This document shows positions 1 to 64,000 of a stretch of DNA of 64,000 nt, piece after piece. Within the stretch, counting starts at the first letter, position 1, and the number at the start of each line of letters is the position of its first letter. This DNA comes from Candidatus Binatia bacterium. GTDB lineage: Bacteria > Desulfobacterota > Binatia > UBA9968 > CAXXLF01. The DNA lies in contig CAXXLF010000002.1 of assembly GCA_963664015.2 (NCBI GenBank), positions 1,601,008 through 1,665,007 on the forward strand, read 5' to 3'. The notes under the pieces are model-generated. The model searched no databases. It worked only from the letters and a program-made list of their open reading frames with translations, and was not told the DNA's origin. The translations under genes were made by a program, and so were the position numbers.

Positions 1-1291
1 TGAAGACATACATTCGGTTCAGGGGATAGCCGAGAAAGCCGGGTCGAGGCGACACAGAGAGCTCTTCCACGTCTCCAAGCTGACACTCCATAGCGCGGGT
101 CCGGGCCCCGGTTTCCTCGATGACAGTAGTCGCACTGCTCAGTTGCTGTTTGAGTTTATCGAGGTCGGTACCAAATTTTCCGAACTCAGTCTTGACGGCA
201 GCGAGCACCTTCCAGACTCCCTTCGCCCGCTCCTCGATCATGAGAGTGCGGAAACCTATGCGCAGGCTATTGAGGATAACCGCCAGGGTGGTAGGGCCGG
301 CAACGACGACACGATAGTTCTGTTGAAGGTCGTCAACCAGCTCCGGCTGGCGCATGAGCTCTCCGTAAAGGCCCTCAATGGGAATAAATATTATGCCGAA
401 GTCGGTAGTCTTGGGAGGGTTTAGGTATTTATCCTTCATGGTTTTTGCTAGACCGCGTATGGCCTTGGTCAACTCATCGACGGCTTTTTTAGCGGTATCG
501 GCATCACCGGTTTCTGCCGCTGCCTGCAGCTGGCGGTACTCCTCCGCGGGGAACTTGGAGTCTATGGGTAGCCAGACCCAACTGTCCTCTGGGTTACCCG
601 GGCCCGGCAGTCGAATCGCGTATTCCACGGTTTCGTTGAATTTCTCTTTCGTTTTAATGTTCTTGTCGTACTGATTGGGTGTTAGCAACTGCTCCAGCGG
701 GGCGTTGAGTTGGAACTCGCCCCAGTTCCCCCGTGTCTTGACGCCGGTGAAAACTTTCTTTAGATCACCAACTCCAGTTGCCAGGTTTTACATCTCGCCC
801 AGCCCATCGTGAACCGCATTAAGCCGGTCGCTGAGAAGCTGGAAGGATTCGCCTAGTCGTTTCTCGATAGTGCCGTGTAGTTTATCATCCACGGTCATAC
901 GCATATCTTCCAGTCCTTTTTCATTGTTGTCTTGCAGCTCCCTCAGTTGGGTGTCCGCCGTTTCACAGAGCTCTTCAATATGCGCCGCATGAGTATCGGT
1001 GATCTCGTTGAGTAGCTTGCTGACCGACTCCAGTTGCACCGATTGCTGGCTGCCAATTTCATTGATGACCCGTACCATAGAGTCGCTGACCAAATTGAGG
1101 CCCCTGCTAACCTCCTCCCTCAGGTCGCGATCGGTCCTGGCCGCTTCGCCGCGGGCGATGCGTAGTTCTTCGCGCACGGCCTTCTCGGCTTACTGCGATG
1201 CCGATCCCGACAACCACATCAAGACAAGCAACAGCACGACGTTGGCAATCAGGAGAAAAACGGTCAGGGATGGTAAAATTTCAGTTAGCAT
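1..1291 (-). pseudogene. rmuC: DNA recombination protein RmuC, 3' end beyond window edge, interrupted by two in-frame TAA codons
   Basis: A single minus-strand frame starts at ATG 1291-1289. It gives an N-terminal TM helix (MLTEILPSLTVFLLIANVVLLLVLMWL), TAA at 1190-1192, a coiled-coil (the 788..1177 ORF) and TAA at 788-790. It then continues NLATGVGDLKKVFTGVKTRGNWGEFQL...WLPIDSKFPAEEY...IFIPIEGLY...VVVAGPTTLAVILNSL, which are the RmuC hallmark blocks, down to position 1. Confidence 0.75.
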
Positions 1292-1625
1292 ATCAATTCA
1301 CGCTCCTACGGGCTTTTATTCTCGAATCCGCAATTTATGATTTACCAAGGATCATTCCAGCGTCGGCTCAAACACCCCGTAGGAGCACCCCTGGTAGATT
1401 GGCGGATGGGGCGACCCCGAGGGCCCTAAAGACCAACGTATTTTTAACGACTTATGCTGCTTCAGACGTAGGGGAACTCAGCTCCAGGAGGGCCGCAACG
1501 TCCGCTGTTCCCCGAAACTACCAATAATTGACATAAGTGTGCCCGGACCGGGGGCGGTCTCAGACCTTCCGGGCCTTGCCCCCTCGGGTTCCAACTAACC
1601 TAACGGGCGTATGGTGGTGCCTAAC

Positions 1626-2067
1626 GCAAAGAGCAGAGCGCATAGCGCTCGGATTGTTAGTCCTTAGTTTTCAGGTAAGAAGTGTCGAGTGTTCAGTCAT
1701 CAGTATTTGGATCCCGATTCTTTAAACGCAGATGAGAAATCACCGAAGAGACGCTCTTCGATAAACTCAGGGTGGTGAGCGGTTCGAATCGGTCGAACCA
1801 CAGAGTACGCTGAGGGAAGAATCTTTGCCCAATCGGGAGACAGCGATTGGGCAGAGGGCCTCGTCTTTAAAGAGACAATGCTTTTTGTTTGCCGTCGTCT
1901 CCCGACAAACAAAAACCAATTCTCTGTGTACTCTGCGTCTCTGCGGTGAGATATCCGAATCCTCATCTGCGTTAATCAGCGAAAAATCTGCGGTTAATTC
2001 CCCTCTTAACTCTCTTGCTGCCCACTGCATACCGCCTACTGTCTTATTCCCGCGCCTTGCGCTTTGC
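1626..2067 (+). repeat. MITE-like intergenic repeat, copy A (same orientation as copy C), carrying a copy-specific insert of about 190 bp
   Basis: The left part (gcaaagagcagagcgcatagcgctcggatt...gatcccgattcttt) and right part (catctgcgttaatcagcgaaaaatctgcggttaat...ccgcctactgtcttatt...tgcgctttgc) align module by module with copy C at 38877-39169. The middle, about 1744-1935, is unique to this copy. Confidence 0.7.
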
Positions 2068-2116
2068 AGCTTCGCATTGACACCGCAGTTCGACATCAGA
2101 TATGTTCAGCCCCCAG

Positions 2117-2955
2117 ATGAACCATCGAAAGAAAATCGTGCCCCCCCCTGGCAAACGCCTTTCCGTATCGGTCCATTTCCCGGTGGAGTAGTGGAGTCAA
2201 AAGGATAAGGACTACTTACAAAACTATCGCCGGGAGTACGGGGTCAAGATTGGGGCCTGGAGGTTGCTCGACGTTTTTGATCGGGTAGGCATCAAAGGGA
2301 CCTGCCATATGAATGGAATCGTGGCTGAGCTGTTTCCCGATTTGGCCCGGGAGATCGTGCGGCGTGGACATGATGTGGCTGGGCACGGTTACGATCAGTC
2401 CGTTCCCCAGTACCGGGTGGGCCCTGACGAAGAGAGGGAGATCGTTAGGAGCACCCTGTCTACCATTGAACAGATTACGGGGTACCGGCCCCAGGGTTGG
2501 GTAGCCACGGGAAGGACAATTACAAAGGACACGCTTCGAATATTGGCGGAAGAGGGCGTGCTTTGGCACAACAACCACGATTTGGCCGACCTGCCAACTG
2601 GGGTCGAGGTTGGTGGTAAAATCATCCTCGATATTCCTATCCAGCGATACCTGAATTGCGACGAGAGAAGATTCCTCGGAATTGAAGGGAAGGGCCCCCC
2701 ATCAGCTTTAGAAATGTTCTGGAGTTTTTTAAAGATCAGCTGGACACCCTGAGAGGGGCCGCCCAGTATGAACCATTGTGTTTCGCGTTCGGCGCCCACG
2801 CCTATATGTCCGGCTTACCTGCTTACTCCTGGACTCTCGAGAGGATGTTGCATTACTGCCAGTCGTTTCCCGATGTCTGGACGGTGACAACGGCAGGTCT
2901 GGCTCGGTATTGGCTGGAAAATAATGTAGAGGCGATCCCCGTCAACAGTCGCTGA
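2117..2955 (+). pseudogene. PuuE/allantoinase-type polysaccharide deacetylase family gene with an in-frame TAG and a frameshift
   Basis: From ATG 2117 the frame reads ...KRLSVSVHFPVE, TAG (2189-2191), then WSQ...YRREYGVKIGAWRLLDVF...GHDVAGHGY...GYRPQGW. The frame changes at the C6 run 2695-2700. After that ...FFKDQLDTLRG...FGAHAYMSGLP...VWTVTTAGLARYW runs to TGA 2953-2955. The block order matches PuuE-type deacetylases as I recall them. Confidence 0.7.
2141..2148. repeat. poly-C8 homopolymer, in frame within the deacetylase N-terminus (VPPPG)
   Basis: Direct reading of the sequence. Confidence 0.9.
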
Positions 2956-3694
2956 GCCATGGGCCGAGCTGGGTGCAAAATGCTCCTATGGGACCCCGAT
3001 AGTGAAAGTCCACGATTTCATCCAGAGGTGTCGCTTCCCGATTAACAATGGCTAGGAAAGCGCCGTTTTGCTTTGCCAAGACCGGGAATGACGCGGCCGG
3101 CTGGACCTGCAACGAGGAGCCGAGAACGATGAATATACCGGCTACCTCACTGAGCTCCTGGGCCCTCCTCATGGCTTGGGGAGGCATACATTGACCGAAT
3201 GAAGCCGTGGCCGATTTGAGAAGGCCGCCGCATGCGTCGCAACGAGGCGAAGTAAAGGCACCGGCTAGCCCTTTCATGACCTGATCGGGATCGAAAATTT
3301 TACCGCAGCTCAGGCAATGGACTATACGATCGGTCCCGTGCAACTCCACGATCTTGTCATCAGGGAGACCTGCCAGACTATGCAACCCATCGACGTTCTG
3401 TGTGATCAGCCCGAGGAGTTTTCCCCGCTCGCATAGAGAACAAATAAAGAGGTGTCCAATATTAGGGCGGACGTCTTTGTAGAGTTCATGGGTCTTACGC
3501 TTCATGGTCCAGACGCGAACCCGTGCCTCTTCGCTGCTCAAGAACTCTGAGAAGTAAACGGGGGCGTATTGGGTCCAGATGCCGCCCGGGCTCCGGAAAT
3601 CCGGAACGCCCGATTCGGTGCTGATCCCCGCACCGGTGAAACACACGACGTCGCCCGTCTCTTTAATCTTACGGGCAAAATCCTGCAGAGTCAC
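2942..3694 (-). CDS. cobB: NAD-dependent protein deacylase, Sir2/CobB family
   Basis: 250-aa ORF with GAGISTESGVPDFRSPGGIW, QNVDGLH and Zn-ribbon cysteines (CLSCG...CDACGG). Confidence 0.9.
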   Translation of the reverse strand: MTLQDFARKIKETGDVVCFTGAGISTESGVPDFRSPGGIWTQYAPVYFSEFLSSEEARVRVWTMKRKTHELYKDVRPNIGHLFICSLCERGKLLGLITQNVDGLHSLAGLPDDKIVELHGTDRIVHCLSCGKIFDPDQVMKGLAGAFTSPRCDACGGLLKSATASFGQCMPPQAMRRAQELSEVAGIFIVLGSSLQVQPAASFPVLAKQNGAFLAIVNREATPLDEIVDFHYRGPIGAFCTQLGPWLSDC

Positions 3695-3770
3695 AGCCGG
3701 GGATCAGCAGCCTCGGGGTTTGAGGTCGAAAGAATTTTCCGAGACGAGTCAAGGATTCTGAGTTGCTCGT

Positions 3771-4136
3771 CTACTTGAGATGATTGCTGACCAGCTTGGT
3801 CATCTCAAACATGCTGACCTGCTTCTTGCCGCGAAAGACGGCTCTTAGGTTGTCGTCAGCATTGATCATGGTTCTCTTCTTTTTATCCTGTAGCCCTTTG
3901 CGCTTGATGTACTGCCAGAGCTTCTTGGTTACCTGCGTCCTAGGCATAGGCGTGGAACCAATCACGGCGGCGAGCATCGCGCTGGGCTTCACCGGTCTCA
4001 TGAAGGCCGCATTGGGTTTGCGTTTCTTCTTAGTAGCACGCTTTTTCTTTACGACGCGCTTTTTTTTTACGACGCGCTTTTTCGCCTTAGCCTTCTTTAC
4101 CACACGCTTCTTCGCTTTCTTTTTCTTTGCTGCCAT
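3771..4136 (-). CDS. SWIB/MDM2-domain protein with a histone-H1-like Lys-rich repetitive N-terminus
   Basis: 121 aa. The N-terminal roughly 45 residues are KK/KRVVKK repeats. The C-terminal part (PSAMLAAVIGSTPMPRTQVTKKLWQYIKRKGLQD...INADDNLRAVF) is SWIB-like. GAGGGAGGG lies just upstream of the ATG. Confidence 0.8.
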   Translation of the reverse strand: MAAKKKKAKKRVVKKAKAKKRVVKKKRVVKKKRATKKKRKPNAAFMRPVKPSAMLAAVIGSTPMPRTQVTKKLWQYIKRKGLQDKKKRTMINADDNLRAVFRGKKQVSMFEMTKLVSNHLK

Positions 4137-4253
4137 TTTCCCTCCCTCGGTAAAAGTATTCTTAAAATGAATTTTACATCAAATAGACTACTTTTGACCA
4201 GCTTTTTTTTGAAAAATTGCAACTTTCAGGGGGAACGCTCTAGAGGCACTTCT

Positions 4254-4263
4254 GGGGGGGGGG
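4254..4263. repeat. poly-G10 homopolymer in a non-coding or decayed region
   Basis: Direct reading of the sequence. A poly-A9 tract lies at 4402-4410 and a poly-T8 tract at 4203-4210 nearby. Confidence 0.9.
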
Positions 4264-4709
4264 AGCCGTTACCGAGGGGGAACCCTCTCTCGTGATCCCA
4301 ATCGACAGTGGGCAGTACGACTGGTGCCCTTGCATTCGCCGTGCTAACGGTCCTATGCTCCCACCTAAATATCCTGATTCTAGGTGGAGAGATCCCATGC
4401 GAAAAAAAAATATTCCAGTGGCTCGGTAGATAATTCGTTGTCCTCTCCTGCGAGGGGGACTCCAAAGAAACACCCGGTGCAGCCGCCGCCCGTATCCTTG
4501 CTCACTTCGAAGAGGAGCTGGATAGGGACTCACTATCACTAGCGCATACTGTATGTACTCGCCTCTGCGCCAGGGATCGTGAAAGTCGGAATCTAGCAAG
4601 GAACGAATGATTCAGAATACTGCCAAGGAAGGCCAGGTCAGCGAGTTCCAGCTATATCTTTCCAAACTATTTTGACTGCGATGCCCGGGTGGCCATGGAT
4701 CTGCCTGCC

Positions 4710-5083
4710 ATGAGGCCTGAACCGCCATGGAGTGAAAAAACCCTGGAGGAATACGATATCCACCCATCGTCCCCCTACACTACCTCACATACGAATCCAG
4801 GGTCTTCCTATCAGGGGTTACCGTTGTCCTACCTGAACTCGCCAATCAGCTAAGCGATATTCTCCCTCGTATTACGGGCTCCCTGGGCGACGCCGGTGCC
4901 TCATGGAATGAGGTGGTCAAGGTTGATTCCTTTCTCCACCGTTCCCAGAGATTAGAGACTTACAAGGGACTTTTTGCAAAGAATGTACTGGTGAAGATTC
5001 CCCAAATCGAATATGCGCTTGTGGATGGCTATTCATCAGAGGGAAAGTTAGTGGAGGTGGAGGTTACCGCTCAACTGACATAG
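4710..5083 (+). pseudogene. RidA/YjgF/L-PSP family gene with a 1-nt frameshift
   Basis: ATG 4710 gives MRPEPPWSEKTLEEYDIHPSSPYTTSHTNPG. The frame slips at GGG 4800-4802. The next frame gives VFLSGVTVV...GASWNEVVKVDSFL...KLVEVEVTAQLT and ends at TAG 5081-5083. These are RidA-like blocks (PYS..vFxSG, VVKvxxFL, vEvE at the C-terminus). Confidence 0.5.
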
Positions 5084-5120
5084 CCAGATAAAGAACCCTT
5101 GGGAAGGAGGCTCGACACCT

Positions 5121-6219
5121 ATGGCTCAAGCCGAATACCAATTGCTCACTCAAACAGATGCAGGGACACCCTGCGGGGAACTCATGCGGCGCTACTGGCA
5201 GCCTGCGGCTCTCTCAAGGGAACTGAACCCCCTTGCCCGTACGGCTGCTAGGAGATGATCTCGTCCTTTTTCGCGACGACGAGGGACGACCCGGCTTATT
5301 GGGTCTTCACTGTGCGCACCGAGGGGCCGACCTGAGTTACGGCCGGGTCGAGAACGGTGGATTGAGGTGCATCTATCACACCTGGCTTTATGACATCAAA
5401 GGTCGTTGCCTGGATCAACCGGGAGAGCCCCGTGGAGGAGAACACCGGAACTCCATCCAACACACGGCCTACCCCTGTCAGGAGTCTGGAGGGGTTATCT
5501 TCGCCTATTTGGGTCCAGGTGAGCCGCCGTGCCTTCCCGCATATGAATTGCTACAGGTACCCGACGATCATCGGTTGATTATTAAGGTCTTCCAGGATTG
5601 TAACTATTTGCAGGTGAACGAAGGGGGTATCGATCCGGTGCACACATCGTATCTACACCGTATCGCACAAGACGGGGATGAGGATCAGTATGTGGGAGTC
5701 CGGGGGACGGATACTTCGTTTTTGACTCTGTGGGAAAAAGACGCAGCTCCCCAAATTGAAGTAGAAATTACAGATGTCGGCCTGCGAATTCTTACCGTCC
5801 GGGACGCAGGAGACAACAAACATTACCTTCGATTCACTAATTTTGTTTACCCCAATTTAAGCGCCTTTCCCGCGCAGACGGGGGCCGAGGGGTACAACGT
5901 CAATTGGCATGTCCCCATGGACGATACACGTCACTGGAAATATATGTTCGTTTTCAGTCGAGAGAGGCCCCTTAGAAAAGAGATCATTAGCAGGGAACGC
6001 GCCGAGGACCGCACCAGGTCCAACCGGTACCGCCAAGACAGGGAATCCATGAAAACCAAATTCTACAGTGGCATGGGAAGGGATGTACCCAGTCAGGACA
6101 CCTGCATTATCGAGGGGCAAGGCCCCGTACCAAACCGTGAGCAGGAACACCTGGTCTCCTCGGATAAGGCCATCATCGCTGAGCGAAAACTTTTGCTCAA
6201 GGCCCTCCAGGACGTTTAG
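5121..6219 (+). pseudogene. Rieske [2Fe-2S] non-heme-iron oxygenase alpha subunit (phthalate-family type), frameshifted at a C5 run
   Basis: GGAGG then ATG 5121 gives MAQAEYQLLTQTDAGTPCGELMRRYWQPAALSRELNP, the typical N-terminus. The rest (PVRLLGDDLVLFRD...CAHRG..x17..CIYHTW Rieske motif, DPVHTSYLH iron motif) lies in the +1 frame from 5233. The junction is the C5 run 5228-5232. Confidence 0.8.
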
Positions 6220-6396
6220 GAGGGACGGGAAGCGCCCCATGTGGCGAGAGAGCCTAAGCGCAACCGGTTTCCCCAACTGGTGGTCATATCGGATGTCGTA
6301 CCCGGCGGGACAAATTGGAATAAATATACGGATAAGATTGAGGACGAACTGAAGGGTTAGGAGTAAAAAGACATGTGCCGGGAGAATCACGCCTGA

Positions 6397-7140
6397 TCAG
6401 GTTAAATATTTACCAAACCAGTTAAAGACTCTGTTCCATCCATCCAGCGCCGCATCCGGCCAGTAGCCCGGACGGTCAACGGAAAAGAAACCGTGGGCCG
6501 CGTTTCCGTACGAATAAAACTCATGGGTCTTACCAAGCCGCTTGAGTTCCGCGTCGATCGTCGCCACATCGTCCGGAGAGGGATGGGTGTCTTCTTTGCC
6601 AAAGAGGCCCAACAAGGGGGAATGCATATTCGACGTTAGATCAATCGGGGCTACCGGGTGGCGGGGAGTGAGTTTGTCCGTAGGGGTTACGATTCCTCCA
6701 CCGTAGCAGACAACGGTCGCGTCGATGTCAGCGAAGGTGCATGCAGCAAGATAAGCTTGGCGGCCACCGGAACAGTGCCCCACAACACCGACCTTTCCCT
6801 TACCGTAGGGTAGCGATCGCATGTGCCGGATGGACCCTTCAACGTCCCCCATGGAGCGGTCGTCGGGCATACCTCCCGCTGCCCGGACACTGGCGACATT
6901 GGCTTCGGGACTTCCCTTGCCTTCCCGATAGTGAAGATTAGGTACGATTGCCGCGTAGCCATGATAGGCCAACTTGCGGGCAATTTCCTTGGTGGATTCA
7001 TCCCACCCTGGCATGTGATGGATGACAACAACCGAAGGGTACGGCCCTTGGCCCAGGGGACGGGCCAGATAAGCCTCGATCCTGTCCCCATTGTGTCCCG
7101 CAAGGGCGACACTTTCCGCTAGCATCCCTTCATAAACCAT
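6397..7140 (-). CDS. dienelactone hydrolase family protein
   Basis: 247 aa with VVVIHHMPGW, the nucleophile elbow GHCSGG and a C-terminal AAHGF, laid out as in the DLH family. Confidence 0.8.
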   Translation of the reverse strand: MVYEGMLAESVALAGHNGDRIEAYLARPLGQGPYPSVVVIHHMPGWDESTKEIARKLAYHGYAAIVPNLHYREGKGSPEANVASVRAAGGMPDDRSMGDVEGSIRHMRSLPYGKGKVGVVGHCSGGRQAYLAACTFADIDATVVCYGGGIVTPTDKLTPRHPVAPIDLTSNMHSPLLGLFGKEDTHPSPDDVATIDAELKRLGKTHEFYSYGNAAHGFFSVDRPGYWPDAALDGWNRVFNWFGKYLT

Positions 7141-7212
7141 CTTTTGTCTCCTTACTTCCTTAAAACTCCTCTCGCCTATGTCGCGACTGTGATCAAGAGC
7201 TCGCCGACACAG

Positions 7213-7579
7213 CTACTCGCCGATGATTTTCACCAGGACGCGCTTTCGCCGGCGGCCGTCGAATTCCCCGTAAAAGATCTGTTCCCAGGGCCCGAAATCC
7301 AACCGGCCTCCGGTTGCCGCAACGACCACTTCACGTCCCATGACCTGGCGCTTCATATGGGCGTCAGCGTTGTCTTCGCCGGTGTCGTTGTGCCGATACT
7401 GGCCGATGGGTTCACGAGGCGCCATTTCCTCAAGGCACCGGGCATAGTCCTGATGCAGGCCTGACTCATTGTCGTTGATAAACACCGACACGGTAATATG
7501 CATCGCGTTGACGAGCACCGGCCCATCCTGCACACCGCGTGGGCTTGTTAAACTAAAGTTCCTGCCTGTAGCTCTTCAC
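7213..7579 (-). pseudogene. yjbQ: YjbQ/UPF0047 (secondary thiamine-phosphate synthase) gene with an in-frame TAG plus an internal deletion/frameshift
   Basis: GTG 7579 gives [11 protein letters not shown] (7553-7555), then FNKPTR. The frame then switches into [23 protein letters not shown]...[15 protein letters not shown]...[26 protein letters not shown]. About 18 residues expected between the two parts in the 135-140-aa family are missing. Confidence 0.65.
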
Positions 7580-7588
7580 AGCACCGCC

Positions 7589-8211
7589 CTATCCTTGATG
7601 TTCTCCCCGGATCTCCTTGAGGCGCCGATCGCGGCCGCACGAGTAGCGGTAGATGGCGTATCGAATGGGGGTTTTCCGATAGTAGTCCTAGTGATACTCC
7701 TCTGCCTTGTAGAACTCGGTGGCCTGAGCGATTTCAACCACGATGGGCACGTCGAAGCGTCCCGAACCCTGCAGCGCCTTTTTGGACTTTTCAGCTAAGG
7801 CCTTCTGCTCTGCGTCGTTATAGAAAATACCGGGGCGATACTGACTGCCAGCATCACAGAACTGTCGGTTTGCCGTAAACGGATCGATGTTGATCCAGAA
7901 GACCTCAAGCAGTTTTGCGTAGCCGATCTTTTTCGGGTTGCAACGGACTTGAACCGCCTCCGTGTGCCCAGTACCGCCCCTGGATACCTCCTCATACGTG
8001 GGGACTTTCTGATGACCGCCGGTATAACCGGAGGTCGTCGAGAGCACCCCGTCCAGTTCGTCAAAGGGTGCTCCATGCACCAGAAGCAGCCGCCGCCAAA
8101 GGTCGCAGTCGCAATTGGACCAGAACTCGCATCTCGGCCGCCTGCACCGTGACCGTTCGCCACCCACGCCACAAGCAGCAGGCAAATAAGGGATGTAATT
8201 TTAAGAACCAT
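7589..8211 (-). pseudogene. msrA: peptide-methionine (S)-S-oxide reductase MsrA with signal peptide, carrying a frameshift and an in-frame TAG
   Basis: The signal peptide and ATFGGGCFWCMEHP are in one frame (ORF 7795..8211). FDELDGVLSTTSGYTGG...TGHTEAVQV...QYRPGIFY...FYKAEEYH is in another (ORF 7688..8185). TAG at 7688-7690 sits where the conserved YHQ.Y glutamine lies. The frame then continues DYYRKTPIRYAIYRYSCGR... to TAG 7589-7591. Confidence 0.8.
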
Positions 8212-8235
8212 AAGGGATCGTGTAACTCTTGCTCG

Positions 8236-9087
8236 CTACAGGAGTCCTTCCCCGGTGGCTACGCAACGGAACCCGAAGTAGGCATGGCCCGACTGGGCCC
8301 GCCAAGGGTCAACCACCTCTCTTGCCGTGGCCATAAGCCCGTCGGCCTCGCTTGACGCGTCCCCCCCCCGGGCGACGATAGACCCCCCGGTGGAAAGCTC
8401 CTCGCGGCCATCCTTGGGGTCGTAGGGATAGGGTCGAAAGAGAGACCGGGTCCATTCCCAAACCTGCCCCGCCATATCGAGTACTCCATAGGGACTTGCC
8501 CCCGACGGATATTGCCCTACAGGCACGGTTTCACCCCGATAGCCATCGATAAAAGCCAGGTTCAGGCTTGGGGGATCATTCCCCCAGGGGTAGAGCCGTT
8601 GGTCCTGCCCCCGAGCGGCCTTCTCCCACTCGGCCTCACTGGGCAGTCGTTTGCCTACCGACTGGCAATAGACAGCCGCGCCATACAAGCTCAGCTCCGC
8701 TGCCGGGTAAGCTTCGAAGCCGGGATCGGGTAGCCAACCGTCTTCGCTTTCATGAATCCGGGCATCTTCATCCTCCACATCCAGGTACATCTCACCGCGC
8801 GGTCCCCGGGGCCCTTTGGCCCGGATGAGCTTAACGTATTCGCCTACGGTAACAAGATTTTGATCGATGTAAAAAGAAGGCAAGAAGACCGTGTGCGCCG
8901 GACCTTCGTCCGGCGGACCACCATCCCGCCCCATGCTAAAGGGTCCGGCGGGGATCAAGACCATCCCTCCATATGGGCCGCTCGGCGACGAAGCCTGCCC
9001 TGACGCCGCCCGGGTAAAGGCGAAGCTGTACGCCCCGACAACCATCCAGAAGACAAAGAACAGGGAAACTCTTCGTACCTTAGGCAT
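8236..9087 (-). CDS. formylglycine-generating-enzyme (SUMF1/EgtB/PvdO) domain protein, secreted
   Basis: 283 aa with a signal peptide, MVLIPAGPFSMG...DEGPAH.V.L..FYID...VT..EY and W.WGN...GN.WEW blocks. It contains an in-frame G9 run (plus-strand C9 at 8361-8369). Confidence 0.8.
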   Translation of the reverse strand: MPKVRRVSLFFVFWMVVGAYSFAFTRAASGQASSPSGPYGGMVLIPAGPFSMGRDGGPPDEGPAHTVFLPSFYIDQNLVTVGEYVKLIRAKGPRGPRGEMYLDVEDEDARIHESEDGWLPDPGFEAYPAAELSLYGAAVYCQSVGKRLPSEAEWEKAARGQDQRLYPWGNDPPSLNLAFIDGYRGETVPVGQYPSGASPYGVLDMAGQVWEWTRSLFRPYPYDPKDGREELSTGGSIVARGGDASSEADGLMATAREVVDPWRAQSGHAYFGFRCVATGEGLL

Positions 9088-9167
9088 GTCCCTTTCTCTT
9101 CCATCACAATGAAGAATTCAAGCCCATTCTGATCCCAATCTGGTTGAATTGAGTCGATGCGAAGACT

Positions 9168-9693
9168 ATGATTTGCAGGCCCTATCCAAAGTCAGTTCGT
9201 CGGGAGGTGCCGCGTATCGAAGTTGAAGACAAGGTCGCGGGTAAGACTCTCTACGCAGCCGATCTTACCAGACCGGAGGTCCTCTGGGCTCAGGTTCTTA
9301 GGAGTCCTATCCCCCACGGCCGAATAGTCAAGGTCAACGTCACGCGGGCCAGTAACGCCCCCGGTGTCCACGCAGTCCTATCGAGCGCCGATTTGGCGCC
9401 AATCCTTTACGTACCAAGGGCAGGTGGATGGCGGCGTCATTACGGGTCTGGGCCTTGCACTGATGGAGGAAACCCCTATGGTTGACGGTCACATATCGAC
9501 CGCAAATCTGGGAGAATTCAAAATCCCCACCTCTTATGGATGTCCCCAAGTTAACCACCGTCCTGATCGAGAGTCCCACGGGGCCGCGCCCTTCAAAGAC
9601 AAGGCCATTGCCGACGCGATTGGGGTCCGTCTATTCGAACTGCCGTTAACGGCCGAAAAAATTTACTGGGCACTCAAACAAACTCAAGATTGA
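9168..9693 (+). pseudogene. remnant of a molybdopterin-binding aldehyde oxidase/xanthine dehydrogenase (CoxL-type) large subunit with a large internal deletion
   Basis: The N-terminal roughly 80 aa (VEDKVAGKTLYAADL...VLRSPIPHGRIVKVNV..A...PGVHAVLSSADL) run directly, with a frame change near 9400, into the extreme C-terminus (QGQVDGGVITGLGLALMEE...EFKIPT...PF.DKAI.DAIGVRLFELPLTAEKIYWAL). About 550 residues of a normal subunit are absent. Confidence 0.7.
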
Positions 9694-9768
9694 TCAGACT
9701 GATCCCCCTCCCCGGCGCTCCAACTTAAACGTCAAGTCGTGAAATCTTGGGCTCGACGCCGTTCTTGG

Positions 9769-10690
9769 TTAACCGGCCAGGGCCCGTGAGAGCAATATGG
9801 CACCCACAAAGAAAAATACAACCGAAAGAAAAAGCTTCATCTTCTCGCCATCCACCCGGTTGTTGATGAAAGGAGAAACCTGCCCTCACAATACGACGGC
9901 GGGAATCGTCATAAAGAGTACGTTCCAATGGACGCTCGCCTCCACGGAAGAGAAGACATAGGCATGGACCAGGGGCGCCGGTAGAACGGTTGCAAAGACG
10001 ATTAAGATCCCCGTCCCCACAGCGACCCGGACCGGCAATCGATGACGCACAATGAGGCTCGTCGTAGTCAGCTCGCCGATGCCGATTCCGGTAAAGCCAA
10101 CCAGAACCCCACCCGCTATGGACCAGAGGATACCGAAGGGACCGTGATCATAGCGATACCAGTAGCCCCGCCCTAGCGCGTCAACCCGGGTCGGTGATCC
10201 TTTGCCTGGAACTCCTTCCTCCCGATTGGATTTACCTTTCAGGAAGGTTACCAGGACGGTTGCCGAGAGCAGGAGCATCATCAAGCCTAATAAACCCAGG
10301 ATCAGGTTCGCTGGGATCCTATGAGCTAGTAATCCAACCCCCATGGCCACCGGAATTGAAACCGGCAATACCTTTTGGGCGATTTGGAGATCCACTAAAT
10401 TGCGGCGCAAATAGCCGAGCAGTGCGCTACCGAAGCCAAATACTTCAATCGCTAGGGCGAGGAAACCCGCTTCAATTAGGTGAGATCGTGACATCGGCGA
10501 TCAAAGGAAATAGAAGGATGAAATTGGGGGAAAAGAAATCCGCGCCTTCCACGCTGGAACTGGTAGCCATCAAGCAAACGCAGAAAGCCACGGGGAACAT
10601 CCACCAAAACTCAAAGACGTAAACGGGTACAGGTCTCATCTTCTCCGAACGAAAGGAATCCAAGGTACTCCCCATCTGAAACAAAGCCAA
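9769..10690 (-). pseudogene. TauE/SafE-family sulfite/anion exporter with a frameshift and an in-frame TGA
   Basis: The N-terminal TM segment (ORF 10472..10690) is in a different frame from the body (ORF 9886..10494). After TGA 9886-9888 the same frame continues GQVSPFINNRVDGEKMKLFLSVVFFFVGAILLSRALAG to TAA 9769-9771, which is a typical last TM helix. Confidence 0.6.
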
Positions 10691-10785
10691 GAACGCCCTC
10701 CCTCGATCCCAAAGGGTCTTTAAAACAGTCGCTTAAGACTTAAGGATTGCAATGCCCCACGCCGCCCTATAACTTTTGAAGAGCC

Positions 10786-11508
10786 ATGTGGCAACCTGTC
10801 GAACCTAATAAGGCATCAACGGTGGTCCTGCTGCGCCCGCAGGATCATGGAAAATTTGAGGTCCTTATGACGCGGCGCCCTGCGAAGATGAAGTTCCTTG
10901 GGGGATACTACGTCTTCCCGGGCGGCAGCCTTCGTAAGCGTGATCACTCGGAGGCCATGTTCGACCGTTGCCGAGGCGTTTCCCCCCAACAGGCCCGGGA
11001 TATCCTCGGAAACCAACTCAGTCCGGAGATTTCACTTGCCCATTGGGTAGCTGCTATTCGCGAGCTGTTTGAAGAAGCGGGGATCCTTCTCGCCGTCACG
11101 GAGACAGGGGAGCTACTGGACCTGAGCCAGGGGGATGAGAAAGAGCGTTTGGACCAGAAACGCCGGGCCCTGGTGAAAGGGGAGTTGGACTTCCCGTCGT
11201 TGCTAGAGTCCGAGGGACTGTACTGTGACGCTGGAAAGGCAGTCTTTTTCTATCACCGCGTTACGCCCGAAATCTACTCCATGCGATTCGACACCCGCTT
11301 TTACCTCGCCCAGCTCCCCTCAGGTCAAACGCCTCTATCTTCTTCCGAAGAAGTAGACGATAGCGTCTGGATCACACCTGAGCAGGCGCTCGAGTCCTGT
11401 AACCGGGGTGAGTTTCCCCTCATCCCTCCTACAACCACCTCGCTTGAGATCCTTGACAAATTCGATTCCTGGAAAGAACTCCGCTCCGAATACCGGTTAC
11501 TTGAGTAG
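10786..11508 (+). CDS. NUDIX-domain hydrolase
   Basis: 240 aa with a GG.YVFPGG...x...AAIRELFEEAGI Nudix-box-like signature. Confidence 0.65.
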   Translation: MWQPVEPNKASTVVLLRPQDHGKFEVLMTRRPAKMKFLGGYYVFPGGSLRKRDHSEAMFDRCRGVSPQQARDILGNQLSPEISLAHWVAAIRELFEEAGILLAVTETGELLDLSQGDEKERLDQKRRALVKGELDFPSLLESEGLYCDAGKAVFFYHRVTPEIYSMRFDTRFYLAQLPSGQTPLSSSEEVDDSVWITPEQALESCNRGEFPLIPPTTTSLEILDKFDSWKELRSEYRLLE

Positions 11509-11546
11509 CCTACAGACATCTCCCATGGAGGCCCAATTAGCGAACA

Positions 11547-12422
11547 ATGAATCCATTGTCGGAAATCCCCTTACGAAGAGCAACCGAACGCGAGGTCGCC
11601 GAGGAATGGGAACTGGTCCTCATCGCCGAGGGATTTTCACCCAAGGTTTGGCCCGACGGGGAGGGTTTTGTCGTTGGTGTGCCCAGTGACCAGGTCGAAC
11701 GAGCCCAAGGGTCGCTCTCTGCCTATGAGAGGGAAAACCCGATTCAGCCTCCTCAAGAAATAGCCCCGGCAAGCATTTCTTATCCCATCACCGGGATCGT
11801 TGTTGCAGGCGCACTTTTGGTTTTCTTTTTTATCACTGGACCACCGGCACTGGACAATCCTTGGTTTGAAGGGGGGAGTTCCGACGCGGGGCAAATTCTC
11901 CACGGTGAACTATGGCGCTCAGTCACGGCTCTGACCTTGCACAGTGACATCGCCCATGTCTTGGCTAATTCGGCAGCCCTGGCTCTGTTCCTCACCGGCC
12001 TGTGCAGCTCGTTGGGGCCTGGGATCGCTGGCGCGTTGATCTTGATTGCGGGAGTAACCGGCAATCTGACAAACGCCTGGGTTCATGGCCCCTATCATCT
12101 CTCCATAGGTGCCTCCACGGCTGTCTTTGGCGCCGTGGGTCTACTGGGAGGAATCCGTGCCACGGGTTCCTATCCCGGGAGCCGGCGGCGCCATCGTTTT
12201 TGGATACCCTTGGGGGCTTCGCTGGCACTCCTGGCCATGCTCGGCACTAACGGGCCCCCTATTGACTTTTGGGGGCACTTCTTCGGTCTCCTAGCCGGAT
12301 CCCTGGTCGGAATCGCCACAGCCCCTCTCCTACCCCGTCCTCCGAGACCCATGATCCAATGGGCAGCCGGGTTCAGCTCTATTGTGGCTCTAGCCGTGTC
12401 GTGGTCTTTTGCCCTTCGGTGA
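11547..12422 (+). CDS. rhomboid-family intramembrane serine protease
   Basis: 291 aa, multi-TM, with HSDIAHVLANS (H..xN) and the GASTAVFG catalytic Ser motif. Confidence 0.85.
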   Translation: MNPLSEIPLRRATEREVAEEWELVLIAEGFSPKVWPDGEGFVVGVPSDQVERAQGSLSAYERENPIQPPQEIAPASISYPITGIVVAGALLVFFFITGPPALDNPWFEGGSSDAGQILHGELWRSVTALTLHSDIAHVLANSAALALFLTGLCSSLGPGIAGALILIAGVTGNLTNAWVHGPYHLSIGASTAVFGAVGLLGGIRATGSYPGSRRRHRFWIPLGASLALLAMLGTNGPPIDFWGHFFGLLAGSLVGIATAPLLPRPPRPMIQWAAGFSSIVALAVSWSFALR

Positions 12423-12462
12423 ACCAACCGGCGCCGGTTGATCGCGATCTCATTTCATTGCT

Positions 12463-13599
12463 ATGGTGAGCTCGCGATATGCGCCGCTGACCATCGGTTC
12501 GCAGCCCCTATGGGAAACCGCAGGGACGAATTCAATCTTACAAATGGAAACCTCCGACACTAAAAACCAGCGTACCGAGCCCATCCCGGCATCTCAGTGG
12601 GAGGACTGGCCTGACGAGAAACTTCTCGACTTGCGACTGTGCGATCTCGATCTTCACATCGAGGGAACCGACGTGGAGAAACAAATCCATCAGCTCTATA
12701 GTGAGCTGGAAGGCAAGGGACTCGGCTTTCGCCCCCACGTCTGGCTTTCCAGTGAATGGTTCAGTCCTGACGGTGTCCCCGGAATTGCCATTCCCTTTTA
12801 CATGGCCCACCCGCGGCTAACACGGCTGGAACTGAGCCAGATGTTTGAAGTCGAGGGAGGAACTTCCGATTGGTGCATGCGGATCCTACGCCACGAGACA
12901 GGACATGCCATTGAAAACGCCTACCAGTTGCGTAGACAACGTCGGCGGCAACAGCTGTTTGGAAAATCATCGGAGGACTATCCGGACTACTACACCCCAA
13001 AGCCCTACAGTAAAAGTTTCGTCCTGCATCTCGATTCATGGTATGCTCAGAGCCACCCCGACGAGGACTTTGCGGAGACCTTCGCTATTTGGCTTCATCC
13101 CGAATCCATGTGGCGGGAGCGCTATGCCAATTGGCCCGCGCTCAAGAAACTCGAGTATATGCACAGTCTCATGCAGGAGATCGCTCACCAAGAACCCCGG
13201 GTAAACTCAAAGAGGCGCGTGGAGCCCATCTCACAGCTGCACAAGACCCTGCGCCGACACTACCGGAACAAACGCGAGCACTACGGGCTGGAATACCCAC
13301 ACTTTTACGACCGTGACCTGAGGAGGCTGTTCTCAGCCGCCCCCGAGTACCGCGGCAACATAACAGCGGCTTCCTTTTTAGGACGAATTCGCCGGGAGGT
13401 CAGGCGTAAGGTAGCCAACTGGACCGGTGAATACCAGTACACCATTGATCAGGTCCTCCACGACATGATCGACCGCTCGCGGGAGCTCGAACTTCGCCTG
13501 ACAGGCACCGAGGAACAGACGAAACTGGACTTTATGGTGCTCCTGACGATACAGACCATGAACTACCTCCACAGCGGGAGGCATCGAATGGCGCTATGA
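12463..13599 (+). CDS. putative zinc metallopeptidase-like protein (HExxH)
   Basis: 378 aa with LRHETGHAIEN (HExxH). Its stop overlaps the next start (ATGA at 13596-13599). The start codon is uncertain; an alternative ATG lies at 12544. Confidence 0.55.
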   Translation: MVSSRYAPLTIGSQPLWETAGTNSILQMETSDTKNQRTEPIPASQWEDWPDEKLLDLRLCDLDLHIEGTDVEKQIHQLYSELEGKGLGFRPHVWLSSEWFSPDGVPGIAIPFYMAHPRLTRLELSQMFEVEGGTSDWCMRILRHETGHAIENAYQLRRQRRRQQLFGKSSEDYPDYYTPKPYSKSFVLHLDSWYAQSHPDEDFAETFAIWLHPESMWRERYANWPALKKLEYMHSLMQEIAHQEPRVNSKRRVEPISQLHKTLRRHYRNKREHYGLEYPHFYDRDLRRLFSAAPEYRGNITAASFLGRIRREVRRKVANWTGEYQYTIDQVLHDMIDRSRELELRLTGTEEQTKLDFMVLLTIQTMNYLHSGRHRMAL

Positions 13600-14621
13600 A
13601 AAAGCTCCGCGTCATGGTGTTGATGCACGAGGACCTGGTGCCTCCTGACGATGCTGCTGGAGTGGATCTGACCACGGTAGAGTGGAAGACCGAGTACAAC
13701 GTGGTGTCGACGCTGCGCCGTATTGGGCACGAGGTGCTGCCCGTTGGGGTCCGCAGCGATCTGGAAACCATTCACAAGACCGTCAACGAGTGGAAACCCC
13801 ACATCGCCTTTAATCTTCTCGAAGAGTTCGATGGGGTCGCCGTTTACGATCAAAACGTAATCGGGTATCTGGAGCTGCTGGGCCTTCCCTATACGGGTTG
13901 CAACCCCAGGGGTCTGATGCTTGCTCGAGACAAGGGTTTGTCCAAACAGATCTTGACCTACCACCGGATTCTGTGTCCCGAGTTCGCCTTTTTCCCCATG
14001 GGGCGGCAGGTCAGGAGAAACAAGCGCCTTGAGTATCCCCTCATCGTAAAGTCCGTATCCCAGGAGGCATCTCTAGGTATTTCCCAGGCCTCTATCGTTG
14101 ACGACGATGACAAACTGCGCGAGCGGGTGGCCTTCATTCATAACAGCATCGGCACCGACGCCATCGCTGAGCGCTATATCGAGGGACGGGAACTCTACGT
14201 GGGGGTGATGGGAAATATGCGGTTGCGGGTGTTTCCCGTTTGGGAGCTTATATTCGGTGAAAAACTTCCCGACGAAGTACGCCCCATCGCCACCGCACGG
14301 GTAAAATGGAACTTCAAATATCAGGAAAAATACGACATCTATTCGGGACCAGCCGAAAATCTCCCCAACGGGATAACGGAAAAGATCCAACATGTGGCCA
14401 AACGCATATACCGCGCCCTGCACTTGAGCGGGTATGCCCGGATCGATCTGCGCATGGATAAGGATGGCAGGTTCTATGTCCTGGAAGCCAATCCGAACCC
14501 TGAAGTCGCCTTTGGCGAGGATTTCGCCGAGTCAGCCCATCAAGACGGTATCCCCTATGAGGACCTACTGCAGCGGATTCTTAATCTGGGCCGCCAATGG
14601 GTCCCCGACCGGCTCGGTTAA
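13596..14621 (+). CDS. ATP-grasp enzyme, D-alanine--D-alanine-ligase-like family
   Basis: 341 aa with a Ddl-like layout: an N-terminal Rossmann-like part, DK..SK, YPLIVK, ERYIEGRELYVGV and RIDLR...G..YVLEANPNP. Confidence 0.8.
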   Translation: MKKLRVMVLMHEDLVPPDDAAGVDLTTVEWKTEYNVVSTLRRIGHEVLPVGVRSDLETIHKTVNEWKPHIAFNLLEEFDGVAVYDQNVIGYLELLGLPYTGCNPRGLMLARDKGLSKQILTYHRILCPEFAFFPMGRQVRRNKRLEYPLIVKSVSQEASLGISQASIVDDDDKLRERVAFIHNSIGTDAIAERYIEGRELYVGVMGNMRLRVFPVWELIFGEKLPDEVRPIATARVKWNFKYQEKYDIYSGPAENLPNGITEKIQHVAKRIYRALHLSGYARIDLRMDKDGRFYVLEANPNPEVAFGEDFAESAHQDGIPYEDLLQRILNLGRQWVPDRLG

Positions 14622-14676
14622 CGCTGCCCAATCTACCGGTTGCAAGCAGAGGGAAGAAAAGCTACAGATGAGGCTA

Positions 14677-14712
14677 GCCAGGCCAAATTGGCCCGGCTTT
14701 GCTTTTATTTCG
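14677..14712 (+). terminator. candidate intrinsic terminator downstream of the ATP-grasp gene
   Basis: GCCAGGCC-aaatt-GGCCCGGC forms an 8-bp stem with one mismatch, followed by TTTGCTTTTATTT. Confidence 0.5.
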
Positions 14713-14751
14713 TATTTTGCGACTTTATATTTTACCCCGGAGGCCCGGTTC

Positions 14752-15888
14752 ATGCTTGTTAAGATGGCTCAAGGAGCCACCCCCGAACAGATAGTAGCCG
14801 TGGAGAAGAAACTCCACGAATGGGGCTATAAAACCGGCAAGATGGAGGGTGAGGAGATCACCTTGATCGGGGCCTATGGGGATATCACCCAACTTCCGCA
14901 AGGGGAACTTCGGGAGATGGGCGGCGTTGAAAGGCTGATTCCGATCTCACGCTCCTACAAGCGGGCCGCCCAGAAGGGTTCCCCGGGAAATCCCATCTAC
15001 CGAACCGTCACCATCGGAAACCTAGACGTCGGTGGCGATGACCTGACCGTAGTGGCCGGCCCATGCTCCGTGGAAAGCGAATCCCAGGTGATGGAAGCGG
15101 CCCGTATCGTTAAAGAGTCCGGGGCCCAGGCCCTTAGAGGTGGAGTTGTCAAATACCGTTCGAGCCCTTACAGCGGATGGGAAGGGATTGGTTCGACCTC
15201 AGGGGAAGCGTTACGCAACGGTTTGAAACTCATCGCACAAGCGGGCAGGGAATTTGGCCTCCCGACGGTAGTTGAGGTACTCGACCCAGCCGACGTCTCG
15301 ATCTACGAAGATATGGGAATCGATTGCATCCAGGTCGGTGAACCCAACTCGAAGAACCAGGCGCTGCTTAACCGGCTGCGCGAGACGCCCCTCCCGGTAA
15401 TCCACAAACGAGGCAACTCACTGGATATCGAGGCTTATCTGCTCTGGGTGGAGCGAATCATGGCTACGGGCAAAGAGAATGTCATTCTCTGTGAACGCGG
15501 CGTCTTCAGCGCTAACAAATACACCCGCAACACACTGGACCTTGGCGGCATCGCCGCCCTACGCCACCAGCTTTCGTGCCTCCCCGTCGGAGTGGACGCC
15601 TCCCACGGTACCGGCATACGGGACCTGGTTCATTCCATGACCCTGGCCGGTATCATGGCGGGAGCTTCCCTTGTGCTGATCGAGGCCCATCCCAACCCGC
15701 TCATTGCTAAATCCGACGGTTTTCAGGGTCTGTTCCCCGAGCAGCTATTGCACCTGGTTAACGCCTGCAAAGAGGTTTGGAAGCTCCGCACGCGGATCGA
15801 TTCGCTTTACGTACCAAGCGCAAAACTAGAGCATGAATACGAGGCTCGGATCCCAAGCGATAAAAAACGATTCTTCGGCGCAGCGTAA
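14752..15888 (+). CDS. 3-deoxy-7-phosphoheptulonate (DAHP) synthase, type I-beta with an N-terminal ferredoxin-like regulatory domain
   Basis: GGAGG at 14740-14744 precedes ATG 14752. Motifs VVAGPCSVES, RGG..K.R.SPYS..G.G and GEPNS-like are present. The longer track ORF from 14434 overlaps the ATP-grasp gene and is not needed. Confidence 0.85.
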   Translation: MLVKMAQGATPEQIVAVEKKLHEWGYKTGKMEGEEITLIGAYGDITQLPQGELREMGGVERLIPISRSYKRAAQKGSPGNPIYRTVTIGNLDVGGDDLTVVAGPCSVESESQVMEAARIVKESGAQALRGGVVKYRSSPYSGWEGIGSTSGEALRNGLKLIAQAGREFGLPTVVEVLDPADVSIYEDMGIDCIQVGEPNSKNQALLNRLRETPLPVIHKRGNSLDIEAYLLWVERIMATGKENVILCERGVFSANKYTRNTLDLGGIAALRHQLSCLPVGVDASHGTGIRDLVHSMTLAGIMAGASLVLIEAHPNPLIAKSDGFQGLFPEQLLHLVNACKEVWKLRTRIDSLYVPSAKLEHEYEARIPSDKKRFFGAA

Positions 15889-15899
15889 ACGCCCTTCTT

Positions 15900-16166
15900 T
15901 TGAACCGGCGGCCCCGAGCCGTCCATGGAGCAGACGCTTCATTGGTATTAGCGGGGATCACCCATGCCCGGGGTGTGGACCTCTTTATTTGCGAGTGCAC
16001 CTTCTTCGATGGGGAAGACCCCAGCCATATGACCTACCAGCAGATTAGAGACAAGCTGCCGCACCTGGAGAGCAAGAAAATCGTCCTGACCCACATGGGT
16101 CGAGAGATGCTGGCTCACAGAAACGACATCCCATTGGAAACGGCCAAAGACGGCATGGTGGTGTAG
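15900..16166 (+). pseudogene. 5'-truncated remnant of an MBL-fold metallo-hydrolase (C-terminal roughly 85 aa only)
   Basis: Only ...GVDLFICECTFFDGEDPSHMTYQQI...KKIVLTHMG... is present. No HxHxDH region is found, and the fragment begins 11 nt after the DAHP synthase stop. Confidence 0.5.
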
Positions 16167-16239
16167 TTCTAAACGATCGTGCTAGCATCTTTGGCATCCC
16201 CTGTTACAGGAAACATCGGGTGGAACTCGTGGAGGCCTC

Positions 16240-17133
16240 ATGGAAATAATCAAAGCTAGTTTTCAGGACGTTAAGGGAATTCCGCCCAGCGGGCTGTGCG
16301 TCGGAGTGCATCGGGCAGGGGCCATTCATACAAATATGCTAAAAAAATACGGTGACGGCATCACGGTCTGGTCCCTCAGGCCCCACCTGGACTTTGTCGC
16401 CTTTAAAAAGGAGGGATTGGGGGAAAAGGGGATCCGGGCCACCAGCGACATGGAGTCCATAGAGGGGGAGAAGCTCATCTATGGGGTGCGCGGAGCTCCT
16501 CCGGAGATTCGCCGCAAGGCCGAGGAACGAGGGCTCCAGTTGCTCGCAGACGCCACCTGCCCCTTCGTACTGGAGCAGGAGAAGGCCGAGGTGGAGTTAC
16601 TGCAGCAGGGTTTCAACCTGGTGGTTCTTAGCAGCCGCACCCATCACGGGATCCCGCGTCTCGAGGGGATCGCACGGGATGCGGGACGAGAGGTCTTCGT
16701 CGTAGAAAAGGAAAAAGACGTGGATCAGATCCACCTCACCCGCTTCGAGCCAATCGGCGTTATCGTTCAGACAACCTTCTGGATGGAGTCCTACAAGACC
16801 ATCATGGCGCGCATCCTCGACCGCTTTTCCAACGTACGGATCAGGAATACAGCTTGTATCGACTCTTACCAGCGTCTCCCTGAGGTGGAGAAACTGGCCA
16901 AGCAGGTGGATGCCGTTGTTGTGGTGGGGTGGACCGAGGGGATGACGACACGAATGGTCGAGGTGGCAAGAGCCTTCAACCCCAGTGTCTATAAGCTGGA
17001 GAACGTGGATCATCTCCAAGCCGATTGGTTCTATGGAAAAGAAAAAGTGGGGGTAATCGGGGCCAATGAGACCCCCGACTGGATGGTGGATGAGGTCATA
17101 GAGCGGATAAAATCACTTGGCGAAATCGTTTGA
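16240..17133 (+). CDS. divergent IspH/LytB-like [4Fe-4S] protein (paralogue-like)
   Basis: 297 aa. Three Cys sit in IspH-like contexts (GLCVGV, DATCPFV, NTACIDSYQR) and QTTF is kept. However SAHG becomes VRGAP and the SSNS-type substrate loop becomes WTEGMTT. Confidence 0.65.
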   Translation: MEIIKASFQDVKGIPPSGLCVGVHRAGAIHTNMLKKYGDGITVWSLRPHLDFVAFKKEGLGEKGIRATSDMESIEGEKLIYGVRGAPPEIRRKAEERGLQLLADATCPFVLEQEKAEVELLQQGFNLVVLSSRTHHGIPRLEGIARDAGREVFVVEKEKDVDQIHLTRFEPIGVIVQTTFWMESYKTIMARILDRFSNVRIRNTACIDSYQRLPEVEKLAKQVDAVVVVGWTEGMTTRMVEVARAFNPSVYKLENVDHLQADWFYGKEKVGVIGANETPDWMVDEVIERIKSLGEIV

Positions 17134-17199
17134 AATGCTCGGTTAAATTTTGGATTACGGAATAAAGAAAAAAATGACTCGCGCGTAAGAATTCAGTCT

Positions 17200-17481
17200 A
17201 TGCCGAATATTACCTTCATGCCTTCCGGTCAAAGTTTCGAGGTTGAAATGGGAACCACCATTCTCGCTGCCGCTATTCACAACGGTCTTCACCTGCCGCA
17301 CGACTGTACCGAGGCGATTTGCGGGACCGACCGGGTCAAGGTCCTGGCCGGTGCCGAGAACCTGAGTGAAAAGAGCGACAACGAAGACCTGACACTGAGC
17401 ATGTTAAATGCCGATTCAGAGGACCGCCTTGGCTGCGTGGCGCAGATCCTTGGTGAGGTCACCGTTCAAATCCCTTCATAA
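17200..17481 (+). CDS. 2Fe-2S ferredoxin-fold protein lacking one canonical Cys ligand
   Basis: 93 aa. HDCTEAICGTDRV occupies the place of C-x4-C-x2-C, so the third Cys is Asp. The distal Cys is in RLGCVAQI. Confidence 0.5.
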   Translation: MPNITFMPSGQSFEVEMGTTILAAAIHNGLHLPHDCTEAICGTDRVKVLAGAENLSEKSDNEDLTLSMLNADSEDRLGCVAQILGEVTVQIPS

Positions 17482-17653
17482 TTTGCCACTGGATTCGGGT
17501 CTTCCACCCCAACGAAGCCCCCCGCGCCATATCACCACTTGAGGCCTACTGTGGAATTTAGAACAGGATGCTTTTGTTACAGCCAACGACGCTTGCCCCC
17601 TCTGATTAGAGCGACACGGCAGCATAACGACGAGACTTTCAATGTTTATTTTT

Positions 17654-18972
17654 TTATTTCGGGACCTGCCGGAAATAATCCTGGGACGCCTCCATAACGC
17701 GTGGCGATAACAGCAACGCCGCCATCATCGTTGGCAGCGCCATGAAGGCAAAGCCGGTATCGAGCAAATTGACAACACTCTCGGTGGTACAGAGGGCACC
17801 CAGCACAATCATGGCACAATAAAAATAATTGTAGAAATGGCCGTGCCCCCAACCCACGAGATACGAGAAACACTTGCGACCATAATAGGAGTATTCCACC
17901 ATCGTGGAAACCGCAAAGAGGACCACAGACAATACGATCAGGAGCCGACCCAGGCCGCCCATGGCGGATTCGAAGGCCTGAGACGTTAGGTCGACGCCCC
18001 GAACACCCAAGCCCTGCCAGTTGCCCTCCACCAGCACCACGAGCGAAGTCATTGTACAAATCACGATGGTGTCGATAAAGGGACCATTCATTGCCACGAG
18101 ACCTTCACGCACGGGCGGGCGGGTTTTGGCCGCACCATGGGCGAGCGCAGCCGTCCCGATACCCGCCTCGTTGGAGAAGGCTGCCCGTTTGACGCCTGTG
18201 GCTATGACTTTGGAAACGGCAATCCCCGTCGCCCCACCGGCGGCGGTTCCGCTTAAGGCATCATGAAAGATCATGGCGAACAGACCCGGGATCTCCTCCA
18301 GATGTGTTCCGAGTATATAAAGACAGGCGAGAATATAGACTCCGCACATCAGGGGCACGATGCGGCTCGTGACTCTTCCTATGCGTTGAATCCCACCCAT
18401 AATCACGCCGCCAACGATCAGCATCCCGCCCACTCCGGTCCAGCCCCGGCTCAATCCGTAGGAACTCTCCAGAACCTCTGCCAATTGATTGGCCTGAAAA
18501 AGAGTCAGGCAACCCACCAGCCCGCAAACGGAAAACAAAAATTGCCAGGAGCCGAAAGAGCCGCCCCAGACCTGCCTCGATAAAATACATGGGCCCGCCT
18601 TGATCCACTCCGTACTCGTCCCTCAACCGGTACATACAGGCAAGGGTGCAGGTGAAGAACCTGGTGGCCATGCCCACCGTTGTAGAAACCCACATCCAGA
18701 ACACGGCTCCCGGCCCCCCCCTGGGTGATGGCTACCGCTACGCCGGCAATATTACCCATCCCGACAGTTGAGGAAAGAGCCGTAGAGAGCGCCTGGAAAT
18801 GCGCAATCTCACCGGGATCGTTTGGATCATCCCATTTACCGCACAAGATTTGCCAGGAATGACGAGCGTAACGAAACAGTGTAAAGCGGGAGTAAAGGGT
18901 AAGAAACAACCCGCCGCCAATCACGAGAACGATCAGTGGCCATCCCCATGCGTAGCCGACGGCTACGAACAA
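17654..18972 (-). pseudogene. alanine/glycine:cation symporter (AGCS family) with two frameshifts
   Basis: Three overlapping ORFs carry consecutive AGCS blocks: ...FQALSTALSSTVGMGNIAGVAVAITQGG / FWMWVSTTVGMATRFF...GGPMYFIEAGLG / SVCGLVG...QANQLAEVL.... Shift 1 is at the G8 run (plus-strand C8 at 18714-18721). Shift 2 is in the T5/T4 runs near 18531-18542. Confidence 0.8.
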
Positions 18973-19059
18973 GAAACGATCAACAGTGGAAAGCCAGGTG
19001 TCAAATTTTAACCAAAATTATTTGAAATGTTCCCGTGGAATTTCGGATTACCAATTGGG

Positions 19060-19275
19060 AAGAAGATGACTCGCGTAAATACGCAAAGGACGCCAAGTTT
19101 GGAGCAATCATGCTAACCGTAGATTTTCGCAGACGAAAATTGGTAAAGTGCATAGCGTTCGGATCTCTCTTTCAGCCCTTTATCGATCTTCAATCCTCTA
19201 TTTTCGATTCTCATCCCTCCCCACTCAACCCTCAGCGCTCGTTACTCAGTACTGAGTCCGGTAGGCGTCTTGGCG
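19060..19275 (+). repeat. diverged or composite copy (D) of the intergenic repeat family
   Basis: It shares the modules ctaaccgtagattttcgcag and gtgcatagcgttcggat...ctttcag...tcagtactgagtccgg with copies B and C, and contains the 14-bp palindrome ACTCAGTACTGAGT. Confidence 0.35.
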
Positions 19276-19448
19276 CGAAATTCTTTGTTAAAGTCGTTCT
19301 GTTGAACCTTCAATAGGTAAGAATAAGGTTATCCGCGTCCACGAGACACTATTAAGGTATTGTTGAATTGCATTTTGAACTGAATTAGGCTCTGTATGCA
19401 GGGATTCTCATTTTGTAATCCATAGGCGAAACGTACCTCAACGGCTTC

Positions 19449-22168
19449 ATGCGATTCAATATTCAAGCCATTTTGCTGCTTCTTGTGGTAGCCTGCACCC
19501 CGGCATGTCAAACTGTACGCTTAACCCAGGGACGTACCAATATTCCTTCGGGTCAGCTGGCCAAGACCGTCATCCCCACTCACTACGATCTGGCACTCAC
19601 CGTCTTCCCGGATCAAGAGCGCTTTCAGGGCCGCGTTGCGATTGACGTTGAAATTCGGGAACCGACCACACTCATTTGGCTCCATGGCTATGGTTTGAAT
19701 GTCACTACCGCCTCGCTGGCGCTGGCCAACGGACGAAAACTGGTTGGTGGTTATAAGCAGATCAATGACGACGGTGTCGCACAGGTGCAGCTCCCCGAGC
19801 GGGTCGAGCCCCAACACGCCCGTTTGTTGTTCGAATATGACGCACCTCTTATAACAACCGACCTGGAGGGGCTATACCGCGTTCAGCAAGGGAAGGACTG
19901 GTACGCTTTCACTCAATTCGAAGCCATCGCAGCCCGCCATTGCTTTGTCTCCTTCGATGAGCCGGCCTTCAAGGCGACCTTTGCAGTATCCTTAACGGTT
20001 CGGGCTGAGCACAGGGCCCTGGCCAATACGCCGCAGGTGGGAGAGGAGCGTCTCACGGGGAATACCAAGAGGGTGCAATTCCCCACTACAAAGAAAATCC
20101 CAACTTATCTGGTAGCGCTTGCGGTGGGCCCCCTCGACGTGGTGGAGGCTGAGCCTATACCCCTTAACTCCGTCAGGCAGGTTCCGGTGCCACTGCGAGG
20201 AATTGCGGCTCGCGGCCAGGGCACCCGCCTGGCATACGCACTTAAGCACACCGGTCGCCTGCTGAAGATTCTAGAGGAATACGTCGGCATTGCCTATCCT
20301 TTTCAAAAGCTTGACATTGTCGCCGTGCCGAAATTCGGCGGCGGAGCCATGGGAAACGTGGGTCTCATCACGTTCAGAGATCGAATACTCATGGTCGACG
20401 AGGTGACGGCTTCGGTCAATCAGAAGCAACCCTTCGCCTACTATATGGCTCATGAACTTGCCCACCAGTGGTTCGGTAATCCGGTCACCATGCCATGGTG
20501 GGACGATCTTTGGCTCAACGAAGCTTTCGCAACGTGGTTGGAATATCGAGTCGTTGAAGCCTTCGACCCGAGCACCAAGGCTAGGGTGGGTCAACTGAAA
20601 GACATCCTCGAGACGATGGATGAGGACAGCTTGCTTTCTACACGCGAGATCCGCCAGCCGATTGTCACCGCCCACGACATCGACAACGCTTTCGATGGAA
20701 TCACGTATAGCAAAGGTGGTGGCGTCATCTCGATGTTCGAGCGTTTCCTTGGCGCGGAGCAGTTTCAAAAAGGGGTCCGCCATTACTTGAATAAGTTTAG
20801 CTATCAAGTGGCCGACACAGAACAGTTTCTCGCGGCCCTATCCTCTGGATCGGGAAAGGATATCAGCGACTCCTTTCGGACATTTTTAGTTCAACCGGGT
20901 GTCCCCCTCGTGGAGTTTCAACCAAGTTGTAACAACGGCACCGCTAGCGTGTTGCTGCGCCAATCACGCTATATCCCCTTCGGATCCAATGCCCCGTCGG
21001 ATCGAATTTGGCAAGTACTGTCTGCCTCCGCTATGGGATAGGGGGTGAGGCCTTCGAGACCGGCGAACTCATCGGAGCACAAGAGACTGTCATGCAGGTA
21101 TCTACTAGCGGTTGCCCCGACTGGGTCCTGCCAAACGCCGACGGCGCTGGATACTATCGCTGGACCCTGCCCGCAGAAGAGCTACGCCGTTTGAACGCCA
21201 CTGCAAAGGATTCCCTATCAACTCGCGAGCTCTTGTCGGTGGGAGACAGCCTCTGGGCAGACTTTACAAAGGGCACGGTTTCAGCGGCTACGGCTTTAGA
21301 GCTGGCACCCTGGGTTGCCCAACACCCCGAGCGGGAGGTGGCGACAGTACCGATGGAGCTCGTCCGGTTTACGCGCAACCGCTTGGTCCGTAAGGGCCAA
21401 CGGCGCAGCGTCGAGAGGTTCGCGAATGAACTGTACGATGACGCGTTGAAACGGTTAGGGGTAACTCCGAAAGCCGGCGAACCCAACCAGTCCCGCTTGT
21501 TCCGGAGGGATCTGCTGGCGTTCCTTGCACGCGTCGGCCGACACCCTGAGGTGCGTCGAGCACTGGCGCGGTCGGGGTGCGCCTATATCGGTTACAAAAC
21601 AGACGGATTGATTCACCCGGAGGCAGTCGATGCAGATCTGGTCCCTTTGGCCCTCGGTGTTGCAGTCCAAGAAGGTGATGCCGAATTTCTTGATGCTATG
21701 GTCAAGCATCTTAAAGACAGCGAGACCGATTCCGTGGTTCGCAGGCATCTACGCGCCGGCCTGGTACAGGCGACTGAACCAGAGCTCGCCGAGCGAGTAC
21801 GAAACCTGATCTTGAGCGGTAGCGGCCGTACCCATCAAAAGGTTCGGTTGCTACGGCGTCATTTACGGTTGAGCGAAAATCATGCATCGGGACTCCAGTG
21901 GTTGCGTGAGAATCTGGAGAAGCTCCTGACCAAGATTCCATCGGACCACGGGGGCTCTTTGGTTTGGGTCACGGCCTCTTTTTGTAGTTCAGACGAGGCG
22001 GTTTTGGTTCAACAGCTGTTTGGACCCAGTATTAACACGCGGCCAGGCGGGCCCCGCGACCTGGCTGCCACATTGGAAACCATCAACCAGTGCGCGGCGC
22101 TGCGGCGGGCGCAGCAGGCGAGCGCCCGAGCCTTTTTTAATCAACGGCCTACGGCCCAGTTCAAATAG
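19449..22168 (+). pseudogene. pepN: M1-family aminopeptidase N-like lipoprotein, frameshifted, with a degenerate exopeptidase motif
   Basis: ORF 19449..21041 carries a lipobox (LVVAC), HELAHQWFGN and WLNEAFA. ORF 21008..22168 carries the ERAP1-C-like domain (WVLPNADGAGYYRW). A 1-nt frame break lies near 21020-21025. The GAMEN motif reads GAMGN. Confidence 0.8.
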
Positions 22169-22209
22169 TGAGTTAGCCGTCGCCAAAACTTATAATTCGG
22201 AGGAGCACT

Positions 22210-22856
22210 ATGGAGAGCCAACAGTTCGTACACGAGCTTCTGGATACGGTGAACGGATTCTGCCGATCACTGGATACTCGACCTCCTGCATACAGCTATA
22301 TTCCCCTGAAAACGGACGAAGAGCGGGTTCGAGTCATGAAGAGTCGTTTATTCAACGAGCTCCGAGCATCGGACCTCTACGGGACCTGGCTCAAGACAAC
22401 ACGTGAGTTTGAAGTCAAGGCCTTGATGGCAAAGTCGGCCCACGAGGAAACGGTCCATGCGGATCTCCTGGCCGCTCGGATTCCCAAACTCGGGCATGAC
22501 CCTTCGATTACCGCCCGCTTCCCGCACAGACGGCGATGTTCAACGCCCTGGAGGGGCTCATGGATACCTGCCAGCGTATTGCGAGGTTTTCCCTGGCAGG
22601 GGAAGCCGTTGCGACCTACCTGACTCAAATGAGTCTTCAGGAGGCGTCGGCACCCGAATGGATCAAGCAGCCCTATAGGCGGATTACCGACGATGAGGAG
22701 AGTCACGGGAGTGTTCCCCAGGATATTCTAAAACATTATGCGACGGCGTCGGAATCGCAGAATGCGGCGCGCCGGGCGGTGGCTATGCGTCTCGTCCTCT
22801 TTCGTGAGTATCTCTCAAGCCTCGACCGGTGGGCAACGGGGAAATCCCCATGGTAG
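22210..22856 (+). pseudogene. ferritin-like di-iron (two ExxH) protein gene with a 1-nt frameshift
   Basis: ORFs 22210..22623 and 22536..22856 overlap in different frames. AHEETVH and DDEESHG are the two ExxH motifs. Reading continuity (..LGHDP / FDYRPLPAQTAMFNALEGL..) is restored by one extra T near 22505-22512. Confidence 0.5.
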
Positions 22857-22985
22857 ATTGGTAAAGTCACCCGCTAGCCAGAAACCACTGACGTAAACCA
22901 GTAGTGGCCTCATTGTTATCAAACGAGCCTGCCACACGTGAAGAGGGTGCTCCCTCCTTATTTCCGGTCACCGTCTAGTTCAGAG

Positions 22986-25900
22986 TTAAGAGGTGGCGCT
23001 GACTTCTTGGAAGGGCTCTTCCATGAGGCGGTTGATGTTCGCGATCGAGACGCGGCCGATTTCCGAGGTAGGCTCGACCTTCCAGAAATGAGGGCGGTAC
23101 TGATGCCACTGCCTCAGGATCTCCTGAGCCCAGGGGCTCCGGGTAAATTCCCAGTGGGTGAGAATGAGGTTGCGAAGTAACTCGGTGTCCTCGGCCTCCT
23201 CCAAATGGACCATGCCTATGAACTGGGGATTGTACTTCAACTCGAAGTCACCGGCCATATCGAGGACATAGGCCAACCCCCCGGTCATGCCGGCTCCGAA
23301 GTTACGCCCGGTTGACCCCAACACGACGGTAACACCACCGGTCATGTACTCGCATCCATGGTCCCCAACTCCTTCGATGACTGAGATGGCCCCGCTGTTA
23401 CGCACGCAGAAGCGCTCGCCGGCCCGGCCGGCAGCGTAGAGAAACCCGCCGGTTGCCCCGTACAGGACCGTATTACCGACGATGGCGTTTTCGTGGGTTT
23501 TGTAAGTTGCACCCCGGCCCGGTCGGATGATGATCTCTCCTCCTGAAAGCCCCTTCCCTACATAATCGTTAGCCTCACCGTTGAGAATCAGGCGGACTCC
23601 GCGTATAGAGAAAGCCCCGAAACTTTGGCCTGCGGTGCCCTCAAAGTGGCACTGGATGGTGGCAGGCGGGAGTCCCGTATCGCCGTAACGACGGGCTATG
23701 GCCCCTCCGAGGCCTGTCCCTACCGCACGATTGATGTTACGGATCTGGTAAAAAAGTTCTACTGAACCATCTCCGTCCAAAGCCTTCTTTGCATCCGTAA
23801 TGATTCTATCGTCCAGTGGATGATCTTTTCGATCATTGCGCGCCCAGGTATGAAACCGGGGACGCTTCCAGGTTGGATCAATGGGTGTAAGGATACAGCT
23901 CAAATCCACCATACGGGCCTTGGATGGATCTTCCACAATTTTTGGTTCCAAAAGATCCACACGCCCGACAATCTCTTCTATCTTCATAAAGCCTAGCTCG
24001 GCAAGTATGGTCCGCACATCTTCGGCCAGCAGGGTAAAAAAGTTCACGACCATATCCGGGGTTCCCGTGTACTTGGCCCTGAGCTCAGGCTTTTGTGTAG
24101 CGATTCCTACGGGACAGGTGTTGAGGTGACACTGCCGGGCCATTACGCAGCCTATGGAGACCATGGCTGCGGTGCCGAAGCCGTACTCCTCGGCGCCGAG
24201 GATTGCTGCTATGACCACGTCCCGGGCCGTGCGCAATCCGCCGTCGGTTCGTAGGACCACTCGCTCGCGCAGATCGTTCAGGACCAGGACTTGCTGCGTC
24301 TCTGCCAAACCCAGTTCCCAGGGTATCCCAGCGTTTTTTACCGACCCGATTGGCGACGCCCCCGTACCCCCGTCGTGTCCTGAGATCTGAACCACGTCGG
24401 CGTAGGCCTTGGCCACGCCGGCAGCAATGGTCCCCACTCCGGCCTCAGCCACTAGTTTCACGGCCACCTTGGCTCGAGGGTTGGACTGTTTCAGGTCGTA
24501 GATGAGCTGTGCCAGGTCTTCGATACTGTAAATGTCATGATGTGGCGGCGGCGAGATCAGCGTAACCCCTGGAACCGAGTGACGGATCGTAGCAATCTCA
24601 ACCGAGACCTTGTGTCCTGGCAGCTGCCCCCCCTCACCGGGCTTTGAGCCCTGTGCCATCTTGATCTCCAGCTCGCGGGCGTTGGCCAGATACTCGGGCG
24701 TCACCCCAAAACGGGCCGATGCCACTTGCTTAAGGGCGCTGTTGCCCCAATCCCCGTTGGGCTTACGGTGATAGCGCGAAGGATCTTCACCTCCTTCGCC
24801 GCTACCGCTCTTTGCACCCAGACGGTTCATACCGATGGCGAGGGTCTCGTGGGCCTCGGGGCCCAGGGCGCCGTAGGACATGGAACCCGTCGTAAAGCGC
24901 CGCACAATATCTCTAACCGGTTCGACCTTTTCCAACGGAACGGGGGTACCGGATTTGAATTGCAAAAGGTCCCGGATAGCCGTTGGCGGGCGCTCATTCA
25001 CGGCCTTGGCATAGGTCTCGTAGTCCTTGGCGGCGCCGCTGTTGACCATCTTATGCAGTGACTTGAACACATCCGGGTTGAAGGCATGATACTCGCCGGT
25101 CTTACGGAAACGGTAAATTCCCTCTTGCTGAAGCTTGGGTTGGTCCGTACCAAAGGCGGCCGCGTGAAAACACAAAATTTCTTGGCCGATTTCATCCAGT
25201 CCGGCGCCCTCGATCCGCGAAGGGGTACCATTAAAATGGCGATTGATGAGATCCTGGTTAAGCCCAATAGCCTCAAAAACCTGTGATCCCCGATAGCTCG
25301 CCAGGGTGGAAATGCCCATCTTGGCCATGATCTTCAGGATGCCGTGCTCGATGGCCTTCTGGAAATTCGCCAAGGCCGTGGCTTGATCGAGTCCATTCAA
25401 CTCGATTTTCTTGTAGCCGTTTTTCATCAGGTGAGTGATCGTTTCAAAGGTCACGTATGGATGGATCATGCTCGCGCCGTAACCTAGAAGACAGGCGAAG
25501 TGGTGTTCTTCCCTGGCCTCACCGGTCTCGGCCACCAGGCTCGCCTTCATTCTCTTTCCTTGCCGGATCAGATGATGGTGCACCGCACTAACGGCCAGGA
25601 GCATTGGAATCGGGGCGTAGGTGGGGCTGATGCCGCGATCGCTGAGGATCAGGATGGTCTTTCCCTCATCTACCGATCGGGCTGCCTCCTGGCATAGATG
25701 TTCCAACGCCACATCTAGTCCCTTGGAGCCGCCCGCCGCGGGGAATAACGCCGGTAAAACCACTGATACGAATTCGGATCGGGCGGAGCCGCCGTTGGAG
25801 AGGCTTCCCGGCAGACCCTTGAGCCATTCGATCTCCTCCTGGCTGAGGACCGGACTCGAGAACTTGATCTCCCTTGCATGTTCCGGGGTCTCTTCCAGAA

Positions 25901-27548
25901 GGCTGCGCCGGCGACCCAGAGCCGTCGCAAATGACATGACCAGCTCTTCCCGCAGGGAATCGATGGGCGGATTGGTCACCTGGGCAAATAGCTGTTTGAA
26001 ATAGCTGTAGAGAAGTCGTGGCCTCTTCGACAGAATAGACAGAGGGGTATCGTCGCCCATTGAACCCACCGGTTCTTTACCTTCGGTGATCATGGGCGCA
26101 ATGATCACCTCCAACTCTTCTTCCGAATAGCCGAAGGCCCGTTGATGCCGAACCAGATCCACGGGTTCCAAGGTCGCGTGGTACTCTTTGTTGCTGAGTC
26201 CAAGGGAATCCACTCGAAATAGGTTTTCCTTCAGCCACTGGCCATAGGGCCGCTGCCGCGCGATTCTTTCTTTCGCTTCGGTGTTTCTCAGGAGTTCACC
26301 ACGGGCAGTATCCACTGCGATCATCTGACCCGGGCCGAGCCTGCCTTTTTCAACCACCTCCGAATCAGGAGTGTCCAGAACACCGACTTCCGAAGCCATA
26401 ATAATCAAGCCGCCCTTGGTAATCTTGTAACGCGCCGGTCTCAAGCCGTTGCGGTCCAGGACAGCGCCTACGGTGATTCCATCGGAAAAGGCAACTGCCG
26501 CGGGTCCATCCCAGGGCTCAGTGATGCAGGCGAGGTACTCGTAAGCGTTGCGTAGATCAGGGTCCATATTCGGCATTCGGGCAAAGGCCTCGGGAATGAG
26601 CATCATGGTGGACTGCAAGACGCTCCGCCCGGATTGAGTAAGCAACTCCATGGCATTGTCCAGGCTCGTGGAATCACTGCCGTCTCCGGTAATGATGGGC
26701 TGTAAGTGTTCAAGCTCTTCACCCCAAATCGACGAACTCATCTCGGCCTCTCGGGCACGCATCCAGTTCCGGTTACCCCGAATGGTGTTGATCTCTCCAT
26801 TGTGCCCCAGCATGCGCATGGGCTGGGCTAACGGCCAGGTGGGGAACGTATTGGTACTGTAGCGCTGATGAAAGACGCTCAGGGCGGTCTCATAATCAGG
26901 GTTTTTCAGATCGAGGTAAAACCGCTCCAGTTGGGGAGCCACGACCAGAGCCTTGTATACCAGGGTACGGTGAGAGAATGAGGAAATATAAAGGTCCGAA
27001 ATCCCCTGGCTGTTTGCATTCTTTTCAACGATCTTTCGCGTGAGGTAGAGCGCTCTTTCGAAGCTGTCGGCATCGAGGCCCTTGGGCTTGCCGATGAGGA
27101 CCTGCTCGATCTCGGGGCGGGTATCCTTGGCCTTATCCCCCAGAGCTTCCATGTTTAGTGGGACCTGTCGCCAGCCAAGAAAGACAAGCCCTTGCCTTTG
27201 GATGGACTCTTCTATGATCTTGCGCGAAAGCTTCTGGGCCTCCAGGTCCTTTCGTGGTAAAAAGATCATCCCCACGCCGAGATCGTCGGGCGTATCGAGA
27301 TGAGCCCCCAGCCGTTCAACCTCCCGGGCCAGGAGTCGAACAGGAATCTGGGTAAGTACGCCCGCGCCATCCCCGGTTTTCGCATCCGCATCCACGGCGC
27401 CGCGATGGGTCAGATTGATGACCGAATACAGAGCCTGGACGAGAATCTCATGGCTCTTGTTACCGCCGATATCGGCTATAAATCCAACACCACAGGCATC
27501 GTGCTCGAACTCGGACCGGTACAGGGAATCTTTAATCGTGGGAAACAT
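22986..27548 (-). CDS. gltB: glutamate synthase large subunit
   Basis: 1520 aa with the N-terminal CGVGF amidotransferase motif and the FMN, Fe-S and GXGXG domains. The ORF is uninterrupted. Confidence 0.95.
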   Translation of the reverse strand: MFPTIKDSLYRSEFEHDACGVGFIADIGGNKSHEILVQALYSVINLTHRGAVDADAKTGDGAGVLTQIPVRLLAREVERLGAHLDTPDDLGVGMIFLPRKDLEAQKLSRKIIEESIQRQGLVFLGWRQVPLNMEALGDKAKDTRPEIEQVLIGKPKGLDADSFERALYLTRKIVEKNANSQGISDLYISSFSHRTLVYKALVVAPQLERFYLDLKNPDYETALSVFHQRYSTNTFPTWPLAQPMRMLGHNGEINTIRGNRNWMRAREAEMSSSIWGEELEHLQPIITGDGSDSTSLDNAMELLTQSGRSVLQSTMMLIPEAFARMPNMDPDLRNAYEYLACITEPWDGPAAVAFSDGITVGAVLDRNGLRPARYKITKGGLIIMASEVGVLDTPDSEVVEKGRLGPGQMIAVDTARGELLRNTEAKERIARQRPYGQWLKENLFRVDSLGLSNKEYHATLEPVDLVRHQRAFGYSEEELEVIIAPMITEGKEPVGSMGDDTPLSILSKRPRLLYSYFKQLFAQVTNPPIDSLREELVMSFATALGRRRSLLEETPEHAREIKFSSPVLSQEEIEWLKGLPGSLSNGGSARSEFVSVVLPALFPAAGGSKGLDVALEHLCQEAARSVDEGKTILILSDRGISPTYAPIPMLLAVSAVHHHLIRQGKRMKASLVAETGEAREEHHFACLLGYGASMIHPYVTFETITHLMKNGYKKIELNGLDQATALANFQKAIEHGILKIMAKMGISTLASYRGSQVFEAIGLNQDLINRHFNGTPSRIEGAGLDEIGQEILCFHAAAFGTDQPKLQQEGIYRFRKTGEYHAFNPDVFKSLHKMVNSGAAKDYETYAKAVNERPPTAIRDLLQFKSGTPVPLEKVEPVRDIVRRFTTGSMSYGALGPEAHETLAIGMNRLGAKSGSGEGGEDPSRYHRKPNGDWGNSALKQVASARFGVTPEYLANARELEIKMAQGSKPGEGGQLPGHKVSVEIATIRHSVPGVTLISPPPHHDIYSIEDLAQLIYDLKQSNPRAKVAVKLVAEAGVGTIAAGVAKAYADVVQISGHDGGTGASPIGSVKNAGIPWELGLAETQQVLVLNDLRERVVLRTDGGLRTARDVVIAAILGAEEYGFGTAAMVSIGCVMARQCHLNTCPVGIATQKPELRAKYTGTPDMVVNFFTLLAEDVRTILAELGFMKIEEIVGRVDLLEPKIVEDPSKARMVDLSCILTPIDPTWKRPRFHTWARNDRKDHPLDDRIITDAKKALDGDGSVELFYQIRNINRAVGTGLGGAIARRYGDTGLPPATIQCHFEGTAGQSFGAFSIRGVRLILNGEANDYVGKGLSGGEIIIRPGRGATYKTHENAIVGNTVLYGATGGFLYAAGRAGERFCVRNSGAISVIEGVGDHGCEYMTGGVTVVLGSTGRNFGAGMTGGLAYVLDMAGDFELKYNPQFIGMVHLEEAEDTELLRNLILTHWEFTRSPWAQEILRQWHQYRPHFWKVEPTSEIGRVSIANINRLMEEPFQEVSATS

Positions 27549-27554
27549 GACTTT

Positions 27555-28094
27555 TTATTTTGCTCGGGAAGTCTCTGTGACCCTCTTTCTCTCTTGAATG
27601 TTTTCGCCCCTCTTGGCTTCACACGCCAGATCAGGATCCATTTCGTGGTCGACCTCCAGGATTTGAGTTTCTTTAGGAGTGGACAGGACCACTTGGGTGA
27701 CCGTTTGCGTTACGCCCTCCATGGAATGAATCTCTCCAAGTAACTTTTCCAAAGAGGCCGTGTTGGCGGTTTTTACTTTTAGGATAAAACTCTTATCTCC
27801 AGTCACATGATGACATTCAAGCACGTCGCTTTCTTGCACCATACGAGATGCGAAGTCCGCAATATCCTTCTGATGGGCAACTGTAACTCCGACAAAAGCG
27901 ACAATATCCTTACCCACGGCCTTGGCATCAACAAGGGCGTGGTATCCCTTGATAATGCCACGGGACTCAAGCTTTTTGACCCGTTCCATCACGGCGGGAG
28001 ATGAAAGATCCACTTCCTTCGCTATCTCTGCCAGATGACGTCGTCCATGACGTTGCAGGATAAATATAATTTTTGTGTCAATGCTGTCCAACAT
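27555..28094 (-). CDS. Lrp/AsnC-family transcriptional regulator
   Basis: 179 aa with an HTH (LDSIDTKIIFILQRHGRRHLAEIAKEVDLSSPAVMERVKKLE) and an AsnC ligand domain. Its stop lies 6 nt upstream of the gltB start. Confidence 0.85.
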   Translation of the reverse strand: MLDSIDTKIIFILQRHGRRHLAEIAKEVDLSSPAVMERVKKLESRGIIKGYHALVDAKAVGKDIVAFVGVTVAHQKDIADFASRMVQESDVLECHHVTGDKSFILKVKTANTASLEKLLGEIHSMEGVTQTVTQVVLSTPKETQILEVDHEMDPDLACEAKRGENIQERKRVTETSRAK

Positions 28095-28131
28095 AGTTAT
28101 CTTATTTAAGCCGTTTAAGGTTTTTTCTTAG

Positions 28132-28160
28132 TTTGTATGTCACATTTTCAGAGCTGTCAA
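28132..28160 (-). promoter_or_regulatory. candidate sigma70-type promoter for lrp-gltB
   Basis: On the minus strand TTGACA (28160-28155), a 17-nt spacer and TACAAA (28137-28132) lie about 35 nt upstream of the lrp ATG, within an AT-rich region. Confidence 0.35.
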
Positions 28161-28345
28161 GCGATTTGCTCGTCAAACTTGAACATTGCCTAAGAATATT
28201 AGGTGATGTAAATCTGTAACAGGTCAATAGATGTTAAGCAGGTTTACTAAGCAATTTTGGGGAGCTTCTTTAGCAGGCTAGGCCCTCAGTATACAACTAG
28301 GGAAGAGCCCAACCGGATGAGGACACTCCGCAGGAGGCACTGCAA

Positions 28346-29347
28346 CTAGTTATTATTATTGGATTTTAATGGCACGGGCAGCAAAGCACCGTTCTTCGCA
28401 GTACGGAGCAGCTCCCTCATGGCGCGAAGATCCACCGCTAACTCCAAATCTCGGACCTGCTCGATAAGTTCTGCCAACAGGACCCAGTCCTCCGTGCTCT
28501 GCTGACGGTAGATCTGAAAGTAGGCTTTTCCATTCTTCAACCCGACCTTGGTACGCTGGTAAATGACCTCTACGGGTGTCTTGGAAGGTACCTGGGGATA
28601 TAGATACGCGATGTCTTCCGGATACAGCCGGATACAGCCGTGGGTGACATGGCGTCCTACGGCCCAGGGATTGTTTGTTCCATGGATGCCGTAGGTCGTT
28701 GTCGATAGACGCATCCAGTAGCTGCCTAGTGGATTATCCGGGCCCGGCGGAATGACCTTCCGTGGTTCATCCATCTCTCTCTGGATTGCGGCGGGTACAT
28801 ACCATACGGGGTTTTTCCGCTTTTCGCCGATCCAAAACTTTCCCGCAGGGGTATCCCATCCCTCCATACCGACACCGAGCGGAAAGGTCATCACCTGGGA
28901 ATCGGGTAGGTAATAGTAGAGCCTCATTTCGGGAATGTTCAGGACAAACCCTTGAGAGCGCTGCCTGGGAAGAATCCACATGGACGGTATATCGATCTCT
29001 ACACCGACCGCCGGCACCCAGGGATCGACCCCTGGATTGGCCTGTATCAATTCTTGATAACCGAGGTGATGGAAACGAGCGATATCCAGAAGGGTTTCAC
29101 CTCCCTGGACTTTGTGCCTCACGGCCTCTCCGATGATGGTCTCATTCTGACCGGCATCTTCCTTATCGCCTGAAATGCCATATGGATATACCTTTGTATT
29201 GGGTTGCCATATCTCTGGTTTCTCTTGTAGCGCTTCGGTGCGGGACGTACCGAACGCCAAAAAGAAAAAGAGGACGACAACTGTTTTTCCTATCCAATGC
29301 ATCAACAAGCCTTTCCTTCTATATAGAACCTCTTCGGCCCAAGTCAA
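28346..29347 (-). CDS. L,D-transpeptidase (YkuD) with a LysM domain
   Basis: 333 aa with a signal/TM segment, LysM (HKVQGGETLLDIARFHHLGYQELIQANP) and the catalytic HGTNNP...THGCIRL. Confidence 0.85.
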   Translation of the reverse strand: MTWAEEVLYRRKGLLMHWIGKTVVVLFFFLAFGTSRTEALQEKPEIWQPNTKVYPYGISGDKEDAGQNETIIGEAVRHKVQGGETLLDIARFHHLGYQELIQANPGVDPWVPAVGVEIDIPSMWILPRQRSQGFVLNIPEMRLYYYLPDSQVMTFPLGVGMEGWDTPAGKFWIGEKRKNPVWYVPAAIQREMDEPRKVIPPGPDNPLGSYWMRLSTTTYGIHGTNNPWAVGRHVTHGCIRLYPEDIAYLYPQVPSKTPVEVIYQRTKVGLKNGKAYFQIYRQQSTEDWVLLAELIEQVRDLELAVDLRAMRELLRTAKNGALLPVPLKSNNNN

Positions 29348-29412
29348 GTGGTTGATTTTTACTCAGGTGGGTTATAGGATTCGAACCCTAGGCGAGAGAG
29401 GGAAATGAACCG

Positions 29413-30276
29413 ATGCCTCTTGTGAATGCACTGGCTGCGAGCCATGCACCCAACATCCTTATGGAACCGGGCGCGGAGTGGGAGGACTTCATGAAGCTCC
29501 ACTACCGTATGGCTCCGCATACTTCGGGGTCTGGACCCTCTCTGGAAGTCCAAAAGAAGCTCCGGGCCGATGCAGAAAAGGCTTTTAGCGTGCTTCAGGC
29601 AGAGTTAATCGCCTCCCGTCCGGATGCGCTGATTGTCGTAGCCAATGACCAGTTTGTTAATTTTTTCTACAACAACATTCCAACCTTTTATGTGACCTTA
29701 GCGGATGAAGTGGAAGGGCAATTCACTCGGCACCATTTCCATTACCAAAACCACAAAGAGCTGGGCCAAGCCATCCTCAAGTCTGGGCTGGAAAAGGGTA
29801 TTGACCTATCCTTTGGTCGCTACGTGGAATTGCAACACACACAGGTTGTCCCACTCTATTTTCTCCTGCCTGAACCCACAATTCCAATCCTTCCCATCTA
29901 TGTGAATACATGGGTAAGCCCACTGCCCACGCCCCTTCGTTGCTACCGCTTAGGAGAAGTCATTCGGGAGGTTGCCGAGGAGCGTGGGGAACGAGTAGCC
30001 ATCATGGCTACCGGTGGCCTATCACACTTTCCCGGTTCCCCGAAGATCGGGGAGATCGATACGGAATTCGACCATAAGCTTTTACAAATCATACGTGATG
30101 GCCAGGGCAGAACCCTAACGGCGCACTCTTCTGATTACTTCTTTCAGGCGGGAAACTCCGAGTTCCTTAACTGGATGGTTGTTTTGGGAGTCGTCGGGGA
30201 AACCAAGGCTTCCGCGACTTTTTACATGCCGGACCAAGTGGCAACAGGTTGGGGGTTCGCCAGCTGGAGGCTATGA
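29413..30276 (+). CDS. class III extradiol ring-cleavage dioxygenase, LigB family
   Basis: 287 aa with a LigB-like layout (N-terminal ASHAPN, ...MATGGLSHFPG...). Confidence 0.7.
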   Translation: MPLVNALAASHAPNILMEPGAEWEDFMKLHYRMAPHTSGSGPSLEVQKKLRADAEKAFSVLQAELIASRPDALIVVANDQFVNFFYNNIPTFYVTLADEVEGQFTRHHFHYQNHKELGQAILKSGLEKGIDLSFGRYVELQHTQVVPLYFLLPEPTIPILPIYVNTWVSPLPTPLRCYRLGEVIREVAEERGERVAIMATGGLSHFPGSPKIGEIDTEFDHKLLQIIRDGQGRTLTAHSSDYFFQAGNSEFLNWMVVLGVVGETKASATFYMPDQVATGWGFASWRL

Positions 30277-30370
30277 GGAACCAAATCGTTATTCGTCAAT
30301 AGTCAATCGTGAGTTTGGAGTTGAGCTTTCGGACTCATGACCATCGACCCCATAACTAACAACCTCGTCG

Positions 30371-30625
30371 GTGACGCTTATGAGCAGTTACCATCTAAAT
30401 CGATTCCTTTTCGACCTGAAGATGAACGAAGCCACGTTGAGGCAGGCACGGACTGATCTTAGTGCGGCTATGGATCCATACGACCTCACACCCGAAGAAA
30501 AGGATGCACTGAGTGCCCGAGACCCCAAGCGGGTGAGGCAACTGGGGGCACACGGCATGCTTGCCCTTTGGATTATGCAATTGGACCCTGAGTTTCAAAC
30601 GAATACTTATTGGACGCAGAAATAG
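30371..30625 (+). CDS. LigA-like (aromatic ring-opening dioxygenase alpha-subunit domain) small protein
   Basis: 84 aa. YHLNRFLFDL...LTPEEKDALSARD...LGAHG resembles the LigA domain. Confidence 0.5.
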   Translation: MTLMSSYHLNRFLFDLKMNEATLRQARTDLSAAMDPYDLTPEEKDALSARDPKRVRQLGAHGMLALWIMQLDPEFQTNTYWTQK

Positions 30626-30674
30626 GAAGAGAGACAGAGATAGAGACAGGGAAACGAAAAGAGCAAGACACAGA

Positions 30675-30885
30675 GGGCAAAGCCCAATGCGCAATGAGAC
30701 TACTGACCACTGAACTACAGGACCACAAAATAGCAAGCAGCATACAGAAAGAGAGCCGAATCCGAATACTGAGAACCGTTTACTGAAAACTGATAATTAA
30801 ACAATAAGCTCAATCCGGAGCTGAACGCTGACAGCTGACGGCTGAGAGCTAAACTCCGGGGGCTAAGCGCTTTACGCTATGCAGA
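30675..30885 (-). repeat. intergenic repeat family, copy E (short derivative, same orientation as B)
   Basis: It shares ccgaatccgaatactgagaacc..tttactgaaaactgata and gctgaacgctgacagctgacggctgagagcta with copy B. It is preceded by a purine-rich tract at 30627-30675. Confidence 0.5.
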
Positions 30886-30940
30886 AAGGGCTAGCCACTC
30901 AACACTATTATGCTAAAAGCATCGGGGAGGAATTAAAAAG

Positions 30941-31732
30941 ATGGATCTTGGATTAAAGGGTAAGGTAGCAATGGTCGCTGCGGCCAGCAAGGGGATTGGC
31001 CGTGCCATTGCTCTTGGATTCGCTCGTGAGGGAGCCAAAGTCAGCATCTGCGCGCGGGGCGAAGCGGCCCTGGAAGAAACCGCTGACGCAATCCGCCGCG
31101 AAGGGAATGGCGAGGTACTGGCGTTGAGTGCCGACGTAAGCCGCTCAGAGGACATTCAGAAATTCGTGTCCCAAACGGCCAATCAATTTGGACGCATCGA
31201 CATCGTCGTAACCAATGCGGGGGGCCCCCCACCCGGTGAGTTCATGAAATTTACGGATACCGACTGGGAAAACGCCTTTCAGCTAAGTTTTTTAAGTGCC
31301 ATGCGGCTCACGCGCGAATCCGTCCCACACCTGCGCAAGGCCGGTGGTGGAAGGGTCATCAATATCAGCTCCTTTGCGGTGAAAGAGCCCATTCCTGGTC
31401 TTGTGCTCTCCAATGCGATACGAAATGCGGTCATCGGCATGGCCAAGACCCTGTCTAGTGAACTGGCTAAAGACAAGATCTTGATTAACAATGTTTGTCC
31501 GGGGAGAGTTGACACCGAACGGCACCGCAAGCTAAACGAAGACCGAGCCAAGCGCTGGGACCGCCCGCTGGATGAAGTTAACAACCAGATGAAGGCGGAG
31601 GTTCCCCTGGGTCGCTACGGTGATCCAGCCGAGGTTGGGGACCTGGTGGTCTTCCTTGCCTCGGAACGGGCCAGTTATGTCACCGGAACAACTATTCAAA
31701 TCGACGGCGGCTTAGTCAAAACTACTTTTTAG
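30941..31732 (+). CDS. short-chain dehydrogenase/reductase (FabG-like)
   Basis: 263 aa with the AAASKGIGRAIA cofactor motif. NAG and the catalytic Ser/Lys context are present. Confidence 0.8.
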   Translation: MDLGLKGKVAMVAAASKGIGRAIALGFAREGAKVSICARGEAALEETADAIRREGNGEVLALSADVSRSEDIQKFVSQTANQFGRIDIVVTNAGGPPPGEFMKFTDTDWENAFQLSFLSAMRLTRESVPHLRKAGGGRVINISSFAVKEPIPGLVLSNAIRNAVIGMAKTLSSELAKDKILINNVCPGRVDTERHRKLNEDRAKRWDRPLDEVNNQMKAEVPLGRYGDPAEVGDLVVFLASERASYVTGTTIQIDGGLVKTTF

Positions 31733-31743
31733 AGGTCTGAACT

Positions 31744-32076
31744 ATGGTACTCTATTTCCTTCAGTGGGACCTTCCCAATCAGAAAGCCAATCTCACGATT
31801 TACGCCAACAAGGCGAAAAACGACTGGCTGCCTATGACCCTGGGGCACCCGGGCGTTCAGGAGATACGCAATTTCCGCAATCCATTGGAAATAACACCCC
31901 AGGTGGCGATCAGCATCGAGTTCGAGTCGATGGCTGCTTGGCGGAGTTTTATCGATTCACCGGATTACACTCGCATCATGCGAGAGTTAAGGATCTTGGG
32001 TTGCCACAACTTCACCGCCCATCTCTGGGCCCCCTCCAGGTACTTTCCCGATTCGATTCGCCCCGAGCAGAAGTGA
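31744..32076 (+). CDS. hypothetical small protein (possibly an alpha+beta barrel)
   Basis: 110-aa ORF starting 11 nt after the SDR stop. I recognised no motif. Confidence 0.35.
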   Translation: MVLYFLQWDLPNQKANLTIYANKAKNDWLPMTLGHPGVQEIRNFRNPLEITPQVAISIEFESMAAWRSFIDSPDYTRIMRELRILGCHNFTAHLWAPSRYFPDSIRPEQK

Positions 32077-32221
32077 AGCCTCCACAGGTCTACACCCGTG
32101 GCACCCCTCCTTATCTTTGCCGGCTTTCGCCGATGCGTGTTCCTTTGCTCTTCAAGCCTCGGACGGTCCGAGCGGGCCATGGCATACTCCGAAGGCGGAT
32201 AACAAATGATCGTCGCTGGGT

Positions 32222-32878
32222 TTAGCGGTATGACTTGACCCCGATCCGATCGCAATAACTTGCGACCGGACACTGAGAACATACTGGCGAGATGGGACGA
32301 CAGAGGTGTTGCCCGAAGGTAACCAATAGGTCGTTGTATTCGATCCAATACTTTTTCGGCAGCTTTTCTCTCAAGGCGAATTCGGTCTTCTCTGGATTTT
32401 TCGTTATGACGTAGCCCCAGCGGTTGGATATTCGATGCACATGGGTGTCCACGCAGATACCGGGCTTGCCAAAACCAAGCGTAACGACCAGATTGGCGGT
32501 CTTTCGCCCTACCCCTTTGAACTCTAGCAGCTGATCGATGTCGTTGGGCACCTGCCCCGAATGTTTTTCAACTATAGTCCGACAGATCTCACGGATGTTC
32601 AAAGCTTTGACCCGATAGAAGCCCACCGGAAATATCGCTTTTTCAATGGTCTTGGCAGAAAGGTGTTGCATCTTTTGCGCGGTGTCGGCCAAGGCAAACA
32701 GCCGACGGCAGGCCTGGGAGGTTGTGTTGTCTTGAGTCCTGAGGCTCAAGATACAAGAGATCAGGATGTGAAAGGCGCTATGCCTGGATTCGGCCATGAG
32801 GGTGACGATGGGGGTGTCCCACCGGGGGACTTCCCGTCTCAGGATACGGATCGCTTGGTGAATTTCCCGGGATTTCAC
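32222..32878 (-). CDS. nth: endonuclease III
   Basis: 218 aa with HhH-GPD (LLEFKGVGRKTANLV), VDTHVHR and the C-terminal 4Fe-4S cluster loop C..x..CSQCPVASYC. Confidence 0.9.
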   Translation of the reverse strand: MKSREIHQAIRILRREVPRWDTPIVTLMAESRHSAFHILISCILSLRTQDNTTSQACRRLFALADTAQKMQHLSAKTIEKAIFPVGFYRVKALNIREICRTIVEKHSGQVPNDIDQLLEFKGVGRKTANLVVTLGFGKPGICVDTHVHRISNRWGYVITKNPEKTEFALREKLPKKYWIEYNDLLVTFGQHLCRPISPVCSQCPVASYCDRIGVKSYR

Positions 32879-32973
32879 TAGTGTAGATTTTACGGTCGTG
32901 ATTCGATAGATTGGATTAAGAAACTCTTAACTACCACAGATCGGGTCCAGGCGGAACATTTTTTGACAACTCC

Positions 32974-33537
32974 ATGAAGATCGAAAAAGTATTGACAGCT
33001 CTTCAGTCACGTGAGCCCAAATACCTGAGCGGCGACCACTTCAGACCAGCCGCCGTACTGGTTCCTATTCAGGAACGGGAAGACGGTGACCACATCGTAC
33101 TGACCCGAAGGGCGGAAGGACTCAACTCCCACGGTGGGCAGGTGGCCTTTCCCGGCGGTCGACTGGATCCCACGGATGCGGGTCCTCTAGCAGCGGCGCT
33201 CCGCGAGAGCCAGGAAGAGGTGGGAATCGACCCCCGGCATGTCCGCGTCCTTGGACAGTTGGACCAGGTCACGGCCTCTTCCAGCTTCCTGGTCACACCT
33301 TTTGTCGGGCTAATTCCCTTTCCCTACGACTTCACGTTGAATCCTAGCGAGACTACGGAGGTCTTTTCCGTACCCGTTTCGGCTCTCCTGGACGCCGACA
33401 TCATGAGCGTAGACACGAAACGGTACGGCGCCGGGCGGCCCATTTACCACTTCCAGTATCAACACTGGGACATCTGGGGCGCCACGGCAAAAGTGATCAA
33501 GCAATTCTTGGAACTAGCCTATGACCACAAAGTCTAA
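32974..33537 (+). CDS. NUDIX hydrolase, CoA pyrophosphatase-like
   Basis: 187 aa with GGQVAFPGGRLDP....AALRESQEEVGI. Confidence 0.7.
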   Translation: MKIEKVLTALQSREPKYLSGDHFRPAAVLVPIQEREDGDHIVLTRRAEGLNSHGGQVAFPGGRLDPTDAGPLAAALRESQEEVGIDPRHVRVLGQLDQVTASSSFLVTPFVGLIPFPYDFTLNPSETTEVFSVPVSALLDADIMSVDTKRYGAGRPIYHFQYQHWDIWGATAKVIKQFLELAYDHKV

Positions 33538-33544
33538 AACGAAG

Positions 33545-33804
33545 CCGCATAGCGCAGAGAGCAAAGCGTTAAAAATACTAACCGCAGATTTTCGCCGATT
33601 AACACGGATCTTTTCTGGCCGGTCCGGCCAGATCGAAACCCCTCTTATCTGCGAGTATCTGCGTAAAGCTGCGGTTGAAGAATCCGGATTCGAATACTGT
33701 AAACTGGAGACTGAAAACTAAATACTTAACACTTCTTAGCTGAAGGCTGACAGCTGATGGCTATTAGTCAGACATTAAGTGATTGACGGTGCGCCTTTCG
33801 CGGC
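33545..33804 (-). repeat. MITE-like intergenic repeat, copy B (inverted relative to copy C)
   Basis: The reverse complement aligns with 38900-39085 at roughly 85% identity by eye (cagctgtcagc.ttcagctaagaagtgtt ... attcg.atccggattctt..accgca..tttacgcagata...gcagataagag ... atccg.gttaatcggcgaaaatctgcggtta). The internal palindrome CTGGCCGG-T-CCGGCCAG lies at 33614-33630. Confidence 0.75.
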
Positions 33805-33847
33805 GTGCCCTACATAACACATGCCCATGTTCGGGGTCAGAATAAAT

Positions 33848-34552
33848 TCACCCGCAAGTTGTTTCACAGCATGACCCAATAGGGATAACGTCGAGCCACA
33901 CCTTGGGTTTCAACAGTGTACCCCCCTGCTTCAGCGCAGCCTCCAGTTCGCCCGGCCGGACGAACTTATTCCACCTCAGAGTGCCCTGGGGAATCTTTCT
34001 CAGGATATTCTGAAACCCGATGCTAACGATAAACAAGGTCATCAGGGTTCGATTGATACCGCTAAATAGAAATATGCCGTTCGGCTTAAGCATTCGGGCG
34101 ATATTACGTGCGGCCACATGCAGTTCGGAGACGTGCTCCAATACGAACGAGGCAACCACCACATCAAAGGATTCATCGGGGAACCCAAGATTTTCCAGGG
34201 AGCCAACTTGGCAATCGATATTAATCCCAACTCGAGTAGCGTGTTACCTGGCGGTTTCAATGGCACCGGGTCGGACATCGATGCCCGTGACCAGCGCCCC
34301 TGCTCTCGAAAAGGTTTCCGAGAGAAGCCCACCACCGCAGCCGGCGTCAAGCAGTCGAGTCCCCTGAACTTTGTCTCCCACAGCGCGCATGAAAAGTCCG
34401 AGGGTTACAGGATGCATGGCGTGAAGGGAGATCAACGCCACCTTTTTGTCCCGCCAGGTTTCTTCTAGACGCCCATAGAGGTCGACGTTGCTGGCTTTTT
34501 CACTCACGGCGGTCTCCTTCCGAAAATGAACTTCCTTCGGCGGGCGGGTCAA
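33848..34552 (-). pseudogene. class I SAM-dependent methyltransferase (UbiG-like) with a single in-frame TAA
   Basis: ORFs 34244..34552 and 33848..34162 are in the same frame. ...LLDAGCGGGLLSE...VTGIDVRPGAIETAR, TAA (34244-34246), then HATRVGINIDC...FDVVVASFVLEHV...LKPNGIFLFSGINRT follows the UbiG block order. Confidence 0.7.
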
Positions 34553-34850
34553 TAATACACTCGATCTTAAACTGGCTTGTCAAAGGCGCTTGGGGACCTA
34601 TTTCCCAGCAGGTACGGTTATAATGGTGAATTACCAGCCACCGTTCCTCTAGGGCATGCATCAATATGCATGACTGTTCAGCGGGTGTCAAATTTGCCTT
34701 GCCTGCTGAGGCGCGACACCTGCTGGGATTCCATCGGACGGGAGTGAAGACCGGCTGAGGGTCTAGACGGGAACACCGGGTTTCTATTATTTCATTGGAG
34801 GTTTTATGATAATAATAACGAGGTAAATCCTTACCTGGGACAAAACTAAA

Positions 34851-36401
34851 TTGAGGAGTCATCCCATTACTTTCCTGCTTTCCCTGGCATGCGCGCTCCT
34901 CCTCGCTGTTCCATTCCTTTTTCCGATTCTATTCCCGTTGTCCTGGATTGCCTTGGTTCCCTTGTTCGTGTTGATTCAACCGGTGAATCTCCGTCAGGCG
35001 TTTCTCTTGGCCTGGTTGACTGGCGGGATAACGAACATCCTTGGTTTTTACTGGCTCAATCACACCATCGGGGTGTTCGGCGGATTTCCCCACGGACTGA
35101 GTGAACTAATTTTTTTGGGGTTTGCCGCCTACGCAGGTCTTCCCATAGCCCTATTTGCGCTGCTCGTTCGGTTTTATGGTCTGGGAGTGTTCGGTCTGTT
35201 TCCTGCTCTGGCCTGGGTTACCATTGAGTTCTGGTTTCCCCAGCTGTTTCCCTGGCACATGGCCAATAGTCAGTCCGCCTTTCTTCCATTGATTCAGTGG
35301 GCGGATATCGTTGGACCCTACGGAACAAGCTTCCTGCTCGTTTGGGTTAATACGCTTGTATTTAAAGTTGTTCACGCCAAACTTTCGCCTCAGTCCTCGC
35401 TATCCAAATCTTCCCAACGTGATTTAAAGGTGAGCGTACCGGAATGGGTTACCGTCGGAGTCTTGCTCGCGGCCGTTCTGGTCTATGGGTTCGTCAAGCT
35501 GGGAATTGTCGGTCGGCAAATGGCGACCGCCCCTTCGTTGGCGATTGCAACAGTACAGGGAGACATCGACATCCGTGTCAAAGGAAAGATCACCTATCTG
35601 GAGAGCAATTTAAAAATATATAAGGAACTAACCGAAGAAATCAAAGCAGCGGATCTGATCATCTGGCCCGAATCTGCAGTGGAAGCTTGGCTCCCGGAAA
35701 ATCTGAGACGGCTCCCGGAAAATATCCTGCCATCGCTACCCCCCGGTAACCCTTTCTTCCTTTTTGGTGCACGCAGCACGCGTGAAAACCCGGCCTCCCC
35801 AATTCCTACCTTCTTCAACAGCGCCTTTCTAGTAGACAAGGAGGGCAATGTGATCAACCACTACCACAAACAGGTATTGCTCGCTTTCGGCGAATACATC
35901 CCGCTTCGTGCGGTCCTTTCCAAACTGCCAGGCATGCCTCCCATCGGCAAAGGGTTCACTCCCGGCAAGGGCCCCCGTGTACTTGATCTGTCCCCGACCA
36001 TCAAGCTGGCTTCCCTCATCTGCTACGAGGACCTGATGCCCGGGCTGGCGCGCCGGTTTGTGGCCGGCAACCAGGCTAATCTGCTGATCAACCTCACCAA
36101 CGATGGGTGGTTCGGCGACAGCGTTGCTCCCTGGCAGCATGCCAACCTGGCCAAGTGGCGGGCCATTGAAACAAGACGCACCCTGGTTCGCGCAACTAAC
36201 GCAGGTCTCACTTCTATCATCAGCCCCAAGGGGGAAATCCTGAACACCCTTCCCCCCTTCTCCTCAGGGGTACTCACCGCTACCGTCCCACTCCTGCAAG
36301 GTGAAACGTTCTACGTTCGCTTTGGAGACTGGTTTATCTGGCTCGCAGCAGCAGCTCTCATCTGTTTTTTAATTGTTCGTCCGTGTGCCGCTCTTTTTTA
36401 G
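34851..36401 (+). CDS. lnt: apolipoprotein N-acyltransferase
   Basis: 516 aa with an N-terminal polytopic domain and a CN-hydrolase domain (WPE, ...HYHKQ.L..FGEYIP, ICYE). Confidence 0.85.
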   Translation: MRSHPITFLLSLACALLLAVPFLFPILFPLSWIALVPLFVLIQPVNLRQAFLLAWLTGGITNILGFYWLNHTIGVFGGFPHGLSELIFLGFAAYAGLPIALFALLVRFYGLGVFGLFPALAWVTIEFWFPQLFPWHMANSQSAFLPLIQWADIVGPYGTSFLLVWVNTLVFKVVHAKLSPQSSLSKSSQRDLKVSVPEWVTVGVLLAAVLVYGFVKLGIVGRQMATAPSLAIATVQGDIDIRVKGKITYLESNLKIYKELTEEIKAADLIIWPESAVEAWLPENLRRLPENILPSLPPGNPFFLFGARSTRENPASPIPTFFNSAFLVDKEGNVINHYHKQVLLAFGEYIPLRAVLSKLPGMPPIGKGFTPGKGPRVLDLSPTIKLASLICYEDLMPGLARRFVAGNQANLLINLTNDGWFGDSVAPWQHANLAKWRAIETRRTLVRATNAGLTSIISPKGEILNTLPPFSSGVLTATVPLLQGETFYVRFGDWFIWLAAAALICFLIVRPCAALF

Positions 36402-37024
36402 GCGCCCTTGGCAGATATCGCCTTCTTGCTCGACAACAGACGGGAGCGTAGCCGACCCGCTGCCACAGCGATTCGATAACCCAACAGCAAGGCCAAGACC
36501 GCCGTGTATATCAAGGGCTCTTGAAGATCGGCCTTGACCAACCACAGATAATGGACCACCCCACCCAGGGCGGCCACGTAAATCAAGCGATGCAGCCACT
36601 GCCAGCAACGGCCACCAAGTCTTCTGATCATGCCGCTAGTAGAGGTCAGGGCCAGCGGAACAAGCAAGACAAAGCTTAAAAACCCCACCGTAATGAAAGG
36701 GCGTTTCACTATATCCTTGAGGATCGCTATGATATCAAAGAACTGATCGAGCCAGATATAGGTGACAAAATGCAGGGAGACATAGAAAAAGGCGAACAGC
36801 CCCAGCATACGCCTGAACTTCATCAAATTCGGATAACTAAAAATACGACGCAGCGGCGTTATCCCCAGCGTCAGCGTAAGAAAAATTAGAGTCCACGTCC
36901 CGGTGGAGCGGGTGATGAATTCAATGGGGTTAGCACCCAGGCCATCGGTTGTTGCGAGCCAGCCCAGCCGAATCAGCGGGTAAAGACTGACGAGGAAAAC
37001 AGCAACTTTGACGGTAGTGAGCAA
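36398..37024 (-). CDS. msrQ: protein-methionine-sulfoxide reductase heme-binding subunit MsrQ
   Basis: 208 aa with the YedZ-like 6-TM ferric-reductase fold. It lies immediately downstream of msrP. Confidence 0.8.
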   Translation of the reverse strand: MLTTVKVAVFLVSLYPLIRLGWLATTDGLGANPIEFITRSTGTWTLIFLTLTLGITPLRRIFSYPNLMKFRRMLGLFAFFYVSLHFVTYIWLDQFFDIIAILKDIVKRPFITVGFLSFVLLVPLALTSTSGMIRRLGGRCWQWLHRLIYVAALGGVVHYLWLVKADLQEPLIYTAVLALLLGYRIAVAAGRLRSRLLSSKKAISAKGA

Positions 37025-37049
37025 ATACGCGGGCTCCCCTGGAATCTTC

Positions 37050-38012
37050 TTAATAGTAGGCTGCCAGGTTCATGCCCTTATAGAGACCGGCTACTTGGTC
37101 GGCGTAACCGTTGAAGAGTAGCGTCTTGCGTTTGCGGAATTCTCCGATGCGACGTTCACGGACCTGGCTCCAGCGTGGATGGCTGACTTCCGGATTTACA
37201 TTGGAATAGAAACCATACTCCCGAGGGTTGGCCTTCATCCAAGCCGACTTGGGCTGCTTTTCCACGAAGCGGATGCTCACAATGGACTTGACGCTTTTGA
37301 AGCCGTATTTCCATGGGACCACCAACCGGATGGGGGCCCCGTTTTGGTTGGGCATGCTTTCCCCGTAGAGTCCCACCGCAAGGATGGCCAGAGGGTGGAC
37401 CGCTTCATCCATTCGCAGACCCTCCACGTAGGGCCAATCCAGAACCCCGCGGTTCTGCCCGGGCATTTGATCGGGCTCGTGAAGGGTAGTCAACTCGACA
37501 AATTTGGCCTTGGAGGTAGGCTCCACCTGCCGGATCAGGGCATTGAGTGGGAACCCCACCCAGGGGATCACCATGGACCAGGCCTCGACACAGCGCAAAC
37601 GGTAGATGCGCTCCTCCAGAGGGGCTAATTTCATTAAATCATCAATGTCATAAACCTTTTCTCCCTTGACCTCACCGTCTACAACCACGGTCCAGGGTCG
37701 AGTGACCAGACTCTTTGCCATTTTTGCTGGTGAATACTTGTCCGTACCGAATTCATAGAAATTGTTGTACGTCGTAATATCCTTTACGGGGGTCCGTTTT
37801 TCATCCGTACTGAGGGGACTCTTGCTAATGCCTTCCAACTTGGTCCCAGCATGCGCCACCCCTGACTGGATCCCTATTTCGGGCACAACGAGCCCCGTGG
37901 CTACCGCGCCAGCCGTCAAGGAGGCATTGAGCATAAACTGCCGCCGGTTCAGATAAAGGCTCTTGTCGGTGATTTCACTACTCTTTATGTCAGCAGGACT
38001 CTTGATCAGCAT
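37050..38012 (-). CDS. msrP: protein-methionine-sulfoxide reductase catalytic subunit MsrP (Mo-cofactor, Tat-exported)
   Basis: 320 aa with a twin-arginine signal (NRRQFML), a YedY-like sequence and the conserved RCVE.WS. Confidence 0.85.
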
Positions 38013-38263
38013 AGATTCTCCCCCTATAGAATGGATCCGTGCACGGTTACCGATACACCCATCATGCCCTGAATCAAACCGTTTTTCAAACTCAAGGCAG
38101 GGCCCCGGCCCAGCATCCGCGGGTCCACGGGAATCCTTGCCCCCTGGAAATCATCATAGAGTAACTATAAATGTGATAAGTCTCCAAATAGTTCCCCATT
38201 GCCATCGGACAGCGGATAAATTCAGGCCATAGAAAGCAAAAAGAGACAGGGGCCACTCAATCC

Positions 38264-38851
38264 ATGTCGATTCATTCCGAAAGGTGTCAGGAATGTAAGG
38301 CTCGGGTATACGAGCTGCTTACGGAGCTCTACGGCGCCTGTGAGGTAGGCCTCGCCTTCCCGTGGCCCTCGAGCCCTGAAGCCTATGGAGGAAATGCAGC
38401 CGGAGATATCCTCCAGGTCGTCTTCAAGGGCCTTGGAAGACTGAGGGGTTATCACGACTTTATCAAGGCGCCCCAGATGCCGCCCTGCGATTTTTATTGT
38501 CCCCGGAGGAGCTTCATTGTGGAGTTCGACGAGAGTCAGCATTTTACCCGAGCCCGTCGAGTCACGCTGGAGTACTACCGCCCAGAAGTACCTGTGGGCT
38601 TCCCGGTGCCCCAATGGATCGCCCTCTGCGAGAGTATTGCAGCAGTCGATGACGATCCACCGGACCGGGACGAAAGGCGCGCTTGGTATGATACGTTGAG
38701 AGATCTTTTACCCTGCATCCACGGCTTTAAGCCAACCGTACGTGTTTACTCGGAGGCCTTCCGCTGGTGCACGCTGCAAGCGAATTCCAAAAACGACCTG
38801 GCAACGTTCCGATCTTTACTCACGGGCTTACCCGAACCAGCGGCGCCGTAG
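38264..38851 (+). CDS. hypothetical protein with an N-terminal CxxC and a nuclease-like D...E.DE.QH block
   Basis: 195 aa with CQEC...PPCDFYCPRRSFIVEFDESQHF. I cannot name a family. Confidence 0.45.
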   Translation: MSIHSERCQECKARVYELLTELYGACEVGLAFPWPSSPEAYGGNAAGDILQVVFKGLGRLRGYHDFIKAPQMPPCDFYCPRRSFIVEFDESQHFTRARRVTLEYYRPEVPVGFPVPQWIALCESIAAVDDDPPDRDERRAWYDTLRDLLPCIHGFKPTVRVYSEAFRWCTLQANSKNDLATFRSLLTGLPEPAAP

Positions 38852-38876
38852 CGTCGACTCCTGAGCTGGCGCTACG

Positions 38877-39169
38877 GCGGCAAAGCGCATGGCGTTCGGA
38901 TTTTAGCTTTCAGCTGTCAGCGTTCAGCTAAGAAGTGTTGAGCGTTAAGTAATCAGTTCTCAGCATTCGGATCCGGATTCTTTCACCGCAAATTTACGCA
39001 GATATTAGCAGATAAGAGAGGCTGCTATCTGACCGGACCGGTCAGAAAACATCCGCGTTAATCGGCGAAAATCTGCGGTTAATTGCTCTAAGGGTTTTCC
39101 TCTTAGCGCTTAGCTTTCTTACCGCCTACTGCTTGCTGCCGACTGTCTTACTGATTTGCGCTTTGCCGC
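38877..39169 (+). repeat. MITE-like intergenic repeat, copy C (reference copy) with perfect 13-bp terminal inverted repeats
   Basis: GCGGCAAAGCGCA at 38877-38889 is the exact reverse complement of TGCGCTTTGCCGC at 39157-39169. The internal palindrome CTGACCGG-A-CCGGTCAG lies at 39029-39045. The element contains no ORF. Confidence 0.8.
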
Positions 39170-39223
39170 TTCGTTCCCCCCTGTCTTTCTGAACTCTGAT
39201 CTCTGCCGGTCCGCGCTTTGCAT

Positions 39224-40255
39224 TTACCGTGTCGAAATGACATCCGGGTTAAGCAGGTTGATGGGTTGTCCATCGAGGTAGGCCAGGATATTGGCGTAAG
39301 CGGCTTCGTAGCGTTCGCATAGGGTTTCAAAGGCCGCATACCCCCTATGGGAGCAAAGCACCACGTTGTCAAAACGACGCAGGGGATGATCGGCCGGCAA
39401 TGGCTCTTCATCGTACACGTCGAGACCAGCGCCTGCGAGGCGACCAGTCTCGAGCGCGAGCATGAGCGCTGACTGAGACACGATGGGACCTCGGGAGGTG
39501 TTTATCAAAACTGCGCCTGGATTGACCAGCGAGATCTCCCGTTCACCAATCAAACCGCGAGTCTCGGGGCTAAGGCTCACGTGTACAGTCACGACATCGG
39601 ATTCTTGCAAGAGCTGGTCAAGGGAAACCCGCATCGCCCCGGCTTCGCGGGCCCTTTGATCGGTCAGAGTCTTGCCGGTAGCAACAATCCGGGTGCCAAA
39701 GGCTGCTACAAGCCGCGCGACCTCCCTGCCAATCCTACCTAAACCTATAACTCCCACGGTTTTCCCCTCCAGGACTCTGCCGGCAATGGCCGGCCAGCCA
39801 CCCTGATGCATTCCCCGGTCGACCTCTGAGATCTTCCGATTGACACTCAAGATCAACCCCAATGTCAATTCAACCGTGGAAGTCGAGGCGCTCCCCCGGG
39901 TCACGGAAACCGCTATATTATGACGTGTGGCGGAGGGAAGATCGATATGCGCAATACCCCCACCGGTTTGTGAAATGAACTTGAGTGAAGGAAGCAGAGA
40001 GAACTCCCTTTCGCCGAACCGAGTTCGCTCACGGACAAGAACAACAGCATGAGCGTCCTTTAGTTGTTGGACCCGTTCCTCTTCCGTCGCCAGTCGTCCC
40101 TTCAATACCATAACATCGGCGCGCGCCTTCAGTTTTTCCAGAGAAGGGGCCTGCGAGGCCAGCTCTTCGTAGTCATCCATCACGACCACACGGAATCTTG
40201 AGCTTTGACTCTGTGCCATGGAACCTCCTGACAAAAGCATGCCCTGTGATTGCAA
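39224..40255 (-). CDS. D-isomer-specific 2-hydroxyacid dehydrogenase (PGDH-like)
   Basis: 343 aa with GKTVGVIGLGRIGREVARL and a catalytic R...E...H arrangement. Confidence 0.8.
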   Translation of the reverse strand: MQSQGMLLSGGSMAQSQSSRFRVVVMDDYEELASQAPSLEKLKARADVMVLKGRLATEEERVQQLKDAHAVVLVRERTRFGEREFSLLPSLKFISQTGGGIAHIDLPSATRHNIAVSVTRGSASTSTVELTLGLILSVNRKISEVDRGMHQGGWPAIAGRVLEGKTVGVIGLGRIGREVARLVAAFGTRIVATGKTLTDQRAREAGAMRVSLDQLLQESDVVTVHVSLSPETRGLIGEREISLVNPGAVLINTSRGPIVSQSALMLALETGRLAGAGLDVYDEEPLPADHPLRRFDNVVLCSHRGYAAFETLCERYEAAYANILAYLDGQPINLLNPDVISTR

Positions 40256-40379
40256 AGCGATCTGAACCCTTTAGCAGATCCGGGCTTGCGGAGACAATCC
40301 TCAAACGGTGCCAACTCTTTCCCGAGACTACGGTTTAGGCTATCCTGACAATGCCCCACGCACTGTTTGGAGGATACCA

Positions 40380-40739
40380 ATGGCCGAGCTGACGAATGAA
40401 ACATGTGTTGCTTGCCGCGCCGATGCCCCTCGCGTAACCGAGAAAGAGGAAAAGCGGCTCAAACCCCAGGTACCAGAGTGGAAGCTCATTGGCGAGAATG
40501 GAATCCGCAAGTTAGATCGGACCTTTTCTTTCTCCAATTTCCTCAAGGCCCTGGCCTTTACGAATAAGATTGGTGAGCTGGCCGAATCCGAAGGCCACCA
40601 TCCCCGAATCGTGACCGAGTGGGGCAAGGTAACCGTCACCTGGTGGACCCATAAAATCCGCGACCTGCACCATAACGATTTCATCATGGCGGCAAAAACC
40701 GATCACCTATACCAAAGGGAAACGGCAGATCGGGCCTAA
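40380..40739 (+). CDS. phhB: pterin-4-alpha-carbinolamine dehydratase
   Basis: GGAGGA at 40369-40374 precedes ATG 40380. ...[24 protein letters not shown]...W..V.V.WWTH is the PCD signature. Confidence 0.8.
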
Positions 40740-40925
40740 ACTTTCCATGCTCCCCGAATTCCGGCAAGATAATAGGAAGTTACCGGATGGGTTTGAGACG
40801 ACCCTGTGGCCATCTAGCAATCCCTCTCAAGGAGAGACCCCATTCAGCTGAATTTACCCCTAACTCAAAACCCCAGCGGCAATAAGCCCACCATTCAGGA
40901 GCTACTCCAGCGAGCCACCGGAGGC

Positions 40926-42356
40926 TTGAAGCTCGATCGCAGGAACGTCTTCAGACCCTCCATGGCCTACCAAGTCCTCCACGATCCCTTTTGGGTCTGG
41001 TGCGAGTATCACGCACCGCGCTCGGAGGCCGCAGACGAGACCACGCGTTACCAGAAAATGCGTATGCAGCAGGGGGTCGACTTTGAACACTCATGGATCC
41101 AAAACAATTACCCTGACGCAGTAACCATTGAGCCGCCTTTTGGATTCGAAGCGTTGAGAAACACCATGCAGGCTATGCTGGCCGGGACTCCAGTCATTGC
41201 GCAGCCGCAGCTATGGGACCTGTCAGGAGAAAGCTACGGTAAGGCCGACCTCCTCATACGCAACGATTCCCAATCCTCTGATCTCGGCTCCTATCACTAC
41301 CGCCTGGTTGAAATTAAAAGGTCTAAGACTCTGCGTGACTACCACGTCATGCAAGCGGCCCTTTACAACCGAATGGTGGGACGTATTCAGGGACGCACTC
41401 CCACGGAAATAACCGTGGTCCTGAAGACCGCAGAAGAAAGGGTCTCTTTTTCTGGCATCGAAAAAAAATTGGACGAAACCCTGGAAAAATGGAAAGCCCT
41501 GCGGGGTAACCAGTGGATCCCCGAGCCCAAAAGGCCCCCTGATGTCACAAGTTCGCCCTGGCGCCTCTACGGAAACAAATGGGTTGAATCGAAAAACGAC
41601 CTGGTCCTACTGGCCGGTGTCGGTCGCAAGGAGCGTGAGCAGCTACATCATGCAGGAATCCAACGGGTGGACCAGCTCTGGAACCTGAAGCACCAAGAGG
41701 TCACGGAAATCCTGGGCAACGCCCATGGCAGGTGCGCCTACTATGTCGCCCAGGCCTACAAGACAGGTGGCCCCATAGCAAAGCCCGGATCAAAATTGGC
41801 CATCCCCCGTTCCAGGCGGCACCTCTACTTTGATTTCGAGACCTCCGATGAGGTCCACCCCACAGAGCCTCCCCATGTTTACCTCATTGGGTGCTGGGAC
41901 GCCGAGCGCGACCAGTTCGTAAAGTTCCTCGCCCGCGGCGTTAAAGATGAACCTAGGATCTTCAACGAGTTTTTTGATTACGTGGGTGACGTAGAGAGTT
42001 CCAGGCTTTACCACTGGAGCGATTTCGAAGTTCGGCAGATGCTGGGAGTCATGGAGCGTTGGCCCAACCTGGAAGGCGTGCTGCAACCGTTAATCTCGTC
42101 TTGCGTCGACCTCAAGGATTCGATTCAGGCTGCTGTTTACCTGCCGGTGCCGACCTTCTCGATCAAATCCGTCGCTCCCGCGCTGGGGTTTCACTGGCGC
42201 CAGAAAGGCTTCGGCGCGTTTGAATCCATGGCTGCCTACTGGGATTATCTCACCGGTGACGAAAACAACGAGATCGACAAGGTCATCCAATACAATGAGG
42301 ACGACTGCGTCGCTATGTGGCACGTCGACCAGGAGATCACGAAGCGATTCGCGTAA
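40926..42356 (+). CDS. RecB-like (PD-(D/E)xK) nuclease fused to an RNase-H-like exonuclease domain (TM0106-type architecture)
   Basis: 476 aa with GKADLLIRN...YRLVEIKRSK in the nuclease core and YFDFETS...HWSDFE...YNEDDC in the C-terminal exonuclease-like domain. The TTG start is uncertain. Confidence 0.6.
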   Translation: MKLDRRNVFRPSMAYQVLHDPFWVWCEYHAPRSEAADETTRYQKMRMQQGVDFEHSWIQNNYPDAVTIEPPFGFEALRNTMQAMLAGTPVIAQPQLWDLSGESYGKADLLIRNDSQSSDLGSYHYRLVEIKRSKTLRDYHVMQAALYNRMVGRIQGRTPTEITVVLKTAEERVSFSGIEKKLDETLEKWKALRGNQWIPEPKRPPDVTSSPWRLYGNKWVESKNDLVLLAGVGRKEREQLHHAGIQRVDQLWNLKHQEVTEILGNAHGRCAYYVAQAYKTGGPIAKPGSKLAIPRSRRHLYFDFETSDEVHPTEPPHVYLIGCWDAERDQFVKFLARGVKDEPRIFNEFFDYVGDVESSRLYHWSDFEVRQMLGVMERWPNLEGVLQPLISSCVDLKDSIQAAVYLPVPTFSIKSVAPALGFHWRQKGFGAFESMAAYWDYLTGDENNEIDKVIQYNEDDCVAMWHVDQEITKRFA

Positions 42357-42478
42357 AGGGTCGACAGGGATGCATCTTGAAAACGATGCCTTTGACCTCG
42401 ATTGGACCAATAGGGATCAGCCTTTGACGTTCCTCGACTGTACGTTTCATCCTTGCTAGTGCTGATTTATTGGACCGA

Positions 42479-43390
42479 TTAATGTCGGCTGGGGGTTAAC
42501 ACCTTCAGCTTGGTGTTAATAAACTGCTTGTGGGAAAAATCCAGCATGTAGGCGATCTTCCGAACCTCTTCGATCTCTTCATGGGAAGTCTTACCCTCTG
42601 CATTCGTCATAGCAAATATCCCTTCGACCAATAGCTGGCGTTCTGGCATGCTCATGGTCGCTTTAACCTCCTGAACCAGACGGTGGAGGTCTACCCGTTG
42701 TTCGACCGTTTCCAAGGCAATGTGGGAGACGGCTTCGACCATAGGTTGAGTGGCTCCCCAGATCTCATGGAGCACTTTATGCATGAACGCCTTTTCTTGA
42801 GGCAAGAATTCCTCGTCCACATAACCCACTCGACCCAATAGGGCGGCACTTAACGTCAGTTTTTTCAGTTTCGCCGGGGTTCCCTCTTTTTCAAGTCGCT
42901 CTGATCCCAGACGACGACGCAACCTAAAGAGAACGCGGTTACTAATAAAGTCATGGAGATCAGCCTCGCGGCCACTGTCGCCTGGGTCATGACTTGAGCC
43001 ACCGATCCTAAGAAGACTCTTTAATCCATCTAGATAAAAAGACGCACCTTTGCTCTCTGACACAACTCCCTTTAGATCCCGCAACCACTCTTTTTCTTTT
43101 GGGGACAAGTTGTCATCCGCTTGGAGAAGATCCTCCACGGCCTTAACGAGCATCTCCCTTTGACGTGGCCGACGGGCTCGTTGAAGGAAGCGTTGGATAA
43201 TCCGTTTCATCTCCTCCACCCCCACCTTCTCCACTAGATACATCTCCACCTGAGCCCAGTCGTCCCCGCTCAGCTTAAAGCGCCGCACAAACTGCTTGAT
43301 GAAGTTGATTTCCCCCTGGGTCACCTCTTCATCGGCCCAGGCAACACAGGCGAGGACCTTTAAAAGCTCTACTTCTGTCGGAGAAGCCAT
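42479..43390 (-). CDS. TerB-like (tellurite-resistance TerB/DjlA-N fold) repeat protein
   Basis: 303 aa with two copies of a VLA.VAWADEEV...E..FI / ...IFAMTNAEGKTSHEEIEEV pattern. Confidence 0.45.
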   Translation of the reverse strand: MASPTEVELLKVLACVAWADEEVTQGEINFIKQFVRRFKLSGDDWAQVEMYLVEKVGVEEMKRIIQRFLQRARRPRQREMLVKAVEDLLQADDNLSPKEKEWLRDLKGVVSESKGASFYLDGLKSLLRIGGSSHDPGDSGREADLHDFISNRVLFRLRRRLGSERLEKEGTPAKLKKLTLSAALLGRVGYVDEEFLPQEKAFMHKVLHEIWGATQPMVEAVSHIALETVEQRVDLHRLVQEVKATMSMPERQLLVEGIFAMTNAEGKTSHEEIEEVRKIAYMLDFSHKQFINTKLKVLTPSRH

Positions 43391-43587
43391 ATTCTACCTT
43401 ATCCTACTTTGCAACAGCCATCGACGCCCGACGCAGTTTCCCTTTTACCGCGCAGACGCTATCGCTTAGACAGAGATTCTCTCAAGGTGCCATCTTCCAA
43501 TCCAACGATCGCCCCAACGACGGCACATTAAAAAAGTTCAGACATCGTGTAAACTTATGTTATCCTAACCGCGCGAAACAGCAACCT

Positions 43588-44901
43588 ATGGAAGAACGTG
43601 TCCCTTTGAAGACATCGGAAAGATTACCCCTGCGCGTCCCTTTCTTTTACGGCTGGGTCATAGTGGCGTTGACCTTCCTGACGACCTTGAACGGCGCAGG
43701 GAACCGAGCAGCCCTCTCGCTATTGATCCACCCGCTGGAGCAGGAGTTTGGTTGGAGCCGCGCCTCCATCGCCTCGGCCGGTGCCATTAATCTCTTTTTG
43801 ATGGGTGCCGCAGCGCCCTTCTTAGGCTGGTTGGTCGACCGCTTCGGTCCGCGAAAGATCATGTTCGTCGCGTTGACTCTCCTCATCGGCGGAGTCGCTA
43901 CTACGACTCTGGTTCGAGAACCCTGGCAGCTAATCCTTGTCTGGGGGGTTATCGTCGGCCTTGGTGTTGGCGGCGCAGGCAGTGTCCTGGGAGCCGCAGT
44001 AGCCACCCGCTGGTTCATCGCGCGACGAGGCCTGACCATTGGAATCCTAAACAGCGCCCACTCAACCGGGTACCTGATCTTTTTGCCGATTTTGATGTCT
44101 GTGGTTGTCTACTCGGGCTGGCGTACCAGCCTGTTGGCCCTCGCCGCCATCTCCACGGGCCTATTACTATTGATCTGGCTCTGGATGAGCGATGATCCCT
44201 CTGATATCGGTCTCCAACCCTACGGATTGGGAACAAAAACTAAAGCCGAGGCCCTAAGAGGCCCGGTGAGGAGCGTTTCGTCGGGTTCGTCCGGCGTCTC
44301 ACTACTCGAGGCAGTCAGAAGTCCCATCCTCTGGTCACTCTGCGGCAGCTTCTTTATCTGCGGGGGCACTTCGGCTGGCTTGATCGGAACCCACCTCATC
44401 CCACACGCTATCGACCGCGGCATTTCCCAGGTCACAGCGGCAACTACGGTGGGGGTCATGGGAGGTATGAATTTCGTCGGTACGGTTCTGTCCGGGTATC
44501 TGACCGACCGCATGGATCCGCGCAAGATTCTTGCTTTCGTCTATGCTTTGCGAGGCACCGCCTTGTTTATTCTGCCCTACGTCGATAACTTTCAAGGACT
44601 TTTCATCTTCGCCCTGATATACGGACTCGATTGGTTCGCTTCGGTTCCCCCCACCGTTGCCCTCGCCGGCGAAGCCTTCGGCAGACAGTCCATCGGTAAA
44701 ATGTACGGTTGGATCTTCTTCTCGCACCAACTCGGGGCTGCCCTTTCCGCAGCCGGAGCCGGCTACGCCTTTCAATATTTTGGCAGTTACGAACCGGCAT
44801 TTATTTTCGGCGGCGTCGTTGCTTTGGTGGCGGCGGTCATGGGTTTAACAGTGCCGCACGGAAATAGACGCAACGAAACCGTCGGGGAAAGAGCTGTTTA
44901 A
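43588..44901 (+). CDS. MFS transporter
   Basis: 437 aa, about 12 TM segments, with a DRFGPRK loop motif. Confidence 0.8.
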   Translation: MEERVPLKTSERLPLRVPFFYGWVIVALTFLTTLNGAGNRAALSLLIHPLEQEFGWSRASIASAGAINLFLMGAAAPFLGWLVDRFGPRKIMFVALTLLIGGVATTTLVREPWQLILVWGVIVGLGVGGAGSVLGAAVATRWFIARRGLTIGILNSAHSTGYLIFLPILMSVVVYSGWRTSLLALAAISTGLLLLIWLWMSDDPSDIGLQPYGLGTKTKAEALRGPVRSVSSGSSGVSLLEAVRSPILWSLCGSFFICGGTSAGLIGTHLIPHAIDRGISQVTAATTVGVMGGMNFVGTVLSGYLTDRMDPRKILAFVYALRGTALFILPYVDNFQGLFIFALIYGLDWFASVPPTVALAGEAFGRQSIGKMYGWIFFSHQLGAALSAAGAGYAFQYFGSYEPAFIFGGVVALVAAVMGLTVPHGNRRNETVGERAV

Positions 44902-45524
44902 CGAGCGGAGAGAAGACTGCGCAGATCGCGAGTGATCGTACCCGGGTCAGGAACGGCGCCGTGATAGACAAACCGCACGACGCCTTTCTTATCCACGAGC
45001 GCTGTCAGTAGCGTGTGATCCACCAGGCCACGGGCCTTTCTATCCACTTTTACACCGAATGCCTTCCACACAGGAGCAACCTTTGTGCGGTCTTCCGTAA
45101 GAAAGGACCACCTGGAAAAATCGACCCCATGCCGTTCACCATAGGACTTCAGCACGGGTGGTGTATCGACTTCGGGATCGGTGGTAATAGACAGAAAAAA
45201 GAGCCCGTCGCGTTCCCAGGTATCCAAGTCTTCCCCGACCGATTGCATGGCCGTGGTGATCAGCGGGCAAAGGTCAGGGCAAGTCGTATAGATGAAGGTC
45301 ACAAGGACGACCTTTCCCATCAGCCCACCGAAACGAAAGGCGTTGCCGTTGTGGTCCGTGAGCGAGGACTCGGGCACGGGGATACGAACCACCCGTCGCA
45401 CGTTCTCTTTACTTCCCAAGTTCTGGGTCGAATGGTGAGCTGCCGCCTGCTGAAAAGCAGGGAATGCGTATCCAACGGCCAATGCCGTGACGGCCAGTAT
45501 GGTCATCCATTGAGCGCGGTTCAT
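44898..45524 (-). CDS. SCO1/SenC-family copper chaperone
   Basis: 208 aa with FIYTTCPDLCP (CxxxC) and a thioredoxin fold. Its ATG overlaps the upstream cytochrome c stop. Confidence 0.85.
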   Translation of the reverse strand: MNRAQWMTILAVTALAVGYAFPAFQQAAAHHSTQNLGSKENVRRVVRIPVPESSLTDHNGNAFRFGGLMGKVVLVTFIYTTCPDLCPLITTAMQSVGEDLDTWERDGLFFLSITTDPEVDTPPVLKSYGERHGVDFSRWSFLTEDRTKVAPVWKAFGVKVDRKARGLVDHTLLTALVDKKGVVRFVYHGAVPDPGTITRDLRSLLSAR

Positions 45525-45958
45525 GATCCCTCGCCGTTGACCGACCGGTCGTAGTCATAGACGTACTGCCAGGGCACACTGCAGTGAGCCCAAATGAGAG
45601 GCTCAAATTTTTCCCACCAGTCAACTTCACGTCCTTCCAGGCTCAGGATGCGTACAAAACGAACCATGTCTTGGATCTGCCAGTTTTCAAGGGCCGGACC
45701 GAAGGCGGGCATCACCCCGCGGCCTTGACGAATTACCCCCCGGATTTGGAATACGTTTTTCTTCTCTACGGTTTGCCGGAAGTCCGGAACCCGTACTGGT
45801 AAGGCATGGGCAACCGGACCGTCCCCTCGTCCGGTCGGACCATGGCAGCTCCAACATCGTTGGGCGTAGGTTAGCTGCATTTCTTCCTTGCGCAAACATC
45901 CGGCGACGAGAAATGATACGGCGCAAAGGATCAAAAGCCGGGATAAGAATATGGACAT
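45521..45958 (-). CDS. c-type cytochrome lipoprotein
   Basis: The likely start is ATG 45958 (MSIFLSRLL...LVAGC lipobox). The heme motif is CWSCHG, with a distal Met (GVMPAF). Confidence 0.75.
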   Translation of the reverse strand: MSIFLSRLLILCAVSFLVAGCLRKEEMQLTYAQRCWSCHGPTGRGDGPVAHALPVRVPDFRQTVEKKNVFQIRGVIRQGRGVMPAFGPALENWQIQDMVRFVRILSLEGREVDWWEKFEPLIWAHCSVPWQYVYDYDRSVNGEGS

Positions 45959-46245
45959 GGCTCTTTTCTCTCCTATCACACGCCCGAAACCCTTGCCAGC
46001 CTCACCCCTCCACACTGGTTTGACCTTATTGGTTTCTAAATCAATTGCAAATCGGATCCCGCCTACGGCTATGGCCTGTACCTAACACCCCGCCCATTCA
46101 CTCCTCCGCCGGTCCCAACTGTTCTCCGGCCGAGCCCAACGAACGAAGGCGTAGCAACGCTACTCTGCCAACGCGTTTCGTCGCAACATTTATTCCGATG
46201 GCTACTCGCCTCAAACCTCGAGAACCTTACCGAGACACAGGCCAC

Positions 46246-46274
46246 TTGACAGCACCCCCCCCCGCTTATATTAT
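46246..46274 (+). promoter_or_regulatory. near-consensus sigma70-type promoter whose 17-nt spacer contains a poly-C9 tract
   Basis: TTGACA (46246-46251), a 17-nt spacer and TATTAT (46269-46274). The C9 tract is at 46255-46263. The element lies about 50 nt upstream of the ATPase gene. Confidence 0.4.
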
Positions 46275-46284
46275 GCCTAAATGC

Positions 46285-46304
46285 ATTATGTAATTATACA
46301 TAAT
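46285..46304. promoter_or_regulatory. operator-like palindrome ATTATGTA-atta-TACATAAT
   Basis: Perfect 8-bp arms, located between the candidate -10 element and the ATPase start codon. Confidence 0.35.
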
Positions 46305-46320
46305 CCTATTTTACGTCAAC

Positions 46321-47469
46321 GTGGAGACGCCCATGCAAAACCCTTTCAGATTCGGTTCCGTGGTAACAGGCAATGATTTTGCCGACCGAAAGCGTGAGCA
46401 GGTGGAACTGGCCAAGGAGCTCGCCAGTGGACAGAACCTATTCTTGCTCTCGCCACGGCGCTTCGGTAAGACCTCGCTGATCTTCACGTTGCTCGATACG
46501 CTTCGTTCCCGTGGTATGCTGGTCGCCTATCTGGATGTGTTCAGGACGGCGACGCCGATGCAACTTCTTGAGTTGACCGCTCAGACCCTGCTTCGGGCGG
46601 CCGAGCCGAGGCCCGAGCGACTGCTTCGCCTCGCCATGGATCTTTTGGGTCGGCTTCGGCCGCAGGTGGGAACAGACTCGGAGGAAAACCCTACGCTCAC
46701 TCTCGACATCGGCACTTCGCCACGCAACCTGCTCGCCCTGCAGGAGGAAGTGCTGAGTCTACCTGAGCGGCTTGCTGAGAAGCGGAAAAAACATCTCATC
46801 CTCTGTTTCGACGAGTTCCAGGAGATCCAGCGTTTTCCCGGCGGCAACCTTGAAAAGGCGATGCGTTCCCATTTTCAACAGCACCGTCATGTCAGTTATC
46901 TCTTTGCCGGTTCCAAAGAGAGCGCCCTAAGGGAGATGGCCACGCGGGAGCGTAGCCCATTTTATAAGTTCGGCCGCCTGGTCTCTCTTGGGCCCATTCC
47001 ACAGGACGAGTTTGTGCCGTTTCTCCAATTGCACTTCAAGCGGGGGCGGTTAAGTGTGACCACCGAGGTTTTGGAAGCTGTACTGACCGCCGCGGACGAT
47101 GTTCCTTATAATGTGCAGCGGCTATGTCACCAGCTATGGTCCGATAAGGCCGGAAGCGCCAAACGAGTTATAGAAAAAGACATCGGCGTCGCACTCGCCG
47201 CCATTGTTGCGCAGGACACATCGTACTTCAGCGCCATATGGGACGGACTCTCACTGCATCAGCGCCAGGTCCTTCAGGCCATTACCCGGGCCGGAGGCCG
47301 CAATGTCTTCGCCAGCGAATTTCTGACGGCACACCGGCTGGGCTCCCACTCCTCCACGCAGACATCTCTTCGACAGTTGCTCAAGGAGCAAATCGTTTTC
47401 AAGGTTGATGGAGAGTACCGGATTGCGGACGCCTTCTTCCGCGAATGGATCGGCAGCCGGCTTCCTTAA
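46321..47469 (+). CDS. AAA-type ATPase (archaeal-ATPase/DUF234-like architecture)
   Basis: 382 aa with Walker A (SPRRFGKTSL) and Walker B (LILCFDEFQE) motifs and a C-terminal wHTH-like region. An alternative ATG lies at 46333. Confidence 0.7.
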   Translation: METPMQNPFRFGSVVTGNDFADRKREQVELAKELASGQNLFLLSPRRFGKTSLIFTLLDTLRSRGMLVAYLDVFRTATPMQLLELTAQTLLRAAEPRPERLLRLAMDLLGRLRPQVGTDSEENPTLTLDIGTSPRNLLALQEEVLSLPERLAEKRKKHLILCFDEFQEIQRFPGGNLEKAMRSHFQQHRHVSYLFAGSKESALREMATRERSPFYKFGRLVSLGPIPQDEFVPFLQLHFKRGRLSVTTEVLEAVLTAADDVPYNVQRLCHQLWSDKAGSAKRVIEKDIGVALAAIVAQDTSYFSAIWDGLSLHQRQVLQAITRAGGRNVFASEFLTAHRLGSHSSTQTSLRQLLKEQIVFKVDGEYRIADAFFREWIGSRLP

Positions 47470-47518
47470 GTCCCGATAACCCTTTCTGTACAAAGATAAT
47501 AGAGGACGATTAAAAAGG

Positions 47519-48896
47519 ATGGAACTCAAAAGGGAGTTGGGACGATTCGACGCAATGATGCTGATCGCCGGGAGCATGATCGGGATTGGTATTTTTGTCA
47601 CCACGGGATTAATTGCACAGCAAGTCTCTTCTCCTGGACTCATCCTTTTAGTCTGGCTTATCGGCGGTCTCCTCGCCCTGGCCGGGGCACTCAGCCGTGC
47701 CGAACTCGGCGTTAGCCTGCCCTTCGCCGGTGGCGACTACGTCTACCTTAAAAGAGGCGTATGGTTCGCCGCTTGCTTTCTTGTCCGGGTGGGCTAGTTT
47801 TTTCGTTACCTTCTCGGGTTCCGCAGCCTCCCTGGCTGTCGGATTTACCCAGTACATCGCCTTTTTTCTCCCCGCCCTGGAGCGCGGGAAATCACTGTCC
47901 AGTTTCGAGATGTTAGGATTTTTGTACCAGCTATCGCTGGCATCGATCTTTTCCATTGGAGTGATCCTGTTGCTCTCAGTCATTCAGGTCGTAGGAATCC
48001 GAGAGGGAAGTCGGGTTCAAAATCTCTTAACCCTATTAAAAATCGGAGCACTTCTCTGTATTGTCTTTCTTGGAGTCAGCTTGGGGAAGGGGAACCTGAG
48101 CCACTTTTCCCCGTTCTTGGAATTCTCGCGGATCAATAGTTGGACGGTCCTTGGCACCGCCTTTATCCCCGTTATCTTCACCTACGCGGGATGGAATGCG
48201 GTGATCTATATGGCTGGCGAGGTGAAAACCCCGTCCAAGGATTTACCCCACTCTCTCCTCTGGGCCAACCTTTTGGTGATCGTCCTCTATCTGGCAGTCA
48301 ATGGAGTCTACCTATACGCCGTGCCGACCGAAAACATGCACAGGGTAGTTCGTGTGGCCGAAGTGGCAACCACAGCTCTATTTGGTTACCAGGCTTCCGC
48401 GTGGATTACGGCAATCATTGCCCTGTCCATTCTGGGGGCCATGAATGCCATCATTATGACCGGCCCGCGGATTTACTATGCGATGGCGCGTGATGGATTC
48501 TTTTTTCGTAGCCTGGCGCGGGTTCACCCCCGGTTTCACACCCCCAGCCGCGCCATCGCGCTACAAGCCCTTTGGGCCTCGGTCCTCGTCCTCACAGGGA
48601 CATTCGAGACCCTGTTAACTTATGTGAGCGTTATCATCGTCCTGTTTTCCGCGCTCACCGTGGGTTCGGTTCTGGTCTTGCGCTACCGGAGACCGGAACT
48701 CACGCGCCCATACAAGATATGGGGCTACCCCTACGTCCCCGCTCTATTCATTCTCGCCCATCTGGGAATTGCCCTCGCCACCCTCTGGGAAAAACCTATG
48801 GAGTCTTTCCTGGGCGCCGGTATCGTTTTCCTTGGAATTCCCGCTTATATCTACTGGTCGCGAACCCAACGGCACGAGCGGCCCTCGGGCCTTTGA
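47519..48896 (+). pseudogene. APC-superfamily amino-acid permease with a 1-nt frameshift in an A4 run
   Basis: The N-terminal 77 aa (..AELGVSLPFAGGDYVYLK) are in ORF 47519..47797. The continuation (EAYGSPLAFLSGWASFFV...) is in ORF 47697..48896. The junction is AAAA at 47750-47753. Confidence 0.8.
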
Positions 48897-49089
48897 CCCA
48901 TCTCATCTATTGGCCGTAAACTCATTTAGTGTTATGAATAATTGACTAGAATCCAGGATATAGAGTTCAGAAGACAGATTTTCCCAAGAACAACCCGACG
49001 ATACACGTTTCAAGAGGCATGGGTTTTTATTCTCGATTCCGACACATCAAAGTTGAAATCTGTCTTCCCACTGAATCCCTCGAATCGCT

Positions 49090-49701
49090 ATGGCGATCAG
49101 AATCAATCGCGTTTATACCCGAACAGGTGACAAGGGCGTGACGGCCCTTGTGGGAGGCAAGCGGGTCCCCAAGGACTCTGCCCGGATCGAGGCCTATGGT
49201 ACGGTCGACGAGCTCAACTCGGTTCTCGGCCTGGCGCGGGTCTTCAACGAAGAGCGGCTCACCGAGGGAGAGGCCCACCGATTTCTCGATCAGGTCCTGC
49301 GCGACATCCAGCAGGAGCTTTTTGACCTGGGCAGCGAACTGGCAACCCCACCGGAGGCAGCCCGAGAGGGGATGCCCCGTATGGGAGAGGAGCGGGTCAA
49401 GCGAATCGAAGAGATCATTGATCATTGCCAGCAGGGTCTTGAACCGCTCAATTCGTTTATCCTTCCGGGGGGCGGAAGGATCGCGGGCTATCTGCACCAG
49501 TGTCGAACGGTCTGCCGCCGAGCCGAGCGTGAGATCCTCCGATTGTCGCGCATCGAGGAGACAGGTGAATGGGCCATCAAGTATATCAACCGACTGAGTG
49601 ATCTCTTTTTCGTGCTCTCCCGCTGGGTGGGCAAGCATCTTGGGGAAAAAGAATACCTGTGGGAGAGAGGTCTGGAGCAGAAACCCACGAGGGAAAAATA
49701 G
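49090..49701 (+). CDS. ATP:cob(I)alamin adenosyltransferase, PduO type
   Basis: 203 aa with [10 protein letters not shown]....[19 protein letters not shown]. Confidence 0.85.
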
Positions 49702-49714
49702 CAGGGAGGCATCC

Positions 49715-50485
49715 ATGGAAGGTCTGAAGGGAAAGAAAGGCGTTATCTTTGGCGTTGCCAACGACAAAAGCATAGCGTGGGGAATTGCGCAGATGCTGCA
49801 CGAGGAAGGGGCGGAATTGGCCTTCACCTATGCCGGAGAAATCTTAGAGAAACGCGTCAGACCCCTGGCCGCAGGGGTAGGGTCCAATATCGTCCTTCCC
49901 TGCGACGTCACCAAGGACGACGAGATCGAGCCGGTTTTCAAGACCCTCAAAGAAAAATGGGGGGGTCTCGATTTTCTCGTTCATGCCATCGCCTATGCCA
50001 ACAAGGAGGATCTCACCAATCCCTTTGTGAACACGAGCCGTGCGGGTTTTCATTTGGCGCTGGATATTAGCAGCTACTCCCTAGTCGCCTTGGCACGCCA
50101 AGCGGCTCCACTCATGGAGGGGCGTAAGGGGGCTATTCTAACGATGACCTATTTGGGTGCTGAAAAGGTTATTCCCAACTACAATGTGATGGGAGTGGCC
50201 AAGGCCGCCCTCGAAGCCAGTGTAAAGTATCTCGCCTATGACCTGGGCCCCAAGGGGACCCGAGTCAATGCCATCTCGGCGGGCCCCGTCCGAACCCTTG
50301 CCGCTTCCGGGATCAGCGGATTCAAAGAGATGCTTCACTACAGCAGCGAGAGGGCTCCGTTGAAGAGAAACATCGATCAGGAGGAAGTGGGACGAACGGC
50401 CCTCTACTTACTCAGCGACATGGCAAGCGCCGTGACCGGAGAAGTTCTCCATGTGGACGCCGGTTACAACATTATGGGAATGTGA
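49715..50485 (+). CDS. fabI: enoyl-[acyl-carrier-protein] reductase (NADH)
   Basis: GGGAGG precedes ATG 49715. [25 protein letters not shown]... is followed by the Y..x6..K context ([12 protein letters not shown]). Confidence 0.9.
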
Positions 50486-50496
50486 TCGGAAATGCT

Positions 50497-50688
50497 GTCA
50501 GCCGAGCAAAGAAAGACAGTAAGCAGTTGGCAGTGAGCAGCCAGAAACCCGGAGCTGATAAGCTAGGTGCTCATAGCTAAACTTCCTCAGTCCTGTCTTA
50601 CTGCTACCAGCTTGCTGTCTTTTTTAATCTGTTGCCCTGCTGCATACTGCCTACTGTAAGCTGTCTTACTGTTTTGCGAAAGGAGTCA
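50497..50688. repeat. intergenic repeat family, copy F (two tail modules in inverted orientation, forming a long imperfect palindrome)
   Basis: The left arm gcaaagaaagacagtaagcagttggcagtgagcagcc and right arm ctgcatactgcctactgtaagctgtcttactgttttgcg resemble the ...ccgcctactgcttgctgccgactgtcttactgatttgcg tail of copy C in both orientations. Confidence 0.5.
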
Positions 50689-50691
50689 TCC

Positions 50692-51132
50692 ATGTCCATC
50701 AAAGAAATCGACCCCCAGGCGGCTTTCGAGATGCTCAAGTCAGGAAGCGGCTGTGTTTATATCGACGTTCGCACGGTACCCGAGTTCGAAGCCGGTCATC
50801 CGGAAGGCGCGGTCAATATCCCCATTGCCCTGCCCGATCCCGCCCGGGGCATGGCAATGAATGATCAATTCACTCAAGTGGTAGAAGCCCACTACCCCAA
50901 GGAGATGACGATCCTCGTCGGGTGCCAGGCGGGCCCTCGTTCGACCGCAGCGGCACGTCTACTCGAACAGACAGGATTCCAAGATGTCTCAAACGTCCGG
51001 GGAGGGTTTGGCGGCATGCGTGATCCTTCGGGGCAGATCATTGCCCCCGGTTGGTCCAGCCTGGGACTACCCGTGAGCCAGGACAACGGAGAGAACGTGA
51101 GTTACGCGTCCCTGACCGCCAAGGCAAAGTGA
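50692..51132 (+). CDS. rhodanese-domain sulfurtransferase
   Basis: ATG 50692. YIDVRT..EF..GH..GA.NIP and the active-site loop CQAGPRS are present. Confidence 0.8.
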   Translation: MSIKEIDPQAAFEMLKSGSGCVYIDVRTVPEFEAGHPEGAVNIPIALPDPARGMAMNDQFTQVVEAHYPKEMTILVGCQAGPRSTAAARLLEQTGFQDVSNVRGGFGGMRDPSGQIIAPGWSSLGLPVSQDNGENVSYASLTAKAK

Positions 51133-51800
51133 CCTCCCCTCTGTACTTCAAGCAAATCGAGATGGGGCCCATGCGGAATTTCGTCTATCTGCTTGGCTCA
51201 ACCGAATCCCGCAAGACCGCAGTGGTGGACGCCGCATGGGACATCGGCGAGATCCTCCGCATCGCCGCCGAAGACGAGATGGAGATCACCCACGCCTTCG
51301 TGACCCACTGTCACCCGGACCACATTGGCGGCGAATTCTCCGGCGTTCACATTCAAGGACTCACCGAGTTACTGGAGCAGGTAAAATCCAAAGTCGTGGT
51401 GCACAAGGCGGAAGCCGATTTCCTTTCTTTTCTAACGCCGACGGACACCATCAAGGTCGAGAGCGGTGATGTTATCGACATCGGCGGAGTCAGTATTAAA
51501 CTCCTTCACACTCCCGGGCACACCCCTGGCTCCCAATGCTTTCTTATTGGAAACCGCCTGGTTTCTGGGGATACTCTGTTTATCGGTTCCTGCGGCCGGG
51601 TGGACTTTCCCGGAGGAAATGCCGAGGAGATGTACACTAGTTTAACCCAGAGGTTGATGGCTCTGCCCGATGAAACCGTTCTCTTCCCGGGGCACAACTA
51701 TGCCCAGCAGGAGGCATCCACAATAGGGGAACAGAAAAAGACCAATCCCTATCTTCAGTTTCAGTCATTAACTCAATTCCTCGCCGCAATGGGTTATTGA
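51129..51800 (+). CDS. MBL-fold hydrolase, persulfide dioxygenase (ETHE1)/glyoxalase II-like
   Basis: GTG 51129 overlaps the rhodanese TGA (GTGA). THCHPDHIGG, HTPGHTPGS and GDTLFIGSCGRVDFPGG...LFPGHNY...STIGEQKKTNPYL are present. Confidence 0.7.
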   Translation: MTSPLYFKQIEMGPMRNFVYLLGSTESRKTAVVDAAWDIGEILRIAAEDEMEITHAFVTHCHPDHIGGEFSGVHIQGLTELLEQVKSKVVVHKAEADFLSFLTPTDTIKVESGDVIDIGGVSIKLLHTPGHTPGSQCFLIGNRLVSGDTLFIGSCGRVDFPGGNAEEMYTSLTQRLMALPDETVLFPGHNYAQQEASTIGEQKKTNPYLQFQSLTQFLAAMGY

Positions 51801-52284
51801 TAATTTTAAAAAAATGATCCTTGGCGTCGCCGGACACGTCAATGACACTATCGAAGAGCTTGAAACGGTACTGAAAATTAATCCAGACTTCAGATCCCCC
51901 CGGGGAGAGCTCGACGGTCTGGCCTAAGTAAGGTGATCGACTAGAAACGCGCAGTTCCACTCCTGATCTTGGCTCCCGACACATTTTATTCCAAGACTAG
52001 ATTTCTGCTCAGCTCTCCCATATACCACTAACAATCCATAATATTAGCCATTTACCCAGGACGCCCATCCGAATACGGCCAGGACTCCACTACGAAGAGG
52101 AAGGGGGAGTATTGACCTTGCCGGATTTAAATTTTAGAATGCCGTTCTTAAAATTAAGCCTGGTTGGTCCGGGCTATTAGTCGGAATATTTCATCAGAAA
52201 AACTAGTAATTTTACGAGTTCCCACAGCAGCCGTTTCGTCCTACAGTTCGGTGAAATGCCAAAAACAGTTTTGGCGATATCATT

Positions 52285-53061
52285 ATGGTCCTGTTATTCG
52301 GGGCACTCGGCTGGTGCATGGTTCGCCTGGACTGGCAACGCCCCCCTCTGCTTCTAGGACTGGTGTTAGGGCACATTGCTGAAAGCAACTTTTTTATTTC
52401 TACCAAAATCTACGGTGCTTCCTGGCTCGCCCACCCCGGGGTCATAGTCATTATCGTTTTGATCCTTGCCGCCCTCCTATATCCAATGTTTCAGGCCTGG
52501 CAGAAAAGGCATCAGCAAGACGGGGAGTCACTCGATGAAGGCCCCGTGGCACCTACTGAAAGAACCGAGGAAGTCACTCCCGGAAGTCGTGCCATATTCA
52601 GTGTTTTTTCCTTCGCCTTGGTCCTCGTTTTCATCTATGTACTGGCTGAGGCCTTCTTCGGATTCGGCGTCGAGACCGAGCAAGCGGCCCTTTTCCCTAT
52701 AATGATTGGAATCCCGGGATTGGCACTGTCTCTTGTGGCCTTTGGAAAAGAGCTGACCCTTACCCATCGGGTAGTCCAGATTGAGGAAGGAGAACCGGTT
52801 GAACCGAGTGTGGCTCGCCGGAGGATGGTTATGGGCATCGGCTGGGTCATGGGGTTTTTCGTTTTCATCTGGCTTTTGGGTTTTACCACCGCCAGTCTCG
52901 TTGCCACTTTTTCCTACCTCAAATTCGGGGCGGGCGAGAAATGGCCGATCACGGTAGTCCTAACGTTTTTTGCTTGGGTCTTTTTCTACGGTATCTTCGA
53001 CTACATGCTTCATCTCCCGTTTCCTCCAGGCGTGCTCTTTACCTGGTTGGGAATGGATTAA
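52285..53061 (+). CDS. membrane ORF with a TctA C-terminal-like segment joined to a TctB-like 4-TM region (possible remnant of a tripartite tricarboxylate transporter locus)
   Basis: The first roughly 65 aa (LLFGALGWCMVRLDWQRPPLLLGLVLGHIAESNFF...) resemble the end of TctA. No TctA body lies upstream, only a short TctA-like fragment in another frame (52164..52382). Confidence 0.35.
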   Translation: MVLLFGALGWCMVRLDWQRPPLLLGLVLGHIAESNFFISTKIYGASWLAHPGVIVIIVLILAALLYPMFQAWQKRHQQDGESLDEGPVAPTERTEEVTPGSRAIFSVFSFALVLVFIYVLAEAFFGFGVETEQAALFPIMIGIPGLALSLVAFGKELTLTHRVVQIEEGEPVEPSVARRRMVMGIGWVMGFFVFIWLLGFTTASLVATFSYLKFGAGEKWPITVVLTFFAWVFFYGIFDYMLHLPFPPGVLFTWLGMD

Positions 53062-53133
53062 ATTCGTAAAAACTCCGGTTCAAAACCAATTCAAGCGGTA
53101 ACCGACTCAACCGTTCATACTAATCATTGGATC

Positions 53134-54567
53134 ATGACCTGTATTGCACGTCTTCAGGTCTCAAACTATAATTCCATCTGCATGTATCTATCATCGCTCT
53201 ATATAGTGGCGCTGGCCTTTTTATTCACCGGATGCGGCTCTTCCCTGTCCAAGGCCGTACCGGGCTTCAAGTCCGTCACCATAGCAGACGAGATAAAGAT
53301 CGGCCGGCAATTTCGCCGGGATGCGAGGAAACACCTGCGGTTTATACACCAGCCAGAGATCGAAGTTTACGTTAATCAGATCGGTCGGCGGATTCTCGCA
53401 TTCATGGGACCCCAGCCCTATGAGTACCGCTTTTTCGTTGTAGAGAATCCGCAATTGAACGCCTTTGCCGTCCCCGCGGGTTCCATCTATATCCATTCGG
53501 GACTTATCCAGCGGGTTCGCAATACCGACGAACTCGCCTACGTCGTAGGACACGAGATCATTCACGTGAAGGGACGCCACATGGCTCGTCTCTCCGAACC
53601 CGATCCGATGAAATATATTGGACTACTGGGGGTCTTTCTGACGGCGGCGGGCCCTGAGGCAGGCGCCGCCGGAACCCTAGGGAGTGCCATCGCAACAACT
53701 AGTCGGCTCAGCTACACCCGTTCCCTGGAAAGGGAGGCTGACAATTTGGGGGTAAAGTACATGGCCGAAGCCGGCTTTGACCCCAACGGCTCCCTCAATT
53801 TTTTGAAGATCCTCGACGAGGAAAGGCTAATGAACCCTGCCGGTATTCCTCCTTACCTACTAACCCACCCCTTGTCCACGAATCGAATCGGTTCGGTTGA
53901 GGCTATGATTCGCTCTCTTCGACCCTTTCGTAAGAGCCGACACTCAACTGATCCCATCAAACGAATTCAGCTTTTGCTCCGGCTCAATACAGCTGAAGGA
54001 TCCGGCGCGAGCGACAAGAATAGAAAACCGGGGAGTGAAGTGCCACAAGGTGCTGAGAATCTGCATCTGCGCGGGATAGAACACTTCACCAAGGGCCAAT
54101 GGGCCGAGGCGAAGGAGATCTATCAAAGGGTCAGATATTTGGAGCCTGAGAGCCCGGGGTTGGACCGCGACCTGGGTCAGGTCTACACCCAATTGGGGGA
54201 ATATCCGCGCGCCCATGAAGCCTTTCATCGGGCCCTGACCCAGGATCCGAGAGAGCCTTTAAACTACTTCTACCTCGGTGAACTCTTTGAAAAGGAATCC
54301 CAATGGCGCGACGCCGCACGGGCCTACTCCCGGGCACTCGATTTACTCCCCTTGTGGGCCGAACCCGCACGACGACTGAGCGGTGTATACCGCAAGCTGA
54401 ACCGTTTGGGAGATTCTTATTCTTATCTGGCTCGCTACCACCTGTCCCTGGACGCAGATCGGGAGGCCCTTAAAGCCCTGGATAAGGCTTCCATGCAATA
54501 CGACCCCTCTTCGCTTCAACGTCAGATGATTCAGGACGAGATGCAAGCCATCCGCGAGAGGGATTAG
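53134..54567 (+). CDS. M48-family Zn metalloprotease with C-terminal TPR repeats (BepA-like lipoprotein)
   Basis: 477 aa with a lipobox (LFTGC), HEIIHVKGRH, a downstream E and TPR-like repeats. Confidence 0.8.
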   Translation: MTCIARLQVSNYNSICMYLSSLYIVALAFLFTGCGSSLSKAVPGFKSVTIADEIKIGRQFRRDARKHLRFIHQPEIEVYVNQIGRRILAFMGPQPYEYRFFVVENPQLNAFAVPAGSIYIHSGLIQRVRNTDELAYVVGHEIIHVKGRHMARLSEPDPMKYIGLLGVFLTAAGPEAGAAGTLGSAIATTSRLSYTRSLEREADNLGVKYMAEAGFDPNGSLNFLKILDEERLMNPAGIPPYLLTHPLSTNRIGSVEAMIRSLRPFRKSRHSTDPIKRIQLLLRLNTAEGSGASDKNRKPGSEVPQGAENLHLRGIEHFTKGQWAEAKEIYQRVRYLEPESPGLDRDLGQVYTQLGEYPRAHEAFHRALTQDPREPLNYFYLGELFEKESQWRDAARAYSRALDLLPLWAEPARRLSGVYRKLNRLGDSYSYLARYHLSLDADREALKALDKASMQYDPSSLQRQMIQDEMQAIRERD

Positions 54568-54644
54568 AACAAGGCAACCTATCAACTTGGCACGCAGTCG
54601 GCGGTGTTCCTCTCCCGAGTCCCGCTGTAACATAGGGTTACGGC

Positions 54645-57050
54645 TCAGTGGTAGAGTTCCAGTAACTCTACCATACCGAGGTTGCGCATCTGGCTAAAGA
54701 TATAACGTTTGATCTCATCCACCGTATCCATTCGCAGGGCCTCACCGGCGATCTTCATAGCGGCCTGGTAAGATACGGAACGGATGACCTTCTTGGCTAC
54801 GGGGATATACAGGGGCTCCATACTGAACTCCTCCAAGCCCATTCCTATCAGAAGTAGCGTCGCAAGAGGGTCTCCCGCCATTTCACCGCACATGGCAATC
54901 GGCTTTCCTTCTTTCTTGGCCGCCTCAATGACCTGCATCAGGGCCGAAAGGACAGCGGGGTGAAGAGACTCATAGAGACTCGCCACCCTGCGATTGCCCC
55001 GGTCTACCGCCAATAGGTACTGAATGAGATCGTTGGTCCCAATGCTAACGAAATCCACCTCACGGACCAGCCTGCCGATCAACTGAACCGCAGCCGGAAC
55101 CTCAAGCATGATGCCTAATTCCATGTTCCGGTCAAAGGCGACACCTTCGACATCCAGTTCCTGCTTGACCTCGGTAAGGATTCCTTTCACCTTTGAAATC
55201 TCCTCAAGACCCGAGACCATAGGGATGAGCAAACGTACGGGACCCAGGGCTCCCACTTTTAGAATTGCCCGCAACTGGGTCTTGAAAATTCCCGATAGCT
55301 CAAGGGAAATCCGGATGGAGCGCAGACCGAGGAAGGGGTTCGGCTCCGCGACCGCCTTTTGCACATAGGGAGGATACTTATCAGCACCAACGTCAAGGGT
55401 TCGGATCGTGACTGGCATGCCACGCATCCCTTCCACCACTCGACGGTAAAGGGCGTACTGTTGATCTTCGCTAGGAAAGTCGTACTGGGCGAGAAAGGGG
55501 ATTTCCGTTCGATAGAGCCCGATCCCCTGGGCCCCATGCTGGTGGGCAAAGGTTATATCGGTCAGTAGACCGACATTGGCGTAAAGGGAAACCCGATGAC
55601 CGTCCACCGTTTCGGCGGGAAGATTCCGAATCTCATCGAGCTTGCGGCTGAAGGCAAGATAATCCCCTTCCAGACGCTCGTACTCTTGCAGGACCTCCGT
55701 ACTCGGGTTGACAAAGACAACACCCGAATTGCCGTCCACGATCAGGGAGGTGCCCGGTCGCACGTTTTCCAGTAGTCCGGTCACTCCGACGACCGTCGGG
55801 ATCTCAAAGGACTTGGCCAAAAGCGAGGCATGGGAGGTCACGCCACCGGTGGACAGTACAATACCACGCAGGTGATTTCCCTGAATGAGCGTGACGTCCG
55901 CCGGTGATAGATCTTCCGCCACCAGAATTGCATCCTTGGGTAAAATGAGCGGTCTCCCCTTGGCCCCAGACAGATTATCCAATACCCGTTGCGCCGCGTC
56001 CCGCACATCCGCCCCCCGCTCCTTCAAGTAGCGGTCGCCAATTTGGGTAATGGTTTCAAGGTGCTTGAGGAATACCTGTGTCACGGCGTATTCGGCATTA
56101 CAGTGGCCCTTACGGATTCGAGCTTCGATCTGACCATGTAACGCAGGATCATCGAGGATCAATCGGTGAACTTCGAAGATGGCTCCGGCCTCTTCACAAA
56201 TCAGGTCGTTCATCTGGTATCTGAGCCTGATGACCTGATCAATGGCATGTTTAACCCCCTCCCGAAACCGCTCGATTTCTTTCTGAACGTTCCGTATTCG
56301 AACCCGTTTGACCAGACTCAACTCATTGCGCGCCGGCATGACATGAACGATCCCATAACCAAAACCCGGTGCCGCCGCAAGGCCGGTTAGTCGGGCGCGC
56401 CACTTTTGTCTTCCTCCCCGTCCACTCTTTTCCCGGCGTCTCTTCCCCTCATAGGTCCGAAGCCTCTTCAGGGCGTTTACCATACGTTTGCGGTAGTCCC
56501 TACGTTCCCGATCCTTGTCTTCCAGTGATTCGGCTAGCCGCGCTTGTATAATAATGCTCGAGACCTGACTGGCAATGGCCTTAAGCAAACGTACCTCATC
56601 GGGCAAGAACTCACGCCGACGCGAAGTCTGAACGACCAGGACGCCAATAATAGCCCCCTTGTCAATGAGAGGACCTCCTAGAAAGGAATGGAAGCGTTCT
56701 TCGCCGGTTTCAGGGAAGTACTTGTAACGGGGGTGCGTCAAGGCGTCCGCTACGGCAAAGGGAGCCATTTGCTCGATCACCAGACCCGTCAACCCCTCAT
56801 GAATCCCCATGGAGACCTTCCCCACGGACTTCTGCTCCAGGCCCGTGGTTGCACAGAGAGTTAGTCGAGTCCCCTGTTCTTCCAATAGATAGATGGAACA
56901 GACCTCCGTCTCCATGCGCTGGATAATGATTCCAACAATACTTCCTAGCGTTTCCTGCAGATCCTCCGAGTGACTGATTAGGGAACTAATATGCTCAAGG
57001 GTCTCCAGATGGGGAGCCGTCCGACTTGTGATTTTATTCATCTTCGACAT
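54645..57050 (-). CDS. ptsP: phosphoenolpyruvate--protein phosphotransferase with an N-terminal GAF domain (EI-Ntr)
   Basis: 801 aa with a GAF domain, the phospho-His region (GGVTSHASLLA) and the PEP-utilising TIM barrel (GTNDL, CGE). Confidence 0.9.
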   Translation of the reverse strand: MSKMNKITSRTAPHLETLEHISSLISHSEDLQETLGSIVGIIIQRMETEVCSIYLLEEQGTRLTLCATTGLEQKSVGKVSMGIHEGLTGLVIEQMAPFAVADALTHPRYKYFPETGEERFHSFLGGPLIDKGAIIGVLVVQTSRRREFLPDEVRLLKAIASQVSSIIIQARLAESLEDKDRERRDYRKRMVNALKRLRTYEGKRRREKSGRGGRQKWRARLTGLAAAPGFGYGIVHVMPARNELSLVKRVRIRNVQKEIERFREGVKHAIDQVIRLRYQMNDLICEEAGAIFEVHRLILDDPALHGQIEARIRKGHCNAEYAVTQVFLKHLETITQIGDRYLKERGADVRDAAQRVLDNLSGAKGRPLILPKDAILVAEDLSPADVTLIQGNHLRGIVLSTGGVTSHASLLAKSFEIPTVVGVTGLLENVRPGTSLIVDGNSGVVFVNPSTEVLQEYERLEGDYLAFSRKLDEIRNLPAETVDGHRVSLYANVGLLTDITFAHQHGAQGIGLYRTEIPFLAQYDFPSEDQQYALYRRVVEGMRGMPVTIRTLDVGADKYPPYVQKAVAEPNPFLGLRSIRISLELSGIFKTQLRAILKVGALGPVRLLIPMVSGLEEISKVKGILTEVKQELDVEGVAFDRNMELGIMLEVPAAVQLIGRLVREVDFVSIGTNDLIQYLLAVDRGNRRVASLYESLHPAVLSALMQVIEAAKKEGKPIAMCGEMAGDPLATLLLIGMGLEEFSMEPLYIPVAKKVIRSVSYQAAMKIAGEALRMDTVDEIKRYIFSQMRNLGMVELLELYH

Positions 57051-57191
57051 TAGGAATGTATTGTATGCGAATCAATCGGCAAAATTCAATGGGCCCAAGG
57101 GAGCAGGCCTCCGTGGCCGGTTTGACCTCCCAGAGGGTAAATGCTAACAATCTGACTTCAGTCGCCGCCCATTGTACCATTTGAAGTCACT

Positions 57192-57740
57192 ATGGAAGAA
57201 GAAATCCGGTCCCTCCTAAAATCCATCGGTGAGGACCCCGATCGAGAGGGTCTACTGAAGACTCCCTTCAGGGTCGCCGAGTCACTTCGGTTCCTCACCC
57301 GGGGATATCAACAGAATCTGGACAAGGTGTTCAACGATGCCATGTTCACGGAAGACTATGAAGAGATGATTGTGCAGCGGGACATCGATTTTTTTTCGCT
57401 GTGTGAACATCACCTGCTTCCTTTTTTTGGCAGAGCGCACGTGGCCTATATCCCACAGCACAAGATCGTTGGTATTTCCAAGCTGGCACGCCTGGTCGAC
57501 TACTACGCTCGCAGGCTTCAGGTCCAGGAACGCCTCACCAACCAGATCGCGACGACGATTATGGAGAAGCTCAACCCCCTTGGCGCTGGGGTCGTTGTCG
57601 AGGCTGAACATCTCTGCATGCGAATGCGGGGGGTGGAAAAACAGAATTCAATGATGATAACCAGCACCCTTTTGGGAGTCTTCAGAACTCACCAGGACAC
57701 ACGGGCCGAATTTATGAACCTCATCCGTCGAAGCACCTAA
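57192..57740 (+). CDS. folE: GTP cyclohydrolase I
   Basis: 182 aa with [20 protein letters not shown] and the QVQERLT motif. Confidence 0.95.
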
Positions 57741-57751
57741 CCTTCTATTCC

Positions 57752-59230
57752 ATGGAAATTCGTTTCAAGGATCAAGGTCCGGAAAAGCTTAAAACTCACC
57801 TCTTGGCACTCCCCGTGCAGGAGCAGGGTTTGAAGGATCCGCTCCTCTTGCGCTTGGACCGCCACTTGAAAAAAAGCCTTTCCAAGCAAATTACCCGCTG
57901 TAAATTCACAGGAACCGAGGGAAGCGCGTTGCTTCAACCCACGGGAGGCCAACTCCCGGCCACCCACGTTCTCCTCCTGGGCATGGGGAAGGAGCGTGAT
58001 CAGGAAAACCATACATGGCGAAGGGCTGCTGCCCGCGCCGCAAAAGAAGCGGAAACGATCTGGGCCGAGGAGGTTGATTTCCTTCTGCCCTCTTTTGGCG
58101 ATACTCAAAGGATCGTAGGACCCATTGCCCAAGGGGCCCTGATGTCCTCATACCATTTCAACAAATATCGATCCGATGACAGACGCTCTCTACCCCTACG
58201 TTCTTTTAATCTGGTCAAGCCGGGCCTTCGCAAGACCTCACAGATGGAACGACAGGTGCGTCTAGCTCATCAACTCATAAAAGGCGTATTTCTCGCCCGC
58301 GATCTCGTGAATGAACCGCCCTCCAGGACCACTGCAAGTTATCTTGCAAAGCAGGCAGTAAAGCACTGCCGTGGACCCCGCATCAAGGTGGAAGTCTGGA
58401 ACAAGAAAAAGATCCAATCGATGGGATTGGCCGGGCTCTTGGCAGTCAACCAGGGAAGCATAGAGGAACCCCGATTTATCATTATTCATTATCAACCCAG
58501 GGGGAAAGCCAGAAAGAAAGTGGCCCTGATCGGGAAGGGGATCACTTTTGATTCCGGGGGCCTTTCCTTGAAATCCTCCAAAGCGATGGAGACGATGAAG
58601 CTGGACATGGCCGGTGCAGCTGCCGTCATCGGAGCCATGAGTGTTATAAGAGATCTGGACCCTCAGGTTCAAGTTACAGGATATATCCCAACCACCGACA
58701 ATCTACCCAGTGGGACAGCTCAAAAACCAGGCGATGTTATCCATTACCTCAATGGTAAAACCGTTGAAGTTCTCAATACCGATGCCGAAGGTAGATTGAT
58801 CCTTGCCGACGCCCTAGCCCTTGCGGCCAGGGAGAATCCTGATTGCATGGTCAATCTAGCCACCCTTACAGGTGCCTGTATGGTCGCCCTGGGGAATGAA
58901 GTGGCGGGGATATTTGGCAACGATCAATTGCTAGTGGACAAGCTGATTCATGCGGGACGGGACGGCGGAGAAAAGCTCTGGCAGCTACCCCTGGTGAAGG
59001 AGTATCGAGAAGACATCAAGAGCAGTGTAGCGGACATCAAGAACGTGGGCGGTTCCTATGGGGGCGCCATCACTGCAGCCCTGTTCCTACAGGAATTCGT
59101 CGCGCGCCGCCCCTGGGCCCACTTGGATATTGCTGGGCCTGCCTTTTCGGACAAGGAAACCACCCTCACTTCCAGAGGTGGTACGGGTTTTGGAGTCCTA
59201 ACGCTTCTCCATTTCCTATCAACCCTTTGA
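57752..59230 (+). CDS. pepA: leucyl aminopeptidase (M17)
   Basis: 492 aa with GKGITFDSGG and the NTDAEGRL signature. Confidence 0.9.
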   Translation: MEIRFKDQGPEKLKTHLLALPVQEQGLKDPLLLRLDRHLKKSLSKQITRCKFTGTEGSALLQPTGGQLPATHVLLLGMGKERDQENHTWRRAAARAAKEAETIWAEEVDFLLPSFGDTQRIVGPIAQGALMSSYHFNKYRSDDRRSLPLRSFNLVKPGLRKTSQMERQVRLAHQLIKGVFLARDLVNEPPSRTTASYLAKQAVKHCRGPRIKVEVWNKKKIQSMGLAGLLAVNQGSIEEPRFIIIHYQPRGKARKKVALIGKGITFDSGGLSLKSSKAMETMKLDMAGAAAVIGAMSVIRDLDPQVQVTGYIPTTDNLPSGTAQKPGDVIHYLNGKTVEVLNTDAEGRLILADALALAARENPDCMVNLATLTGACMVALGNEVAGIFGNDQLLVDKLIHAGRDGGEKLWQLPLVKEYREDIKSSVADIKNVGGSYGGAITAALFLQEFVARRPWAHLDIAGPAFSDKETTLTSRGGTGFGVLTLLHFLSTL

Positions 59231-59269
59231 GGACCGTTTCGGGAAAAATATTGGAGAAGGAGAGGATTT

Positions 59270-59596
59270 ATGGCTGAAATAACACAGATTGAAGACGCAA
59301 ACTTCGACGCCGAGGTTGTCCATTCGCCCCTTCCGGTACTAGTGGATTTCTGGGCACCCTGGTGCGCACCCTGCCGCGCTCTCGCTCCCGTGATTGAATC
59401 GCTGGCCGATGAATACCAGGGCAAGCTGAAATTTACCAAGCTCAATGTGGATGATAATACGGTTGCAGCATCGCGCTACGAGGTCCGGGCACTGCCCACC
59501 GTAATGATTTTCAAGGACGGCAACAAGAAGGAACAGATCGTGGGTGCCGTATCCAGCAGCAAGCTCCGCGACGCTATTGACAAGGCGCTTACCTAG
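59270..59596 (+). CDS. trxA: thioredoxin
   Basis: 108 aa with the active site WAPWCAPCR. Confidence 0.9.
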   Translation: MAEITQIEDANFDAEVVHSPLPVLVDFWAPWCAPCRALAPVIESLADEYQGKLKFTKLNVDDNTVAASRYEVRALPTVMIFKDGNKKEQIVGAVSSSKLRDAIDKALT

Positions 59597-60732
59597 AACA
59601 TAAACCGCCTCATATTGACGTTGATCAACAAGCCGACTGCGATCATTGTCGTGACCAGAGAAGACCCTCCGTAGGTCAAGAAGGGGAGTGGAATCCCTAC
59701 CACAGGGAGAAACCCGATGACCATGACTATATTGATGATTACCTGCCAACATAAAATGATTGTGGCGCCAAAGGCCAGCAAGGTTCCCAGTCGATCCCTC
59801 GCCCGCGCAACAACTCGAAAACTAAAAACAATAAGAGCCAGATAAAGCCCCAATAGGACCAAGCATCCGAAGAAGCCCCATTCCTCAGCAAAGACAGAAA
59901 AGATAAAATCCGTATGCTGTGCCGGCAAGAAGTCCAGGCGATTTTGCGACCCTTGGAGATACCCCTGGCCAAACCAACGACCAGAGCCGATAGCAATTTT
60001 AGACTGGATCGCGTGGTAGCCTGCTCCGAGAGGGTCAATATCCGGCGTAAGGAAGCTACGAATACGCGCCATCTGATATGGTTTTAAGAACTGCCACCCA
60101 ATAGGTAGCAGCGCCACACCCACTGCACCCAGCAGGAGTAGAGGACCGACCCGGCGCACGGTTATAAAGATAATGGTAAAAAAAATTAACAGGTAAATCA
60201 CTGCTGTCCCCAGATCCGGCTGCATCAGGATCATTACCAACAGAGGCACCGCCATTAAGGTTGGCAACCAGAGGTCACGCAGGCGGTAGCCCGCTGGGGG
60301 CTCATCGTACTGCAGTCTCTTTGCCAAGAGAAATACAACCACCAGTTTTGCCAACTCCGACGGCTGGAAGGAGACAATTCCGAAACTGAGCCAGCGCACA
60401 GACCCTCCGCTTCTAAACCCGACCAAGGGAACCAAGAGAAGGGAAAAAACGACAATGCCATAAAACACATATGAGAAACGTTCTATCCGGTGATAGTCGA
60501 CAGAAAAGCTCACGACCATGGCGATCAAACCGATTATTAACCAGTAGAGTTGCTTTATCGCCAGGTGGCCAAGCCCATTGCCCGAAAGGTCACTGGTAGC
60601 GCTGTTTACGGTGAGGATGCCGATCAGAGCCAATCCAATAGACAGACCGAAAATGGACCAGTCGAAGTGTGAAATGACGCGCCGATCAATATGCATGTTC
60701 AGTCTCTTCTCAACCCACCTTGGCCGCCTCAT
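59593..60732 (-). CDS. rodA: peptidoglycan glycosyltransferase RodA (SEDS family)
   Basis: 379 aa, 10-TM FtsW/RodA pattern, immediately downstream of mrdA with a 23-nt overlap. Confidence 0.9.
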   Translation of the reverse strand: MRRPRWVEKRLNMHIDRRVISHFDWSIFGLSIGLALIGILTVNSATSDLSGNGLGHLAIKQLYWLIIGLIAMVVSFSVDYHRIERFSYVFYGIVVFSLLLVPLVGFRSGGSVRWLSFGIVSFQPSELAKLVVVFLLAKRLQYDEPPAGYRLRDLWLPTLMAVPLLVMILMQPDLGTAVIYLLIFFTIIFITVRRVGPLLLLGAVGVALLPIGWQFLKPYQMARIRSFLTPDIDPLGAGYHAIQSKIAIGSGRWFGQGYLQGSQNRLDFLPAQHTDFIFSVFAEEWGFFGCLVLLGLYLALIVFSFRVVARARDRLGTLLAFGATIILCWQVIINIVMVIGFLPVVGIPLPFLTYGGSSLVTTMIAVGLLINVNMRRFMF

Positions 60733-62572
60733 AGGTCGGCCGGACTTGCTGGCCCTTCAATGCCCAGTATTTCTCGATCAGCGCCTTCGCCACCGGCGCA
60801 GCATCCGATCCGTGCCCACCATGCTCCAGTAAGACAACAACCACGATCTCCGGTCGCCCCACCGGGGCATAACCAACAAACCAGGCATGGTCCCGAACGG
60901 AATAGGGGAGGTCCTCGCTCTTGACGACTGCTCCTAACATTGCTGCAACCTGGGCCGTCCCGGTTTTTCCCGCAATCTGGATCAGCGACGATTGTGCCTT
61001 GATTCCTGTTCCCTCGTCACTATGAACCACATCTCTCAGTGCTCGATTCAAAACCGACAACGTCTTCTTCTGAATTGCCAGAGTGCCGATTTTCTCGGGC
61101 CCGTACTCTCGGATCAGCCTGCCGTCGAGAGATTCGATCTTACGTACAAACCAGGGCTGATTGAGGGTTCCCTTGTTGGCGATGGCTGCCATCAGGTTGG
61201 CGATTTGGACTGGTGTCACCGAAACGTAGCCCTGCCCGATGGCTACCGAGGGGGTTTCCCCGGGGTACCAGGGCTCTCCAAACCGTCTCTTCTTCCAACG
61301 GGAGTCGGGGATGAGACCGGCCTTTTCACCTTCCAAGGCAACACCGGTTTTTTTACCCAGTCCCAGCATGCGCGCATACCGGGCTATACGGTCGACTCCG
61401 AGCTGCTGTCCGATTTGATAGAAATAGACATCGCAGGACTCGACCAGTGCCTTGTGTAGATTGACCTCGCCATGGCCGGCGGCTTTCCAATCACGAAAGA
61501 CTCGGCCCCCAACGTCTAGGGAGCCATGGCAGGGAATAGTGGATTCGGGTCCAACCACTTTTTCCTCCAGGGCGGCGAAAGCCAAGACAATCTTGAAAAT
61601 CGAGCCGGGGGGATAGACTCCCTGAATGGCCTTATTGTGGAGCGGTTTTGCCTTATCCCGAATGAGACGGTTCCATTCGGCGGTGGTGATGCCTCGGGCG
61701 AAGGCGTTGGGGTTGAAGGATGGAGTACTGACGAGCGCGCGGATGGCACTGGTTTGGGCATCCAGGATGACCACTGCCCCTGCTTTTCCCTTAAGGGCCT
61801 GATAAGCACTGCCCTGCAGTTCCTGGTCGATCGTGAGGAATATGCTGTGGCCAGGGATGTCTTTTCTTTGATCAATAATTCTAATCTTACGCCCCTGGGC
61901 ATCGACCTCAATCTGCTGCCCTCCGTTCCGTCCGCGAAGGTACTCCTCCCATGTCTTTTCGAGACCGAACTGCCCGATTTCGTCGCCCATCTTATATCCC
62001 TCGTCGCGCAGAGTTTTCAGCTGTACGGGGCCGATTTCACCCAGGTATCCAAGGAGATGGGCCGTTACCGATTGGCTCAAATAGTTACGCCTGGGACGAA
62101 TTCTTAGCGACACCCCTGGGAGATCCATCTCATGGGTTTCCACCAGCACAACCGAGCGCCAATCGATGTCCTGCTTCAGTGTCACCTCTCTGAACGGCCG
62201 GCGACGGCTATTTCTTCCCAATTCGGCGAGGAATTTTTGTTTGGGCACTTTGAGCAGACCGGCCAAGTAAGTCAGGGTCTCTCGCGGCTTTTTCGCATCC
62301 TCGGGCACGAACAGGAGGTCGAAGGAGGGCCTGCTATCCACTAGAAGCCTTCCTTGTTGGTCAAAAATCATTCCCCGAATCCCTGGGATTGTTTTGATTC
62401 GAATCCGGTTGTTTTTGGACAAGTCTGTAAATCGCTCTCCCTCGAGAATCTGCAGCACCCAAAGGCGCACCGCAATGAGAAAGAATACAGCCACGACCCC
62501 AAGCATGAGCCGACGGGTACGCAAACGAAAAATCGGGTCTATGTCTGCCCTGGGCGAAGGAGGGAAGTTCAT
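60710..62572 (-). CDS. mrdA: penicillin-binding protein 2 (elongasome transpeptidase)
   Basis: 620 aa with SxxK (PGSIFK), SxN and KTG (GKTGTAQ) motifs. Confidence 0.9.
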   Translation of the reverse strand: MNFPPSPRADIDPIFRLRTRRLMLGVVAVFFLIAVRLWVLQILEGERFTDLSKNNRIRIKTIPGIRGMIFDQQGRLLVDSRPSFDLLFVPEDAKKPRETLTYLAGLLKVPKQKFLAELGRNSRRRPFREVTLKQDIDWRSVVLVETHEMDLPGVSLRIRPRRNYLSQSVTAHLLGYLGEIGPVQLKTLRDEGYKMGDEIGQFGLEKTWEEYLRGRNGGQQIEVDAQGRKIRIIDQRKDIPGHSIFLTIDQELQGSAYQALKGKAGAVVILDAQTSAIRALVSTPSFNPNAFARGITTAEWNRLIRDKAKPLHNKAIQGVYPPGSIFKIVLAFAALEEKVVGPESTIPCHGSLDVGGRVFRDWKAAGHGEVNLHKALVESCDVYFYQIGQQLGVDRIARYARMLGLGKKTGVALEGEKAGLIPDSRWKKRRFGEPWYPGETPSVAIGQGYVSVTPVQIANLMAAIANKGTLNQPWFVRKIESLDGRLIREYGPEKIGTLAIQKKTLSVLNRALRDVVHSDEGTGIKAQSSLIQIAGKTGTAQVAAMLGAVVKSEDLPYSVRDHAWFVGYAPVGRPEIVVVVLLEHGGHGSDAAPVAKALIEKYWALKGQQVRPTYEAAKVG

Positions 62573-62580
62573 TGCTTCAC

Positions 62581-63084
62581 CTAGGAGACATTTCGAAGCG
62601 GCGCCAATCGATTCTCGGCCCAGCTTAGGAGAAAAAATATAACGGGAGCCAAAAAGGCTACCGATAGGGCCTCAAGAAAGATATATCTCAAGGCGCCTGA
62701 CCACGCGTTTTGCGTGGTCAGGAAAATACTCCAAAGGATGACGATAGCACTCACTTTGACCCAGGAAGCTAAAAAGACGAGAGTAGCGGTAAACAATGGG
62801 CTACGGATCCAGATATGGCGCGAGCTCAGATGCACAGAGAGAAACACCAGGGACAGGGCGAATGCGTTCACCCCAAGAATGGGACTGGAAAAAACATCAA
62901 CCGTGTAGCCCATGAAAAAGGCTCCGATTGCAGTGCTGACGGAGGGCCGACTGAGCGCCCAATAAACGCAGATGACCAGTGTCAAATCGGGCACAACGGG
63001 ACCTAAAGGCAGGAGGTGCAGGAGCGTGGTTTGCAGAAGTACACTGAGAAAAGCAACAAACAAAAACAGTACGAACAGTTTCAT
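62581..63084 (-). CDS. mreD: rod shape-determining protein MreD
   Basis: 167-aa polytopic protein located between mreC and mrdA. Confidence 0.75.
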   Translation of the reverse strand: MKLFVLFLFVAFLSVLLQTTLLHLLPLGPVVPDLTLVICVYWALSRPSVSTAIGAFFMGYTVDVFSSPILGVNAFALSLVFLSVHLSSRHIWIRSPLFTATLVFLASWVKVSAIVILWSIFLTTQNAWSGALRYIFLEALSVAFLAPVIFFLLSWAENRLAPLRNVS

Positions 63085-63124
63085 CTAAGGCTCAATGAAA
63101 GCAGAAACCGGACCTGAGATCCTG

Positions 63125-63958
63125 TTAACCTTTTGTGGAATCATACTTCGCGGATACCACCAGGACCTCTTCGATTCGTGAGGGATCGATGGCCAGTTGC
63201 ACCCCGACATCCTGGAAGAGGCCGTAATTTTTCTTTTGTACCCTGCTGACCTGGCCGACCAGCAGCCCCTTGGGGAATATCCCATCCAATCCTGAGGTTA
63301 CCAATCGATCACCTTCATGAATTTCCTCATTCCTTGTGATGTACTTCATGACCGGGTCTTGCTCCAGAGAACCAGAAACGATTCCCCGGGCCCGAGTTCG
63401 CTGCACGATCACATCGACGCCGCTATTGTGGTCCGTCAAAAGTAAAACTTTCGCACTACTAGATGACACAGCCAGGACCTGCCCCACGATGCCACCGGCA
63501 GAGACAACGGCCATTCCTTTACGAACTCCTGAATCAGATCCCTTGTTGATCGTTAAGCTTCGAGACCAGGTGCTAGCGCTGTTACCGATAACGGCAGCTG
63601 CAATGGCCTTTCGGAAGCCGCGCCCCTGGACGTTGAGTAAACTTTTCAGTCGAAAGTTTGTCGCTTTGGCTTCCCGAAGGCCTTCCATTTCCTGATGTAG
63701 CTCCTGGATTTGGTCTTTGAGCTGTTGGTTTTCGAGCCAAAGGCTGTCTAAAGTCCTAAAGCCATGCTGGATATCCTGCACCCCATTGGCCACAGATGTC
63801 AGAGCCCTCTGGAAAGGCCGCATCGACTCCAGGAGAAGAGGGCCAATGGGATCTCTCTTTAAGTAGCCAGTAGCCACGGAACCGACGATAGAGACGGAGA
63901 CCAACAGGCAAAAGAACGAACTAAAGACAACCTGATGACTGCGAAAGAATGCGATCAC
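63125..63958 (-). CDS. mreC: rod shape-determining protein MreC
   Basis: 277 aa with an N-terminal TM segment, a coiled-coil (LENQQLKDQIQELHQEMEGL) and a beta-barrel domain (GIVGQV, GLDGIFPKGL.VG.V). The frame stays open to the window edge, so the start could lie further upstream. Confidence 0.8.
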   Translation of the reverse strand: MIAFFRSHQVVFSSFFCLLVSVSIVGSVATGYLKRDPIGPLLLESMRPFQRALTSVANGVQDIQHGFRTLDSLWLENQQLKDQIQELHQEMEGLREAKATNFRLKSLLNVQGRGFRKAIAAAVIGNSASTWSRSLTINKGSDSGVRKGMAVVSAGGIVGQVLAVSSSSAKVLLLTDHNSGVDVIVQRTRARGIVSGSLEQDPVMKYITRNEEIHEGDRLVTSGLDGIFPKGLLVGQVSRVQKKNYGLFQDVGVQLAIDPSRIEEVLVVSAKYDSTKG

Positions 63959-64000
63959 GGATAGTTCTAATTTTTCTAATGTGGACCACTGGCGCCAGTT

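Follow-up and report, generated by a model that had tools for sequence, protein, structure and literature searches.

That genes no longer protected by selection turn into pseudogenes is textbook biology. The familiar examples are bacteria that recently changed their niche, such as Mycobacterium leprae, Sodalis glossinidius, Yersinia pestis, Salmonella Typhi and Shigella, whose pseudogenes are generally attributed to relaxed selection. In these organisms, nonsense mutations, small frameshifts and deletions strike genes for transport, catabolism and stress responses while essential genes are spared. Dead genes carry several lesions each and are trimmed by deletion, and close relatives retain intact orthologs. 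In free-living bacteria, pseudogenes typically amount to a few percent.

The DNA considered here shares these traits with the niche-changers. It is a stretch of 64,000 nt (the window), on a contig of 3.36 Mb that belongs to a Candidatus Binatia relative, and together with about 7 kb to its left it makes up the roughly 71 kb, out of 3.36 Mb, that was examined. It is unlike the niche-changers in that it is dense in pseudogenes for a 23-kb neighbourhood alone, with no IS expansion or drift towards AT seen and no association with a host demonstrated. Strain-level loss-of-function polymorphism in free-living populations provides a second comparison, since there, as here, it is accessory genes that are hit, and populations about 96-97% identical lack the lesions. 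Within a species, however, loss-of-function alleles are usually single and scattered, and 12 of 23 adjacent loci, many of them with two or three lesions, seems a far higher density. The third comparison is with frameshift-rich MAGs built from long reads. These too are metagenome contigs with split ORFs, some of them at mononucleotide runs, but the lesions of the window are mostly substitutions and multi-base deletions, the long homopolymers in its intact genes are correct, and the lesions are confined to particular genes and go together with signs of relaxed selection. The phenomenon itself is known. What appears to be new is its occurrence in the uncultured phylum Binatota, for which no earlier report was found: a full-text search for literature on both Binatota and pseudogenes returned nothing.

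Broken genes in the window

An earlier note on this DNA held that at least 12 of about 27 loci in the first 23 kb are disrupted. All 12 that it named are indeed disrupted, a ferritin-like gene being the weakest case, but the loci there number 23. Between 23 and 64 kb, 2 of about 35 loci are broken (Fisher p = 8e-5), giving 14 of about 58 (24%) for the window as a whole, and intact coding density is 38% in the first part versus 82% in the second. Disruption was judged from Pfam scans of frame translations with X standing for stops, from syntenic intact orthologs, and from matches to NCBIfam and PDB. Homology to a known family (Pfam, NCBIfam or PDB) was found for 11 of the 12 loci in the first 23 kb and for both later ones, and alignments to orthologs reveal at the catalogued loci a lesion that disables the gene relative to its full-length homologs. 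Judged by these comparisons of sequence, about half of the genes in the first 23 kb are real, recent pseudogenes, and the lesions support a reading of gene decay that is recent and ongoing.

The 14 genes contain 23 lesions, among them 9 substitutions and 6 multi-base deletions or truncations. Under a uniform model, 23 lesions would be expected to fall in 18 genes (P = 0.02). Where seven in-frame stops had been claimed, there are nine, and they do use all three stop codons; eight lie in the first 23 kb (that at 1190-1192 is inferred) and the ninth at 34244-34246. The claimed one-base frameshifts, at least nine of them, shrink to six in the first 23 kb and one at about 47750; some lesions so described are really a +2 insertion, the only one, at 4756 and deletions of 11 nt at 5225 and 53 nt at 7538. 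Deletions ranging from tens of nucleotides to more than 1500 were found by alignment, just as the note had said: 34 nt (9209) and 53 nt, about 0.5 kb from an MBL gene and about 1.67 kb from a Mo-hydroxylase gene. A PuuE-like gene has also lost about 75 codons at its N-terminus.

The window opens on an rmuC pseudogene (1..1295, minus strand) whose 3' end is at about position 1. The Pfam RmuC match (3-288 of 291) spans a TAA at 788-790 within the domain, and the reading frames suggest a second in-frame TAA at 1190-1192, after the N-terminal TM helix. The RmuC of the relative L020 is given as intact, and as a syntenic reference it provides only a C-terminal fragment. There follows a stretch of about 0.9 kb (1296..2191, assigned to no strand), for which six-frame Pfam scans and tblastn against the ORFs of relatives found no match and which may be fully eroded DNA. 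Next is the PuuE-like polysaccharide-deacetylase pseudogene (2192..2955, plus strand; Pfam Polysacc_deac_1 21-120 of 124). Some 70-79 N-terminal residues are gone and there is a frameshift near 2697 at a run of six C; with the frames rejoined, the product aligns with residues 80-309 of PDB 3s6o and with 72-294 of 297 in TIGR03212.

The RidA-like pseudogene (4398..5080, plus strand), aligned to intact orthologs in L020 and L021, has three lesions: TAA at 4431, TGA at 4608 and a duplication of AT at 4756. The Rieske/LigXa oxygenase pseudogene (5121..6345, plus strand; Pfam Rieske and LigXa_C) combines the 11-nt deletion at 5225 with a change of CAG to TAG at 6217-6219, and its orthologs are intact (417-422 aa) in L020, P0259 and P0265. 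In yjbQ (7216..7579, minus strand), TGG has become TAG at 7553-7555 and 53 nt are deleted at about 7538, between flanks that are imperfect short repeats, CCGCATTGG and CCGCGTGGG. The conspecific contig L024 has an intact YjbQ of 139 aa, with TGG kept and the 53 nt present, and the orthologs of L011 and L020 agree with it. The msrA pseudogene (7592..8235, minus strand) gives a Pfam PMSR match (14-151 of 153) in one frame and the motif GGGCFWC in another; a 1-nt deletion at about 8066, outside any homopolymer, splits the GCFWC active site from the remainder, and CAG is changed to TAG at 7688-7690. The MsrA of L024 is intact (207 aa). All that remains of a Mo-hydroxylase of the xanthine-dehydrogenase family (9180..9690, plus strand) is matched by Pfam Ald_Xan_dh_C 2-54 of 110 and MoCoBD_2 238-279 of 283. 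The protein has 733-748 aa in relatives, and tblastn to L011 shows residues 2-76 fused to 633-744 by the internal deletion of about 1.67 kb at roughly 9400-9407. The gene in L024 runs 414 nt beyond this breakpoint and has the 34 nt that are missing at 9209.

The TauE/SafE permease pseudogene (9770..10500, minus strand; the Pfam TauE match, 36-235 of 237, reads through the stop) is cut short by a TGA at 9886-9888, which costs it the last 38 residues, still conserved downstream. The fragment recovered from L025, C-terminal only, has GGC (Gly) at the site of the stop codon and the same sequence downstream. Of an MBL-fold hydrolase gene, about 0.5 kb of the 5' part is deleted, leaving a C-terminal remnant (15915..16166, plus strand; residues 160-242 of 244 by tblastn to L010/L011) with a weak RNase Z-like NCBIfam match; in L010/L011 the intact gene is located between those for DAHP synthase and IspH. 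The AGCS (Na+/alanine symporter) pseudogene (17657..19008, minus strand) matches Pfam Na_Ala_symp in three frames (8-46, 42-104 and 99-388 of 392). One +1 change is at 18714-18721, a run of 8 G on the coding strand that has 7 G in L016 and is interrupted in L015; another, at about 18541, has made five T out of four. The orthologs in L015 and L016 are intact (461-465 aa). A single 1-nt deletion at about 21018 splits Peptidase_M1 from ERAP1_C, both recognised by Pfam, in a pepN-like M1 aminopeptidase gene (19449..22168, plus strand) that is one ORF in L015/L017 (910 aa) and L016 (929 aa).

The least certain locus encodes a ferritin-like di-iron protein (22210..22856, plus strand). It was recognised from its reading frames, which have one ExxH motif each, and from a weak EncB/ferritin-like NCBIfam match to the first half, and a 1-nt deletion at about 22500 has probably broken the gene in two. 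Neither for it nor for the PuuE-like gene was a syntenic ortholog recovered among the relatives, in which pepN is followed by a gap containing a gene like that of acyl-CoA dehydrogenase rather than a ferritin-like one. A sensitive tblastn search with all the relatives' ORFs found no further remnants at 1150-2960, 4130-4420, 10490-10800 or 22150-23000.

Three more broken loci had been placed further along. Those at 33.8-34.5 kb (nonsense) and 47.5 kb (frameshift) stand, and that at about 52 kb is not confirmed; at 50.7-51.8 kb, a rhodanese ORF and an MBL ORF may just be a pair of genes that overlap. The first is a UbiG-like methyltransferase gene (33851..34510, minus strand) in which CAA has become TAA at 34244-34246; the conspecific contig L023, 96.6% identical in nucleotides, has CAA. 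The second encodes an APA-family amino-acid permease (47519..48896, plus strand) with a +1 change at about 47750 that has turned three A into four. The conspecific protein P0284 is intact (458 aa) and 94-97% identical over both permease frames, and NCBIfam coverage of the locus begins at about position 70 of the models.

Intact genes and gene order

The broken genes belong to a neighbourhood conserved in Binatia, where genes for accessory oxidoreductases, hydrolases and transporters are interleaved with essential genes. Its content varies: Cu-oxidase, SDR and Amidohydro_2 genes occur in L020 and L025 and are absent from the window and L011. Inside the cluster, Sir2 and SWIB (2942..4136, minus strand) are intact, match L020, L021 and L025 over their full length, and serve as controls. 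The block NUDIX, rhomboid, Peptidase_Mx, ATP-grasp ligase, DAHP synthase, IspH and Fer2 (10867..17481, plus strand) is full-length with 69-86% amino-acid identity to L011, and its sole interruption is the MBL remnant. A scan of GTDB representatives with the Peptidase_Mx protein turned up nothing above 71% amino-acid identity, so that for this protein no close representative of the species is present there. The long housekeeping ORFs that had been described as free of lesions are intact, beginning with gltB (22986..27548, minus strand; 1520 aa), a 78% full-length match to the 1520-aa ortholog of L017 and the first in a series of such undamaged ORFs. No tRNA or Rfam elements were found in the window.

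Comparison with relatives

The earlier note had proposed a comparison with orthologous loci, and this yielded intact copies both in syntenic relatives and in conspecifics that are 96-97% identical. Wherever a reference was found, the more distant syntenic relatives have full-length orthologs of the broken genes: YjbQ (139 aa), MsrA (217), Mo-hydroxylase (747) and MBL (244) in L010/L011; AGCS (461) and PepN (910) in L015/L017/L016; Rieske (417), RidA-like (227) and RmuC (451) in L020/L021. The older remnants, Mo-hydroxylase and MBL, are 54-64% identical to L011, compared with 69-86% for neighbouring genes. L009, the source of the best-scoring IspH match, was dropped as a close relative, its gltB being 50% identical, and its IS elements are irrelevant here. 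L025 was likewise set aside, except as an outgroup, since it is 90% identical in the nucleotides of Rieske but 68-79% elsewhere.

The conspecifics comprise two JGI metagenome contigs (L023 and L024) and one JGI protein (P0284). They have intact copies of msrA, yjbQ and the amino-acid permease gene, and also of the beginning of the Mo-hydroxylase gene to beyond the breakpoint. Because these genes are intact in populations that are about 96-97% identical, their lesions are strain-specific and recent. Indels between the window and the two contigs are confined to pseudogenes and intergenic DNA, with none in intact genes.

Substitutions tell a similar story. Relative to the conspecifics, dN/dS is 0.2-0.4 in six of seven intact genes, the seventh being Ferric_reduct, whose value of 1.19 is based on very few changes. 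Among the broken genes it reaches 1.49 in the methyltransferase and 0.69 in msrA, and the pooled counts of nonsynonymous and synonymous differences, 67/31 for broken genes vs 56/53, confirm the rise (p = 0.016). There is no clear rise in yjbQ (0.33) or in the stub of the Mo-hydroxylase (0.43); such flat values are expected under very recent inactivation and give no positive support. The methyltransferase has 5.6 substitutions per 100 nt relative to L023, near the value of intergenic DNA (5.2), and neighbouring genes have 1.3-2.2.

Alternative explanations

It might be asked whether these genes are really intact and the lesions errors of sequencing, polishing or assembly in a long-read metagenome contig. 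The contig does derive from a metagenome assembly and the lesions are known from its consensus alone. Three or four of the one-base frameshifts are in mononucleotide runs (8 G and T5 in AGCS, C6 in PuuE, A4 in the permease), and the two in AGCS, that in PuuE and possibly others are in runs for which there is no conspecific reference. It is too much to ask of such errors, however, that they account for the rest. Nine stops arise by substitution; the deletions of 11, 34 and 53 nt have short repeats at their edges or are away from homopolymers; the losses of 0.5 and 1.7 kb match no platform's error type; and msrA and pepN have their 1-nt deletions outside long runs. Within intact genes, 12 homopolymers of at least 7 nt show no frameshift, and homopolymer content is no higher in broken genes than in others. 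Indels relative to independent conspecific contigs are restricted to pseudogenes and spacers, and the lesions cluster, several per broken gene, in genes with raised dN/dS and extra divergence. A long-read artefact would consist mainly of single-base indels, located in homopolymers and distributed evenly among the genes, and this is not what is seen. The earlier note's argument that uniform error could not produce the contrast between broken and intact genes is upheld by the Fisher test and by the probability, 5e-8 at a uniform lesion rate, that 42 kb of intact coding sequence would escape without a lesion. Sequencing error is very unlikely as the cause. Programmed recoding, with selenocysteine read at TGA or programmed frameshifting behind some of the interruptions, is less credible still. 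What speaks for it is an OsmC-like ORF outside the window, with TGA at the expected catalytic Cys (a position judged by eye from the motif) and a hairpin 8-32 nt downstream. The TGA stops inside the window, however, replace Arg (RidA-like) and Gly (TauE), not Cys or Sec, the remaining stops are TAA or TAG, the frameshifts occur together with additional lesions or deletions of the same genes, and searches revealed neither an Rfam recoding element nor a SECIS element. For the window loci, the ancestral codons, as the alignments give them, essentially refute recoding.

The two remaining alternatives accept the pseudogenes as real. Genome-wide reductive evolution, following restriction to a host or niche or a bottleneck, would make the window a dense sample of a wave of pseudogenes. 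The broken fraction of the window is well above the level typical of free-living bacteria, the lesions are recent and strain-specific, and dN/dS of intact genes relative to conspecifics is fairly high (0.2-0.4). The names of contigs, of the form 'ctgNNN', resemble the style of metaMDBG, which I take to be the assembler behind sponge-associated HiFi metagenomes, though this is a mere resemblance. Binatota are regular members of sponge microbiomes (PMC12166358, PMC12586988, PMC12181767, PMC13087572), and three genome notes on sponges mention Binatota MAGs, though not this contig. Beyond the cluster, however, breakage is limited to those two among about 35 loci and the left flank appears intact; the called genes of the roughly 71 kb examined include no transposase or IS element; and there is no AT drift, the GC content of the window being 54.3% compared with 52.5-54.6% in the closer relatives L015, L017, L020 and L021. 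Erosion on that scale is unlikely, if worth keeping in mind. The earlier note had proposed relaxed selection with ongoing erosion: intact conspecifics and raised dN/dS sustain recent, ongoing decay, and a genome-wide extent is not favoured. That the region is merely a local junkyard, which the note had set against its own view, is the reading the available data favour. The other alternative, also raised there, is a mutator phase that scattered lesions, of which only those in dispensable genes survived. It can point to the breakage of rmuC itself and to the four best-polarised nonsense mutations, which are all G:C to A:T transitions, although these are a common mutational bias in bacteria. A relative-rate test with outgroups, on a small sample, gave 41 derived changes on the branch of the window vs 26 on the conspecific branch, with no significance for any gene and a pooled binomial p estimated at about 0.09. 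The derived changes have a mixed spectrum, and dS to conspecifics (0.02-0.08) differs little between the cluster and the stretch at 33-38 kb. A mutator phase is thus highly improbable. Hypermutation limited to the locality was rejected as well, since dS within the cluster resembles that beyond it and the cluster's intact genes have low dN/dS.

Probable gene decay by ordinary mutation

I propose that the broken loci are recent pseudogenes that arose in one strain of Candidatus Binatia through ordinary spontaneous mutation, in genes that had become dispensable, which on the comparisons given above is very probably correct. The most likely cause would be relaxed selection on dispensable genes interleaved with essential ones. 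I infer relaxed selection, rather than a mutational process specific to the region, and an ecological change underlying it. Genes for accessory oxidoreductases, hydrolases, stress repair and transporters would have lost the protection of selection, while their essential neighbours (DAHP synthase, IspH, ferredoxin) remain under purifying selection. The mutations are of familiar types: substitutions that create stops, slippage in short mononucleotide runs and deletions with short repeats on either side. A first lesion would inactivate the gene, further lesions would collect, and deletion bias would then trim what is left. The Mo-hydroxylase and MBL genes are by now no more than stubs.

If this is right, the sequence of decay, first lesion, then more, then deletion, is visible in a single neighbourhood. 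The intact alleles in wild populations that are about 96-97% identical make it possible to give each lesion a direction of change and a rough date. There is also a practical consequence. The deposited gene calls show short 'hypothetical' ORFs at these places, and the 14 loci of the window merit a pseudogene flag.

A bolder view, which I consider doubtful, is that genome-wide reductive evolution has only just begun in the strain, perhaps through restriction to a host such as a sponge or through a severe bottleneck, and that the window displays the first wave of inactivation while intact conspecifics still circulate. Were that so, it would be the first such transition of which I am aware in Binatota, and it would offer a natural time series of genes in early decay with IS elements playing no part. 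A pattern extending over the genome would flag a shift of lifestyle in the lineage.

The 7-kb left flank is apparently intact, as judged by the lengths of called genes and Pfam matches, except for the TGA-interrupted OsmC-like ORF, which lies just outside the window and may be a selenoprotein.

Lesions in the window

The dense cluster of broken genes described in the earlier note is confirmed: 1-23 kb has 12 broken loci out of 23 and 23-64 kb only 2 out of 35 (Fisher p = 8e-5), and the density of intact coding sequence is 38% and 82%, respectively. Lesions were placed by nucleotide and codon-guided alignments to intact orthologs from relatives, and broken domains were traced by translating all relevant frames, with stops changed to X, and scanning them against Pfam. 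This gave 23 lesions in 14 genes, nine of them substitutions and six multi-base deletions or truncations. The original tally (seven in-frame stops, at least nine one-base frameshifts) was close; in-frame stops are slightly more numerous (nine in the window) and one-base frameshifts fewer, because several were multi-base deletions.

The RmuC domain (3-288 of 291 positions) continues through a TAA at 788-790, and we infer a second TAA at 1190-1192. The PuuE-like deacetylase lacks the first ~20 Pfam positions and runs on in another frame; when rejoined, it aligns with a solved deacetylase of 321 aa over residues 80-309 and with the PuuE model over positions 72-294 of 297, which means a loss of about 75 residues at the N-terminus. 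The RidA-like gene has TAA at 4431, TGA at 4608 and two extra nucleotides at 4756. Its neighbor, a Rieske/LigXa oxygenase, has lost 11 nt at 5225 and undergone CAG to TAG at 6217, with its N-terminus in a separate frame from the remainder. The yjbQ gene has TAG at 7553-7555 and a 53-nt deletion at 7538, and it lacks the first 12 profile positions; msrA has CAG to TAG at 7688-7690 and a missing base near 8066, with the GCFWC active site in one frame and the rest of the domain in another. Deletion of residues 77-632 (~1.67 kb) leaves the Mo-hydroxylase with only hammerhead positions 2-54 of 110 and MoCoBD_2 positions 238-279 of 283. The TauE domain continues through TGA at 9886-9888, where the outgroup contig L025 has GGC, and the MBL gene has lost its first 159 codons. 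The AGCS symporter is split across three frames, having gained a base in a G run (8 G, 7 in the related contig L016) and another in a T run (T4 to T5). One base lost at 21018 accompanies the split of pepN, with Peptidase_M1 in one frame and ERAP1_C in the other. The ferritin-like locus gives only a weak EncB/ferritin-like match, with an ExxH motif once in each of two frames that join near 22500.

Three further casualties had been proposed downstream. Two stand, a methyltransferase (TAA at 34244-34246) and an amino-acid permease (A3 to A4 near 47750), but the one at about 52 kb was not confirmed. At 50692-51800 lie ORFs for a rhodanese (146 aa) and an MBL-fold protein (223 aa), in different frames with a 4-nt overlap, together resembling the fused rhodanese-dioxygenase Blh (NCBIfam NF040641); the pair may be either a split fusion or two coupled genes. 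Beside LigB (29413-30276) is a LigA-like ORF (30380-30625) that matches Pfam weakly and is just 81 aa long. As LigA subunits tend to be longer, this may be another truncated gene.

Sequencing error

It is very unlikely that sequencing error lies behind these lesions. The msrA and pepN single-base deletions lie outside long runs, broken genes show no excess of homopolymers, and the 12 homopolymers of at least 7 nt inside intact genes contain no frameshift. The claim that uniform error should not produce such a contrast between broken and intact genes is borne out: if lesions fell at one rate per base throughout, 42 kb of intact coding sequence would escape with a probability of 5e-8, and the 23 lesions would be expected to strike 18 genes rather than the observed 14 (P = 0.02).

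Intact alleles in relatives

The window is part of a contig of 3,357,617 bp (ena:ERZ28669063:ctg33932, also in NCBI), in which window position w is numbered w + 1,888,770; it contains no tRNA gene and matches nothing in Rfam. The organism is an uncultured Binatia (Binatota) relative, since IspH and Sir2 have their best named matches, at 75-84% amino acid identity, in Candidatus Binatia MAGs (some of these under the label 'Deltaproteobacteria'), while the closest GTDB representative for one window protein reaches only 71%.

Searching clusters for proteins with 90% or higher identity to those of the window turned up conspecifics. Contig L023 (JGI 3300060026) is 96.6% identical in nucleotide sequence to 33173-38729 and reads CAA at the methyltransferase codon that is TAA in the window. 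This gene differs by 5.6 substitutions per 100 nt, like intergenic DNA (5.2), against 1.3-2.2 in the five flanking intact genes, and all four indels between the contigs fall in spacers or the methyltransferase. The L023 copy (660-1382, Ga0586925_0055933; window 33851-34510) bears 4-nt and 13-nt indels of its own toward the 3' end and stops ~40 codons early, which suggests independent decay of this gene in the two strains. Contig L024, from the same metagenome (FGE 96.5% identical in amino acids to the window's), has msrA (207 aa) and yjbQ (139 aa) intact: the TAG codon of the window's yjbQ is TGG there, that of its msrA is CAG, and the missing msrA base is present. It retains the 53 nt lost from yjbQ and 34 nt lost from the window at 9209, and its Mo-hydroxylase runs 414 nt beyond the window's breakpoint at 9407. 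The permease is intact in JGI protein P0284 (458 aa, 94-97% identical to both window frames). The lesions polarised by these sequences therefore arose within dS ~0.02-0.08.

Syntenic contigs of more distant relatives have several of the genes whole. L010/L011 carry, in the window's order, YjbQ (139 aa), MsrA (217), FGE, Mo-hydroxylase (747), NUDIX, Peptidase_Mx, ATP-grasp ligase, DAHP synthase, MBL hydrolase (244 aa), IspH and Fer2. AGCS (461-465 aa) and PepN (910-929 aa) are single ORFs beside gltB in L015/L017/L016, and L020/L021 have Rieske (417 aa), RidA-like (227), SWIB, Sir2 and RmuC (451). The relatives' neighborhood holds Rieske oxygenase, Cu-oxidase, SDR, amidohydrolases, Mo-hydroxylase, TauE, MsrA and YjbQ, and the region is a conserved neighborhood of accessory genes, its content already variable between lineages. 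In L025 (JGI 3300040963, Ga0451373_80079; 1653-3487) the RidA-like/Rieske pair is damaged independently: the former lacks residues 164-190 and is split over two frames, and an in-frame deletion removes the first Cys-x-His ligand motif of the latter. In nucleotide sequence that Rieske gene is 90% identical to the window's, against 68-79% for the genes on either side, a hint that it was recombined or transferred.

Adjoining Sir2 is a SWIB-domain protein (3771-4136) whose N-terminal extension is long and rich in Lys, a pairing kept in all Binatia relatives examined (L020, L021, L025). Between rmuC and the PuuE remnant, ~0.9 kb (1296-2191) has no ORF, Pfam match or similarity to any relative; on that side of Sir2, L020 and L021 have an Amidohydro_2 gene.

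Selection and the age of decay

Comparison with the conspecific contigs (Nei-Gojobori) gave dN/dS of 0.21-0.42 in six of seven intact genes, the seventh having very few changes, and 1.49 in the methyltransferase, 0.69 in msrA, 0.33 in yjbQ and 0.43 in the Mo-hydroxylase stub. When pooled, the broken genes have 67 non-synonymous and 31 synonymous differences, and the intact genes 56 and 53 (p = 0.016). With the intact conspecific alleles, this upholds the view that the lesions fit relaxed selection, and recent gene decay under such conditions is well supported. Values of ~0.2-0.4 in intact genes (against L024 over 6775-9407 and L023 over 33173-38729) seem rather high for housekeeping genes. This could be due to weak purifying selection or to the excess that young non-synonymous variants usually show.

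The decay seems to have two ages, as judged by the recently broken genes, which match intact ones in conservation (yjbQ 83% identical to L011; AGCS 79-87% and pepN 74-80% to L015), and the Mo-hydroxylase and MBL stubs, at only 54-64% to L011.

Why the lesions cluster

An alternative view, also raised earlier, is that the lineage passed through hypermutation. A mutator is not supported: a relative-rate test of the window against L024 (outgroups L011, L020 and L025) assigned 41 derived changes to the window's branch and 26 to the other, the per-gene tests were all non-significant and the spectrum of derived changes was mixed. Nor need the region itself be prone to mutation. Since dS inside the cluster is similar to that at 33-38 kb and the cluster's intact genes stay at low dN/dS, the nature of the genes is the best explanation of the clustering. 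The genome as a whole may be eroding under host restriction. Binatota are regular members of sponge microbiomes, and contig names of the 'ctgNNN' form resemble those associated with metaMDBG, the HiFi assembler of the sponge projects (PMC12166358, PMC12586988, PMC12181767, PMC13087572), though neither point links the window with a host. However, the ~71 kb examined lacks the typical signs of early genome reduction under host restriction, in that there are no transposases and the GC content (~54% in the window) matches that of relatives. Furthermore, by called genes the 7 kb left of the window looks intact except for one OsmC-like ORF. The available data, from ~71 kb, favor a local neighborhood of dispensable genes over genome-wide erosion, and its decay adds one more case of a familiar process.

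The OsmC-like ORF (L013 17286-17822, on the window's contig ~3.6-4.1 kb to the left of window position 1) is split by an in-frame TGA (...AGAAG-TGA-LTMQY). It may be a candidate selenoprotein rather than a pseudogene, since the TGA sits where, judged by eye, we take the family's catalytic Cys to be expected, and a hairpin lies 8-32 nt downstream; Rfam gave no match. Unrelated to the window's decay, a distant organism (ena:ERZ21829490:contig_10; gltB 50% identical) has an IspH of 370 aa with an internal duplication, surrounded by IS66, IS1595, a group II intron reverse transcriptase and a fragmented ABC permease.

Follow-up and report, generated by a model that had tools for sequence, protein, structure and literature searches.

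What kind of DNA recurs between the genes of this Candidatus Binatia genome, and did it come to lie there by moving? The window, by which we mean the whole 64-kb stretch analysed here and which is part of a 3.36-Mb contig, holds six sites (elements A to F) that an initial annotation had grouped as a family of modular, MITE-like intergenic repeats with element C as its reference copy. The 7-nt periodicity of these sites, their lineage-wide distribution and the link of their central module to GxxExxY gene cassettes were not in that annotation. To our knowledge, the non-coding DNA of Binatia, an abundant and uncultured lineage of soil and sediment, has had no prior study, and our search for published work on Binatia repeats found none.

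A repeat family with a seven-nucleotide period

Searching the window with element C by sensitive BLAST bore out the proposed family for most of its members. Element B matched C in inverted orientation (79% over 214 nt, E=8.6e-46). The left arm of A (71% over 115 nt, E=1.1e-12), the right arm of A (68% over 130 nt, E=2.1e-11) and element E (68% over 101 nt, E=2.2e-8) also matched, with a 230-nt block (1734-1963) sitting between the two C-matching arms of A. Elements F (37 nt, E=0.003) and D (36 nt, E=0.008) matched weakly and are marginal when judged against C alone; they are family members on other grounds, namely the matches of the modules of D in relatives (77-91% over 57-102 nt) and the 7-nt periodicity of both.

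This periodicity is the hallmark of the family. All six elements have a lag-7 base match of 0.33-0.43 per copy vs 0.25 expected, and pooled autocorrelation of the six copies gave z=11.2 at lag 7, 8.9 at lag 14 and 5.0 at lag 21, with coding DNA being flat in the same base autocorrelation. A blind search for 7/14-nt periodicity (z>3.5), slid along the full 64 kb, recovered A, B, C, D, E and F, together with a small array (30232-30370) and one further weak match (48929-49030). The six sites thus form a real repeat family, and the periodicity and the blind recovery together identify the previously noted modules as arrays of degenerate heptamer words. Phased listing of these words revealed several families (TCAGCNN, NNNNCTG or CAGNNNN, GCNNNGC and ATCYTCN) with 3-5 fixed positions each, and TRF found just two short arrays. 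The central part of B and C is different, being made of arms of CGCAGAT-type decamers with a period of about 10 nt that end in GTTAATCGGCGAAAATCTGCGGTTAAT. Because words of 7 or 10 letters are repeated in opposite directions, the stretches can fold into nested hairpins.

All six sites fall between called genes, and the description of them as intergenic and non-coding held up, with tblastn using the GxxExxY and four-helix-bundle cassette proteins discussed below finding no such gene or fragment in the window. The reported lack of a transposase was likewise confirmed by a Pfam scan of 39 window ORFs, in which no transposase, integrase or RAYT was detected; the same three were missing from the precomputed Pfam annotation of the 25 called genes of a 20.6-kb locus (L126), and the Pfam matches of both gene sets were to housekeeping families only. 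The window contains no tRNA or tmRNA.

Since the same word arrays return in the opposite orientation on the far side, the arrays of a full copy such as C lie concentrically in inverted pairs, with GC words outside, CAG/CTG words in the middle and CGCAGAT decamers inside, followed by the tip hairpin. The parts of C are as follows.

38877-39173, + strand: element C, a tip hairpin enclosed by three inverted word arrays, one within another
38877-38889, + strand: outer left arm GCGGCAAAGCGCA, GCAAAGC-type words, pairing with 39157-39169
38894-38931, + strand: TCAGC heptamer array (gttcgga ttttagc tttcagc tgtcagc gttcagc), TRF period 7, 4.1 copies
38937-38968, + strand: CAGT/CAGC word array, pairing in the minimum-energy fold with the CTG array at 39117-39153
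38984-39013, + strand: left decamer arm CACCGCAAATTTACGCAGATATTAGCAGAT, CGCAGAT words with a period of about 10 nt
39029-39045, + strand: tip hairpin CTGACCGG-A-CCGGTCAG
39051-39083, + strand: right decamer arm ATCCGCGTTAATCGGCGAAAATCTGCGGTTAAT, with the most conserved 27-nt core at 39056-39082
39117-39153, + strand: CTG heptamer array (tcttacc gcctact gcttgct gccgact gtc...)
39157-39173, + strand: outer right arm TGCGCTTTGCCGC (39157-39169) and conserved CTTCG

The left decamer arm is self-complementary to 39051-39083 (95 nt at 74% by BLAST), and as RNA the element folds better than its shuffled versions on the + strand (z=-4.2) and on the - strand (z=-3.7). In B, the tip hairpin reads CTGGCCGG-A-CCGGCCAG, and comparison of seven relatives revealed compensatory changes at two of its pairs. 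The other elements draw on the same words in different arrangements.

33538-33804, - strand: element B, inverted, abutting the stop codon of a NUDIX gene
33578-33609, 33615-33631 and 33647-33677, - strand: right arm, tip and left arm of B
33680-33691, 33691-33767 and 33544-33568, - strand: palindrome GAATCCGGATTC, word arrays and GC words of B
1622-2074, + strand: element A, with its head at 1626-1654 and word arrays at 1654-1708
1724-1739, 1965-1998 and 2017-2073, + strand: left-arm remnant, right arm, and CTG plus GC words of A
1734-1963, + strand: block of A, at the place taken in C by part of the left arm and the tip hairpin
1740-1754 and 1935-1949: bounds TCACCGAAGAGACGC and GCGTCTCTGCGGTGA of the A block, which has hairpins at 1825-1855 and 1880-1917
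19009-19263, + strand: upstream part of element D, with TC-rich heptamer arrays at 19180-19263
19113-19134 and 19143-19164, + strand: solitary left-arm-like CTAACCGTAGATTTTCGCAGAC and head GTAAAGTGCATAGCGTTCGGAT of D
30630-30885, - strand: element E, between LigA-like and SDR genes and antisense to both
30819-30849 and 30860-30884, - strand: GCTG array and head words of E
30695-30749 and 30630-30649, - strand: CAG/CTG words and 6-nt AGAGAC array of E
50497-50688, + strand: element F, its CAG array (50514-50542) facing a CTG array (50637-50671)
30283-30322, + strand: small heptamer array (aaatcgt tattcgt caatagt caatcgt) between the LigB and LigA genes

The pieces of the A block all recur in four related loci (L003, L031, L037 and L068) at 75-97% identity, some of them inverted, and D matches another (L005) at 87% over 100 nt. 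The tail of F reaches into AAAGGAG, the ribosome-binding site of the gene that follows (ATG at 50692). The small heptamer array at 30283-30322 was absent from the earlier list of copies and came to light in the blind periodicity scan.

Distribution of the modules and a proposed link to small gene cassettes

A protein encoded in the flanks has homologues that bear the name Candidatus Binatia. The core GTTAATCGGCGAAAATCTGCGGTTAAT had five matches in two other Candidatus Binatia MAGs, where the strict 25-nt motif has just 1-4 copies, a low number that counts against the cassette interpretation given below, and a slightly degenerate form was present in at least 120 metagenome stretches. Among 2.9 million viral contigs the core motif was not found, so carriage by phages is not supported. 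When the whole window was compared by BLAST with 125 related loci, the matches were almost confined to the element regions and the flanks did not align. Every module recurred in these loci at 72-100% identity beside unrelated genes, in varied combinations and in either orientation. Full-length C was found in none of the 125, its modules recurring separately with changing order and orientation, which argues for a mosaic vocabulary and not a single element with defined ends. The modules are spread lineage-wide in Binatia and the central module extends beyond Binatia across several phyla. Published work matching the words of the elements consisted of unrelated primers, and a possible resemblance of the core motif to CtrA-like TTAA-N7-TTAA sites and to uptake sequences was considered and set aside.

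Alignment shows that the centre of B and C is homologous to the arms of a GxxExxY gene cassette. One related locus (L031) carries, in order, a left arm (TTAACCGCAGATTTACGCAGAT), a hairpin, a GxxExxY pseudogene, a second hairpin and a right arm, the disrupted gene belonging to a PD-(D/E)XK nuclease family (TIGR04256/PF13366). The left decamer arm of C is homologous to the left arm of this cassette, the right arm of the cassette is 86-89% identical to C and B, and the locus shares several modules with the window. ORF-less relatives retain both arms and one or both of the small hairpins, with C and B being of the one-hairpin type. PF13366 has been described as a family without known function that was transferred between divisions multiple times (PMC3424549).

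The association extends to GxxExxY genes of other lineages. We examined seven such genes, from L031, WOR-3, a "Deltaproteobacteria" MAG, Brocadiia, Omnitrophica, a "Halobacteriota" MAG and locus L152, and arrays of CRCRGAT-type 10-nt words (GACACGGATT, AACGCAGATT) were present in the flanks of all seven. Inverted arms directly bracket the ORF in L031, L137, L138 and L152, and those of L152 abut its start and stop codons. The inverted-repeat scores of the seven flanks ranged from 10 to 28 vs a control mean of 7.6 (sd 2.0, n=187), five of them lying above the control 95th percentile (10). Seen from the side of the motif, a GxxExxY gene accompanied it in 2 of about 125 motif-bearing loci. Our literature search found no published description of these flanks or of those of the four-helix-bundle gene described next.

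Heptamer arrays may have a cassette partner of their own, the link coming from one orthologous locus (L129, L141-L150). There, in Binatia relatives, a gene of the four-helix-bundle family PF05635, to which the ORFs of 23S rRNA intervening sequences (IVS) belong, is bracketed by GGCAATA and TATTGCC heptamer arrays. The number of words in the downstream array varies among strains in 7-nt steps, being 2, 3 or 4 in the ten samples compared, and a G-to-C change in one upstream word is accompanied by a complementary change in its partner word. In the IVS of 23S rRNA, a short ORF is enclosed by a stem that arises from the pairing of complementary ends. This ORF, for example in Coxiella, encodes S23p (four-helix bundle, PF05635) and is decaying there, and the stem is cut by RNase III (PMC4990558). 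The Binatia locus resembles an IVS in having a PF05635 gene between inverted heptamer arrays, whereas the window elements lie outside rRNA, have no ORF and have arms made of tandem word arrays.

With moderate confidence, we interpret the elements as BIME/STRR-like mosaics of ORF-less hairpin cassettes that are related to small gene cassettes. Each module is built from a degenerate word of 7 nt (10 nt in the centre) that is repeated 2-6 times, and the elements would be ORF-less relatives of cassettes that carry a short gene between inverted word arrays. The gene would be a GxxExxY PD-(D/E)XK nuclease where the arms are decamers and, at the one locus known to us, a 23S-rRNA-IVS-type four-helix-bundle gene where they are heptamers. 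In Binatia, the units appear to have spread between genes, often into or beside one another, with arrays gaining and losing 7-nt units. We infer that the units are or once were mobile, perhaps through nuclease-initiated repair or copying, perhaps through an unknown enzyme acting in trans. The ORF-less forms may derive from ORF-bearing ones, as opposed to genes having been inserted into existing hairpins, and it might instead be that GxxExxY genes targeted hairpins already in place. In transcripts, the arms could pair up as long stems and serve in processing or stability, by analogy with the action of RNase III on rRNA IVS.

A further-reaching reading, which we put forward tentatively, is that a class of selfish cassettes with word-array arms, present in multiple phyla and so far undescribed, has the elements as its ORF-less majority, its shells having been multiplied, nested and co-opted. 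In such a cassette, a tiny gene for a GxxExxY nuclease or a four-helix-bundle IVS-type protein would sit between inverted arrays of 7- or 10-nt words. Arms made of tandem words can zip in any register and would thus tolerate the gain and loss of units, and zipping in any register would allow a cassette to reside within an operon, where it would be insulated as a stem that can be excised. The empty shells in Binatia would then have multiplied, nested into mosaics and in places taken on new roles, one being that of a portable promoter or leader module.

If the favoured interpretation as mosaics of ORF-less cassettes is true, part of the intergenic space of Binatia draws on a limited set of word arrays that turn over between species and strains. 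Such arrays would generate spurious ORF calls, would probably break short-read assemblies and may carry promoter-like and hairpin signals beside housekeeping genes. Two very large protein families whose function is unknown, GxxExxY and the four-helix bundle, would through this link gain a context open to experiment, and a connection would arise among rRNA IVS, heptamer repeats (STRR, TAACTGA) and REP-like mosaics, subjects that have been handled separately until now.

Site turnover and possible selection on the words

Occupancy differs at the orthologous site of C, which is empty in one relative and filled by another mosaic in a second. The first (L127, 71% amino-acid ortholog, same four-gene synteny) has a 38-nt spacer vs 372 nt with C in the window. 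The second (L128, 77% amino-acid ortholog) carries a different mosaic, the head of which provides the last codons and the stop of the gene. These relatives are too diverged for an insertion boundary to be drawn to the nucleotide.

This turnover bears on the most serious rival, in which the elements would be immobile selected signals (phased binding-site arrays, promoters, or 3' stabilising or processing hairpins) that recur because they share a regulatory vocabulary. Species with proteins just 55-79% identical share an almost unchanged 27-nt core, and modules of such high identity in different species could owe it to function and not to mobility. ATCTGCG words, phased directly at 10 bp, also resemble tandem binding sites for a protein. 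Strong inverted partners lay within 190 nt of 17 of 117 distinct motif copies, and the mismatches of the arms lie between words and are not compensated, with G-U and A-C combinations numbering 18 vs 12 beside 42 others and no G-U enrichment on either strand. The few inverted partners and the lack of a G-U excess imply that selection may act on words rather than on pairing, the words themselves seeming to be at least part of its target. Against immobile signals stand the orthologous site that is empty or otherwise filled in relatives and a module content that is highly variable from copy to copy. Gene context, assigned by a crude longest-ORF rule, was convergent for 33 core motifs in the fetched loci, tandem for 34 (17 per orientation) and divergent for 11, so that the core motif is biased to gene 3' ends with no orientation bias. 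Sigma-70 promoters and intrinsic terminators were not enriched in or around the elements, the hairpins of which have no T-runs. Taken together, we consider it unlikely that immobile signals account for the elements.

One module does behave differently in being strongly oriented with respect to genes, which speaks for a regulatory role.

19269-19325, + strand: promoter- or leader-like portable module CTTGGCGCGAAA..TTGTTAAAGTCGTTCTGTTGAAC..GGTAAGAAT, upstream of an M1 peptidase gene (start 19449)

Its core, AAGTCGTTCTGTTGAA, had 27 matches with at most 3 mismatches in the window and the loci, some of them probably spurious, and in 22 of the 27 an ORF on the same strand starts 20-240 nt downstream (4 of the 27 have one in the opposite direction). 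The core motif of C lies just upstream of this module in L002, L004, L094 and L095. From its placement, the module is probably a portable promoter or leader. A sigma-70 consensus search of the window copy gave no match, and a sigma-54 reading of CTTGGCGCGAAA... was rejected on account of a poor fit in spacing and in the -12 GC.

The ends of element C and known repeat systems

Classical MITEs are internally deleted copies of DDE-type insertion sequences that a transposase moves in trans by recognising their terminal inverted repeats (TIRs), and element C had been proposed as a reference MITE defined by 13-bp TIRs. Its ends are as they had been reported, with GCGGCAAAGCGCA at 38877-38889 exactly complementing TGCGCTTTGCCGC at 39157-39169. 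Perfect 13-bp inverted repeats within 400 nt, however, number one in the window vs a mean of 0.55 in dinucleotide shuffles, so that the repeat, taken alone, is within chance expectation. It is built of GCAAAGC/GCTTTGC heptamer words that are seen elsewhere in either orientation, and what had been called a TIR is the outermost pair of words in the inverted arrays and not a transposase-type terminus. The ends of B, D, E and F differ from those of C, and A has a looser end pair (GCAAAG..GCGCA / TGCGCTTTGC). Elements A, B and C do share the ending GC-N-GCTTCG, with the conserved CTTCG beyond the right end counting as element sequence.

Correia, ERIC/RU and BOX elements are bacterial MITEs, BOX being modular as well. 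The window elements are like them in being short, non-coding, inverted-repeat hairpins whose occupancy differs between relatives and some of whose modules are placed where neighbouring genes could be affected, and a Porphyromonas MITE has been described as having an internal minisatellite (PMC4596501). In other lineages, moreover, the CGCAGAT unit forms compact 75-110-bp hairpins with arms of about 30 bp ending in TTAA (L012, L028, L036 and L118), which speaks for a MITE. The likeness does not extend to the termini nor, as far as the window and the surroundings of the elements go, to the machinery. Target-site duplications, which the initial annotation had suggested looking for, were not seen, no direct repeat flanking A, B or C; neither the window nor the surroundings of the elements yielded a transposase; and the one ORF-bearing relative of the central module (L031) encodes a small PD-(D/E)XK nuclease, as a pseudogene. 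The modules also recombine freely and nest, with the missing full-length C among the 125 loci speaking in the same direction. In one locus (L066), inverted core motifs lie 2.1 kb apart and were considered as the ends of an autonomous element; the idea was rejected since they enclose housekeeping ORFs, which we take by eye to be MoaC-like and thioredoxin-reductase-like, and no transposase. Of the proposed non-autonomous, MITE-like nature, what stands is the difference in occupancy at the orthologous site, and what falls is the expectation of common termini, duplications and full-length copies elsewhere. With no shared termini or duplications the elements do not qualify as MITEs in the classical sense, and we regard the MITE reading as improbable.

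Extragenic palindromes that are spread by a REP-associated tyrosine transposase (RAYT) and assembled into mosaics (REP/BIME) offer a second known system, and resemblance to such structural repeats had been noted and is genuine in several respects. In its workings the family comes nearest to REP/BIME elements and to modular MITEs. Like the REP, BIME and REPIN elements of Proteobacteria (PMC2817692; PMC3116915), the window elements are extragenic, non-coding, hairpin-forming mosaics with modules in both orientations and a preference for gene 3' ends, which the convergent, tandem and divergent counts of the core motif (33:34:11) bear out. They differ in their units, which are degenerate arrays of 7- or 10-nt words and not single 20-40-nt palindromes bearing a GTAG or CGTC tag (PMC3733652). 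A palindrome adjacent to C (38843-38879) is the sole carrier of GTAG, and the word arrays have neither tag. REPs are moreover described as species-specific (PMC2817692), whereas the central module is common to several phyla, and no RAYT-like ORF was found in 131 loci by a crude HUH/Y-motif scan, a weak test. Having no tagged palindromes and no RAYT found beside them, the elements do not qualify as a REP system, and we hold such an origin to be improbable.

Structured non-coding RNA genes, for example protein-sponging sRNAs with repeated motifs, are very improbable: C and B do fold better than shuffles (z -2.5 to -4.2) and the tip hairpin has its two compensatory pairs, but both strands fold equally with no G-U asymmetry between them, orientation relative to genes is random, consistent promoters or terminators are missing, length and module content differ from copy to copy, and Rfam gave no match for the window at the gathering score, chance-level matches alone for C in E-value mode, no motif-related match in 20 related loci and none in 5 short loci from other lineages.

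Closest to the words themselves are the tandem heptamer repeats of cyanobacteria (STRR). A similar set, the TAACTGA direct repeats, occurs in Beggiatoaceae, Cyanobacteria and Bacteroidetes, nearly all of them as direct repeats and mostly just upstream of start codons (PMC4679880). The window elements are not strict STRR, as their words are degenerate and inverted and not identical direct heptamers, several word families coexist, and the inverted pairs are able to form hairpins. With both sets they share a 7-nt period, an intergenic position and a patchy occurrence across phyla that suggests horizontal spread.

Coding end and arm words of the repeats at related loci

At L128, a related locus that carries a different mosaic at the site where the window holds element C, the 77% (amino-acid) ortholog of the 195-aa protein ends (..GCG GCA AAG CGC TAA) within the repeat head GCGGCAAAGCGC (L128 930-975); as its last codons and stop lie inside that head, the C-terminus is therefore supplied by the element. 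The word arrays themselves, tandem degenerate words of 7 or 10 nt often set in inverted pairs able to form hairpins, take a particular form in AT-rich lineages (L119 2120-2860; L151 350-1050), with CACAGAT words in the left arm and ATCAGTG words in the right, such that a central A-A mismatch is expected in every word pair. Both arms at these two loci also carry CAG on the same strand, and a pure hairpin model leaves the mismatches and the same-strand CAG unexplained.

Sequences flanking element A and other short motifs of the window

Directly 3' of the tail of element A (1622-2074, plus strand) lies the region's top sigma-70-like site, TTGACA-18-TATGTT (2077-2106, 10/12 matches), which ends 11 nt 5' of the ATG at 2117 that opens a polysaccharide-deacetylase-like gene (2117-2752). 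This gene contains an in-frame TAG at 2189-2191, around which the translation reads ..HFPVE*WSQKDKDYLQNYRREYGVKIGAWRLLD.. without a change of frame, and which could reflect a pseudogene, an assembly error or read-through. Further along the window, 18- and 30-nt tandem repeats (CGCTTTTTCTTTACGACG) at 4039-4128 occupy the overlap of two ORFs, 3771-4136 (minus strand) and 3784-4170 (plus strand), neither of which had a Pfam match. In the 3'-terminal part of TerB, a 37-nt patch (42462-42500; TTGGACCGATTAATGTCGGCTGGGGGTTAAC) is common to four related loci (L026, L027, L052 and L124) at 79-95%, and is a further conserved short motif of the lineage with no relation to the word arrays.

Neighbours of the repeats at related loci

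At L031 (5340-5526), where a GxxExxY nuclease pseudogene lies between arms homologous to the centre of elements B and C, the segment interrupting that pseudogene (MYYTYVIQS..GYTGMTADLRTR) resembles by eye a frameshifted GIY-YIG nuclease gene; a Pfam search with the 89-aa ORF returned no match. An apparent dnaA C-terminus, also recognized by eye, stands directly 5' of the whole cluster. In a more distant Binatia relative (L129 10660-10860), different hairpin repeats, made of CGCAGCAAGCTGCGGGG units plus GGGGCGCACCTGTGTGTGCGCCC..GGGCGGACACGCAGGTCCGCCCC, follow the orthologous gene on its 3' side, and these we take to be widespread in soil metagenomes. A Binatia MAG (L003) carries a group II intron RNA (5409-5661; Rfam RF02005, 59 bits) about 500 nt 3' of a repeat cluster. 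In a non-Binatia lineage (L016 1-3340), a tRNA gene array with 11 or more members adjoins a triple ATCTGCGTTA word array.
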